Shown: positions 1 through 64,000 of the stretch, in pieces | How positions within the stretch are numbered: position 1 is the first letter of the stretch | Layout: every line of letters starts with the position of its first letter | From: Callorhinchus milii | Lineage: Eukaryota | Reading direction: 5' to 3' | Length of the DNA stretch: 64,000 nucleotides | Assembly (NCBI RefSeq): GCF_018977255.1 | Contig: NW_024704742.1 | Span: 109,122,001-109,186,000, forward strand | Notes under the pieces: model-generated | Seen by the model: the letters and a program-made list of their open reading frames with translations, nothing else | What the model was told of the DNA's origin: nothing | Databases searched by the model: none | Made by a program: the position numbers and the translations under genes

Positions 1-84
1 GTTAACGGATTTAGAAACCTCCAATGAAAATAAATGTACCACAAACCACAAAGGAAAACTTGCAGGGAGTTCCTGGTAGCTAGC

Positions 85-1285
85 ATTCACCTAGTGACGG
101 CTGAAACCTGTGCTTGTCAAATGTCGAACAACCAACTAGTTACTATACTCCTTGGGGGCAGGGGGAGGAGGAAAGTGGGGTCTCCTTGGAGCTGAGCTGG
201 CTCCAAAGTGACATGTTTGGCAATGGAATAATGGAGTCGAGCCAACCCTCTGTCGGTCTCAGTAGTCCAGTTTCTGAGAGATGGGTCTGCAGTATTCCAG
301 GGCACTGCTGATGACTGCATAGCATCCGGCTCATCAGCAGAACTTGGCAGGACAGACCAGTCATTGGGGGCAAGGAGGGTTCCCACTCAGCTCCTGCAAG
401 CCAAAGCCCTAACAGATAGGGTGGTCCTAGCTGGACAAGCAATGGGAAAGCTTGCCAAACAGTGATAGCAATGGCAAACTATGTGGTTTAGCTGCTTAGC
501 CCCCTTCAGTACCACAACGCACAGTCTGTGGTCCCCAAGTGGCTCTTACCACACCCCCTCACCCCCCTCCAGGGAGACAATGTGCAGTCCATTCCAACAA
601 TTTATCTTAATAAATCATTCTCTTAAATTATCGTGAGACTGAACAATATTATGCCCAATAGATTTATAAGGACCTGATTGACTTCATACAGGAGAAACTT
701 AGCTAATAGTTCAGGATAGAAAAAACATAAAATACATGCCTGTCCTGAAGCTCACTCCCTTTGATTGTCTTCAGCTCAGCTCAAGTATTGACTCTCCAAC
801 CTTTTATACGTTACTTGGTTATCATAGTATGGATGGCTCTTGCATATGTACTCTTTATGTCACATATGCATTGATCTTTTAACAAAATGTCTTGTGTCTG
901 TTTCCTGTTTTTCCCCCAAATCTTACCAAATTAAGTCATCCCATCATTTTAGTTCTGTATTTTCAGCAGTCTGTAGAGTTCCTTATGTCTAGTGATTAGT
1001 TCTGCAAATCAACAGCTGGTATCAGATAAACATTCCCACCCTTCCCTAGAATGGTTAATGACCATTCTGTGAAAAATTTTGGACCACACGGACCAGGGTT
1101 TTATTAGTATTCTGAAGCTAAATATATTAATCCTTTTAATTCCTTCTCAATTTACATTCAAACAGTAGGTGGGATGCATGGAATTCTCGTTGTGATTTGA
1201 AAAGCATGGTAATGGGTTTTCACATGTCAGACACCCGGCTGACCAAAAAAGGCACAATGGACCGAGCCAATCCCTCTGTGCTGAT
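85..1285 (+). repeat. Unclassified interspersed repeat, interrupted at about 600-1160; relatives at 8757-9190, 20145-20520, 34820-35400 and 47905-48360
   Basis: Shared blocks GAGCTGARCTGGCTCCA, CTGCTGATGA...TCATCAGCAG, CTGGACAAGC and GGTGGGATGCATGGAA. Confidence 0.75.
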
Positions 1286-1734
1286 GTTTCTATAATGTAT
1301 TTCTCAAATGTATATTGTACCAGAGTGCAGGAAAGCTGAATTTCAGGTAGGTTGTTGAAAATAATAAACCATCTCACATGAAAGGTATTGTTTTTTCAGT
1401 TTTTGAAATTATCAAAAGGACATTCTGCACATGCATGTACATACATATATTTATATACTTTTTAAACCCCCAAAAATTTATATACATACAGTACATTTAT
1501 ATATTTAAAAGGTCACAACCTGGCAACCTGCCCATACCTGATTGGCTTTCGCTTTTATACAATAAGGTTCAGACTTGATTTCCATTTTAAATTGAATTTA
1601 TTTAGTAAAAATCCAGTGAGAATTGTATTTTATTACTCATACATCTAGATGCCATACAATTGTGTTTTGTTTAAATACAGCTACATAATTATTCTGGATA
1701 ATATCTTTCTGTACACACACCAAGCTTCATATAA

Positions 1735-2060
1735 GTGGAGTCCTACAGCTCAGTGGTTAGAGCACTCATTTTGCAAGCGACAGACCTGAGTTCAATTCCA
1801 GGCAGAGGGCGAAACCTTGGGCAAGTTTCCTTACTCCACACAGAGCCTAATAATAATCCCTCCAAAACCAAAAACAATAATAAATTGGTCATTTTCAATC
1901 TACGACTGTTTGTGGGACATTGCTGTGCGCAATTGGCTGCCGCGTTTGCCCACAAATATACAGTCAATTCACTTTACAGTCTATTCTGTGAAGCGCTTTG
2001 GGACGTCCTCCCGACGTGAAAAGCGCTATACCAAATGCAAGGATTATTATTATTATTATT
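1735..2060 (+). mobile_element. Full-length young tRNA-derived SINE (tRNA-Ala-like head, Deu-domain-like core, L2-shared tail, (ATT)n end)
   Basis: A-box-like AGCTCAGTGG, TTGCAA anticodon loop, B-box GTTCAATTCC, core TGCTGTGCGCAATTGGCTGCCGCGTT; more than 15 related copies in the window. Confidence 0.9.
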
Positions 2061-2191
2061 AAGTTGGACCAAGATGAGTCTAACCTTTTAAGTTTTGCCC
2101 ACAAAATATACAGTTAATGCACTTTATAGTATATTCTGTGAAGTGCTTTGAGACGTCTTGAAGGCGTGATAAGGCGCGATATCAAATTACA

Positions 2192-2387
2192 ATGTACATC
2201 TGGAAATGCCACCTGGGCAGCTGCCCGAACGTGTTCAGGCATTTCTCTCCTTCCTCGTTTACTGTCACTTTGAAGACGAAGGCTTGAGGGATGGAAAGCA
2301 TAAAGGCGCAGATCCAGGCTGTGGCAGCTAAGGTCTTGGTAGGTAGGGGGGAGTGCAGGGGGTTAACTATCACATGGTGTCTTTCCA
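2192..2387 (-). pseudogene. 196-bp inverted duplicate of GPR150 CDS 3192-3387 (end of TM3 to start of TM5)
   Basis: The reverse complement matches 3192-3387 with no difference that I could see. ORF 2182..2388(-) gives the same ERHHVIV...HFQMYI peptide. Confidence 0.9.
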
Positions 2388-2632
2388 TTATTATCCATTG
2401 TTATTAAGTCAGACCACCTATTTAATCAGTTCATATCCAAAGATGGATAGTTATTTCATTACAGCTACAGCTTAAGGAGTCAATAGTGTTTTGGGGAGAA
2501 AGATTAAACGAAGAACGTTTGTTTTTGTGATTGAACTGAGACGATCGTAGACAGAAAGGCTGATGTCCTCAGTGCGCAGACATCAGAGGGTTCTCCCTCT
2601 GTAAGGCTTTGGGCTGTTGACACTCTGACTGT

Positions 2633-2663
2633 CGTCAGATGACGCGGATCATATCTATATAAG
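2633..2663 (+). promoter_or_regulatory. Putative GPR150 core promoter: two CRE half-sites plus TATA box
   Basis: CGTCA-ga-TGACG at 2633-2644 and TATATAA at 2656-2662, about 120 bp upstream of the ATG. Confidence 0.55.
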
Positions 2664-2779
2664 CACAGACATCAAGGCTCAGTCTGAACAGTCAGAGAAA
2701 AGGTGAGCATCGGATTCTGCCCTATAACCAATCTCCAGCCTTTCACAAGCAGGTAAATCGATTTACCTTTTTCTGTGCC

Positions 2780-3988
2780 ATGGAAAGCCTGATGACCTTG
2801 GAGAGTTTCGTGCAGAGAAACTTTTCCCCTGCTCTGGATGCCTGTTGCAAGGATTCGGCTGGCAATGCCAGCAGCATCTCACCGCCACCACTGTACAACA
2901 GGCAGATCCGCCTCACCTCCATGGCTCTGATTTTCGCCCTGGCTCTGGTGGGCAATCTGGCTGTGCTCCACAGGATCTGCTGCAGCAAACGCAAGAGACG
3001 AAAGATCGATTTCCTCATCACTAACCTGGCAGTGGCGGACCTCTGCGTCTCTGTCATGACTCTGCTCTCCCAGATCATCTGGGAGGCGCTGGAGGACAGC
3101 TGGTTGGCTGGAAACCTGGCCTGCAGGTGCTTCAAAGTTTTCCAAGTCTTTGGACTCATTGCTTCTTCCAGCATCATAGCGATTATCGCTTTGGAAAGAC
3201 ACCATGTGATAGTTAACCCCCTGCACTCCCCCCTACCTACCAAGACCTTAGCTGCCACAGCCTGGATCTGCGCCTTTATGCTTTCCATCCCTCAAGCCTT
3301 CGTCTTCAAAGTGACAGTAAACGAGGAAGGAGAGAAATGCCTGAACACGTTCGGGCAGCTGCCCAGGTGGCATTTCCAGATGTACATCATATACGGCGCC
3401 ATCACAGTCTTCTTCATTCCCTTTTGCATCCTGTGTGTCGCCTACACCAGGATCCTCTGGACCATCTGGAGGAAAGAGCGGCACATGGAAAGTTTCAAAG
3501 CCACGAAAAACGTGGACCCAAAGCAACAGAGGAGACCCATCCGCATCATCGCTGCCAACAGCTCCATTCCCAGAGCGAGAGTGAAGACGCTGAAGATGAC
3601 ACTGGTGATTATTATGCTCTTTACTGTCTGCGGTTTGCCCTACTTTATCATAGAAATGAAAGTGGCTTTCGGGAGCTTCACTGAAGCTGACGCCCAGTTG
3701 CTCGCGGTGTTGGGCATCTTCGTGGTGTCCAACAGCGCCGTCAACCCTTACGTCTACTTGTTCTTCAAGACCAATAACATCTACATGAGGCGCCTGGAGA
3801 AGAGCGCCTGTTTCTCCTGTCTGAGGGATTACAGGGAGAACACATTCCGCAGGGAGCCGTGTGCCTATCCCGCCGGGAAGCGCGGGGAACACTCCAGCAC
3901 CACCACCTCAGACATCATCCACTCGGTGTCCTTTTACAAATCTCCATCTCCTACCAACGAGACGGGGTCTTGTGACAGCTCCATCTGA
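2780..3988 (+). CDS. GPR150: Intronless orphan class A GPCR of the vasopressin/oxytocin/GnRH/NPS-receptor-like group, 402 aa
   Basis: Seven hydrophobic segments; TM1 GN, TM2 NLAVAD, TM3 ERH at the DRY position, TM4 LSIPQ, KTLKMTLVI before TM6, TM7 NPYVY. Single exon next to ARSK and TTC37, as for GPR150 in other vertebrates. Confidence 0.9.
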   Translation: MESLMTLESFVQRNFSPALDACCKDSAGNASSISPPPLYNRQIRLTSMALIFALALVGNLAVLHRICCSKRKRRKIDFLITNLAVADLCVSVMTLLSQIIWEALEDSWLAGNLACRCFKVFQVFGLIASSSIIAIIALERHHVIVNPLHSPLPTKTLAATAWICAFMLSIPQAFVFKVTVNEEGEKCLNTFGQLPRWHFQMYIIYGAITVFFIPFCILCVAYTRILWTIWRKERHMESFKATKNVDPKQQRRPIRIIAANSSIPRARVKTLKMTLVIIMLFTVCGLPYFIIEMKVAFGSFTEADAQLLAVLGIFVVSNSAVNPYVYLFFKTNNIYMRRLEKSACFSCLRDYRENTFRREPCAYPAGKRGEHSSTTTSDIIHSVSFYKSPSPTNETGSCDSSI

Positions 3989-3991
3989 CCA

Positions 3992-4116
3992 GCACTCACT
4001 CACACACTCACACTCACTCACTCACACACTCACACACTCACTCACACTCACACACACACACTTACACTCACTCACTCACTCACACTCACACACACACTCA
4101 CTCACACACTCACACT

Positions 4117-4147
<31 letters not shown>

Positions 4148-4688
4148 ACACACTCACACACTCACACACACACACTCACTCACACACGCACACACACACA
4201 CACACACTCACACACACTCACACACACACTCACTCACACACGCACTCACACACGCACTCACACACACACTCACACACGCACTCACACACTCACACACACT
4301 CACACACACACACACTCACTCGCTCACACTCACACGCTCACACACACACGCTCACACACATACGCTCACACACACACACGCTCACACACACTCACACTCA
4401 TACACACTCACACACACACACACACACACTCACACACACACACACTCTCACACACACACACTCACACTCACTCACTCACACACACTCACACTCACACACT
4501 CACACACACTCATACATACACTCACACTCATACACACACTCACACACTCACACTCACTCACACACTCACACTCACTCACACACTCACACACTCACACTCA
4601 CTCACTCACACACTCACTCACACACTCACACACTCTCACACACACACACACTCATACACACACTCACACTCACACACACTCACACACA
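3992..4688. repeat. Compound (CA)n/(CACT)n microsatellite of about 700 bp immediately after the GPR150 stop
   Basis: Directly visible cacactcact... array. Confidence 0.97.
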
Positions 4689-7129
4689 GCCCTCGGCACC
4701 GACTGATTGTGGCATCTTACCATTTCACCCCCAGATCTGACTCCCCCACAGCTCCCGGGGCAGCAGCAGCACCTCCGGCATTGCAACCAGAGCGACTCTG
4801 CTCTCGAACGCCTTCGATCTCGATTGCTGTGTAACGACTGAACTAATCCATTGTAATTATACCGTTATAATGTTTAGACTCCTCATCAAACGTTTCCTCT
4901 GCAAACCGAAATTCGCAGAGCGAGGCAAAGCCACCAATCGAGTCCAAAGGGCGGATCGCGACAGGTCAGCGCTTTGTGGCAGTAAAAAGTTATTTTTCAC
5001 CGAAAATAACCAATCCTTGGAAACTCGGTGCAGATCCTTCAGTTCAGGTTCATATCAGTATAAGTGAAGTGGGCTGTGTTGGGTGGTACCGACTGTGTTG
5101 TCAGAAATTCAAGGCAATCATATATTTGATTGATTAATGAATGAATGAATGAATGAATTAGTTTAATTAATTAACGTCTGTATGTATTTACCCATTCCAA
5201 CTCACTGGGATTTTGGCTGAACCATAAGAAACCATTAAATCAAAAACGATCCATTCTTACCTGTTCCTTCCAACCAACCCTTTGCCTGGAGCTCTCAAGG
5301 TCTCCAACCAACCTATTCACTAAACTGAAATCCTAACTCATTCTGCTCAGGAAGCTGGTTTGTTTAATTGTCTACGTTAATTCAAATGTTCGTTCAGCAA
5401 AATGCTGAGGAAAATGACAATAACTAAAGTTTTTAAGGTGATAAGTAAAGTCATTTCACTGTATTCTCTATGGGAGGGTTCATAGATTGGGATACATTTT
5501 AAAATCAGAACTCTTCCAATTCCATTTTGTTAGACATTTCTTTTTTTCTGGGGTTCCCTCTGTATGACATTTCACGATAGATTGACCGTGCCTTCAGCTC
5601 CCCTCTCGCCTCTCTACCCCCTCCTCGCTCCCTCCCTTCCCTCCCCTCACCCTGACCATTTCCCCCCAAAGCTCGGGTCCTGACCCAACTGTACAGCGCC
5701 TTGGGACGTCCTCCCGACGTGAAAGGCGCTCTATAAATGGAATCTTGTTGTTGTTGTTGTTCTCTTAATGGGAAAGTATTACTGTATTATAAAGTGGTTC
5801 GGATCCAATTTCTGGTTGGCACAGAGACTGTGATTGGGAACCCATTATAGAAAGAAAATCTTGTGTGGTTAGAGTAATTTAATAGTTGACATGTCTGAAT
5901 ATTGTTTTACATTCTGAACCTTCAAGCGTAGTGATTGTTCTTATAGTCAGATGCAGCAGACCTTTTGCCCACAAAAATACATGATCAATTTACCTGGAGA
6001 CTAGGACACTGGGAGAAACTGAAGGTGCAAACCTATATGCAACATTTTTAAATTTGTAGTTAAAAAATATCTACATAAACTTATTTATTCAGAACAATGT
6101 GCTGTGAATGGGATAATTAATAGTTAAACATCAAAATGGGAGCTAACATTCCACTTACTATTAAATACCACTAACTTTGAGGCCACACTCGCCTCTTTGC
6201 TAGCCTGTAGAGTATTTCGATAAAATGTTTGAATTTGTAACCGTTAAAAGCTGCTGAGCCAATTCCTGAGTCAAGGTGTTAGTTGCCCTGTGGATGGATC
6301 TTAAACATTTTAGTTTTCACTGTAAATTTATTTGGTGGAGAAGGAAACAAATACATCAGTTAATGTGGCTTCTTATTCTCCACCCCTGCCCCCAGCCAGC
6401 TGCTCCATCTATAGCTATCAAAATATATAAGTGTGGTCTGCATTTATTAAAGAAAACTGATTTTGTTTAAAAAATGATTGTGTCACAGGAAGTAATGACC
6501 AATGCTGCTCAAACATTTTAATCTTGATTCAGTCTGCTAGATTTGGTCTTAAACTGGGATATTCATAATTGCAGCTCGCAACAATGTTTTTATATTCAAA
6601 TGTTTGATCTGAACTGGGATTTGATCATAATCAATACTGGTTTTAAATAGGTTTTATTGTATTGTTTCAGTACACTGTTCAGAGTTGTGTGTACATATGA
6701 TCATTGAGGTGTTTAAACCTCTCTTGTGTTTCTGAAAGTCTATAATGTATTCAGTGTTTTGTAGAAATTGTAGTATTTATACGTAATATGTTTTGTTAAT
6801 AAATATACAAATTCTTAAAAGGATACAGATGTGTTTTCTGTAGTACGACTAAAAGCTTCTAATTTTTTAAAATGTAAAACATTTTAAGAATTTAACATAT
6901 TAAGCATTTTCTCTAAGATCCCTTCAGTATCTCTCAGTACCTTTCAACAACCCCAGTCACACATCTCAAAGCATGAAATCAACTCAACATTGATTCAACC
7001 TTTGTTTGTCCTTATTCTATGGCAAAGTGCCTGTTCTGAACAGCAGCTTAAACCTTACCAGGATTTGTGAACTGCCACAACCTCATTTCAGACCCATCCT
7101 TAGTCCAGGCATACAGATGTTCTGTTCTC

Positions 7130-7780
7130 ATTTTCATTTATATAGTGACCTTCACATGGGGAGTGTCTCGAAGCACGTAACAGTAGAGTGGCTTGACACC
7201 GAGCGGGAAAGGGTGGGGAGATGACCTAAGACATGGTTAAAGAGGAAAGGCTGATTTGAAGATGGGAGAAAAACAGAGGTGTTAAGGCTGGTTGTTCCAG
7301 AGATTGGGGCATAGTGGCTGAAAGCACAGCTGCCAATTTTGGAGCTGTGGAGATGAGAGACATGCAGAAGACTCTTGGCAGCTGAGTGAAGGTGGTGGGT
7401 AGAGGAGTGGCATGTGAGCAGATCAGAGAGGCAGGGAGGTGCCATGGTGTGAACAGTTTTGAAAGTGAGAGTGAGGATCTTGATATAGATCCATTCAAAA
7501 ACTGGAGTGATGGGGGTGCGGAGCTTGGTAGAGCGAGGATATGGGCGGCAGAGTTTTGAATCATTTGGACCTTGTAAATAGTAGAGCTGGAGAGACCGTC
7601 AATGAGCGCATTGGAAAAAGTTGAGGCGGGAGGTAACAAAAACATGAATCAGAGTTTCAGCAGTGTTTGAAGTAAGTTAGGGGTGAAGGTGGGTGATGTG
7701 GCGGAGGTGGAGGAAGACAGTCTTAGTCAGGGACTGGATGTGGTGTAGGAGAAATAACTGGGGATTGAACTTGGTGTCTT
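7130..7780 (-). mobile_element. Decayed L2 LINE 3' fragment
   Basis: QMIQNSAAHIL and AFSHYAP motifs in the minus-strand ORFs. Confidence 0.75.
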
Positions 7781-8252
7781 AAAAATATACATTAATTTAC
7801 AAATCAATCCTAACATTTCATATGCATATTAATACTTGCTTTATGGAAGTACAATAATTCAAATACAGCTTAGTGACAACTTTGAACTTACCGTGTACAT
7901 AATTTTACAGAAATACAGCAACTTTACACTCTTGTGACTTATTTTATGGAACCACAAATATATGTGGACCGGAAACGAATAGTGTACATTGTAAATTCTG
8001 TTTCCATTTTAGTATACAATAATTAATATTAAAGGCATATAAAAAAGATTGATATGTGAAGAGGGTTGAGTGAAGTACTATAGGGAGGTCTACAAATATG
8101 GTGTTATGAATGAAGATAAGCCCGAAGAATTTGACTTGTTTTCAGTGGAGAGGAGCACAATCCAGGTCTTAGAAATGCGATGAGATAGAGATAATGTTGA
8201 TGCAACTAATTTAATCAACTTAAATTTTTTTATGTAGAACTAGACGACATTT

Positions 8253-8584
8253 GTGGAGTCCTGTAGCTTAGTGATTAGAGCACTCGCTTTGCAAGCGAGA
8301 GGACCTGGGTTTAATTCCCCAGCAGGGCGAAACGTTGGGCAAGTTTCCTTACTCCACACGCCTGTTTACCTAGCAGTAAGTAGGAACCCAGTTGTTAGTC
8401 GCTTTTCTAGGTGTAATAATTCCCTAAAAAAAAAAATAATTTGGTCACTCAATCCATGACTGTTTATGGGACACTGCTGAGTGCAATTGGTGCTGCGTTT
8501 TGCCCACAAAATATACAGTAATTTTACTGTAAGCGCTTTGAGACACGATAAGGCACTATATCAAATGTTAGAATTATTATTATT
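8253..8584 (+). mobile_element. SINE, same family
   Basis: GTGGAGTCCTGTAGCT head through ATTATT tail. Confidence 0.88.
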
Positions 8585-11174
8585 AGTCAAAACCAGCAAG
8601 TCAAGTAAGATTAGAAATAGGACGTGTTATTGAAACTATCTATTTCTTGGTTCAATTCCACCTGTATTTCTGCCAACTTATAAAATGTTGCCTGTTTCAA
8701 TACATGTTTTAATCAGTTTCTGAAGTCAGTCAACATTATCTTGGTTTATGTCTGTACTGATGATTCAGCACAGCCTGGCTCATCAGCAGGAACTGGAAGG
8801 GCAGACCAGTCACTGGGGGCAGGGAGTCATCCCACTCAGCTCTTGTTAACCCTGCAAGCCAAAGTCCTAATGGGTAGGGTGACCCTAGCTGGACAAGCAG
8901 CAGGAAAGCTTGCCCAACAGCGATATCAATGGCAAGCTATGTGTTTTTAGCTGGTTGGACTCTAGCACTACCCCAACGCACACTCTGGGGTCCCCAAACC
9001 TTGGCTCTTGCCTAATAATCTCCAGAATGAGGTAAGCAGGATGTTTCCCTCCAGGGAGAGTGCACATTCCATTCCATCAATCTGTCTTTGGGATTTCCAT
9101 GTATAGGTGGGATGCATGGAAATCTCAGCTTGATTTGGATACTTGTAAGCATGGTGATGGGTTTCCACATGTGTCAGATACCAGAAAATGACAAACACCT
9201 TGTAATTTATGTCTAAAATGTAGATTTCTTCACAGTTTATTACTGAGTATAATACCACTTGCTGAGATATTTGAGTCTGATTTACAAAAGAGGACTTAAA
9301 ATACAAGCACAGAATTATCTAAACAGATCAAGCACTGTGGAAAATCCAAAGTTGCACTTGGATAGAATCTATAATATAGGATATCATTTCAAAATGTAAA
9401 AGCAGCTCATATTCATATTCTTTTCTGATTATACTGTCATTAAATCTAATCAAACCTCTTTAATAGCCAAAATTCCTGATCTTAGTTAGGGTAGACCGGC
9501 AAGCAATCTGTTGTCATGACTACAGCCACTGATGCCTGAATAGAAACACTAACTTACATCACATAATATAAAGCCTTGAAAGTGAACAGTATAAGGTGAA
9601 TTTGATTTTCGCTTTATTCTTCAGATTTTCAAAGTTCCAGTGTCTAAATATATTTCAGAAAGTAAATTTTGCCCCAAAAAAGTCTTTTACCACGAAGTTC
9701 AAATATGAAAACGAGCAGAATAAGGAAGAATATATACAGAAAAAAGTGAACATGGATTTTTTTTAATGTATTTTCACAAATACCATTACATTTTAATGTC
9801 GTCTTCTAGGATTCAAAATTGAATACTATCCTTTCCAAAATGTATTGCAGCTGGGATCCAGTACAAATGTAGTATTGACAAAGTGTGAGGACTAAAACAC
9901 AACTTTTGACTTGTATACTCTACCGCCCACAACCAAACTATTGATGTCCATCATCCCAGTCTTCACAAAAATGTCACTGGCTTTCTGTCACCCAGCAGAT
10001 CGATTTCAAGATCCTAATCTTCACTTAAAATTTCCTTCATGCTGAGGTAGTTATGGGTTAATCGAAATAGGGTGAATATTTAGGTCATGGAGAGAGGTCA
10101 CAGGTGTTCAGAGCCAGATAGTCTGTTGAATTTATTAGTTTGAGATTATCAATCTGTTTCTCTCTCTTAAGGTGTAAAAATGTTGGTTAGATGCTTTCAA
10201 TTTATGGCTTTTTTGTTAGATTTTGTGAGTTAATAGGTTTTATGTCCTGTTGGAAGTCTTTTAGTCTGGACAATAGTTGAGTTAACAAGTTTATGTTTTC
10301 GAACTGTCAAAGTATGAAGGATTAATTGAAGGATGTAATTCTTAGTCAGTTAGGAGTTGAGTTTGTCAAAGTATGGATTGGGTAAAAAAGTCACACGGGC
10401 ACATTTAAGGTATAAAAGAGAGGGAGTGGAGAATAGTTGAGTTTTGGAGTTTTAACTAACATTTTGCCTTCAATGTCACTAATTATAAAAACTCTGAATT
10501 ATAATTATAAAAACTCTAGGGATGTCCTCCCGACGTGAAAGGCACTCTATAAATGTAATTTTTTTTGTTGTTGTTGAATTTCAGGAACTTATAAGAGATG
10601 CTAATTTGGGCTGAGATTATTCTAATTGTTTACCAGTGGTGGTCCAATTTTGAGGCTCAGTGGTTAGTTATCTTATAAAGTGTAAGATATAAGATCCCCA
10701 ACTCCTTCCACCATAGGCTACAAATCATCCAGAACTCCACCATTGGCGGGCAGGCCTTCTGCCACTCTGCCCCCAACCTCTGGAACTCCATCCCGCAGTC
10801 CCTCTGCCTCGCCCCCTGCCTTACCTCCTTCAAGTCCCATCTCAAGACACTTCTCTTCGACCGTGCCTTCGGTCACCCTCCTTCCCCCACCTGCTCTCCA
10901 CCCTCTCCAATCCCGACCACCAGCTTGGGTCCAAAACACTGATTGTCCAGCGCCTGGGGACATCCTCCTGACGTGAAAGGTGCTATACACATGTAATGTT
11001 GTTGTTATATGTCTTGTTAGTTATATTAATATAGTATTATCAAAGTATTGTATAAGAATTGTGTTTTATTTGTGCCTTGAATGCTCCGAATGCAGGAATA
11101 TATATTGAAGTATATGGGTTTGAATAAATAAATTATTTATTGACAACTTTATCATCATTCATTTTATAACTTTC

Positions 11175-13230
11175 ATTTATGTAGCACCCTCCACATCTCA
11201 GAGTGCTTAACAATGTCTGATTCCGAGCTGGGGAAGGTGGGGGAGAGGTGGCCGGAAGTACGTTCGAAGAGAAAGGTTTTCAGGTGGGATTCAAAAAAGG
11301 GGAGGGGGCAAGGTGGAGGGAATAAGGGAGTGTTCCAGAGTTTTGGGGCATAGTGGCTGAAAGCGTGACCTCCGATGGTGGGGCGGAGGATGCTAGGGAC
11401 GAACAGGAGGCCGGTGCCAGGCGAGCAGAGTTGCTGGGTGGTGGATTTGGGAGTGAGGAGGTCGGAGATGTAGGGAGGTGCCAGAGAGGGAATGGATTTG
11501 AATACGAGTGTGAGGATCTTGAAGTCGATCCGTTCGGTGATTGGGAGCCAGTGGAGCCTGGCCAGAACTGGTGAGATGTGGGTGGGTATGGAGTTTGTTC
11601 CGGTTAAGTGTGCAGGCGGCAGAGTTAATAATAATAATAATCCTTGCATTTGATATAGCGCTTTTCACGTCGGGAGGATGTCCCAAAGCGCTTCACAGAA
11701 CACACTGTAAAGTGAATTGACTGTATATTTGTGGGCGAACGCGGCAGCCAATTGCGCACAGTAATGTCCCACAAACAGTCGTAGATTGAAAATGACCAAT
11801 TTATTATTGTTTTTGGTTTCGGAGGGATTATTATTAGGTGTGTGGAGTAAGGAAACTTGCCCAAGGTTTCGCCCTGCCTGGAATTGAGCTCAGGTCTCTC
11901 ACTTGCAAAGTGAGTGCTCTAACCACTGAGCTACAGGACTCCACAACTTCACAGTTCTGAATAAGCTGGATCTTTTGAATAGTCGAGCTGGGGAGACCGG
12001 CAAGGAGTGTATTTGAGTAATCCAGGCGGGAGGTGACAAACCATGCACGAGGGTTTCGGCGACATTTGGGGTAAGTTATGGTCGGAGTCGGGCAATGTGG
12101 CAGACGTGGAAGAAGGCGGTCTTGGTCAGCGACCGGTTCTGGGGATGGAAGGACAGCTGGGGTTGAACTGGACACCTGGATTGCGCACTGGTTCAGTGAA
12201 TCTGAGGGAAAGCCCAGGGAGATTGAGGAGTTTAGATCTGCAGGAATGAAGACGTTGACAGGAGCCCAGGAGTATGGCTTCCATCTTGTCCAAATTCAGC
12301 TGCAGGATGTTTGCACTCATCCAGGCCATAATGTCTGCCAGACAAGCTGATAGAACATCGGGGACCTGGAGTTGGTACTGGAGGAGGCAAAGTAGATTTG
12401 TGTGTCATCTGCATACATGTGGAAGTTTACCTCGTGTCTGCGGATTACATCGCCCAGAGGGAGCATATAGATAAAGAAAAAAAAACGGCCAAGGATGGAG
12501 CCCTGGGGTATCCCACAGGTGACCGGGCAGGGGCGGGAGGAGAAACCATTTGCCGAGATGAAATGGAGGCAGTTGGTTAAGTAGGACTCAAACCATGCAA
12601 GTGCGGTCCCACTAACGTGGATGAGGGAGGAGAGGCAGTGGAGGAGGATGGTGTGGTCGACCGTGTCGAATGCGGCAGAGATCCAAGAGGACTAGGAGGC
12701 AGAGGGAACCCTGGTCACAGATAGAGAGGATGTTGTTTGTGACTTTGACAAGCTCTGTCTCCATGCAGTGGGCAGGGCGAAAACCAGATTGCAGGGGCTC
12801 AAGGAAGGAGTGAAAAAAGAGGTGTGACTGAAGTTCCTACAACAATGCGTTCCAGGACTTTGGTAAGGAAGGGTAGGTTGGAGATGGGATGGTAGTGTGA
12901 GAGATTAGAGGGATGGTTTTTTTGAAGAAGGGTGTGATAACAGTGGTTTTCAGTGGGCGTGGAGCAGAGGCTGAGGAGAGACTGGTTGACTGTGTCAGTC
13001 AGCAGGGAGGAGAGAAGGGGGAGTTGAGTGACCAGCACTGGGTGGGGAGGGTATCGAGGCAGCAGGTGGTGAACTTGATCCCAGTGATTGTAGTTGAGAG
13101 GGAGGGAGAAATGGAGACAAAGGAATGTAAGGAGGGGGGAGTGGCAGGAGCCAAGGCAGAGGGAGAAGGCAGTGTGGATGGTCTGGGTGAGGTGAAAGGG
13201 GACATGGGGGGGCTGTTGCAGCCAAGCAGG
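11175..13230 (-). mobile_element. L2 LINE ORF2 3' portion (RT plus C-terminus), decayed, SINE-interrupted
   Basis: PISNLPFLTKVLER, LQLNLDK, SRLDYSN, LHWLPITERIDFKIL and AFSHYAPKLWN motifs. Confidence 0.9.
11627..11944 (-). mobile_element. SINE nested in an L2 LINE
   Basis: Full reverse copy; L2 sequence resumes on both sides. Confidence 0.9.
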
Positions 13231-13556
13231 TAATTCTCACCCAGAGATAAGATACCGTGACAATACCGTAGCCCCTCCCTATCTCTCTGATCTCCAATCC
13301 CACCAATCTGCTTGGTCCCTCCATTTGGCTAGCAGCGCTTGCTATGCATTCTTTATAATCAGACTAAACAATAAATATAAGGCTATTCAACCACTTAGCA
13401 TTATAGACAAGATTAATCCTGTTTTTATTAGACATCCTCAAAAACAAAGCGTCCCTCACCCTGTATACTCTTTAATGCTGATTTTAATGAACATCCTGCA
13501 GATTTAAAGAGAACATAAGAAACGCTGGACGAAAGAAGACCAAGCTCCATCTAGTT
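12675..13556 (-). repeat. Copy A of a ~885-bp near-identical inverted duplication
   Basis: ORFs 12799-13507 mirror ORFs 42193-42904 almost residue for residue. Confidence 0.93.
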
Positions 13557-14050
13557 CGCCTTCCATCTTCCTGGCAGTTGCATGCACATATGTCCCAAAC
13601 TACCTATGTATTATATTCCATAATCTTATTTCCTGAAAGAAAACTAATCTGTGTTTGAAAGAATCAACACTTACTGCTTCAACCGTCTCCTTAGGTAGCC
13701 TGTTCCACTGGTTCACTGAAATAGTGTTTGCGTAGATTTGTTCTGAATTTCCCCTTCAATCTCAGGCCGTGTGCTGTGGATTTACTATTCTGGACAAGGT
13801 GAAATAGCCTGTCAAGATCTATATTGTCTAGCCACTTTAGAATCTTAAAGACAGCAATCATGTTGTCTCTCAATCTTCTCTTTTCCAGCGTGAACATGCC
13901 CAATTTACTTAGTCACTCCTCACAGTCCAGTCCGTCCATCATTTTGGTTGCCCTTCTCTATATTTTCTTGATTTCTCGAATATCCTTTTTGTTCTGTAGC
14001 GACCAGAACTGTTCATAGTACTATAAGTATGGTCTCACCAATGATTTGGA
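13510..14050 (-). mobile_element. CR1 LINE 3' fragment
   Basis: GMFTLEKRRLRDNMIAVFKIL; same family as 63210-64000. Confidence 0.85.
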
Positions 14051-15283
14051 AATACTTTTTATATGCTTTAAAATACAAAGGAGGAAATTGCATAGTAATT
14101 ATATTCAAATATCATACAATTAAATTATTGCTCTAATCATAACACAAACAAACAAGATTAAGTGCAGCAGTAGTATATTCAATTTATATTTTTTTCTTCA
14201 AAAGTGTCTCCTCTGTTTGGTTTATCAAGTCAAAACCTCTCTGCTGCTGAAAGAACAGTCAGTGAGCCTGTTACCAGAGCATATTCAATGCCAATAAGAA
14301 AAACGTTCAGAATGTACTAGAGAATACCATTTCTAATTTTCCTGCTGTGTTCTCCCAATCTTATATGGAGATGTTGCAGCTTTTCCTCATTGCACCTCCA
14401 ACAGCACAATGAAGCAGGCCAGTGTTTGCTGATTGAAGGGAACAGCTAGGATGGTAGGGTTGCAGGAGATTGCAGAGGTAGGATGGGGTGAGGCCAAGGA
14501 ATGATTTGAATGCGAGGATGAGGATCTTGAATTTGAATGTGGAGAAAGTGCAGGTGAGAGAGGATGGGGATGATAGACTCACTGAGCTTGATGTAGGAGA
14601 AGATACAGACTACAGAGCTGTGGAATGGTCTGCAGCTTGTGTGGGAGAAACTGTGGAATCTAGTGACTAGTTAAATGTCCTTTCTTTACCTCCATTTGAA
14701 AATAAAAATTGGAATGAATTATTTTGTTTTGTTTCCATCGCTTTAAAAAGAGCAAAATATATATATATACACACACATACATACACATAATGAAGCAAGA
14801 CGAATAAAGGAGGGTGGAAAACATAATCACAGAACTTCATATCAGAGAACCAATTGGTCCACTGTGCCTAGGCTAGATTTCTGAAAGAACTATCTATTTA
14901 GTCTTCCTTCCCTGCTCTTTTCCTATATCCTTTTAACTTTTTATTTTTAAAATCCAGTATTTGCTTTTAAAAGCAGGGATAGGGTAGTTAGACATTGGTC
15001 TGGCTGTTCATATAGATTTCATCACTAACTGTCAAATGATTGTACAATAAAATAAAATAGGTTGCTGGCTGGTCTGGTGCAAAAATTACCAAATGTCAGA
15101 CCCAAACATTGCTATTGATTAACTATAATATAATTGTCACATTTTGGCATTGAGCTATTGACCATGTTTTATTGCCTGCAATAAACTCACTCATAATAGA
15201 CCCACAACCTTAAATTTCTAAAAACAATGCCTCTATGAGAAGTACATTTAAATGTAGATTTTGCAATCAGTTGAGAATACACA

Positions 15284-15579
15284 TTAAAATTGAGACCCGT
15301 ATGCGTCAGTACCAAAACAAAGCCACTGTTCAATAGCATTTTGATAGGTCATGGGATCCTTTTGCCAGTCCTGGTGCCATCTGAGGTTGGCAATCACATT
15401 TGTATAATTCTCTCCTACACTTTCTTTCCAATTGGTGAACTGTAGTTTGTTGTATCGATGAACACTTTTGGATACCTCTGGGTAGTTTAATATTGAATGA
15501 AGCTTCCCATCCAGAATGTTTGTAACTTCTGGATATTTTGTAGCTACATTTGTTAATTCATCTGGATCGGCAATCAGAT
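15284..15579 (-). CDS. ARSK: ARSK exon 8, last coding exon (DLIADPDELTNVA...WHQDWQK...GSQF*)
   Basis: CAG acceptor; TAA at 15286-15284; candidate AATAAA on the minus strand at 15173-15168. Confidence 0.95.
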
Positions 15580-16086
15580 CTGGAGAAGGAAACAAAATAC
15601 AAGTCCTGGGTCAACAGAAATAATAAAAATAATATAACACCTCTATTTAACTAGCAGTAAGTAGGAACCCTGCTGTTAGTCGATTAGTGAATCACTTTTC
15701 CATGTGTAATAATTCCTTAAAAATAATAAATTGGTCACTTCAATCCACGATGTTTGTGGGACACTACTGGGCGCAATTGGCTGCTGCATTTTGCCCACAA
15801 AATATACAGTCAATTCATTTTACAGTATATTCTGTGAAACACTTTGAGACATCTTGAAGACTTGATAATACTTGCATTTGATATAGCGCTTTTCAGGTCT
15901 TCACAGAATCGCTATATCAAATGCAAGGATTATTACTATTATTATGTAGCACCATTATCACATTGTTGAGACAGCTCAAAGCAAATTTTACTGTGCAGTG
16001 ACTGTGTATTTGTAGGCAAACATGGTAGATAATGTTCCCTCATCAACACCCCACAACACCCATGAAGTGAACAACCAATTTCATTA

Positions 16087-16185
16087 CAAAAACAGAAGTC
16101 ACTGGGAACACTCAATAGGTCAGGCAGTATCTATGGAGAAAGTAAAGCGAGTCAACGTTTCGGGTCCACAACCCTTCATCAGCGC
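16087..16185 (-). mobile_element. Single arm of the same Penelope-type element
   Basis: The minus strand reads CTGATGAAGGGTTGTGGACCCGAAACGTTGAC. Confidence 0.7.
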
Positions 16186-17607
16186 TTCATCTCAAAGCAC
16201 TTCACCAATTTTAATATGTGGATTGCCAACCATGACAATGGGAGAAACTCCCTTATCTTTTTGAACAGTGCCTGACAGACAATATCTCAATTTAACATTT
16301 ACATGACAATGCAATGTACCCCAAGCATTGTATTGGGATGTCAGACAAGAGGTTGAGTCTGAAGCCCCAATGTTGGGATTAAACCTACAAACGTTTGACT
16401 TAGTAATGAGAGTGCAACCAATTACGCCATAAATGAGTTTAAACCAAACATCTAGGCATGTTAAATTATGAGCAAACATCTTTGAAATTTGTTTTCGTTA
16501 ACGAATGATTATGATGCATCAAATTAAATAGTAGGCATTTACAAGAATCTACTTAGATACTACAGATGAATCTAAGTTGAAATGAATGTCTCAGGATACA
16601 ACAGAGGCAGAAGCAGTCCATTTTCTAAAAGGTTTATTTCTAGAACATATGTACTTGCTGCTAACCAGCATAACATAAGCAAGCCCAGTAAACTGTTAAA
16701 GTGCTTACAACAATCACACTTTACACACAAATACATTGTGACTCAATATCATTCATCGTTAGTACAAGTGTGACCTTCTCTTCCATTGACAAGAGAATTT
16801 GGTATTCAGCAACAATGCCCTGTAATGTTACTTGAAAATGACAGGATGGAAAATAATTAAATTGTATACAACATTAATACATTCAGTTTTTAATTTGCAC
16901 AAGCTCGAAATCTATGACTGGATATGTACAACGATTCATTAAAAAAAGTAAACGTTTTAAAATTCCAAGAAATTAATTTTTTTTAAAAAATGATAAGGCA
17001 CAAGGATTATTATTATCATTAATTATTATAACGTCTTCCAATTCTGTCTTTAAATCTATTGAGGTAATGAATCTTTTGTTATAATTATAATTATTTAAGT
17101 TATAATTATTAGATGGGATAAGTGAGTTCCTCTTTTTTCCTGTTTTTGAATCAATGCTCAAAATGCAGTAGTACTTACAATTTCAAGAATGCCAATTTTC
17201 AAAAACAACTCAGTTTTTTGATGAGGAAGATAAAGATAGAAAATTTGACAATAATTTGTTGAATCAATCTTAAGTCTCGAAGAGAAATCAATAAGCTGAA
17301 TAGCCCATTAGCACAAATTCGACCTGCTTCTACTGGAGTAAAGATTTTTTTTAAATTGTAAATTTTTCTTCTAATATGAAGCTTACACATCTTTATATGT
17401 GTTACAGATGGTTTTGTGTGGTCTGGAAAAGGAGATAGGATGAGTGGCCTTTTCTCATTCCATAATGTATGAATTCTGCTGTCGCTCATTTAGTTGGGAG
17501 TAGAAAAGATAACTTAAATTATTCAAATTTATTTCAAAGCTGAAATTTACATTCTTAAAGTCTAAGTTTACAACTAACGTTCACATTATTCAATATCAAA
17601 TATTCAT

Positions 17608-17884
17608 AATAATAATGATCTTTGTATTTGATATAGCGCTTTTCACATCTTCTAGACGTCTCAAAGCGCTTCACAGAATAAACTGTAAAGTGAATTGACT
17701 GTATATTTGTGGGCTAAATGCTGCACAAACAGTCGTGGATTGAAATGATCAATTTTTTTTTGAGGGATCATAATCAGACATGTGGAGTAAGGAAACTTGC
17801 CCAAGGTTTCACCCTGCTGGGAATCAAACCCAGATCTTTCGCTTGCAAAGCGAGTACTCTCACCACTGAGCTACAGGACTCCAC
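17608..17884 (-). mobile_element. SINE, same family, internally deleted
   Basis: Reverse head CTACAGGACTCCAC and tail. Confidence 0.85.
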
Positions 17885-18129
17885 TCATGTCTTCCACCAA
17901 AACAGCTTCATGTGAGGGTGCACAATATCAATTCTGAAACAAGAGACTGGATACTGCAGCCTTATATTTTACCAGTAATTAATTAAAATTCCTAGCTGTA
18001 AATTCAAATGGTGACCACCAGTCTGTGCAGACCTCAATTGCAACCAGTTGGTGCATTTCCTTCAGTTGGGAAAATTGGTGCTAAGGTGGGATAATTATGA
18101 GGTTAGAAGAAATTTGGACTAATCAGCAA

Positions 18130-20120
18130 TCTGGAAGTTAAGGCTCCTCTCGAGTGACCATAACATGATGGAATTTAACATTAAGTTAGAGTGATATAGT
18201 TGAATCCGAAGTAAGGGTCTTAAATTTAAATAAAGCCAACTTTGCAGGTGTGAAGAGAAGATTTGGCTAAAATAGACTGGGAAATTAGATTACAAAATAT
18301 TACAGTAGACCTGCAATGGCAAATGTTTAAAGATATAATAAATAATTCCCAGCGATCACATATTCCCTCGAAAAATAAAAATACCATGCAAATGTGGTTC
18401 AACCTTGGTTAACTAGAGAAGTTAGGGAAAGTATAAAATTAAAAGAAGAGACCTATAATACTGCCAAAAAGAGCAGTGAACCTGAGGATTGGGAGGGCTT
18501 TAGAGATCAGCAAAGGAAAACCAAGAAACTGATTAAGAGGGAGAAAATGGAATAGCTAGGAACATAAAGACAGATTGTAAGAGTTTTTACAAATACATAA
18601 AGAGGAAGAGACTATCAAAAGTGAATGTAGGTCCATTGTAGGCAGACAGGAGAAATTATAACGGAAAATAAAGAAATTGCAGAGTCATTAAACAATTATT
18701 TTGCTTCTGCCTTCACGTTAGAGGACACTGAAAACTTACCGAAAATAAAGGGGAACCTGGAGGCTAATGTTAGTGAGGAACTTAAAGAAATGAACATCAG
18801 TGAAGCAATAGTACTAGAGAAATCGATAGGATTAGAAACAAATAAATCCCCTGGACCTGATGGCCTGCATCCTAGGGTTTTAAAAGAGGTGGCTGCAGAG
18901 ATAGTGGATGCTTTGTTTTTGATCTTCCAAAATTTCCTGGATTCTGGAACGGTTCCCACTGATTGGAAGGTCGCAAACATAACGCCACTGTTTAAGAAGG
19001 GTGGGAGACAAAAAATGGAGAACTATAGACCAGTTAATCTGACATCGGTGGTAGGGAAAATTCTAGAGTCCTTAATTAGGCAGGTCGTCGTGGGCACTTA
19101 GAAAATCATAACATGATTAGGCAGAGTCAGCATGGCTTTACAAAAGGGAAATCATGTTTAACAAATCTTATAGAGTTTTTGAGGATGTAACTAGCAGGTT
19201 AGATAGGGGGATCCAGTAGATGTGGTGTATTTAGATTTCCAGAAGGCAATTGAAAAGGTGCTACATAAAAGGCTGTTGCATGAGATTAGAGCCCATGGAA
19301 TTAAAGGTAATATATTAGCCACTCTCCAATCCATGCTAAGAGCAAGAAAACAGAGAGTAGGGATAAACGGGTCCTTCTCAGATTGTAGGATGTGACTAGT
19401 GGAGTGCCACAAGGATCAGTGCTTGGGCCTCAATTATTTACAGTCTATATCAATGATACAGATGAAGAAATAGAACTTAACATATTTAAATTCACAGATG
19501 ATACAAAGACAGTAAGGAGAGGAAGCTGTGAGGATGACACAAAAGGAATGCAAAGGGAAATAGACAGGCTAGGTGAGTGAGCAAGAAGTGGCAGACGGAG
19601 TATAACGTGGGAAAGTGTGAAGTTATTCACCTAAGTAGTAAAAATAGAAAAGTGAATTATTTTCTGGAGGGGGAGAGACTAGGTAGTGTTAGTGTTCAGA
19701 GGGATTTGGGTGTCCTTGTACACCAGTCACAAAAAGTTAGTATGCAGGTACAGCAAGCAACTAGGAAGACTAATGCCATGCTGCGTTTGTTGCAAACGTT
19801 TAGGGTACAAGAGTAGGGAAGTCTTGCTGCAGTTGTATAAGGTCTTGGTGAGACCGCACCTAGAATACTGTGAGGAAACATTTCTTCACTCAGAAGGTAG
19901 TGAATTTGTGGAATTCTCTACCCCAGAAGCTGTGGATGCTCAGTCCTTGAACATATTAAAGACTGAGTTTGATAGATTTCTAAAGGATAAAGGGATTAAG
20001 GGATAATGTGAATAGGGCACGTAAATGGAATTAGGTTAGAAGATCAGCCATGATCTTATTAAATGGCGGGTAGGCTCGAGGGACTGAATGGCCTACTCCT
20101 GCTCCTGTGTCTTATGGTCT
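18130..20120 (+). mobile_element. CR1 LINE ORF2 fragment (RT) with frameshifts and an internal deletion
   Basis: KSPGPDGLHPRVLKE, NYRPVNLTS, SGVPQGSVLGP, FTDD, VRPHLEYC. Confidence 0.93.
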
Positions 20121-21559
20121 TATTAGTCAGACACAACCTAATCCAGTTCCAAAGCCAGGCGAGTTCGCAGTACTCTAGAGCACTGCTGATGACAGCCCAG
20201 CTAGCCTGGCTCATCAGCAGGACTTGGAAGGGCAGACTGCAGAGAGAGACTCTTCCCACATAGCTCCTGTTTAACCTGCAACCCAAAGACCTAACCTCTG
20301 GGTTCCTCAAATCTTTGTCTTGCAAATTTGAATCTAATACTCTCCAGAATTAGGTAAGCAGGATGTGTCCCTCAGGGAGAGAATTCACATTCTATGCCAT
20401 AAATAGCACAGGAATTTCCATGTATAGGTGGGATGAATGGAACGCTCAATTTGGTTTGGATACTCTAATGAATGGTGATGGTTTTCCACGTGTGTCATAT
20501 GCATCATGCGCCAGGCTAACCCCTACAAATTGCATTATTCCATATAATGTATGGAACTCAGGTGGAGATCAGTAAATCTTTATATTGACTCATATAATTA
20601 CTTTCTTTAATTCCAAAGAAATACTGGAATTAATGTTGTATTTAATTAATGTAATTTTTGAAAAAAATGTTTCACTAAAGGTACACCTGGAGTGAAAAAT
20701 ATTTTTTCAAAAAGTAAATAGATGCAAATAAATGCTGCCATTTAACATTACTGAGTCTTTCCATCTTCACTCCAAATGGAACCAGTTTTACTGTCACCAG
20801 GAATTAAATACCGCTTTGACACAGACATAATGAAGTTAGATATACAACAATTAATGGGTACTCTGAATTGCAAGTCCTTTTGAGTTAAGTGCCGAGAAGT
20901 CAATACACTTGAATTAAATCACTTTGATCAGAATACTATAAATGTGCTAAGCTGATACCTTTCAGATAGCTAGAATTTAAAAATGGAAAAATATAGAATA
21001 AATAACCAAATGTACTAGATGGCTGATTCAAAATGATAGATTCATTGGAATATTAATTATAACAGTAATCATGGCATCTGGCAATGATTAAATTATAGAG
21101 GTGTCAGAGGATTTTACAAATCTAGGAAAGCTAGAGTAGTTTAACATAAGAATTCATTACCATAAAACACTCAGCCCATTAGCTCCTCTCCTTTAGACCA
21201 CACAAAATCAACCTCATCATGCATATAATTCCTTTCCTACTTTAATGATAATTACATTTGGTAGAATCATATAACATTTTTAGTTTAAAATATGTTATAC
21301 CAAGGTTTTAAGGAATGATTGCTTCCCAAGTCAAGTGAAATTTGATGCTGGATTGTTGCACGTACTCATTATCAGTCTGTGAGTGTCAGTGCTTTTGACA
21401 TGTTTCTTATAAGAGCTCAGTGATATTTCACATCATCTAATTTTTCCATCATAACACTAGAACTGCAGATACAAGGGTTGTGACTTTACACCTGAGTTGT
21501 GAGTTGAGACCAACAAATATTCCAAATATTGAGCTCAGGCTCATGTATCTGTAGTGCCT

Positions 21560-22332
21560 CCACACCTTGGGCGCTGGCAGCATGGCTGCACACTCAACCT
21601 CACCAAGCCAGTCAGGAACCTGGGTGTCTTATTTGACCCTGAACTGTCCTTTCTCCCCCACATCCGCACCATGACCAGCACTGCCTACCACCACCTCCGC
21701 AACATTGCCAGACACTGCCACTGGCTCACCCCTCAGACTGCCGAAACCCTTAGCCACGCATTTGCACATCAAGACTCGATTATGGAAATTCCCTCCTTCC
21801 CAACTCTTCCCTTCACAAGCTGCAGATCATCCAAAATTCTGCAGCTTGTGTACTCTCACGCACCAGGCTCCGTGACCCAATCACTCCCACCCTCGCCCGA
21901 CTTCATTGGCTCCCCATCCCTCAGAGGATCGAATTCAAGATCCTCATCCTCATTTTCAAGACCATCCATGGCCTTGCCCTCTCCTACCTCTCTGACCTGA
22001 CCCTACCAACATGCCTGCTCCCTCCGTTCAGAGGGCTCCGGCCTGCTCCATGTATCCCGCCCGACCCACCCTACCATCGGTGGCCAAGCTTTCAGCCTCT
22101 GCCCCCACACTCTGGAACTCCATCCCACAGTACCTTTGCCTCGCTTCCTCCCTTGCCTCTTTCAAGGCCAGTCTCAAGACCCTCTTCTTCGATCGTGCCT
22201 TCAGTCGTTCTCCCACCTCTCTGCCTTCCCTCACCCCTCCCCCATGCTTGGGTCCTGAACCCTGATGGTCCAGTGCCTTGGGACGTCTTCCCGACGTGAA
22301 AGGCGCTCTATAAATGTAATTTTGTTGTTGTT
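21560..22332 (+). mobile_element. L2 LINE 3' fragment with (GTT)n tail
   Basis: VRNLGVLFDPELSF; 3' stem-loop tail. Confidence 0.88.
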
Positions 22333-23029
22333 ACCAGGTATGGTTCTGTCACCTTCCTTAAATGTTGGAATCACATTGAGTTGCTTCTAATCTGTTGGAA
22401 CCTTATCAGTGGTGATTGACTCCCTAATACAGTCTCAGTACTACACAAATCCCCTGTTGTGTTTCTCTGAGTATCCTAGGGTATCGTTCATCTATCCCAG
22501 GAGATTTGTTGGTTTTCAGCCCGTAGAGCCTCACTCATGTCAAAGCTTTGAAGCTCAAATAATGTTTGCTGGATATTAGATGGTAGGTTTGGAGTATCCT
22601 CCTTGGAAAAAGCCTCCAGCAAATAGTCATTTAATATGTTCACTATCTACTCTTCATTCTCTTCGTCAACCTTTTGAGTTCTTCAGGGTTTTAACATCTT
22701 CCTTTATTACTATTGCAGTATTAAAATAAATATTTGGTATTATATTTTGCATTTGCTGCTATGTCCCATTCCAGATCTCTCTTGGCTCCCCTAATCATTG
22801 TCTTATCTTTTTCTGCACATCTTGTTTTCATCCCAATGGTCATCCTCTCCTTTTCCCCTACAAGCTTGTACTTCTCCGTATTTTCTTTTAATCTCCATTT
22901 TTATTTTACTGTTGATCCATTTTGGAGTGTTTTGGTTAATTTGCTCCTACTCCATTTGGATGTGTGCTTTGCATAATGTATTTGAAGGATGTTTATTTAT
23001 CCTCAACTGATTTGTTCTTGTGTCATGAC

Positions 23030-24567
23030 TCCAATCTGTAACACTTATCTCAGCTCTATATCCTTTCTCCTCTCTCAGTTCTCTCTCCTTTTCTCTCACA
23101 ACCTCTCCCTCCACGTCCACTCTGCCACCCACGTTCATGACCACTCTCTTGATCTGGTGATCACCCGGGGCCTCAGTATCTCGGATATCACAATTGCAGA
23201 CAAAGCCATCTCCAATCACCATTTCATCTCCTTTAACTCCTCAAGCCCTCTCTCTACCACTACCAAACCCATCTCCATCTCCTAGCGCCCCTGGAAAAAA
23301 ATCTTGCAATCCCTCGCCGCTGCACTGGAGTCATCTGAACTCCTCCACCTCTGGCCTACCTCCTGAACTAGTTTATTCTCCTCGCTCACTCTCCTCCACA
23401 AATTCCTCTCCTCCATAACTCCCTCTCCACCACTCTCTTGATACCCTTGCCCCCATCACCTCCTGAACCGCCTCCTACTCACAAACCTCACCCTGGTACA
23501 CCCAGCCACTTCTGCTCCCTCAAGGGTCAGGTGTGAACTGCCGAACGCACCTGGCACAAGTCTGATCTAATGGTTCACCGGCAGATCTGGCTGGATCACA
23601 TCGAAACGTACTGCTCCACCCTCACCTCTGCCAAATCGTCCTTCTACTCCAAGATAATTTTGGAGGCGAAGGACAACCCGAGGCTCCTATTCTGCACCAC
23701 CAACCGGCTCCTCTGTCCACCTTTAAACGCCTTGCCCATTCTCTCAAGCTTTGACTGTGAGACAATGCTGGATTTCCTCGAGTCCAAAATCAAAGGGATC
23801 CATTCAGCTGCCTGCACCCTCCCAACTACCACTCCCTCCCCTTCTTCCCCCCCCACCACACTCCGACCCCTCCTTCCACATTTTCGAACCTGTTTCCGCC
23901 TCCTCTCTCATCAACACCATATCCAGCATGAAACACACCAACCTTGACCCCATTCTCACCCCTCTCCTTACCTCCCAGCACCACCTCCTCGCCCTCTACT
24001 TCCAACACCATCAATCTCTCCCTATCATCTGGCACCTTTCCCATGCCCCTAAAAACAGTCATAATCACACGCCACCTTACAAAGCCATTCAGGAATCTGG
24101 GCATCTTGTTCGACCCTCAACTTTCTCCCCCATATCTGTGCCATGACCCGCTCTGCCTTCCCCCACCTATGCAACATTGCCCGACTCTGCCTCTGCCTCA
24201 CCCCTCAAGCCACCAAAACCTTCATACATGCATTCGTCACCTTAAGGCTTGACCATGGTAACACCCTGCTTGTTGGTTTCCCCAAATCTTCTCTCCACAA
24301 TCGGTGACCGGGTTTTCAGCCTCCCTGCCCCCACCCTCTGGAACTCCATCCTGCAATCACTTCACCTTGCTCCCTCCCTCAACTCCTTCAAGGCATGATT
24401 CAAGACCCTCCTTTTCGACCGTGTCTTCAGCCACCCTCCTACCTCTCTGCCCTTTCTCACCCCAACCCTGTCCCCCTCATGCTCATGTCCTGATCCCCGA
24501 CAGTTTAGCACCTTGGAACGTCTTCCCGACGTGAAAGGCACTTTACAAATGTAATTTGGTTGTTGTT
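23030..24567 (+). mobile_element. L2 LINE, internally deleted (endonuclease end through tail)
   Basis: ATHVHDHSLDLVITRG, AKSSFYSKII, L2 tail. Confidence 0.85.
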
Positions 24568-25644
24568 AGATCAGGCTCCACTGTGATGATGCTCATTGCC
24601 AAGACTCACACATGAACAATGGCATTTGGCTGAGGTATTGGAGGTAACTAGCAGCCAGTGGAACCATACCCCAGCATGATGAGAATGTTAATCGAGACCA
24701 GAGACATTTGCTAATGGGAAGAAAACTAGAAAAAACTTATTGGACCAAGTATGTTTTTTTAAATGATTATGGCGTCAAATAAAACTGATGAATTTAAGGC
24801 CTACAATTGTAAGGAGACTCTTCCAAAATTATTTTTGTTTTCATTTCCAACATTTAAAAGAAAAAAAGGTAACCTAAATTTTCTGATTTTTCTGTAGATT
24901 AACATAAATACGTTGTTTTCACTGGTCGAGGTAACCAGGAGACATGAATATAAGCTAGGGGCTGGGAGGATCAAAAATAGAATTTAGGAGGAACTACATC
25001 ATGTAGAGGGTAGTGAGATTGTGGATCTAAAGTTGTTGTTGAATCAGATAGTATACATGCATTGAAGAGGAAACTAGACCTTCACATGAGGGAGAGGGCA
25101 ATATAATGGGAGGAGTGAGAAGTCATCTCAAAGGAAAGAGTGTATGGGAGGGACTAAGGCCTGCGACGAGACTCGTGTGGAGTATAAACACCGGCACAGA
25201 TTGGTCAGGCCGACTGTCCCGTTTCCATGCTGTACATTTTTGTAAACAATATCGGTCTTAGCTTCTGTCTGCACTGGAAAACGGCTTCAAAGGTCCTATT
25301 GCTTGCTTAGTTGAATGCACGTCAATGCACTACAGGCAGGAGGTTACCTTTAAAGTTGTGTCACTCCAGATCTGAGGACATCAAATAAATTTCAGTGCAG
25401 TGAAAAAGAGATTTGTTAGAAGTGCCAGTGAAACATCTCTTCAGTTGCATAACCTTTCCACTCTGTTCGTGCATTGGTAATACACGACAATAAAAATACT
25501 AAACAACTATTAGAAATCTCACTTTTTAAAAAAAAAATATGAAGTTGGTAAAAATAAGATGTCTAATGATTATAAGGTACTACACTACTCGAATCAAACT
25601 GCATTTACTGCATTTAATACATTCAGAAAACTTAAATTATTGCA

Positions 25645-28037
25645 TCGTCTCATGCGGTATTTCTCAGGGCTCTGTCCTTGGTCCCCTCCTCTTCAGTATC
25701 TACATGCTCCATCTTGGTTGGAGATTGTGGAGTCCTGTAGCTCAGTGGTTGGAGCACTCGCTTTGCAAGTGAGAGACCTGAGTTCAATTCCAGGCAGGGC
25801 GAAACCTTGGGCAAGTTTCCTTACTCCACACGCCTAATAATAATCCCTCCAAAAAAAAAAACAATAATTAAATTGGTCATTTTCAATCTACGACTGTTTG
25901 TGGGACATTGCTGTGCGCAATTGGCTGCCGCGTTCGCCCACAAATATACAGTCAATTCACTTTACAGTGTGTTCTGTGAAGCGCTTTGGGACGTCCTCCT
26001 GACGTGAAAAGCGCTATATCAAATGCAAGGATTATTATTATTATTGGTTACATCATCCATAGACATGGGGTCAACTTCCACATCTATGCGGATGACACCC
26101 AACTCTATCTCTCTGCCTCCACCCTCGATTCCAGGACTTCTGCTGTCCTGACAGACATCAAGTCCTGGATGAGAGCTAACTACTTTCTATAGTTGAATGC
26201 TAACAAGACCGAGGCCCTCCTGATTGGCTCGCGTCAGTGCTTCCACACCTCAGGCGCTGACAGCATCACCATCCAGGGATGCACACTCCACCTCAACGAG
26301 CCTGTCCAGAACCTTAGAGTCTTGTTTGATCCTCAACTGTCCTTCCTACCCCACATCCGGGCCATGACCTGCTCTACCTTCCTCCACCTCCACAATATCT
26401 CCGGCTCCGCCACTGCCTCACCTCAGGCCGCTGAAACCCTCACCCATGCGTTCAATCACATCTAGGCTCGACTACGCCAACTTCCTGCTTGTCAGCCTTC
26501 CCAAATCTTCTCTCCACAAGCTCCGTATTATCCAGAGCTCTGCAGCTCGTGTCCTCTCCTATACCAGGCTCCGTGCCCCATCACCCCCATCCTTGCCCGG
26601 CTCCACTGGCTCCCCATTCCCCAGAGGATAGAGTTCAAAATTCTAGGACTCACCTTCAAGGCCCTGCCACCTGCTGACCCCATATCAACCTGTCCGCTCC
26701 CTCCGTTCAGCGGGCTGTGGCCTGCTCCATGTACCCCGCCCGGTCCTGGCCCATCAGCTGCCAGGCCTTCATCCTTTCTGCCACCTCCCCACGGAATTCC
26801 ATCCCACATTCCCTTCACATTGCTTCCTCCCTTGCCTCCTTCAAGGCGCATCTCAAAACCCCCCTCTTTGACCGAGCCTTTGGTCACCCTCATACCCCCA
26901 GCTCAGGTCCAAATCCCTGACTGTCCAGCACCTTGGGACATCCTCCTGACGTGAAAGGCACTATACAAATGTAATTTTGTATTGTAGCTTCGTGGTTCTG
27001 TCCTATCCTGGTTTTATACTTACCTATCCCAACATCTTGCCTTTATTGCTTTTAACAGCTTTTGCTTCCTTGTTTCTTCCACACGAGTTCCTTATTGGCT
27101 CGGTCCTCTCCTCTTCACTATCAATATGCTTCCGCTTGGCGATGCCATCCACAGACATGGAATTCACTTGCACATGTACGCAGACGACACCCTCTCTCTC
27201 TGCCTCCACCCTTGATTGACCACTGTTGTTCTGACTGATTGCCTGACAGACTCAAGTTCTGGATGAGAGCAAACTTTCTTCAGTTGAATGTCAACAAGAC
27301 AGGCATTCCTGCTTAGCTCCAGTCAGCAACTTCTTGCCCAAGACATTAACAGCATCAGCCTGCATGGATACACATTTCACCTCACGGAGCCTTGGTGTCT
27401 TGTTTGACTACCAAGTGTCTTTTAAACCCCACATCAGCGCTCTGATCTGCTTTCCTGCCTCCGTTACTACCTCTTGCCGTGGGCTGCCAATACCCTCATC
27501 CATGCCTTTATCAAGTTCAGGCTTGACTACACCAATATTCTACTTACTGGATCACCCAACTCTTCACAAGATGCAGATTATGCAGAACTCTGCAGTCAGT
27601 GTTCTTTCCTGCACTAGTTCCCGCAAGCCTATCACACCATCCTCGACTGGCTTCATTGGCTCCCCAGTCCCAAGCGGATCAAGTTCAAGATCCTCATTCG
27701 CACCTTTAAATCCCTTTATGGTCTCATCCCATATGGAGCAGGCCATAGCGGAGGGAGCAGAACAGGTTGATACAGGGTCAGCAGCCTGCAACCTCCTCAA
27801 ATCGCACTGGCCTGCGTCATGGTCCCCATTCTACCTGCCCCATCATCCTTCCTTCCCCCACTTTCTAGAACTTCATCCCAGAGTTCCTCCGACTTGTTCC
27901 CTCCCTCACCTTGTTCAAGGTACTTGTCAAGATCTCCTTCTTTCACTGTACTTTCTGCCACCTTTCCTCTGCCCACCGCCCTCAACTCACAGTTCAGGTG
28001 CCAAACCAGTATATTAAGCACCTTGGGATGTCCTCCT
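25645..28037 (+). mobile_element. Two consecutive L2 RT-to-tail fragments (25645-26980 and about 27070-28037)
   Basis: YADDT-type motif twice; SRLDY, LHWLP-like segments and a tail in each. Confidence 0.82.
25727..26043 (+). mobile_element. SINE inserted into an L2 RT fragment, candidate TSD TTGGTT
   Basis: TTGGTT at 25714-25719 and 26044-26049; splits QGSVLGPLLF from YADD. Confidence 0.9.
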
Positions 28038-28646
28038 ACAACAACAAGATTACATTTGTATAGCGCCTTTCACGTCAGGAGGACGTCCCTGCAGCTCCAA
28101 CAGCAACAATAACAAAATTACATTTATATTCCAAACATGAAAGGCTCTTTACAAATGTAAATTTATATTGTATCTCATTAAAGCTCTTTTGTAAAGCTCT
28201 TGTTTGTTTCACATAAATTAATGATTTAATTAACAGAAAATATTTAATATGATTTAATTTACAAAAGTAATCAAAATGCATTCCAAAATGACTTGCATAT
28301 TGTTCATTTTAAAGGATAAAATGGTATAGTATCTTATTACATCGATGAGTCTCAAACAGCTTCACTGGATTTTCTGTAAAGTGTGGTGACTCTGTACTTG
28401 CAACCAAATGTGGCAGCCAATTTGCACACAGGAGTGCCACACAAACAGACATGAACAACAACAACAACAAATGAAATGAATGACCAATTTATATCTGGGG
28501 GATTTGTTGGCCAGGACACCAGAAGAAATTCCCAGCTCTTTTTGAATAGTGCTATGGGATTTGTAAACGCCCCATAAAAACAACTTGCATTTATATTGCA
28601 CCCTTCACATGGGGTAGGGTCACAGAATGCTTAAATAGGTTAAATA

Positions 28647-29000
28647 GGAGTCCTGTAGCTCAATGGTTATAGCACTCGCTTCACAAGTGAGAGACCTGGG
28701 TTTGATTCCCGGCAGGGTGAAAAGTTGGGCAAATTTTCTTACTCCACACACCACTGTTTACCCAGCATTAAGTAGGAAGCTGGTTGGGGGTTCGCATTTC
28801 CAGGGGAAAAAAAATAATAATTTGTTAATTTCAATCCACGACTGTTTGTGGGACACTGTTGTGTGCAATTGGCTGCCGTGTTTCGCCCACAAAATATACA
28901 GTCAATTCACTTTACAGTATATTCTGTGAAGAGCTTTGAGACGTCTCAAAGACCTGCTAAGGCACTATATCGAATGCAAAGATAATTATTTTTATTATTA
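28647..29000 (+). mobile_element. SINE nested in an older reverse Deu-type SINE (about 28370-29120)
   Basis: Head, core and tail match the family; the older element flanks it. Confidence 0.8.
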
Positions 29001-29947
29001 GATGGGACCTCTGTTTAAAATCTCATCCGAAGGAAGATACCTTTGACAATTCAGCACTCTTTCCCCACCACCCCACCCGCCCCACCAAGATTAGATTAGA
29101 TTGTCACCCTAGACTATTACCCATCATTCTAGTATTATTTCTCTTTTTAAACTGTAAGTTATGGGTAAAACATACTTTTTTTGTAAGTCTTGGAAACATG
29201 CAAATACAGCAGCTAATATAAAAATAATAACAATTCCTCCCAAAACTCAGTGCTCAAACCAAAACTGCAATCTCAAGGAAGTGAGGAAAGGTAGGAGGTG
29301 AGGCGGAAAGCCTCTGGGATGGCGTTCCAGAGGGTGCGGGCAGAAATGCTGAAATGGGCAGTGCCCGCTGAGTGGAGGGAGCGGAAAGGTCGATAAAGGT
29401 TTGATTTCAGGGAGGAACAGGACCATGGAGGGCTTTAAAGGTGAGGGTGTTAAACTCATTCCTCTGGGGGATGAGGAGCCAGTGGAGCTGGGCGAGAATG
29501 GGAATAATCAGGTCATAGAGCTTAATGCGGGAAAGGACACAAGCTGCAGAGTTCTGAATAATCTGCAGCTTGTGGAAGGAAGAGTTGGGAAATCCAGCGA
29601 GCAGTGAGTTGTAGTCAAGCCTGGGCGTAATGAAAGCAAGTATGAGAGGAGAGATAGTGGTGGAGGCGAGCAACGGTGCGGAGGTGGGGGAAGGCAGAAC
29701 AGGTCATGGCACAGATGTGGGGTTTAAAAGACAGTTGAGGGTCGAACAAGAACACCAAGGTTCCGTACTGGCTCCGTGAGGTGGAGAGTCCATCCATGAT
29801 TAAGTTATACTGGGTACATATTGAAAAGGTAGAGATGAACTGGGTAAAGATCACAGTCACACTGTGTTTCAAAATGCAGAAAGATATCAAGATTATGAAA
29901 TTACAATCTAAAAACCTTTCTTTTTTTAACAAACTTACTAGACTTAC

Positions 29948-30172
29948 CAAAAAGCTGGGAAGGTATGGAAACACCATCTGCATAGGCTATGTATTTCCAC
30001 TTGCCAGTTCTAAACATATAGGTGGAGGCATTCACATTGCAGCCATGAAACTCACTGAGAACCCAGTTAGGACGGGAATTATTAAAAGAAATTTTCTTTC
30101 TCAAACCTCTTGACAACAACGGTAGTAGTGAAAAGCCACTCAGGTTTCCAACGAAAGGGACTCCAGCAATGT
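29948..30172 (-). CDS. ARSK: ARSK exon 7 (DIAGVPFVGNLSGFSLLP...SEFHGCNVNASTYM...SQLF)
   Basis: CAG acceptor, GTAAGT donor, 225 bp. Confidence 0.95.
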
Positions 30173-31283
30173 CTGAATAGAAAACAAATGGATTCCATTA
30201 GCAAAATCAACTGAAGGTTCTAGCAGCAAATAAAGAATCTTTCCACAATTAATTATTTGTGTTTCAATTTTAAAAGTCTACTTGAATTAAATTGCACACC
30301 CTTCAATATTTGTTGAAAGGAAATATTAATTCTATCTTTCTTGCTTAATAAGAATGATTGAATAAAGAATATTGGCTGTTGAGAGTATGTTAGAACCTAT
30401 TAATCATGGAGATAATTATATTGTTTGAAGAATTCTGAAAGAATTGTGGAAATTCAAGAAAATAAGCAGTATATAGAAAATATGAATTGCATTTAAATCT
30501 GATCTTCTCTTTTTATAAAGAATTGACCCGTTTTGCCTGTCTGCTTTTCTTTACCTCCCCAATTGTTATTCCTTTGCTTCCTATATTTCTGCCATAACTT
30601 CCAAAATAAAAATTGGATTGTACATCAATGTAACAGAGCAATTTGATGATATAGGAAACCAGACCAAATAAAAACGCAGTGTAACCATGTTACAATACAC
30701 TTTGTTATAACACTGATTCATTATAGTGCAACTGGAGTTTGGAAATCAGTTTTTAATTCTAATTCAATTTGTGGTTCAAGATTTGCTTTAAAGAGCCAGC
30801 CAGCATCTCAGGTGCTAAAATATACTACTATTAATATTAATCCTTACATTTGATATAGTTTCATGACAGGAAGCTCTTCTCAAAGAGCTTCACAGAATAT
30901 ACTGTAAAGTGGAGTGACTGTATTTTGTGAGGGAACGTGGCAGCCTATTCGCACACAGCAATATTCTACAAACAGACATGAAATGAATAATCGTTTTTTT
31001 TAATTTGGGGATTATTGGCTGGGACATCAGGAGATGTATTGTCTACCTGAATAGGCAGGTAGCACTTTGGTTTAACATCTTCTCCGAAGGATAGCAACTC
31101 CAATAATGTAGCACGCCCCATTAATGCATTGTGGAGTGTCAGCTTAGGCCAAATATATTCCAAGTCCCTTGACATTTCTACCAAAATCCACAAATCACCT
31201 TGGTCGAAAATGTACAAAACCCTTTGAACAATAAAGTTTACTATTTTTCATGAGATAAAGAGTGAATACTCAAATATTTTGTA

Positions 31284-31797
31284 CAGTAAAACTCACATAA
31301 GTTTTATCTTTTTTAAATCGTGTAATTGGCCAAGTCTTACATTCATCCAAGTTCCATTCAGTTCCTATCAAAACCATTACCAGTCTAGTTAGATTTCTTT
31401 GAGTTACTTGTATTAATCAACTCCTAACCCATCAACGCATGTGCACTTACCATCCGGCTGCACTGGAGAGGGAAACAATCTTGATTTGTCAACACATGTA
31501 CAGAAGAACTTTATTTCCAACGATTCACTGCAGTTCCAATGCTTGCCAGTAAGTGCGCATGCTGCGATGGGTCAACACGCATTCAATTGTAGGAAATTTA
31601 GTCTTGACCCGTGACCATATTCAAACTTACCAGCTGCAGTGATGAACTATCGGATGGGCATTACCGGTTGCATTGAATTAATCAAGCGCAGTGTAGATTA
31701 TTGATTAAATTGGATTTTACACGATTTATACAGTATGCCTGCAACTCGGACTTTGTGTAAGTCATTAAATGTTATGGTCTTGATGTAAATTTTACTG
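31284..31797. mobile_element. Tc1/mariner (Tigger-like) MITE
   Basis: TA|CAGTAAAAC...TTTTACTG|TA termini plus internal inverted repeats. Confidence 0.7.
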
Positions 31798-32058
31798 TAT
31801 ATTAAAACTTTAAGTTAAGGTGGCATTCAGTGAACTCATATCTACTCATCAAAACGATAAGACAATTGAACAAAATTCACTTTAAACCTTAAAACTATCA
31901 GAGGTGAATTTTATCCTCTCAGTCTGGTTAGATTCAAATTCACCTTTTAAAGATTAAAGGGCAATCCGATAATCATTGCACTAAATCATTGAATCACAGC
32001 TTCAATTTTAGCCACACTTTTTTTTCTGTTAGTCTTAGACCAATAATATTATACTTAC

Positions 32059-32283
32059 CGAGGATGGTTGGGAAAATGTCCACAAGTGATACCAAGTTTG
32101 AAATTTGTTGCCCTCCTGAGACACCTGGTCCAACCAGTAGTAGAGGAACATGAGAACTTCCTTCATACATACTCATTTTATAAAACTGCCGATGCTCCAT
32201 AGCTAGTTCACCATGGTCTGAGGTAAAGATTATATAAGTGTTGTTTTGGAGCCCAGTGTCATATAGAGCAGAAAAAATCTTTC
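32059..32283 (-). CDS. ARSK: ARSK exon 6 (GKIFSAL...TSDHGELAMEHRQFYKMSMYEGSSHVPL...DIFPTIL)
   Basis: Sulfatase SDHG metal-binding motif; CAG acceptor, GTAAGT donor, 225 bp. Confidence 0.96.
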
Positions 32284-33715
32284 CTGTGAAAATAGAAACT
32301 TTTTTAAGAGACCAAATCTAATTCTGTTGAATCAGTTTAATGCATTAAATTTGAACACAGAAGAATGGAAAGCTTTACATTTGTTTCGTCTAAACGGTCT
32401 CCTGTTTTTGTAAAATTATATGAATAACACATTTCTAACACAGTGATAATACTGCAGTGGATCTAAGTGCTGAAGTTAACTGCGAGTACCTTATAAATCA
32501 ACCAGTCTTATAACAAGCACCTTTTAGAGAGGTTCTACAGTCCGTAAAATACTCTAGAATTTAGAAGTGAAAGGATAAAGAGCAAGTCAAAAACAATATT
32601 GAAAACAACTGTAAAAGTGAGTGAGAAGTCAAAGTATGACTGATATTATGAATTCATTTTGTTCATTACTTCAGATATTTAACTTTATTGTTTCATAATA
32701 ATTGTGTGAAGTAGAAATTACCTTTAATGCAACTCTACAACCTTGCTCAAGAGGTAAATTTTAACTTGACAAAAGAATGCTAATAGCGACTGTACCTCCA
32801 ATCGTTTCCTAAATTTTCAACAGTAAAAAATTGATACCTTAATTGATACTATAATCTCTCTACCTTGTTCCCTCCTTTTCGACTTTCCAAAATGACCTTA
32901 AAATCTTTCTTTGACTGAGAGTTTGAATCTCCCACCTTATCTCAACCTTGGCTTAGTTGGTAGCACTCTCACCTCTGAGCTAAAATTGTTGGGAATGTGC
33001 TGCTCTCCTTCGGCTTAAACATTAAAACAACATCCCCTCTGCTCAGGTGGATATTAAAGATCCCATGGCACTATTTGGAAAAGAAGCAAGTTTCTTCTGA
33101 CCAACAATTCCTCGAAATTCACTTGGTCATTCACTAAACTCAACCACAAGGCACACAGTCACTTCGCTGTATAGTATATCCTGTGAAGCTCTTTGAGATG
33201 TCCTCCTGACATGAAAGGCACCATATCAAATGTAGGGATGAATATTATTATTATCTCCCGCCCAGCTTGAACTCCCACTCAGTTTTTATAAAGCACTTTA
33301 GACATTTTCCTATGTCAAATGTAAGTAGGAACCCCGTTGCTAGTCAATTGGCGATCGCTTTCCCAGGGGTAATAATCCCTTCAAAAAAATTAGAATAATA
33401 ATTTGGTCACTCAATCCTTGACTGTTTGTAGGACACTGCTGTGCACAATTCGCTTTCGTATTTGGCCCACAAAATATACAATCAATTCACTTTACAGTAT
33501 ATTTTGTGAAATGCTTTGAGACGTCTCAAAGACGTGATAAGACGCTTTATCAAATGCAAGGTTTATTATATTTGAGGTGTACTTGTTTCAGATTATTGTG
33601 GCTGGTGAGAAGATATTGAGCACAGAAACATGGATATAGCACAGATACGTTGTATTCATTGTTGAAGTGCTTGTAATGTGACGGAAAAGAAAAGTGAACA
33701 TTAATATACCTTTGA

Positions 33716-33941
33716 ACACAAAAACAGAAGTCACTGGGAACATTCAGCGGGTCAGGCAGCATCTATGGAGAAAGGAAAGTGAGTCAATGTTTCGGGTCCA
33801 CGACTGTTTCTGATGAAGGGTTGTGGACCCAAAACGTTGACTCCTTTCTCCATAGCTACTGCCTGACCTGCTGAGTGTTCCCAGCAACTCTGTTTTTGTT
33901 TTCAGATTTCCAGCATCTGCAGTATTTTGTGTTTTGTTTTT
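33716..33941. mobile_element. Penelope-type palindromic non-autonomous element with 16-bp TSD and hammerhead-like core
   Basis: Inverted arms; ATTAATATACCTTTGA at 33700-33715 and 33942-33957; CTGATGA-AGGGT..ACCC-AAAAC. Confidence 0.75.
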
Positions 33942-35723
33942 ATTAATATACCTTTGATTACTAATAACTTATTTTTGTATTAATGAAAATCGATAATTCT
34001 TATGTATAACTATAATAATGCATTTTTTTTAAGGTAATTTGTTTTTGGTCGTGCTTTTAATCATATGGTGGTTTATAGTATAGCCATATGGCTGCTATGG
34101 TAACAGATAGCATGCTTGGAGATGCTGAAAACCAGCATGATGGTGTTCGATTTTCTTTCTGTAGCAGAAGCATCTTCTGTTTATGGTACTGACGTCACCT
34201 AAAGCTCAGTGGGAAATGCTATGGTTACAGCTGTCACTCCTAATACTGAGAACATTGCTGCAATCCCCTCCAATTGCTAGTGCACCTAATGGAAAAAAAA
34301 GTATGATTTTGTGAAATTGTGCATTCCATATATCTGGGATTATTTATCAGCATCATATTGATGACCATATGTAGTGTGTTGTACAATTCAGGCTATTCTG
34401 AATGAATAATACATTTTAAGATAATGTAATACTATAGTTTACTGCTTTTTCATAATTTTGGGCTGCAATTCAAGGTTCTTTAACAGATAAATGTCAGCTC
34501 ATGCAATGAAAAAATGTCACAATATGTAGTCTTGTAAATCATTAAGTATTGTTCCCCCCTTCCCATTTCTATATGCTGTGCTCAAATTGGCTTCTGCGGT
34601 TGTTTACAAATGCAGTCACTACAATGAACAGAACTTAATATGAAGCTATCAGTCTTTCCTATACTAAATGGAAAGACTGATAATTATAGATTACTCAAGC
34701 TCTGCACCTCTAACTGGAAGAACCATTACTCAATGCGTAGATATGTGCGACTGAGCTGTGGGCAGGAAGATGGTGACAATGTTCTCACACATTTCACATT
34801 GAGCTTTGATTCTGGTACTTGCCATCCACTGAGGGAGGGATGAAACCTGCACTTGATGGATGTTAAATGACGAATTAGTGACTATCCTCTTTCCAGGGGT
34901 CGGTATGAGGAGGTAAACAGGGTCTCATTAGAGCTGAACTGGCTCCAAGGTGACATGTGAGGGAATAGAATGTTGGAATTAAGTCAACCCTCTTTGGTGA
35001 TCTCGACAGTCCAGTTCCTGCACCAGGTGGGTTCACAATAATCCAGGCTGCTGATGACAGCCCAACCAACGTGGCTCATTAGTAGGAATTGGAAGGGCAT
35101 ACTAGTCACTGGGGGCAGTGATTCTTCCCACTTAGTTCTTGTTAACACTGCAACCAAAGCCCCAATGGGATAAGATGGTCCTTGCTGAACTTCCAATGGT
35201 AAACTCCAGCAGTACCCTAATGCATACTTTGGGATCCCAAGCTTTCTTCTTGCCAAGATGTGCTTAATAATCTCCACAATTAGGATGCATTCCTCCAGTG
35301 AGAGTGTGTGCAAATCATTCCAATATACAGGAATGTCCATGTGTAGGTAGGCTGCATGGAAATTTCAGTTTGGTTTGGATATTCTTTCCGCATGTGTCAA
35401 CAACAACAATTTGCATTTATGCAGCATCCCTCATGCAGGGTAGCGTCCCAGAGCATTTGACAATGGCAGAACATGATGCTAAGCTGGGGGGAGGTGACCA
35501 TAGGCATAGTCAAAGCTGAATGTCTTCAGTTGCTACCTGAAGATGAGGAAGGAAGGGGCAAGGCGGAGGGATAGAGGAAGAGTGTTCCATAGATTCTGGG
35601 CATAGTCGGTAAAAGCGTGGCCACCGATGGGGGAACGGAAGGTACAAGGAACGGGGAAAGAATGTAAGCACAGGAAAAGACAATGAGTATACCTGTGACC
35701 ATCTGAAGCAGTGAATCACTTAC

Positions 35724-35895
35724 CAAGCATCAAGTCCATTTCAGCACACATTGCATAGTAAAATGCTCGAATGTTCTTAATTTCCTTTTGAGTGAAATCG
35801 CTGGTACAGTTTTTTGTATAGGAGGAATAATAATCTACAGGGTGCATTTCAAAGAAAGGAAGCCATTTTGGAATAGAGACCAGTTCGTATGACAC
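35724..35895 (-). CDS. ARSK: ARSK exon 5 (VSYELVSIPKW...FYYAMCAEMDLML)
   Basis: Translated by hand; CAG acceptor, GTAAGT donor, 172 bp. Confidence 0.95.
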
Positions 35896-36164
35896 CTGAA
35901 ATTAGGGTTAGGATATTTAATCAGACACTGAGAAATTGATCAAATGAATACTGATTGGTGAGTTTTAACATTATTATTCTGAAAACTTATTCAAGTTAAA
36001 AAATATCATTAGATATCTATTACAATTATATACAAGTTAGCATCTGGTACTCAACCCCATTGATGATGGATGCCTTGTGTATTTGCATAAACATTAGACA
36101 TATAAATGTACAGCAAATATTTTTTTTGAACAGATGAATTTATCTCCATTCTAATGGAGATCTA

Positions 36165-36526
36165 GTGGAGTCCTGTAGATTAGTCGTTAAAGCACTCGCC
36201 TCGCAAGTGAGAACACCTGGGTTTGATTCCTGGGTGGGGCAAAACATTGGGCATGCTTCCTTAATCCATATGCCTCTGTTTACCTAACAGTAAGTAGGAA
36301 CCTGGTTGCGGATCGCTTTTATGGGAATAACAATCCCTTCAAAAAAAAATAAAAAATTTGGTCACTCAATCCACAACTGTTTGTGGGATACTGCAGTGCA
36401 CAGTTGGCTGTCGCATTTTGCCTACAATATACAGTCAATTCACTTTGCACTATATTCTATAAAGCACTTGTGATTTCTAGAAGACGTGATAAGGCGTTAT
36501 ATCAAATGCAAGGATTATTATTATTA
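36165..36526 (+). mobile_element. SINE, same family
   Basis: Head to tail visible. Confidence 0.87.
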
Positions 36527-37033
36527 ATCTCCCAGCATGTTCCTCTCAATCTTTGTTCCAACGAAAGCAGGTTCAGTTTGCAAATCTCTCTTTAAAATGG
36601 AGCAAAGATCTAGAATCAGCCCACTCAGTCTTATCTGAGCACTTTCCAATACATCAATATTCCTTTTAAAGTAGTGTCCAAAATTATCACATTTTAAAAT
36701 GTGCCCTTTGCCAATGAGTTATAAAAGGTTGAGACAAACTACAGTGCTGTAACCGAATACTATGGAGTTATATCTGAGCAATTGGTTATTCCTGTTCACA
36801 TTGCTCAGATAGTGAAAGTTTATGATGAATATTCAAACACCAAATCACTTCCAATGTCTGAGGAAGGATAAAAGTAAAATAGTGCTTTAAATAATAAATA
36901 ATTCCACAGGTTTTTGACCAATTTACTGGGAGATATCTAATTAAATTAAACATTGCACTACTCACACTGTGCGCATCTATACTCTTTTGATCAAATACAA
37001 CTTTGGATTGGACGTTCCACAACAATTGTGTAC

Positions 37034-37316
37034 CTTTTTGAGCCAGTAAGGAGAGGTTTTAAATGTGGAACCTCCACATGCTTCTCCCATACTTGGAGTT
37101 GGGTAAGGATGAGGCAAGTTCAGACCTAAGCTGAGAACAAATGGTTGACTGAGCTGGGTTGCTTTGTATCTTATCCATTCTACTGCTTTATCGGTGTTCT
37201 CCCAATCACGATCCATGACTCTCACAGTTGTCTCATTACCAACCAGAGCTGTTGTTGGCCTCCCTTCTTGTCTCAGCAAAAATTCAACATCCCTGGTCCA
37301 AGCCTCCACACGGTTA
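37034..37316 (-). CDS. ARSK: ARSK exon 4 (NRVEAWTRDV...LNLPHPYP...YWLKK)
   Basis: Within ORF 36977..37345; CAG/GT boundaries, 283 bp. Confidence 0.95.
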
Positions 37317-38608
37317 CTGAAAGCAATGATAAGTGACAAAAGCAAATTAAAACTCTGTGGATATTAAAGAGCTTGTATGCCTTTTCAGCTGGATATCAAA
37401 GATCCAATGGCACGATTCGAAAAGAGAAGGGAGTTTCTCCCGGCCAACAATCCCCCAAATAAAATTGGTCACTCACTCCATGACTGTTTGTTGTACATTG
37501 CTGTGCGCAACTGTCTGCTGCATTTCACAGTCAAACCACTTTACAGTGTATCCTGTAAAGCACTTTGAAATATCTCAACAACGTGATAGGGCACTTTATC
37601 AAATGCAAGGATTATTATTACTCTAATATTTGTTATTCACTAATTTCCTATAATGTATAAACCAGTAATCGAAATGTTAAACAAAACAATTAATCACTTC
37701 CCCAAGAAAGTTTGGTTGATACCAAATGCCAAATCTTTTCCACAGCCTTTTTGTAAAAGACAGAAGTGGGTGATAGGGCAGTCATTTGGAAGGTCAGCTA
37801 AAATAAAACAATTTGCAATAAACATAAAAGACTAAGTTATTATAAAGTTGAAGAAATCTATTTTTCCCAAAAGCATGCAGGAGAGGAGTGCCCTCCTATG
37901 ATATTATTTTACCAGGTCACAAATCTGATGCACTGAGAGAACAGGAAGCAAGTCAAGTCTGTTGCCAGGTATCATTATATGATTTGTAGTCAGGAAGCCC
38001 ACCACAGCCTCCTCATTTGAGTTCCAACCGGTCCCATTAGAGGAAGATACTGAACCTTCACTCAATGTCTTTACACTACATGGTAGTTCAATCACAAAAT
38101 GAAGGAGGAAATAGAGCTTGCTTCCTTCCACTCCATAGTTCCTTAATTGAGCATTTTAATCAGCATTGTCCTTCAGACGATAGACAAAATTGGCATCTTA
38201 TAACTGGCTAGTTTTCCACTCCCTAATCCTGGAATGTTTGGGGACAATACCCATGCAGTCTCAGCTGAGACCAACAATCTTAGCACAGACCAGGAATTTG
38301 AACCAATGATCTCCTGGTCTGTAAATCGCAGCTCTATCCACTATTACACCATCATTTATATTTGGGACGTCCTCCCTACATGAAAGGCGCTCTATATATG
38401 CAATCGTTGTTGTTGTTTCAGTGTAGATGTACTACCTTTATAGCTTCTACATCCTACTATAACTAATATGGGCATACATGATTTACTAACCACCAGGGAA
38501 AGTATAGTTATTAAGCATGTGACAATAAATAGACTTGTTTAGTCAAAAGAAATGTTTAGAAAAATTCAAAAGAAATATGATCACTGCAAGTTTAAATGTG
38601 CTTCCTAC

Positions 38609-38768
38609 CTGATTGAATGGTGCCCAGAAGTGTAATCAGTCTTTCCATACACCTTTGTGTAGTAGCCATAATTTTTCAGAATGTCCATCCAGGTCGGGTA
38701 ATCATTGCTTAGGCACTTGTAATTATTCCATGATTCAGTTAAATGAGGATAGAGACCGCTCCACAGGG
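38609..38768 (-). CDS. ARSK: ARSK exon 3 (ALWSGLYPHLTESWNN...DYTSGHHSIS)
   Basis: Within ORF 38605..38817; AAG acceptor, GTAGGA donor, 160 bp, phase-consistent. Confidence 0.93.
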
Positions 38769-39579
38769 CTTTTTTTAAAAAAAAATGTGTATCAATACAA
38801 CACTTCCATATATGCACTTGTTTTAAAATGACTATGCATTAAAACAAATATTTGTTTAGGGTAGGAATCAGAATTTTAGAAAGAAAAAAAATCATACTTA
38901 GCCTTCACAACAAAAGCTGGATGACAAAGCAAATGAGAGCAATTGCCTGGGCAAACATTTGTTGTTCCAAGGTGCTTATGTCCGGATAACATTTATTTTA
39001 GTGTTTTTATGTGCAAGGCTTACATTGAATTCAAAAAATGTTAAATCATTTTACTCACTAGCTAAACTAAATTGAATAAAACATGGTAACCCTCATTGTG
39101 TCCTGAAAAGGACTTCAGTATTCTGTCTTCAGAAACAACCTCAGTTATCAAGATAGATAGTTATAAATTTAACTACCACGGGTACCTGTCTTTTTTAGAA
39201 CGTGTTTGGATTCTCAGCAAATAACTCACAAATCTCTGTTTAGTGGAAGTTTTGCTCGGTCTAAACCTTCTTACGCATTGTGAATAAACCAAATCACTTA
39301 TTTTGACTTCCACCTGAATACATATTTTAGATCTCAGACAGATTGAACATTTAGTCCTCCTGACTTGAAAGACGCTATATAAAATTAAATTGCATTCTCA
39401 GAAAAGGCAATTTCAGCAGCTGTCCCAAGTAGAGACCTTCCAAAATGTCAAGATTTAACATGCAGTTTTAAAATTTGTGGTAACTAGATTTAAATTTCAC
39501 ATAAACGGAATGCAGTCACAATATATGATCATGTTGAGCCTGAAGCAAAACAAATTTGTCCTAATAATTAGCTTAATAA

Positions 39580-39905
39580 GTGGAGTCCTGTAGCTCAGTG
39601 GTTAGAGCACTCGCTTTTCAAGTGAGAGACCTGAGTTCAATTCCAGGCAGGGCGAAACCTTGGGCAAGTTTCCTTACTCCACACGCCTAATAATAATCCC
39701 TCCAAAACCAAAAACAATAATAAATTGGTCATTTTCAATCTACGACTGTTTGTGGGACATTGCTGTGCGCAATTGGCTGCCGCGTTTGCTCACAAAAAAA
39801 TGTACAGTCAATTCACTTTACAGTGTGTTCTGTGACGCGCTTTGGGACATCCTCCCGACGTGAAAAGCGCTATATCAAATGCAAGGATTATTATTATTAT
39901 TATAA
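39580..39905 (+). mobile_element. SINE, young full-length copy
   Basis: Near identical to the copies at 1735 and 25727. Confidence 0.9.
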
Positions 39906-41684
39906 TATGTCCCACCAGAAGAACAAAAGTAGGCCTTTTCAGCAGACTTGAAATTTAGCCAAAAGAACAGTTGAAATCACAGGTACAATTAATTCCTTTA
40001 ATTCATTTGCTCTTTCTTAATCAACAATCATACTTTTTCCTATCATAATCTTTAATGTCTTGCCTTACCAGCACCTTAGGACGTCCTTCTGAACTGAAAG
40101 GCGCTTTACCTAATGTAATTTTGTTGTTATTGTTGTAAATCGCTTGATTTTTTTTAAACATCCCATCCACTTTTATAACCATTGGTTATTTCCTTGGATC
40201 TGTTTCATATTGCCAAACAAGATATCACAACAAAATATGCCAACACTTCCTCGAAGATGCAATGAATTATGTTTTCTGACTATCTATTTAGGCGGTTTTA
40301 AATTTCTAATTGTTAAGATGCACAATACATCTTACTTAAATTTATAATGAAAGATCATAGTAGTAACAAAAAAAATCTTTGGACTTTACAAAAACTGTTT
40401 AAATTCCTTTAAAAAATTTAGACTTTTGTAATCCTGCTTTCAACACATGGAATTTCAGTGCTATGTTGATAAATTATAGTTTTTGAATTCTAGTTAATGC
40501 AAATAGAAGACAGTGTCTCTAGCCCTTGACCTTTGAATAATATCAAGCACACACAGTTTGGAAATGTTGTGTTGCTAGGGAAAATCCCACCAACATTTTG
40601 GCGTCCTTGTTGACGTCAACACTGAACCTCAGGTGGTAACATAACATCAAAGAACAACCACTACATATCTTTTCTAAGGCCGAACTGTCTGGACATTCAT
40701 TTAAATAACGGTTCAGCAGCTGGGTTAGGAACCAAGAAGTAATTTCCGTTAAAGTGTGCATTGAAACAAATGCACATTTCATCTTAAATTCATCTTAAAT
40801 ATGCCCTCTGAATAATATCCTGCATCTTAGTGCTATTACAATCAAAAGAACTAGTGATGCTAACCATGTTGCAAGATCATGTAGGAATATCAATATAAAC
40901 AAATATTTCAGCTCATTTGATCAGCCCTCTTTACACCATATATATTTCACCAAAATGAAGGGCAAGTGAAATGCTTCTAGGATTTCTCTTTTAGGAGTGT
41001 TTAGAAGAGAAACTTATTTACCCATCTATTTTTTTCTTCTTCTGGGAAAGGGTCTTTATTTCACTGTCCATCCCTGACTTCTCTAACTGAGACTTGGATG
41101 CATATATGAGAAATTGGTTCAGTACTTGTATCGTCATATTCAGTGGTGCAGACAGATTTTTAATGATAACCATCCAGTCACTTTCTTTATTTACCATCTT
41201 GATGTTCCTTCAATGTTATGCCAAATATATATACATCCATCCCTATATGCATTTTTTTCAATTTTGTATCATTATTGCAACTAGAAGAGCACTTTCAAGT
41301 GAATTTAAAATAATATATACATAGCATAGTGATGGAATTCTAATACAGCAGTGTTGTATTGCACTCTTTTTGTTTTGGGCCTTGTGACTTGTTCAGATTT
41401 TGGCTACACTGTGCTTAGACTAAGCGCTCGGAGATGCTTCTCCATGATAAGGGCACGATATAAATGCAAGTTGTTGTTGCAATCTGTACCACAAATAGTT
41501 CAGAACCAGTCATAAAATCTTGATATACAGATGATCATCCACCACTTCCATACCTCCAGGATGACGTGTTCACACTGAACACCAGGAATCTTATGATTTG
41601 TATCACACTCACTCGGTTGGTTGCACTCCTTCTGAGTCAGAGAGGTTTGTGGGTTCAACCCAATATTGGAACTTTGAGATCATA

Positions 41685-43605
41685 GGGCAGCTTGGTCCAC
41701 AAGGCGGCCCATGGGCTGCAACCTGCCCGGTGAATAATTTTGTCTGGCCGCAAACCATTTCCTACTTCACTGCTTTACCTCTCCGCTGTGCCTGTTTTTC
41801 AGTCGGTCTCTATGAGACAGCGCGGAAAGTGACAGGATGAGGGGTGGAGCTGCAGCGCGAAACCTTGGGCAAGTTTCCTTACTCCACACGCCTAATAATA
41901 ATCCCTCCAAAACAAAACAATAATAAATTGTTCATTTTCAATCCACGACTGTAGGACACTGCTGTACGCGATTGGCTGCCGCGTTTCACCCACAAACATA
42001 CGGTCAATTCACTTTACAGCATATTCTGTGAAGCGCTTTGAGACGTCTAGAAGACGTGAATAGCGCTATATCAAATGCAAGGATTATAATTATATGTGCA
42101 TGCGGGACATATGTGCTTGTGACCGCCAGGAAGGTGGAAGGCAAACTAGATGGAGCTTGGTCTTCTTTCGTCCAGCGTTTCTTATGTTCTCTTTAAATCT
42201 GCAGGATGTTCATTAAAATCAGCATTAAAGAGTATACAGGGTGAGGGACGCTTTGTTTTTGAGGATGTCTAATAAAAACAGGATTAATCTTGTCTATAAT
42301 GCTAAGTGGTTGAATAGCCTTATATTTATTGTTTAGTCTGATTATAAAGAATGCATAGCAAGCGCTGCTAGCCAAATGGAGAGACCAAGCAGATTGGTGG
42401 GATTGGAGATCAGAGAGATAGGGAGGGGCTACGGTATTGTCACGGTATCTTATCTCTGGGTGAGAATTACCTGCTTGGCTGCAACAGCCCCCCCATGTCC
42501 CCTTTCACCTCACCCAGACCATCCACACTGCCTTCTCCCTCTGCCTTGGCTCCTGCCACTCCCCCCTCCTTACATTCCTTTGTCTCCATTTCTCCCTCCT
42601 CCCTCTCAACTACAATCACTGGGATCAAGTTCACCACCTGCTGCCTCGATACCCTCCCCACCCAGTGCTGGTCACTCAACTCCCCCTTCTCTCCTCCCTG
42701 CTGACTGACACAGTCAACCAGTCTCTCCTCAGCCTCTGCTCCACGCCCACTGAAAACCACTGTTATCACACCCTTCTTCAAAAAAACCATCCCTCTAATC
42801 TCTCACACTACCATCCCATCTCCAACCTACCCTTCCTTACCAAAGTCCTGGAACGCATTGTTGTAGGAACTTCAGTCACACCTCTTTTTTCACTCCTTCC
42901 TTGAGCCCCTGCAATCTGGTTTTCGCCCTGCCCACTGCATGGAGACAGAGCTTGTCAAAGTCACAAACAACATCCTCTCTATCTGTGACCAGGGTTCCCT
43001 CTGCCTCCTAGTCCTCTTGGATCTCTGCTGCGTGGACCTTGGTCATTTTTAATCTAGCATTTCTTATGTTCTTAAGATATCCTCTGGCTTTGCCCCTCCC
43101 TGTTATTTTGCATTAAATATTCTGCCTAAAGCCTGTATTTTGCAATTTTAAAACTACAGAATTATGAGTCTCAGTAGGAAATGCAAGATAGATATAGAAA
43201 ATAGAGGATTTTAGTGTAAGTGGTTTACTTGTTTATTGGAAGTAATGGAAAACCTCAGTCCCTTGTTTGCTTGCAAGTCATATCTGTGTTAAGGAGTTCA
43301 AAGTTCATTTTACAATTATGGATTAATCTGTTTTGGTTTTGTTGAGTATTCTCTGTAGGGGTCACCATACGATGAGTTGATATCTTGTGTTTTGACTTCA
43401 ATACATTAAAAAATTATTTGCATATATTTCCATTTGAGATTATATCATTACCTAATACAGTCATACAATTTAAACATAGGATTTCTGTATGATCTTTTAT
43501 GTTTCTGGAAGGGAAAAACTAAAGTATTGCTTATGCGTCCTGCGGACGTTTTTCAAATGTGGCATTCGGCCCTCAACATCAACCACAAATGTTGGATCAC
43601 CTTAG
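41685..43605 (+). mobile_element. Decayed hAT-like DNA transposon containing nested insertions, itself inside an old Deu-type SINE
   Basis: GCGGCCC-type subterminal motifs at both ends (41703-41750; 43535-43600); the SINE core resumes at about 43605. Confidence 0.55.
42144..43028 (+). repeat. Copy B of the inverted duplication, in ARSK intron 2
   Basis: The differences I saw were a 3-bp indel and a single substitution. Confidence 0.93.
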
Positions 43606-46014
43606 TCTAAGCTGACATTCCAATGCAGTACTGGAGGAACGCTGCATGTTTGGAGGTGGTGTCCTTCAGATGTGTTTTTAAACTGAGGGTCATTGCTGCG
43701 CGCAAATTGGCTTGGGACATCCTCCCAACGTGAAAGGCGCTATTCAAATGTAATCTTGCTGTTGTTGGCTGCTGCATTCTCTACAAATACAGTTAATGAT
43801 AAAATTCTGTAAAGCGCTTGGATGTGATAAGGTCAACTTTCTGATGCATTATAGATCCATTCATGAGGTATATAACTGATAATGCTGTTCTCCTTTTGCT
43901 AATATCACCACTTATTGTATGTCATCTGGAGATGCAGGCATGCATAAGAATGAAGTGGATTACAGGATTGTAAAATAAAACAAACATCCAGCTAAGTGTG
44001 TGCATGATTAAATCACCAGCTGCAGTGCACTCACTAATTGATACATCAAATTGCCTGTTATCTGTATTACTGAAGAAACAGAAAACAGAATATCCCTTGT
44101 TGGGAAAAACAAGTTAAAAAAAACAAAGATCTTCCCAGGTTAAATAGAAAGAAAGATTAGCAAATAGAAATTGATATCTGCAATGGGAAAATATTTAAAC
44201 AAGAGATAAAAGGCAATATTAAGAAACAATTTAATGTATTGAAAACTGAGGTTCCTTGATGAAGAGGACGATCAGATCAAATCTGAAAGTAGAAATAAAA
44301 TAGGGCTTACAGGACAAATATTAAAAATGAAACTCAGGGCAATATAAAGTATAAAGGAAAGCTGCAAAAGGGGAAATGAGAAAAGGCATATTTTCTTTCA
44401 AGAAGGATCTTAAGAGAAAATTAGCAAAAAGAGCAATTCTAAGGCTTTCGATCAGCACCTTTTTTGTAAGTAGATACTATAGTCAAAAGAAGGGGTATAG
44501 TCATTAAGAGATGAAGGAATTGTGGTGGTAATATATCGTTTTTTCCAGAGGAGGTGAATCTTGGCTTTGTGGAATCACCAAGGGGTAGATGTGTATAAAA
44601 CAGCTAGATCTAGGTGTGGGTAGAACAACTAGAATTACAATAATGAAAATTACAATTATTTTTCCATTATTGTCATTCTAGTTTCTTCAGCTCTATTTAT
44701 TTGAATACAATTAGAACTATAATATTTTCTCTAGCATTGCTGGACAGAAGCTAGAGAAAAATATTAGAGAGTTCTGATTGCAATTTCCATTATTCTGTGG
44801 AAAGGAAAATCAGACAGGAAACTATAGCAGCGTTCTAACTATTTCAATTGGAAGTAAACTATCAGAATCTATACTATAGGATAACATTACTGAACAAATG
44901 GGGGGAAAAAGATAATTTGACAATTAGGGGCAATGGGCATGGAATTCTTAAAGCAGGTCATGCTTGATTTTAGGGCATAAATATAAAACAGCTGGTAATA
45001 AATAAAGAGATAAAGAATAATAAATGTCTTCATGCAGAATGATGAGAATGTGGAACGTACTGCAGGAACTTGTGCTTGAGGCAAATAGCATTAATACATT
45101 TAAGAGAAAACTTGATGTATACATGAGGGAGGATGGAATGGTGAGGGGATGAGGAGGGACACAGGCTTTTGTGGAATATAAACACTGGCATGGTGGACTG
45201 AATGCCCTGTTTCTGTGCAGTATAGCTCTATGTAACTCTATACATTTGAGGATATAATGAAGGGCAAAGATAAAGGAATGCATTATACTTTATGATACTT
45301 TAAATACTTTACTTTAAAGTATTTTATAATGCGCCATGGCTTCATCATCTCTAGATTTTACTTCTCAAACACTCTCCTCTCCAGCTCATCTAGCTTTACC
45401 TCATCCAGAACCCCATAGATCATATTCTATCTTGCACTAGGCACCACAAGCTCATTCTTGCCAGACTCCACTGAATCCCTGACAAATGGATTGGTAAGAT
45501 CTTATTCTGACCTTCAAATTCCTCCACTCTTTTGAACCATCCTACAACTGAAAATCTCCTCCAATACCAGTTTCTCACTCACTCTGTAAATTCAAACCTC
45601 CCATGTGCCACTTACCCATTCATCTCCATTTTATGGCCTGATCTTGAGAAATACTTCCCAAGAACGTTCCATCTTGCACCCTCTCTTCCTGTTTTTAATT
45701 TCCTTTTAAAAATCCACCTCTTTGACTGTGTTTTCTGTTGCTCAGTGGTTGGAGCACTCGCTTCACAAGCGAGAGACCTGGGTTCGATCCCCGGCAGGGC
45801 GAAATGTTGGGCACACACCTCTGTTTACCTAGCAGTAAGTAGGAACCCACTTGTTAGTCGATTTGCGGATCGCTTTTTGGGGGATAATTCCTTTTTAAAA
45901 AGAATTGGTCACTTCAATTCACGACTATTTGTGGGACACTGCTGTGCACAATTGAGTTGCGCTTTTCGCCCACAAAATATGCAGTCAATAATTCACTTTA
46001 CAGTATATTTATAA

Positions 46015-46890
46015 ATCGGTGCATAGAAAACAAAAATCAGGAAGTTATGATCAACCTTTATAAAACACTGATTAGGCCTCAGCTAGAGTACCGTGTCCAG
46101 TTCTGGCCACCACACTTTAGGAAGGACGTCAAGGCATTGGAGAGGATGCAAAGGAGATTTAATAATAATAATAATCCTTGCATTTGATATAGCGCTTTTC
46201 ACGTCAGGAGGACGTCCCAAAGCGCTTCACAGAACACACTGTAAAGTGAATTGACTGTATATTTGTGGGCGAACGCGGCAGCCAATTGCGCACAGCAATG
46301 TCCCACAAACAGTCGTAGATTGATAATGACCAATTTTTTAATTATTGTTTTTGGTGGGATTATTATTAGGGTTGTGGAGTAAGGAAACTTGCCCAAGGTT
46401 TCACCCTGTCTGGAATTGAACTCAGGTTTACCAGGATTGCACCAAGAATGAAGAACTAGTTATCAGGAGAGGCTAGAGAAGCTAGGATTATTCTCCTCGG
46501 AGCAGAGAAGGTTAAGAGGAGACTTAATAGAAATTTTCAAAATTATGAGGGGATTTGATAGGTTGAACAAGGAGAAACTATTTCCACTGGCGGGTGGGTT
46601 GGTAACCCGAGAACGCCGATTTAAAATAGCTGTTAAAAGAAATAGAGGGGAGGTGAGGAGAAATTTTTTCACATAGCGAGTTGTTTGGATCTGGAATGCA
46701 TTGCCTGAAAGGGTGGTGGAAGCCAATTCGATAACAACTTTTAAGAGAGAAGTAGATAATTATTTGCGGAGGTCAAGTTTGCAGGGCTATGGGGAGAGAG
46801 CAGAGAGTGGGATTGAATTGGGTAGCATCTTTCAAAGAGCCTGCACAGACACGATGGGCTGAATGGCCTCCTTCTTTGCTGTATAATTCT
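46015..46890 (+). mobile_element. CR1 LINE 3' fragment (second subfamily)
   Basis: LYKTLIRPQLEYRVQFWPPHFRKDVKALER; CR1-type 3' UTR. Confidence 0.87.
46161..46426 (-). mobile_element. 5'-truncated SINE nested in a CR1 3' fragment
   Basis: Interrupts CR1 sequence at ...ALERMQRRF. Confidence 0.87.
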
Positions 46891-49406
46891 ATGATATTCT
46901 GTAAAGCGCTTTGAGAGGTCTCAAAGACATGATAAGGCACTATATCAAATGCAAGGAGTATTATTAGTATATCATCTTCCTCCTGCATTTCCCTTCTTTC
47001 TCATCTTGCTTGGTAATCCACGAGAATCCTGAGGTTTTTTTTTAATGTTCAAGCCTATGCTTCCAGCATGCATGTATAAATCCTATAGTAACTCCAAAGT
47101 ATTTTAATACCAAAGACAGTGCCCAATTTATCTGGCAAAAATAAGTGTTTAGAATAACAATGGTTGATTTAGGCAATTTACTGGAGGGAAGACTGCCTAA
47201 GGAATTGTATTGCAGCACAAGTCAATGTCGTCAAGAGGAGAGGTAAAGACAAGAAACTATTTTTGAATTAAAACTGTTTTGTTCTCAGTTTTATTTAATG
47301 CATTAGTCCAATTTGGAATGAGTTAAGAATTGCAGTAAATATTAGAGGATTACAAATTGCAAAATTACAAGTTTTGGTATGGGAGAATATTTAAATTTTG
47401 CGCTTGCTAAGAAAATAGTTGAAATGTCAAATAAAATGTTTGACACTGGTAACTGCTTCAGAACAGTGAGTCACAAGCTAGTTATACTACAGGCTCGTGT
47501 TCCTAATATGGGTAAAGGAGATTTGTGTATACCTGTTTAAAACATGTGTATGGAATTCTGTTCACCAATGATAATGACAATTTTAATGTTGACGAAATAC
47601 ACAATGTCTAGATTCAGCATTTGCAGCAACATGATTCATCCAAATCAAATTGAAAATCTGAAGCATCAGATGTCATGTTCATGATACTAAAAAGAGATGC
47701 AGCAGATCCTGCTCTCAAATGAGCTTGAATGTTTATAGAAGATTTTAACTAATTCTTTCAATTGTAACAATGGTACAATGTGAATATATGTTAATATCAC
47801 TCAGGTATGCTTAAGACCCTCTCATTTTCATAATTAGTTTGCATATGCGGAATAGGACAGATTTACTGTTCGATGGTTTCCAGGTGTATTGCTGCTTACG
47901 TTCCTAATTCCTGACCAACTAGAGACTATCCTCGTGGAGAGAGTGTGCAGGGTGGTGAAGTGGGTCTCCTTGAAACTGAACTGGCTCCAGGGTGACATGT
48001 TTGGCAATGAAATAATCATAAGAATGTCGGAATTGAGGCATCTGTGGTGATTTTGGTAGTCCAGTTCCTGAGTCAGGTGGGTCCGCAGTACTCCAGGGCA
48101 CTGCTGACGTCTGCACAGCTAATCCTGGCTCATCGGCAGGACGTGAAGGAGCAGACCCCCAGACTGTCATGGAAGTACGGATTCTCTCCACTCTGCTCCT
48201 GTTAACCTATTCTAAAGGTTTGCAGGGCTATGGGGAGAGCGCGGGGAAGTGGATTGATTTGGATGGCGTCCTTCTGTGCTGTATAATTCTATGAACCGTG
48301 TAAGCCAAAGCCTTAACGGGTAGGGTGGTCCCAGGTGGACAAGCAGCAGGAAGCTTGTGTTTACAATGACAATATTCTTTCAATGGCACACTTAGAATGA
48401 TCTTATTATTATTTTATTAAGGTCACTTTAATAAATGCAAGTACAGGTATTTCACTTTTCACTCTATTCCACTGACTCAAGTGGAATTTTATTTTTTCCA
48501 GCAGCACAACACTGTCCTGTTTTTAAAAAAATCCAGATAATGTGTTAAAATTAATATTTTAAATATTGTGAATAGATAGTGCTTCCATTTACGTGTAAAA
48601 CGAAGGGCACGGCAAAAATCAGCAAGCTTTCAGGCTGATTGCTCTCAAGCAACCTCTGCTGGAAGTGGGTGTGTATACATGCAGATAGAGGAGGACAGGA
48701 TTCAGGATTTGATTGTGATGCCTTCCCTCTTTCCTCCCTCCCATGATGTAATAACATTTAACAGGTTTTTAATATAAAGGACATGCCATCACTTTTGGTA
48801 ATTTTGACATTTCTTCCCCTCCACCAGCCATGACAATTTACTTTAAAGAACTGCAGTCGTATTTACTTTGAAATTTATTGACAAACATGTCAAAAAAGCA
48901 CTTCACAGAACATACTAGAAAGTGAATTAACTGTATTTTGGGCCAAAACGCAGCAGCCAGTTTGTGCACAGCAATGTCCCACAAAGAACTACAGAGTGAG
49001 TGATCAATTTTATTGGGGGATTTGTTAGCCAGGACACCAAGGTAAACTATTTTCAAAACTCTTTTAAACCTTTTTTCAAATACTGTATTGAATCTTTAAC
49101 CTCCACCTGAACATACAGACAGAACCTTGGTTTAACATGTCAACCGAAGGACAACAACAACAACAACAAGATTCCATTTATAAAGCGCCTTTCACGTCAG
49201 GAGGACGTCCCAAGGCGCTGCACAGTTGGGTCATGACCCGAGCATTGGGGGGGAAATGGTCAGGGTGATGGGAGGGAGCGAGAAGGGGGAAGAGAGTCGA
49301 GAGGGGAGCTGAAGGCTCGGTCAAAGAGAACCATGTCCCAACCATGTCTGCAGTCTGTCTATGATTACAGTGGTGAGACATCACCTTGTTGACGAGTATC
49401 AACAAG

Positions 49407-49638
49407 ATAATAATAATCCCTCCAAAAAAACCAAAAAACAATAATAAAAAAAAAATTGGGTCATTTTCAATCTACGACTGTTTGTGGGACATTGCTGTGC
49501 GCAATTGGCTGCCGCGTTCGCCCACAAATATACAGTCAATTCACTTTACAGTGTGTTCTGTGAAGCGCTTTGGGACGTCCTCCCGACGTGAAAAGCGCTA
49601 TATCAAATGCAAGGATTATTATTATTATTATTATTATT
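49407..49638 (+). mobile_element. SINE 3' half, tail-to-tail with an L2 fragment
   Basis: Core plus (ATT)n tail. Confidence 0.85.
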
Positions 49639-49639
49639 A

Positions 49640-50080
49640 AAGGTTTTGAGACCGGCCTTGAAGGAGGAAAGGGAGGAGGCGGCGAAGGCACTGGGGGATA
49701 GAGTTCCAGAGCCTCGGGGCTGAGAGGCTGAAGGCCCGACCACCAATGGTAGGGCGATTGGGGCGGGGGATGTGGAGCAGACCGGAGCCGGAGGAACGGA
49801 GGGTACGGGCAGGTAGGTAGGGGGATAGTAGGTTGGAGAGGTAGGAGGGAGCGAGGCCATGAATGGCCTTGTAGGTGAGGATGAGGATCTTGAAATCAAT
49901 CCTCTGGGGGATGGGGAGCCAGTGGAGGCGAGCGAGGGTGGGAGTGATGTGGTCCCGAAGCCTGGTGCGGGACAGTACACGAGCTGCAGAGTTCTGGATG
50001 ACCTGCAGCTTGTGGAGGGAGGTGGCGGGAAGGCCGGCGAGGAGAGAGTTCCCATAGTCCAGCCTTGAGATGACAAAGGC
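49640..50080 (-). mobile_element. Young L2 ORF2 C-terminal fragment, frame still open
   Basis: SRLDYGNSLLAGLP...LHWLPIPQRIDFKIL...AFSLSAPRLWNSIP. Confidence 0.9.
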
Positions 50081-50379
50081 ACCTCCAACAATGCATTGGA
50101 GCATCAGCTTAGACAATGATTCCAAGTCCTGATGTGGAGCTTGAACTCAACAACTTTCTGACTCAGAGACTCTGAGCCAGGCTGACACGATGTAGGCACA
50201 TTTCTAAGTGTAGAAAGAGCAACAGGAATGACATGATAGACAAAGACCTCAAATAAAAGACAATTAACTGAACAATGTTAGCAAGTAGGAAAGAGTTAGG
50301 GTGTGACTTATTTCATATTTAAAGGTAGCAAACATGTAAATCATCAGTGATTTAAAAACAAAATTATAGGTAAACGTGT

Positions 50380-52330
50380 AAGACCATAAGACCAGGAGTA
50401 GGCCATTTGGCCTCTCGAGCCTGCCCTGCCATTTAATAAGATCATGACTGATCTTCTAACCTAATCCCATTTACACCCCTAATCCCATATCCATTAATCT
50501 CTCTATCCTTTAGAAATCTATCAACCTCAGTCTTGAATATGTTCAAGGACTGAGCATCCACAGGTTCTGGGGTAGAAAATTCCATAAATTCACTACCCTC
50601 TGAATGAAGAAATGTTTCCTCAACTCTATGACCCCTAGCTTTAGATTCTCCACCCAGGGGAAACAGTCTCACGGCATCTATCCTGTCAAGACCCTTAAGA
50701 ATCTTGTAGGTTTCTATAAGATCACCTCTAATTCTTCTATATTCTAGAGAATATAGGCCTAGTTTACTCAACCTATCCTCATAGGTCAACCCCCTCATCC
50801 CAGGAACCAACCAATTGAACCCCCTCTAAGGCGAGTATGTCCTTTCTGACTTAAGGAGACCAAACTTGCACACAGTATTCTAGGTGCGGTCTCACCAAGA
50901 CCTTATACAACTGCAGCAAGACTTCCCTACTCTTGTACCCTAAACGTTTGCAACAAACGCAGCATGGCATTAGTCTTCCTAGTTGCTTGCTGTACCTGCA
51001 TACTAACTTTTTGTGACTGGTGTACAAGGACACTCAAATCCCTCTGAACACTAACACTACCTAGTCTCTCCCCCTCCAGAAAATAATTCGCTTTTCTATT
51101 TTTACTACCTCGGTGAATAACTTCACACTTCCCCACATTATACTCCGTCTGCCACTTCTTGCTCACTCACCTAGCCTGTCTATTTCCCTTTGCATTCCTT
51201 TTGTGTCATCCTCACAGCTTCCTCTCCCTACTATCTTCCCAGTCTTTTTTAGCCTAATCTTCTCTCATACCTGCAAAGTTGGCTTTATTTAGATTTAAGA
51301 CCCTTACTTCAGATTCAACTATATCACTCTAACTTAATGATAAATTCCATCATGTTATGGTCACTCTGCCCTAGAGGAGCCTTAACTTCAAGACTGCTGA
51401 TTAGCCCTATTTCATTACACAAAATAAGATCTAGGATAGTCTGTTCTCTGGTTGGTTCCTCAGCATACTGTTCTAGAAAACTACCTCTAATGCATTCTAT
51501 AAACTCATCCTCTAATTTACCTTTGGTAATTTGGTTTTCCCAGTCTTTATGAAGATTGAAATCACCCACTATTAGTGTATTCCCCTTGCTACATGCTCCT
51601 CTAATTTCCTGATTAATACCCTGCCCAATACTGTAACTGCTGTTTGGATCATCCCGTTCCTACTTCAAATTCTTCTCCAGCCCTGAAGAGAGATCCTTAA
51701 CCCTAGCGCCAGCAAGGCAACAGTCTTCGTAACTCATGGCTGCAGCTGCAGAAAAGCGTGTCTGTCCGCCTGACTGTCTCATCCCCTATCACGACTTCCG
51801 TTTTGCTCCCCCCACTTGTGTGGCTTCTGTATAGAGGTGCTGGGGTCAGTTTGCCCATCCTCCTCCTTACAGACTTCCTTGTCCACACAGGTTGCAAGTA
51901 CCTCGTACCTGTTGGACAAGGTTAAGGCCTGAGGCTTCTCCACCACTCTCTCTGGGGTCCCCTTACCTGCCTGACTGTCAGTCACACTGTCCTGTCCCTG
52001 ACTAGTAGCAGGATCTATACATTTACTGAGCCTCAGGGGAGTGATCGTCTCCTGGATGAAACTATCCAGGAAGCTCTCACCTTCCATAATGTTGCGCAAT
52101 GTCTGCAGCTCGGATTCCAGCTCAGCTACTCTAAGATGGATCTTCCTCAGTTGCAGACACTTGCTGCAGATGTAGTCATACGGGCTCAGGCTGCCCTCCA
52201 TCAACTCCCACATACTGCAGTCACCGACAACACCTGCCATGCCATTCTCTCCTCTCTCTCTCACTCTAGATTATGCTTTTTATTTAAGTTTTTTTTAAAA
52301 AGTTTTTTTTCTGGTTCTGTCTTTTGAGTG
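50380..52330 (-). mobile_element. Internally deleted CR1 retaining ORF1 (Cys motif, coiled coil, esterase remnant), endonuclease end and 3' end
   Basis: CSMWE...ICSKCLQL...RVAELESEL; VVIGD; MGDFN...PTRE...LDLIL...SDH; VRPHLEYC; RRIRGDLIETYKI. Confidence 0.88.
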
Positions 52331-52910
52331 CGACATCACGTTGATGTCTCTTGTCGTTTTTCTGCAGATACTCACTCCGCCCTCCGAGTCAGCGACTGCT
52401 TACCTCGGCTAGGCTTTATACATCCTCTATGCCTCCCTGCGCTGTCCTGGCTCCAACCTCCGAATTTATACAAAGATGTTTTATGGTCTTAAGTACAACA
52501 GTAAAGTTATTGATATTAAATACAATTTATATTTCTATAGTACCTTTCACATCGAGAGGACATCTCAAAGTACTTAATACAACAAGCTGGGATCCCAAGC
52601 CAAGTTGGGGAGAGGAAGGGAAGCTGAAGGCACCATCAAAGATGCAATTCATCCAGAAGTAACTCACATAATCGCCTCATAACAAGAAACCTCAGAAAGC
52701 CAGTTGTATGCCATTTCAAAAGCTAGCACCTTTCATCAACTATTAAGTTGTATCTTTTGGTTTACTAACTACTAGAAATGTTACATAAGTTACCCTGTAC
52801 TTTGCTTTATTTGTTTGGTGTGAACCACAAAAGAAATACAGCATTGACTACTGTGTATGACCAGAAATAACCTTAAAAAAGGTACATATCTGAACCCAAG
52901 ATCTGCATTA

Positions 52911-53140
52911 CAAACAAAAAAGAAGTCGCAGGGAACACTCGGCAGGTCAGACAACATCTATGGAGAAAGGAAAGTAAATCAACTTTTCGGGTCCATGACC
53001 CCTCGTCAGAACGGTTCTGATGAAGGGCAGTGGACCCGAAACGTTGACTCACTTTCCTTTCTCCTTAGATGCTGCCTGACCTGCTGAGTGTTCGCAGCGA
53101 CTTCTGTTTTTGTTTCAGATTTCCAGCATTTGCAGTTCTG
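52911..53140. mobile_element. Penelope-type palindromic element with head-to-head hammerhead-like cores
   Basis: About 100-bp inverted arms centred on TCAGAAC-G-GTTCTGA; CTGATGA...CCCGAAACGTT on +, CTGACGA...CCCGAAAAGTT on -. Confidence 0.75.
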
Positions 53141-53757
53141 CATTTCAATTATGTTTACCCACAGTCAATCCATTTTACAGTATTTCCTGTGAAGAGCTTT
53201 CAAACATCTCGACCACATGATAAGGTGCTATACCAAATGCAAGGATTATTATTATCTCATGGTCAATGATGAAACATGAGCATTAAAAATGTATGAAAAA
53301 TATTTAATTCATTCATAGAAATATTTTACAGTTGGGAATACAATCACTCTTTGAATTAAAGTTTTGCTAAAGCTGCTCATTTTGGTGAAACCCGACAACA
53401 AATATTGCAGATTGTATTATTAAAGCATTGATTGCAAGAGCATCTTGAATAACATTGAAAAGCAAACATATGATTTACATATTCTCTACTCATACCAATT
53501 TGATGCTTTATTGAGTGGAATTATAAATCAGGTTTCCTGCTCCATATTGCTGGGCATTATGCAACTGAACTCTAACAGTATAAAGGTGCTATACAAATGT
53601 AATTCTATATTGTATAACTAAAGAATTACTTTGTAAAATGTTAGTCACAAAATGACATTCAAAGTACATTGTGTTAGAGTACAAAAGTGGAACTGCTGCC
53701 TTGGTTCTATTGGTAATATTGTGTTTATATGTATCTGCAGAATTTATTTTACCATAC

Positions 53758-53887
53758 CTGCTCGAGAAGGACAGCAAATTGGAGAATTGCTGTAGGCATT
53801 TAGAAAAACAGCACCACGATCTTTCATGAAATTTATGTTGGGAAGTTCAATTGTTTGGTTCTTTGGGGCAAACGTCAACCTTCCATC
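53758..53887 (-). CDS. ARSK: ARSK exon 2 (DGRLTFAPKNQ...NSPICCPSRA) with the formylglycine CxPSR motif
   Basis: Translated by hand; TAG acceptor, GTATGG donor, 130 bp. Confidence 0.95.
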
Positions 53888-55049
53888 CTAGAATATTACA
53901 AATAGCAAATATTACAAAAACTGAATATGATAATAATCCTTGCACTTGATATAGCATCTTTCACACTAGGAGGTCAACTCAAAAAGCATTTCACAGAATA
54001 TAATGCAGTGAGACTTTCAACTGAGATGCCGTCCACCTTTTCAGGTGGCTGCTAAAAGTACAAAACCCTTGTTCTTACCTTCAAGGCCGTCCACAGTCTT
54101 GCACCCCCTAACCTCTCCGACCTCGTAACACCATATCAGCCTTTCCGCCCCCTCCGCTTGGCAGACACCGGCCTGCTTCAGTTCCACCACACTTCCTGCC
54201 CCACCATTGGCGTTCAGGCAGACAGCATCTCTGCCCCCAGATTCTGGAACTCTATCCCGCAATCACCCCCTCTCTTGCCTTCAATTCCCGTCTGAAGACC
54301 CTCCTCCTCGATCGTGCCTTTGGCCACTCTCCCACCCCTCCTGACCCCAACTTGGGACCAAAACCCCTGATTGTCCAGCGGCCCGGGACGTCTTTCGGAC
54401 GTGAAGGGCGCTATACAAGTGTTAGTTTGTTGTTGTAGTAAACGATCCCGTGACAGAATTTGGAAAGGAGCTTCTCCCCAGCTTCCTGACCAACAATCCT
54501 CCAAATGGGTTGGGTCATTCGCGGGACCTCGCCACGCGTGCACACATCCGCTGCTTTGTTTGCCCACAATTACATAATCACCGCAATTGGCAGAAAGATT
54601 TTAAGGTTGTGGGCACGTTAGCCGTTAGATTAAATGGAAGTATTATGAAATTCGGAAGTCCTACTTCTCTCGAAGGCGGTTCCTGTTCTCAAACCCCACC
54701 CCCCCCGCCCCCACAACTTGGTCCGGATCTGCAATTTAGTCAAGTGGCAATTACATTTCACCCCTTTCAGGCAGAGAGGGAGGGAGGGAGGAGGGAGGGG
54801 AGGCACAGGGCAACTCGAGACTAGAAATGTAGTATCTGGTGCCAAGTCAGGTGCCAGACTCACTGAGCTGCCAGTACGGCGCAAACACACTGCCAAGACA
54901 ACAACCAAGAAACTTCCAAGCAACGATGACAACAATACATCTTTTCATTTGATATATCGCCTCATCTCATCGTCGAGGTGTCAGGGCAACTTTAAAAGAT
55001 GTCAGTGTTCAGTGCTGCGTCTGCATCTGTCCCTAGTCCCAACGTCAAA

Positions 55050-55680
55050 GCTCTTGCCAAACACACTGCTGAGCACCGAGCGGGGAACACACCACCCACT
55101 GTTCCCTGCGGAGCCTCCCATCCTCCCAGGTCTCCGGACGTCAAAAAGCGCTCTTACCAGCGAGTCGCAGGTCACCAGCACCACGTTAGCGCCGCCGCCA
55201 TGGGGCCACCTGCCGTCTGCCTGCGGCGCCACCGAGAAGCACAGCGCGAGGGCAACCGTTACGGCGGTTGCGGTTTGACCGTTCAAACTCTTTGCCATCT
55301 CGCGCTCCAGCCCAGCCGCCAGCGCCGCACTACATCTCCCGGCACGCACCGCGGGGAGCGCCAGGAGCGAAAACACCACTATCACGTGCAGCGCTCCGAC
55401 AAGGCGGATTGAGGGCGAGAGGCAGGAGCTCTGCGATTCGTGGATAGTAAAGAGTTAGGTTGAGGTTGAGATGGGCTTGGGTCGCATTGGCCCTCGTCAC
55501 GTGGTTGCGACGTGTGTCGGGTACCGTGGAGGCTGCCGGGATTGTAGCCGGAGCCGGAGAGACGAAAACGATGGCTGCCGATGCCGCCGCCGCCGGGTTT
55601 CCTCTCGTTTATTAAACGGTAAACGTACAGCAGAGCCGCGGGCAAGACTGCAGCCAAGGGAGGACCATTGTTTAAATCAG
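55050..55680. promoter_or_regulatory. CpG-island bidirectional promoter of ARSK and TTC37 with two CACGTG E-boxes
   Basis: Dense CpG in an otherwise CpG-poor window; head-to-head genes; CACGTG at 55383-55388 and 55498-55503. Confidence 0.8.
55158..55298 (-). CDS. ARSK: Arylsulfatase K exon 1 (MAKSLNG...signal peptide...NVVLVTCDSL)
   Basis: ATG at 55298, hydrophobic signal stretch, sulfatase N-terminal NVVLV-x-x-D motif, donor GTAAGA at 55157; 141 bp, phase 0. Confidence 0.85.
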
Positions 55681-56768
55681 TGATTTTTAGGTTATGTTAA
55701 AAAAAAAAAAATTTTAAAAACAAAAGGGAGTCAATGTCGGGCGTATTGTTGGTGGAGCGGGGCCGGGGTTTATGTTTAATTTAACATCGCTGCCCGACAC
55801 AGCCCTCTTCCCCCTCTCTCCCCTCCTCTCCGCAGCGGCTCTCCTACTTCGTAAAAGTTAACTCTGGCCGCCTGACAGCTTCGGGGGGTGGGCGGTGGTT
55901 GTCGTTGTTGTTCGGGAGGGCAGTGCCGCCCAAGGCCGTCGGTTAAAGGGAAAGCGTCCAGGGAGCGAATTCCTTTTTTTTTAACACGAACGGACGCCGT
56001 CGCCACATTTGCTCAGCAAATTTCCTTCCAAGTGAAAGGGGCTGATCCTTGTCCTCCTCCCCCCTCCCCCCCCAATCGTCTGTGGCCTTTTAGTTGTACT
56101 GCGCCGGGCCTCCGTGCGAAGCCATTCCGAGTTTAAAATGATATGGGGGTTTTGCAGCAAAGCAGAGCTGTGCTGTCACCTCGAGGTGATTTCCCGATTC
56201 CTCTTCCCTGTTGAGAGGCCGTCAGTGTGTCACCGAATGCGTAACGGTACTGAGCAGCTCTTGAATGTCGTCCTGGATAAAGGCATCTGAGGTTGGAGGA
56301 GTGCGCAGAGATCAGTGGCCAAAAGGGATACGATTTTCAGTCAGGATTGTTGCCAGATCTCGCCGGGGCCGCAGAGCCTGTGCTACAACAGGCATTAGGA
56401 CCTGTGAGAAAGAAGCAAATAATTAAAGGTCCCTGAATATAAATATAAATATAAAAAATTATATAAATATAAATAACCAGGAAATGCGGTATATTCTCCA
56501 ATAACTTCAATCGCTCTCTCGTGTTCTTGAACAGATATTTGCCTATTCCATTCTACGCATTTACTGTTTTGGTTCATACATTTCAGAATGGATCATTTGG
56601 TGAGGTATGAGAGGGTTGCCAGTTGCTAAAGAACCATTGCAACTGAAAAATACTAATTGAGGAGGAGGTGGGGACACATTGGCAAAGATTAGGTCTGAGA
56701 GGCATTTATGATAGAGTATCTTTAAGAATCAATCAAAATGCGTATCATACGCTTAATTAAGTTAACTA

Positions 56769-57125
56769 TGGAATCCCGTAGCATAGCGGTTTTCACTTTT
56801 GCCTCACAAAGTGAGAGGACCTGGGTTAGATTCCCCGGCGGGCCATAACCTTAGGCAAGTTTCCTTACTCCACACACCTCTTGTTTACCTAACAGTAAGT
56901 AGGAACCTGGTTGTTAGTAGATCGGCAGATTGCTTTCCGGGGGTAATAATCCCTCAAAAAAAAATTGGTCATTCAATCCGTGATTGTTTGTTGAATACTG
57001 CTGTGTGCAATTGACTGCTGTGTTTCGCACACAACATACACAATCCACTTCACAATATATTCTGTGAAGCGTTTAGAGACGTCTCAGTGACGTGATGAGG
57101 CACTATATCAAATGCAAGGATTATT
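56769..57125 (+). mobile_element. SINE, older copy, in the TTC37 5' intron
   Basis: Diverged head, core and tail. Confidence 0.8.
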
Positions 57126-58099
57126 TTTCATTATAAAATCAATATAATTTTAGAAAATCATGGTATGGATCATGTCATTATCCCAACCGAATGCTGACAA
57201 AGGTCTAAATGCTTGGCACCTAGTGGGAGAATGCCTGATTTACTGCTTTGGATTGGGGATGAAGGGAAGATACATTTTCTGGAGTGAAGCTGGCTAGGTT
57301 AGGAAAATGATGAAAGATGAATATCGGAGATTTTATTTGGGTATCCAGAACCTTTCCTCAGGATACAGTGAATGGGATCTAGTTCTTGATGGCCTGTGGA
57401 ATGAGCAGGTATGATGAAAGCTCAATGTCCTCCTCTAATACCATACTTTGTGTGTAAAAACAAAAAAAACTGGGTAAATTGAGGAAATATAAATGCTGCT
57501 GGTACTTTATAAAATTTTAGTGGTGTGCCTCCTGTGACCATCATCCTACAACATAGTGGAGTATAAGTGACGAAAAACCATGTTTTGTTTTTGTTAATAA
57601 ACTATTATACCTTGGAAACCTTATCTTGATGTGGGAATCCATAATGGCCGAGGTGCCTTGTACGTTTTTCTTTTTCCAGCCTGCATTGTACATTGTAATT
57701 ACATTCTTTCATTGTAAGGTATTGTGATGTTGCAAATGCACTAAACAAATTATTATTCTATCAAGTGCTTTTTTAAGTTGCAATATAATAATTTTATTGC
57801 ATTGGATATTACACCTTTCATATCAGGTAGACATCTCACAGAGCTTCACCAAATTTACTGCAAAGTGATGTAATTGTGTATTTTGTAAATGAATACAGCA
57901 GCCAATTTGCACTTAAGGTCTCAAGACCTTTCTCTTTGACCGTGCCTTCAGCTCCCCTCTCGACTCTCTACTCACTCCTCGCTCCCTCCCTTCCCTCCCC
58001 TCACCCTGACCATTTGCCCCCTGCTCGGGTCCCGACCCAACTGTCCAGCGCCTTGGAACGTCCTCCCGACGTGAAAGCGCTCTATAAATGAAATGTTGT

Positions 58100-58410
58100 T
58101 GTTAGCAAAGTTCCACAAACAGTCATGAAGTGAATAACAAATTTTATTTGAGTATTGTTGGGCCAGGACACTATGGAAAATCTCTTTTCCTTTCATCCAC
58201 TACCAAGGGGTCTGCTACGTCCATCTGAACAGGGAGACTAGATTTTGGTTTAATGCCTCATTCGAAGGGGACACGTTGAACAATGCAACAAACCCCCAGC
58301 AAATCATTGGAGTGTCAGCCTAGAGTTCAGGTACGAAGTCCTAGTGTATAGCTTGAACCCACAACCTTCTGATTCGAAGGCAAGTGTGCTACCACCTGAG
58401 CCAGGCTGAT
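58100..58410 (-). mobile_element. Old Deu-domain SINE (SacSINE1/AmnSINE-like); relatives near 30850-31170, 32940-33250 and 48880-49150
   Basis: Reverse of GGTTGTGGGTTCAAG...CTAGGCTGACACTCCA core. Confidence 0.65.
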
Positions 58411-58509
58411 GATGCTTTGTATCAGATGCAGTTAAATTTAGCCATAAGGCTGGTATATGTTAATGTAATATATTGTGTAATAATTCTTATTTTGTATGTT
58501 ACAGTGAAA

Positions 58510-58599
58510 ATGTCCAGTAAAGAAGTGAAGATCGTCTTAAAAAGTGCAAGAGAAGCTATCAGAAATAAAGAATATAAAGAAGCCCTGAAGCATTGCAAG
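58510..58599 (+). CDS. TTC37: TTC37/SKIC3 (SKI complex TPR subunit) first coding exon [30 protein letters not shown]
   Basis: Recognisable vertebrate TTC37 N-terminus; acceptor CAG ending at 58504; donor GT at 58600. Confidence 0.95.
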
Positions 58600-59616
58600 G
58601 TACTGGAAGGCAATTGTCAGCTATTTTCTGTAATGGGATTAATTTAAATTGCCTGAACACTGTATTTCTTTCTAACTGAGCCAAACTTGTACAGAAGTTG
58701 CATCTGTAGAGCTGGATTTCGTGAATATTTATATGCTTATAACTTTGTATCCTGTAAAACAAAATGTAAACAGCTATTTTGAATCTTATTGAATTACAGT
58801 AATTGGATCTGTCTTTCTTCAAAATTTGATGGAAGTATAACCAAACTATCCCCATAAAGAATATCTAATAAAATGTTAAGAGGAGTAGAAGAGCAAAGAC
58901 CCTAGAAGTTGATATAAATCACTTGCTAAAGGTGAGAGGCAGATGGACACAGTTAATGAGATCTTAGCTTTTATGAATAGGGGCATAGAATATATAAAAC
59001 CAGAAGTTATGCTTAACCTGATCTGCCACACAAATTATCTTTCCCCAAAGCCATTCATAATCTATAGAATGAAAAATAGCCTCATTTCCCAGTATAGGCT
59101 GGGGAATATTTCACTTTTCCGGTGTGGGTGCTTGTTGTTTACTTGAAACCCTAATAAAGAAATTATTATTCTATTATTAGGATCAAGTATAATACAATTT
59201 GATTATACTTTGATGCTATACATTTTGTTTGTATATTCACTATATTTTGTTGCAAAATAAAATTCCCCTTCTCTGCCTAAGTAATTTATCTCAATTCTAA
59301 GCTTAGATGATCATTTCCTACTGCAGCATCGTATTCCCCTCACATCACCGTTTTGAACACCAATGGTTTCTGCAGTATCTTCGAGTTATCTTTATATTTT
59401 CACATGAAGAAAGCAACTTGATGCTATGATTGGGGAATGGCAGGGTGGGTGTTCTGGAAGGATAAGATCAGATGGGGTGAAGGGATTTCTTCATCCAAAT
59501 AAATCTTGTGATCTTGTGAAAGCAATGCCTTAAGAATGTGTCCAAACTTAGTTCAAAACATCCAGAGTAACGCTTCTTTCTGAACTATTACTGCTTGCTT
59601 TTTTCTAATTGAATAG

Positions 59617-59811
<195 letters not shown>

Positions 59812-60496
59812 TGAGAAATGTTTTATTTTAGAAAATACATAAAGGCATAAACTGCAAATTGTGCCCTGAAGCAAACAACAAGATTCCATTTATAGAGCGC
59901 CTTTCACGTCGGGAGGACGTCCCAAGGCGCTGGACAATTGGATCATAATGGTGTACTTGCAAAGTACAGTGTCAAATAACCTCAGGCCTGTACCTACTTA
60001 GCATTTCAGGGATAAATGACTTGTGGTCTTATCTTACATATATCAGCAGCTGTGTTTTTTAGATATTTCTATACATATTTTAAAATATAAAAGTTGTTTC
60101 ATTGTCACCACCTGGTGGCTATTTTTGCACAGTGGTTTATTTTTCTACATTATGACATCATAAACTTTCATTAAACTAATTCAATGTTTTAAAGCCTGAT
60201 TTTAATATAGTCACTTTCAGTAATATCCCTTCATTGCATTTTGATTGCCAGTATCAAGTGCAACTAGAAAACATTCTAATCAAAATAAACTACTGTTTTC
60301 CTGACAAATAACATCCTGTTCGTACTTAATGAGAAAGAGAAAAAATATTCAAACATTAGTCTCATCAGTAGTCTCGTAGTTTTCAACAAATAAAAATTGA
60401 TTAGTAGAATTTATATTCTCTTTAAATTTCAACATTTTTTTTATGCACTGAATGGGATAATTAAATTAAGTTAAATGTGATTTTTTTTAATTTCAG

Positions 60497-60588
60497 GGAT
60501 TGGTAAACCTATACGAGAAGAACAATCTATCTGATTGCAAGCATGATCTATTAGCAATTTACCAAAAACTCCTGAAACTGTATGAAAG
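60497..60588 (+). CDS. TTC37: TTC37 coding exon 3 (GLVNLYEKNN...YQKLLKLYES)
   Basis: CAG acceptor, GTAAG donor, 92 bp. Confidence 0.92.
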
Positions 60589-61902
60589 GTAAGCTGCTAG
60601 AGTTTATTGTACAAGCACGCATAAATAAAAGTGCAATAATCCAGTCTTGCATATTTCAATATTCTTAGGCTCTGTTTACCTAGCTATAAGTAGGAACCCA
60701 GTTGTTAGTCGATTGGTGGATCACTTTCCGGCAGTACTAAGCCCTTTTAAATTTTTTAAAAAAAAAACTCTTGTGGACACCTGCTGTGCGTAACTAGCTA
60801 CCACATTTCATCCACAAAATATACAGTAAATTTACTTTACAGTATATTCTGTGAAGCCCTTTTAGACGTCTCAATGACAGGATAAGGCTCTCTATCAAAT
60901 GAGGATTAGTGTTGTAAGCTTTTTAAAATTGTATTGTGGCCAAGGATGGTGAATGTCTAGATTCTTGCTGCAACCTTGGTTTTCAGATTGTTTATTGTGA
61001 TGGGCATTAGACATACAGTATCATACACAAGAAAGACCTTTTGTTCTCGCATATTAACGTGTCATAATGCACACAATAGTAGTAGTGAACAGACATATTA
61101 GGCTGCAGAGCTTTTATTGCAGGTAGGAGCAGTGGGGTGTCCAAAAATAGAAAGGGCAGTGACCAGAAACCATGTGAGTTTATGTGCCCAGGTGACATCA
61201 GGAGCTGATTAGTGATAACTAAAAGGTTTGCCTTTCTTAAATTCTGTATGTACTATATTGTAAACCAATTGGAAGAATTCCTTTATCTTCAGTATGCAGT
61301 GATTCAAGCATCTCTCAGAAGATTCACAAACAACATGCTGTTTCCATTCTTGTGATTTCATGAAAGTCAATTGACTGTTCTGGAAGAGCAGTGTATTGGC
61401 CAAATGCTGATGTTGAGAATTAGTTTGATTAAACCAAGGATGCGAGGTTATAATTCATTGTAGAAACTTGAAAATTTGGAACCTTTGTTGCTGGAACAGA
61501 AGATTAAGGAGAAGCTAGTCAAGGTTTTTTAATTATGGAATGGTGTACCATCACCAAAAAAAGTGACTGTTTTTATTGAGTAAACAAGGGGGTATATATT
61601 TCACTAATACCTATCTCATAAATCAATATTCTGCAACAGTAGTTCAGTCAAATAGTCAAAAATTATTAAAATCTGGGATCTTTACCATGTATATGTGTTG
61701 AAGCCAAGTCCAAAACCTCACTTTCTTCAAAGAGAATTGAAGAAATATTTGGATGAAAAATTATATTAAACAGAATGGGCAGGGGGACAGGATTGTAATA
61801 TATGGATAGCTATAGTGGAGGTATGAGTTTAAAATTGACCTAACATAATTGTATAATTTTTAAAATCATGTAATGATTATTCCAATTATTTCTGTTTTGT
61901 AG

Positions 61903-61978
61903 CACTGAAAAACAGAAATGGTATGAAGTCTGCCAAAAGTTAGTTGATTTATATCATCAAGAAGAGAAGCCTCTAGAG
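61903..61978 (+). CDS. TTC37: TTC37 coding exon 4 (TEKQKWYEVCQKLVDLYHQEEKPLE)
   Basis: TAG acceptor, GTATGT donor, 76 bp; restores phase 0. Confidence 0.92.
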
Positions 61979-62492
61979 GTATGTATGCAGAAACTTCAAA
62001 AGAATAGAAACCATTTTGTCCTCGCTTTTGTCCGCGCTGCGAGCGGCTCCAGGATGGAGATGGGAGGAATCACATTGTGATTGATTGACAGTAGACTCCA
62101 GCCATTCATAAGCAGCTGGAGTTGGGCTATCAATCAATGAGGGAGCAGAGGACCGGGGAAGAAACAAGGGAGGGAATAGGAGGAGTCAAATCACAATTGA
62201 TTGATACCTGGAGCTGTTTGTGAATGGGTGGAGCCATCCATTCACAAGCGGCTGCGGGCCGTCAGTCACCTCAGAGATGCCGCTAATTAGTCCCTTTCCC
62301 ATCCAATGGGGACAGCAATGGGTGGGAAGAAGTAATTGAAGTTCGGTTACCCACCAATGTTGCTTAAGCCAGACAAAACTGGCGGTCACGATGTGTCATG
62401 CTATACGGGCTTCTGCTCCAGTTCAATTTAGTTTGTTAAAATAACTGTTGAAAGTGTTTGAAGGGTCAATTTTTTGTCCTCCTTTTGCACAG

Positions 62493-62633
62493 GCTGCTAA
62501 AACATGGAGGCGCTTAATACAGATGAAACAAGATGATGGAGTTGGTAAGGAAGAACTGCATCAACTGTGGAAGAAGATAATTGAGATACTTTCAGACAAT
62601 ATAGAGAATCAGGATAATGGGAGCCAAGAAATG
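62493..62633 (+). CDS. TTC37: TTC37 coding exon 5 (AAKTWRRLIQMKQ...NGSQEM); the gene continues beyond the window
   Basis: CAG acceptor, GTAAAC donor, 141 bp. Confidence 0.9.
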
Positions 62634-63209
62634 GTAAACAAAAACACCTTGCATATATCGAGATGCACCAGTACAGCATTAATATCTAGTGACTATTGTG
62701 TCGTGATACGAGGCAGAGAAGTGTTTCTTTTAATTGTTAGTTGCAATGCAAGTACTTGCAGTTTATGAAATTGAACCACCCTAGCAAAATACATTTTTTT
62801 TTCTTTCTGTATTTCCTTATTTCTGTGATTTGTTTTTTTTGTTAAGCTGAGCTCTGTATTGATGATCTCTTTGGGGAATTTTTCAAATGAGACCAATGAA
62901 CTGCTTTGGGGGCAATGAAACTAAATCCACATAGTTAACTTAGAATTTGAATGAATTCTCTTTAGATTTAAAGACCAAATGAGTAATATATTTACTATTT
63001 GCCTAAGGTAGTAAAGATAAATATGTTGTAAAAACATACATTCCTTTTGCAGGGTGAATTCAATCTGTTGAGTTCCTCACTTTGATTGAGAGGCTAGAAG
63101 GGAACCTGCTCACAGTTCTCTTCCAAATCTACTCTTGATGTGCTACTATGAAGTACACAAGGTCAGCCACAGGCAATGAATGCTCCCTCTCATTCCGTAA
63201 GAGGGTAAC

Positions 63210-64000
63210 ATAACATAAGAACATAAGAAATGCAAGATGAAAAAAGACCAAGGTCCACCTAGTTCATCTTCCAGGCATTCGCATGCACATATGTCCCAAA
63301 CTGTGTTTGAAAGAATCAACACTTCCTGCTTCAACCTTAGGGAGCCTGTTCCACAAGTTCACTATTCGCTCACTGAAATAGTGTTTGCATAGATTTGTTC
63401 TGAATTTTCCCCCCTTCAAGCGTAGGCCGTGTGCTCTAGTTTTACGATTCTGGATAAGTTGAACCAGCTTGTCATGATGTATATTGTCTTACAACTTTGA
63501 AATCTTAAAGACAGTAATCATGTCACCTCTCAATCTTCTCTTTTCCAGTGTGAACATGCCCAATTTACGTAGTCGCTCCTCATAGTCCGTTCCTTCCAAT
63601 CCCTCAATCATTTTGGTTGCTCTCCTCTGTATTTTCTCGATTTCTCCAATATCCTTTTTGTACTGCATCGGCCAGAACTGTACACAAGACGCTAAGTATG
63701 ATCTCACCAATAATTTAACCAGTAGCAGGATTACCCCACTATTTAGGCTTGCTATCAGTCTATTGATACATCTCAACATCTGGTTTGCTTTACTCACTGC
63801 CACAGAGGATTTTTGGGAGAGTTTCAATTTATTGTCAATCAGGACCCCCGGGTCCTCTTAATTTTCCATACATATTATTTTCCTTCTGTTCAAATTATAG
63901 TCCCTTCCAGGATTTTTTGTCCCCATGTGAAGTACTCTATTTCTCCACATTGAATTTGATCTGACACTGATCTGCCCAGTTCCCAAGTGTATTCAAATCC
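63210..64000 (-). mobile_element. CR1 LINE 3' fragment
   Basis: ORF 63489..63827: QRRATKMIEGL...LGMFTLEKRRLRGDMI. Confidence 0.9.

Follow-up and report, generated by a model that had tools for sequence, protein, structure and literature searches.

An inverted 0.9-kb duplication bracketing ARSK exons 3-8 in the elephant shark and its probable origin by templated insertion into a dead retroelement tail

Repair-mediated duplications (RDs) were surveyed in 10 species, none of them listed as a cartilaginous fish, by Pace, Sen, Batzer and Feschotte (2009; PMC2671141). In the available text of that survey the accepted RDs have a donor within 5 kb, are up to 619 bp long and show 2-9 nt of microhomology, filler or a deletion at their breakpoints, and a 'distant' group of 58 intrachromosomal cases is described as not analysed further there. 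Duplication-dependent strand annealing (DDSA), a model of Fiston-Lavier et al. (2007), places a break within a repeat and its repair on another, ectopic copy of the same repeat, and is known from Drosophila segmental duplications, the intrachromosomal ones having a mean of 3.1 kb (as outlined in PMC3276153 and PMC3420103). Homologous recombination terminated by end joining has been shown in mouse cells (PMC5104497). A comparable arrangement of two copies is the inverted pair int1h-1/int1h-2 of F8, described as 1041 bp with one mismatch (PMC8776779). The duplication reported here, of a donor (copy A) into an acceptor site (copy B), is probably a member of the class covered by RDs and the DDSA model, an ordinary example that is unusually clean.

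The inverted pair at the ARSK locus

The window, meaning the whole 64-kb stretch of DNA that was analysed, was identified as the ARSK locus of Callorhinchus milii (elephant shark) by tblastn with C. milii ARSK P0001. A literature search for ARSK together with Callorhinchus returned no paper. BLASTN self-comparison of the window revealed an inverted match between 12672-13596 and 43031-42104 with 98.8% identity over 928 columns, the two arms being 28.5 kb apart (a spacing of ~29 kb). Over the core of this match A (12675-13556, 882 bp) and B (42144-43028, 885 bp) differ by a single substitution at 13318/42382 and a single 3-bp indel near 13101/42600, the latter corresponding to a tandem gain of 3 bp on the B side. 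Exact inverted matches in the window reached 431 bp at most, compared to 15-19 bp in 10 base shuffles. The first-pass annotation had claimed a near-identical inverted duplication that brackets ARSK exons 3-8, and the self-comparison and tblastn confirmed both the near-identity and the gene layout, with exons 1-2 outside the pair. Copy A lies downstream of exon 8, 1.7-2.6 kb past the stop codon and beyond two AATAAA signals, and copy B lies in intron 2. The coordinates are given in Table 1. Two further high-identity pairs were present in the window, likewise local and inverted, giving three such pairs in 64 kb.

Table 1. Features of the inverted pair, its retroelement context and the ARSK gene in the window
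Feature	Position	Strand	Remarks
Copy A, donor segment, 879 bp	12672..13550	-	Order LINE tail, unique DNA, L2-like fragment; flanking elements run on at both sides
L2-like LINE fragment in unit	12672..13240	-	At A the element extends to ~11950; breakpoint within RT region
Non-repetitive middle of unit at A	13241..13509	.	Sole match in window is B; depth ~2x in four runs
CR1-like element at A	13510..14100	-	87-nt 3' tail (13596-13510) joined to own decayed ORF2 end; 80.7% to copy 63298-63716
SINE	41852..42093	+	Directly upstream of B's tail; 85-88% to five other window copies
First half of B's own CR1-like tail	42104..42149	+	6 differences from A in 40 bases (42104-42143), then 6 shared (42144-42149)
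Copy B, inserted 882 bp	42150..43031	+	In intron 2 of ARSK; orientation opposite to A
Second half of B's own tail	43032..43072	+	In register; 38/41 to independent copy, 33/41 to A
Third, independent copy of tail family	63218..63297	-	Control for empty site
ARSK exons 3-8	38775-38611, 37324-37031, 35898-35720, 32284-32060, 30173-29949, 15580-15287 (approx.)	-	tblastn, C. milii ARSK P0001; between copies A and B
ARSK exons 1-2	55298-55158, 53887 to ~53760 (span 53753..55298)	-	Outside A/B pair; strand and order as exons 3-8

The unit is composed of an RT-bearing LINE fragment (~12672-13240), ~270 bp of non-repetitive DNA and a LINE 3' tail, consistent with its earlier description as a chimaera that is not a single transposon. 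The two LINE parts carry motifs that we take to be those of the L2 and CR1 clades. When seven frames were compared with Pfam one was identified as a reverse transcriptase (RVT_1) and one as a rhodopsin-type receptor, and Pfam cannot separate L2 from CR1. The available text of PMC13343379 contains nothing on LINE tails.

Donor, acceptor and junctions

The retroelements at the two ends of copy A both continue beyond the breakpoints, which identifies A as the donor. The RT frame runs past the breakpoint at A (RVT_1, 12317-12688, E 1.9e-12) but stops at B. The elements at A are continuous at both ends, so that the donor was left intact, as in the DDSA model. At B the CR1-like element has no body beyond the SINE, and its short tail is split by the insert. 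The identity to A changes abruptly inside this tail, from 6 differences in 40 bases to 2 in 885 (Fisher p 1.2e-7), and the switch lies within the six bases 42144-42149 that are common to A and B; these are six perfect bases in a ~46-base tract of 84-85% identity, the two tails overall being 84% identical. The second half of the tail is present twice at B, the inner copy (42150-42190) matching A at 41/41 positions and the outer copy being B's own (Table 1). Removal of 42150-43031 left 87 nt that aligned without gaps to the 87-nt tail of A. The same register was also the best of 1050 against the independent tail copy, by a single point (113 vs 112), a narrow lead because this control copy has a 7-nt deletion. 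Judged from these alignments, the empty site of B would have been an intact 87-nt tail. The first-pass annotation had A as donor and B as acceptor, with the insert inside a CR1-like tail that leads in at ~42100-42143 and resumes at ~43033; all of this was upheld, LINE frames extending past both ends at A, and the resumption was placed at 43032.

The distal junction is of a different kind. No microhomology and no deletion were found there, and the insert's three terminal bases are compatible with either a 3-nt addition or a CpG transition. A search of the distal end of the insert found neither poly(A) nor a LINE tail, and likewise no target duplication, and the final 20 bases contain no A/T run of at least 5. 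The hallmarks of LINE 3' transduction and target-primed reverse transcription are absent from this end. The insert is bordered by a 41-nt direct repeat, but this is not a target-site duplication, because its inner copy is 41/41 to A and 33/41 to the outer copy.

As in the RDs described in PMC2671141, the insert splits a transposon in register, has its donor, probably the one other copy, on the same chromosome and lacks poly(A), and it is the split element that separates donor from acceptor and the element family that indicates the empty site. The survey recognises interrupted elements by an insert of at least 50 bp between contiguous halves; here 882 bp lie between 42149 and 43032, with no poly(A/T) tract of at least 5 and no sign of a nested transposon or transduction. 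Copy B differs from the accepted RDs in its 882 bp and in its distance of 28.5-29 kb, which place it in the 'distant' group outside the strict set of that survey, and in the family homology between two repeat copies at one end. Its breakpoints combine six shared bases within longer homeology proximally with a joint that has at most a possible 3-nt filler distally. The likeness to DDSA, as outlined in PMC3276153 and PMC3420103, lies in the tail family that A and B share, in the same register, at the end of the duplication, and in the copying of flanking unique DNA; however copy B is below 1 kb, is in a vertebrate and involves dead LINE tails that are just 84% identical. The sole candidate at B for the re-invasion signatures of DDSA is the 3-bp tandem gain, which is possibly an allele, being absent from the two contigs listed there.

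Routes to copy B

Copy B was probably formed as a one-off DNA-templated insertion during break repair. A break would have occurred in intron 2 of ARSK, within the short tail of a dead CR1-like element, and one end would have invaded and paired with the related tail of another dead copy, in the same register and 29 kb away on the same chromosome. Synthesis primed by this homology would have proceeded over 882 bases, through the rest of the tail and the unique DNA into part of the L2-like element, after which the new strand would have been released and joined by end joining, without homology, to the other end of the break with zero target bases lost. This sequence of events is similar to that reported in PMC5104497, with a homologous start, long copying and rejoining of the second end without homology, although that system is experimental and uses a sister-chromatid template with perfect homology. 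All nine cloned joints described there have microhomology or added bases, and none of the nine is blunt, whereas the distal joint of B is blunt or has at most 3 added bases, which argues against the break-repair reading. The one-point margin of the register, the shortness of the perfect homology at the switch, a size and distance beyond the accepted RDs and the absence of the proximal junction from the contigs listed also weigh against it.

The first-pass annotation had proposed homology-primed break-repair copying, and its reading was supported: donor and acceptor, the in-register insertion in a homologous tail and the chimaeric, non-transposon unit were all upheld. The break and the priming are probable, but the same sequence would result if the tail homology finished the copying instead of priming it, or if a replication template switch of the FoSTeS/MMBIR type had taken the place of break repair. 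In such a switch the nascent strand would have departed from B where there is no homology, used A as template from its L2-like part to the tail and returned via the tail homology, or would have followed the reverse direction at a stalled fork, in either case without a two-ended break. The predicted product is identical, with zero target loss and no target duplication, and the two further high-identity pairs noted above, being local and inverted, also fit. FoSTeS/MMBIR models usually need microhomology, but the switch at the distal junction would be without it. This origin is unlikely, even though nothing in the sequence separates it from break repair.

Copying from RNA is a poorer candidate and rather improbable. 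A transcript through A, by read-through either from the CR1-like element or from the ARSK 3' end, both being on the minus strand, would have been reverse transcribed at a break in B, the cDNA end annealing to the tail of B in a manner akin to 3' transduction. The order of tail followed by downstream flank is that of 3' transduction, A is downstream of ARSK in the direction of ARSK transcription, and poly(A/T) tracts were reported in 17 of the 29 distant duplications inspected in PMC2671141. Against this, the insert stops inside the RT frame without poly(A), LINE tail or target duplication, the single AATAAA that the unit contains lies 760 bases short of the unit's end, and the two AATAAA signals between the ARSK stop codon and A would precede the template. 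For several LINEs, reverse transcription is described as requiring the element's own 3' end (PMC3747384), and the donor element is decayed, containing stops and frameshifts.

The copy number of the unit was examined in contigs from 4 whole-genome runs, representing four samples of one study; these were four of the 11 runs matching the stretch, the 7 with a small share being left out. No RNA run was among those listed as matching, which carries no information about expression. The shared core had a depth of 14.2-17.2 against 5.6-7.7 for single-copy contigs, a ratio of 2.1-2.7, while true repeats of the same stretch had depths from hundreds to millions. Contigs in 4/4 runs bridged B's distal junction, reaching 33 bases or more to either side of it, and the bridging samples each differ from the window at other sites. 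The shared contig starts at 42144 in 4/4 runs, the first base past the last tail difference, and in 3/4 runs a contig starts at 42999, 30 bases ahead of the first B-specific base at 43029, both as expected for a 31-mer graph that contains both loci. No contig over the proximal junction of B was seen among the 32 contig pieces listed of more than 227,692, mostly high-copy tail or SINE matches, and no empty-allele joint among the 15 listed of 600. Variants at full depth in the shared contig at 42371 (run X1) and 42364 (run X4) were considered as A-B conversion and set aside, since a contig follows a single path at sites that differ between alleles.

The bridged distal junction and the approximately twofold core depth indicate that copy B is neither a misassembly nor a dispersed element, the two outcomes that the first-pass annotation had named as refuting its reading. 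That the unit is a composite mobile element, or belongs to a set of dispersed copies, is thus very improbable: retroelement sequence is found at both unit ends and the ratio of 2.65 in one run leaves room for a third copy, but the unit ends at A are not element ends and the middle matches just two places in the window. An assembly error, in which a chimeric join formed via the shared tail, is scarcely credible. Its one foothold is that the checkable core differences are absent from the contigs, with 4/4 runs carrying the A base at 42382 and both listed contigs across the indel near 42600 (X3 and X4) showing a 3-base gap; as contigs keep one allele where paths differ, the animal that was assembled may simply carry variants at these positions.

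Inverted duplications flank staggered-break inversions, but the pair as the scar of such an inversion of the intervening 29 kb is refuted by ARSK exons 1-8, which are collinear on one strand across copy B so that nothing is inverted in the window, and by the elements at both A ends and the tail of B, which are continuous with their own flanks.

Consequences for ARSK

The pair left by the probable break repair resembles F8 int1h as described in PMC8776779, in that an inverted pair of about 1 kb is near-identical and has one copy in an early intron and the other outside the gene. The F8 inversion is documented there in patients, with exon 1 moved 140 kb away, whereas the outer copy of ARSK is downstream and the 29 kb containing exons 3-8 would flip. 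By this analogy the A/B pair is a possible, rare substrate for an inversion that would break the gene. In people biallelic loss of ARSK causes mucopolysaccharidosis type X (PMC9554054). The window holds the standard orientation; the contigs do not span the 880-bp repeat and give no phase for its flanks. Ectopic conversion is a further process for which the pair may be a passive substrate. It is speculation, because of the two AATAAA signals ahead of A, that read-through RNA over A would form a stem with B in intron 2 and so favour circular RNA or editing. When copy B was scanned for splice sites on the strand of ARSK, a simple scan gave a single donor-like site, at 42473, but no strong acceptor. 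Copy B is harmless as it stands.

In a broader reading, which is possible but doubtful, local copying in the germ line of the elephant shark would often land on, and be primed by, dead retroelement tails, with repair duplications and conversion tracts at a density far above the values reported for chicken and zebrafish (0.08-0.19 per Mb of repeat DNA), and copy B, in all four animals, would give ARSK an F8-int1h-like substrate with recurrent gene-breaking inversions or ongoing A-B conversion. The duplication itself is a clean natural record, in a cartilaginous fish, of a route of repair that experiments in flies and mammals have made known, and its size and distance exceed the accepted set of the main vertebrate survey as described in PMC2671141. 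It indicates that a tail of less than 90 bases with 84% identity can direct a duplication on the kilobase scale. ARSK is left with a candidate inversion substrate, and the locus is of value as an example that points towards a count across the genome.

An inverted pair at the ARSK locus

The inverted pair was examined by self-BLAST of the window, which aligned 12672–13596 with 43031–42104 in inverted orientation at 98.8% identity over 928 columns. The longest exact inverted match was 431 bp, compared with 15–19 bp in ten base shuffles, confirming the near-identical inverted duplication around ARSK exons 3–8 described in the first-pass annotation; within the limits drawn there, the exact comparison gave a single substitution (13318/42382) and a single 3-bp indel. 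On the minus strand of copy A (12672–13550) the unit consists of part of a CR1-like LINE tail, unique DNA (13241–13509) and an L2-like LINE fragment. The names L2 and CR1 are assumed from sequence motifs, the RT domain alone being confirmed by a tool.

Arylsulfatase K of Callorhinchus milii was the best of 333 matches to a 110-residue frame of the window (98%). The window is the elephant-shark ARSK locus, since this protein maps to it as eight ordered minus-strand exons, at approximately full identity except at exon edges. Copy A lies 1.7–2.6 kb downstream of the ARSK stop and copy B, the inserted segment, in intron 2. Exons 3–8 sit between the copies and are collinear with exons 1 and 2, so the interval is not inverted. 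Head to head with ARSK are two weak plus-strand tblastn matches to a fused ARSK protein model, in the part of it that bears TPRs (about 60494–60583, E 0.007; 61892–61981, E 0.1); they are probably the first exons of a neighbouring gene, presumably TTC37/SKIC3 from synteny. A literature search for ARSK together with Callorhinchus, with subscription journals mostly outside its coverage, found no paper.

Features of copy B, ARSK and the young SINE family in the window
Feature	Position	Strand	Basis
SINE before the tail at B	41852–42093	+	
Tail at B, first half	42104–42149	+	
Insert (A's second tail half, then unique DNA and a LINE fragment)	42150–43031	+	
Tail at B, second half again	43032–43072	+	
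ARSK exon 1	55298–55158	-	C. milii ARSK protein mapped on window
ARSK exon 2	53887–53753 (inner edge approx.)	-	C. milii ARSK protein mapped on window
ARSK exon 3	about 38775–38611	-	C. milii ARSK protein mapped on window
ARSK exon 4	37324–37031	-	C. milii ARSK protein mapped on window
ARSK exon 5	35898–35707 (inner edge approx.)	-	C. milii ARSK protein mapped on window
ARSK exon 6	about 32284–32060	-	C. milii ARSK protein mapped on window
ARSK exon 7	30173–29949	-	C. milii ARSK protein mapped on window
ARSK exon 8	15580–15287	-	C. milii ARSK protein mapped on window
Young SINE copy	1735–2058		
Young SINE copy	11626–11946		
Young SINE copy	25725–26045		
Young SINE copy	39576–39903		
Young SINE copy	46160–46427		
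Young SINE copy	49408–49630		

Junctions and origin of copy B

Copy A is the donor and copy B the acceptor, as first proposed: the LINE elements run on beyond both ends of A, and both ends of B are breaks. The RT frame of A's LINE fragment extends beyond 12672 (Pfam RVT_1, E 1.9e-12, 12317–12688), and A's 87-nt CR1-like tail (13596–13510) is still joined to its own decayed ORF end, which is 80.7% like another copy at 63298–63716. At B tail sequence takes over where the RT frame ends, at 43031.

The insert lies inside a CR1-like tail whose two halves flank it in register, in agreement with the earlier reading. The proximal junction is homeologous and in register, with six A–B differences in the first 40 tail bases against two in the next 885 (Fisher p 1.2e-7) and a switch point within six bases common to both copies, 42144–42149. 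The inner second half of the tail (42150–42190) is identical to A at 41/41 positions and to an independent copy (63218–63258) at 34/41, while the outer second half matches A at 33/41 and the independent copy at 38/41; the inner half thus derives from A, and the outer one belongs to B itself. When the insert was excised the remaining 87 nt aligned ungapped to A's tail with 14 mismatches. This excision was the best of 1050 cut-point pairs against the independent tail copy, by 113 to 112, a one-point margin caused by a 7-nt deletion in that copy. The distal junction (43031/43032) is non-homologous, with no microhomology, target duplication or poly(A) at the joint and zero target bases lost under the best-scoring register. 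Base 43029 differs from A, either as a CpG transition or as part of a 3-nt addition.

Break repair is the probable origin of this arrangement. A break inside B's tail would have left one end to pair with A's tail, 882 bases would have been synthesised on A, and the new strand would then have been released and end-joined to the other side. A template switch during replication, or tail homology that finished rather than started the copying, would give an identical product and is considered unlikely. Insertion from an RNA template is conceivable because transductions have this tail-then-flank order and A sits downstream of ARSK, but the insert stops within the RT frame without a tail or poly(A), its sole AATAAA lies 760 bases before its end, two AATAAA signals lie ahead of A, and reverse transcription of several LINEs is described as depending on the element's own 3' end (PMC3747384), making this origin more doubtful still.

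Copy B in four sequenced samples

Of the 24 sequencing runs listed, 11 covered part of the window and four (X1–X4) half or more. These represent four samples of one study, and their assembled contigs, not reads, were compared over 41200–44199. The listed contigs shared by the two copies had length-weighted depths of 14.2, 17.2, 14.7 and 14.4 in X1–X4, against 6.7, 7.7, 5.6 and 6.1 for single-copy contigs. As the tool warns that contig depth is not a copy number, the resulting ratios of 2.1–2.7 indicate a low copy number that excludes a dispersed family, though not strictly a third copy; true repeats in the same stretch had depths from hundreds to millions. A composite element at many loci is therefore very improbable, and the elements at A's ends also run on past the unit.

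Contigs crossed the distal junction in all four runs (42999–43290, 42999–43112, 42960–43290 and 42999–43237; depth 4.6–6.5), leaving scarcely any room for misassembly of copy B, which stood up to this check. Position 42999 is 30 bases left of the first B-specific base, the expected branch point of a 31-mer graph containing both copies. None of the 32 contig pieces listed crossed the proximal junction; the shared contig began at 42144 in 4/4 runs, the first base past the last tail difference, which is indirect support for that junction. That the pair is the scar of a staggered-break inversion can be dismissed from the collinearity of exons 3–8 with exons 1 and 2. The B-specific contig of X3 (42960–43290) starts 39 bases left of the others and carries three other letters, suggesting extra variants in B or A near the distal junction of that animal.

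An empty allele would introduce a branch at 43032, and the distal-junction contigs pass this base uninterrupted; with 15 of 600 contig joints listed, we infer that the four animals lack the empty allele. All four runs carried the A base at 42382 and both contigs listed over the indel lacked B's three extra bases, so the A–B differences in the core may reflect variants carried by the assembled animal. The copies differ at one to three positions in 882 bp (0.1–0.3%), and over about 1670 bp of flank each run differs from the window at 1–6 positions (hand count). These divergences match, which places the event at roughly the age of the ancestor shared by present-day alleles, unless the two copies were homogenised later.

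Local copying and comparison with known systems

The window was scanned for pairs, 40 bp or longer and 88% or more identical, that match each other only. Four alignments resulted, all inverted: A/B, a 196-bp pair and, from a single CR1-like pair, two blocks. The 196-bp pair (2192–2387 and 3192–3387, 100% identical) is copied receptor coding sequence, placed inside a SINE 3' tail 805 bp upstream of its donor in a single-exon receptor gene, with a few filler bases and about 7 SINE tail bases lost. From its structure this copy would fit the proximal repair-mediated duplication class. At either end the two copies are exactly 1000 bases apart, and the pair may be an assembly artefact. The intronless rhodopsin-family frame at 2663–3988 (+; about 400 residues; Pfam 7tm_1, E 1.8e-47) is probably GPR150, which we assume from synteny with ARSK, and a 700-bp (CA/CT)-rich microsatellite-like array (3993–4688) starts five bases past its stop codon.

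The decayed CR1-like copies (19506–19872 and 51237–50871, inverted, 31 kb apart) contain a 365-bp block of 97.8% identity, with 8/365 mismatches against 30/410 in neighbouring blocks (88–91% identical; p 0.001). A large deletion bounds each end of the block, one copy's at one end and the other copy's at the other, and within it both copies share the same stops and frameshifts; ectopic gene conversion is likely. A high density of local copying in this slowly changing genome is suggested, one reader-chosen window being a biased sample.

In PMC2671141, 1,136 human insertions splitting a transposon are described with one donor each. The 824 accepted there as repair-mediated duplications measure at most 619 bp and have a donor no more than 5 kb away; 58 intrachromosomal cases lay beyond 5 kb, and rates per Mb of repeat DNA were 0.19 in zebrafish and 0.08 in chicken. 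The ARSK event works alike yet falls outside the 5-kb limit. A closer mechanism is the DDSA model, where a break in a repeat is mended on an ectopic copy of the same repeat (PMC3276153, PMC3420103). Homologous copying closed by joining to the second end is described in mammalian cells (PMC5104497); 0/9 joints there were blunt, from which a blunt distal joint at B would differ, and this counts a little against such a joint.

Biallelic ARSK loss is described as causing mucopolysaccharidosis in people (PMC9554054). The F8 int1h pair (1041 bp, inverted, one mismatch, one copy intronic), where recombination breaks the gene (PMC8776779), is a precedent for inversion; the human polymorphic inversions studied in PMC3961182 had longer repeats (1.6–24 kb). 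By analogy, inversion between A and B is a possibility. A young SINE family (about 320 bp, copies 92–97% identical) occurs in both orientations in and around ARSK and provides additional, shorter inverted-repeat substrates. The A/B pair is real and adds a tidy example to an already known kind of repair-made duplication.
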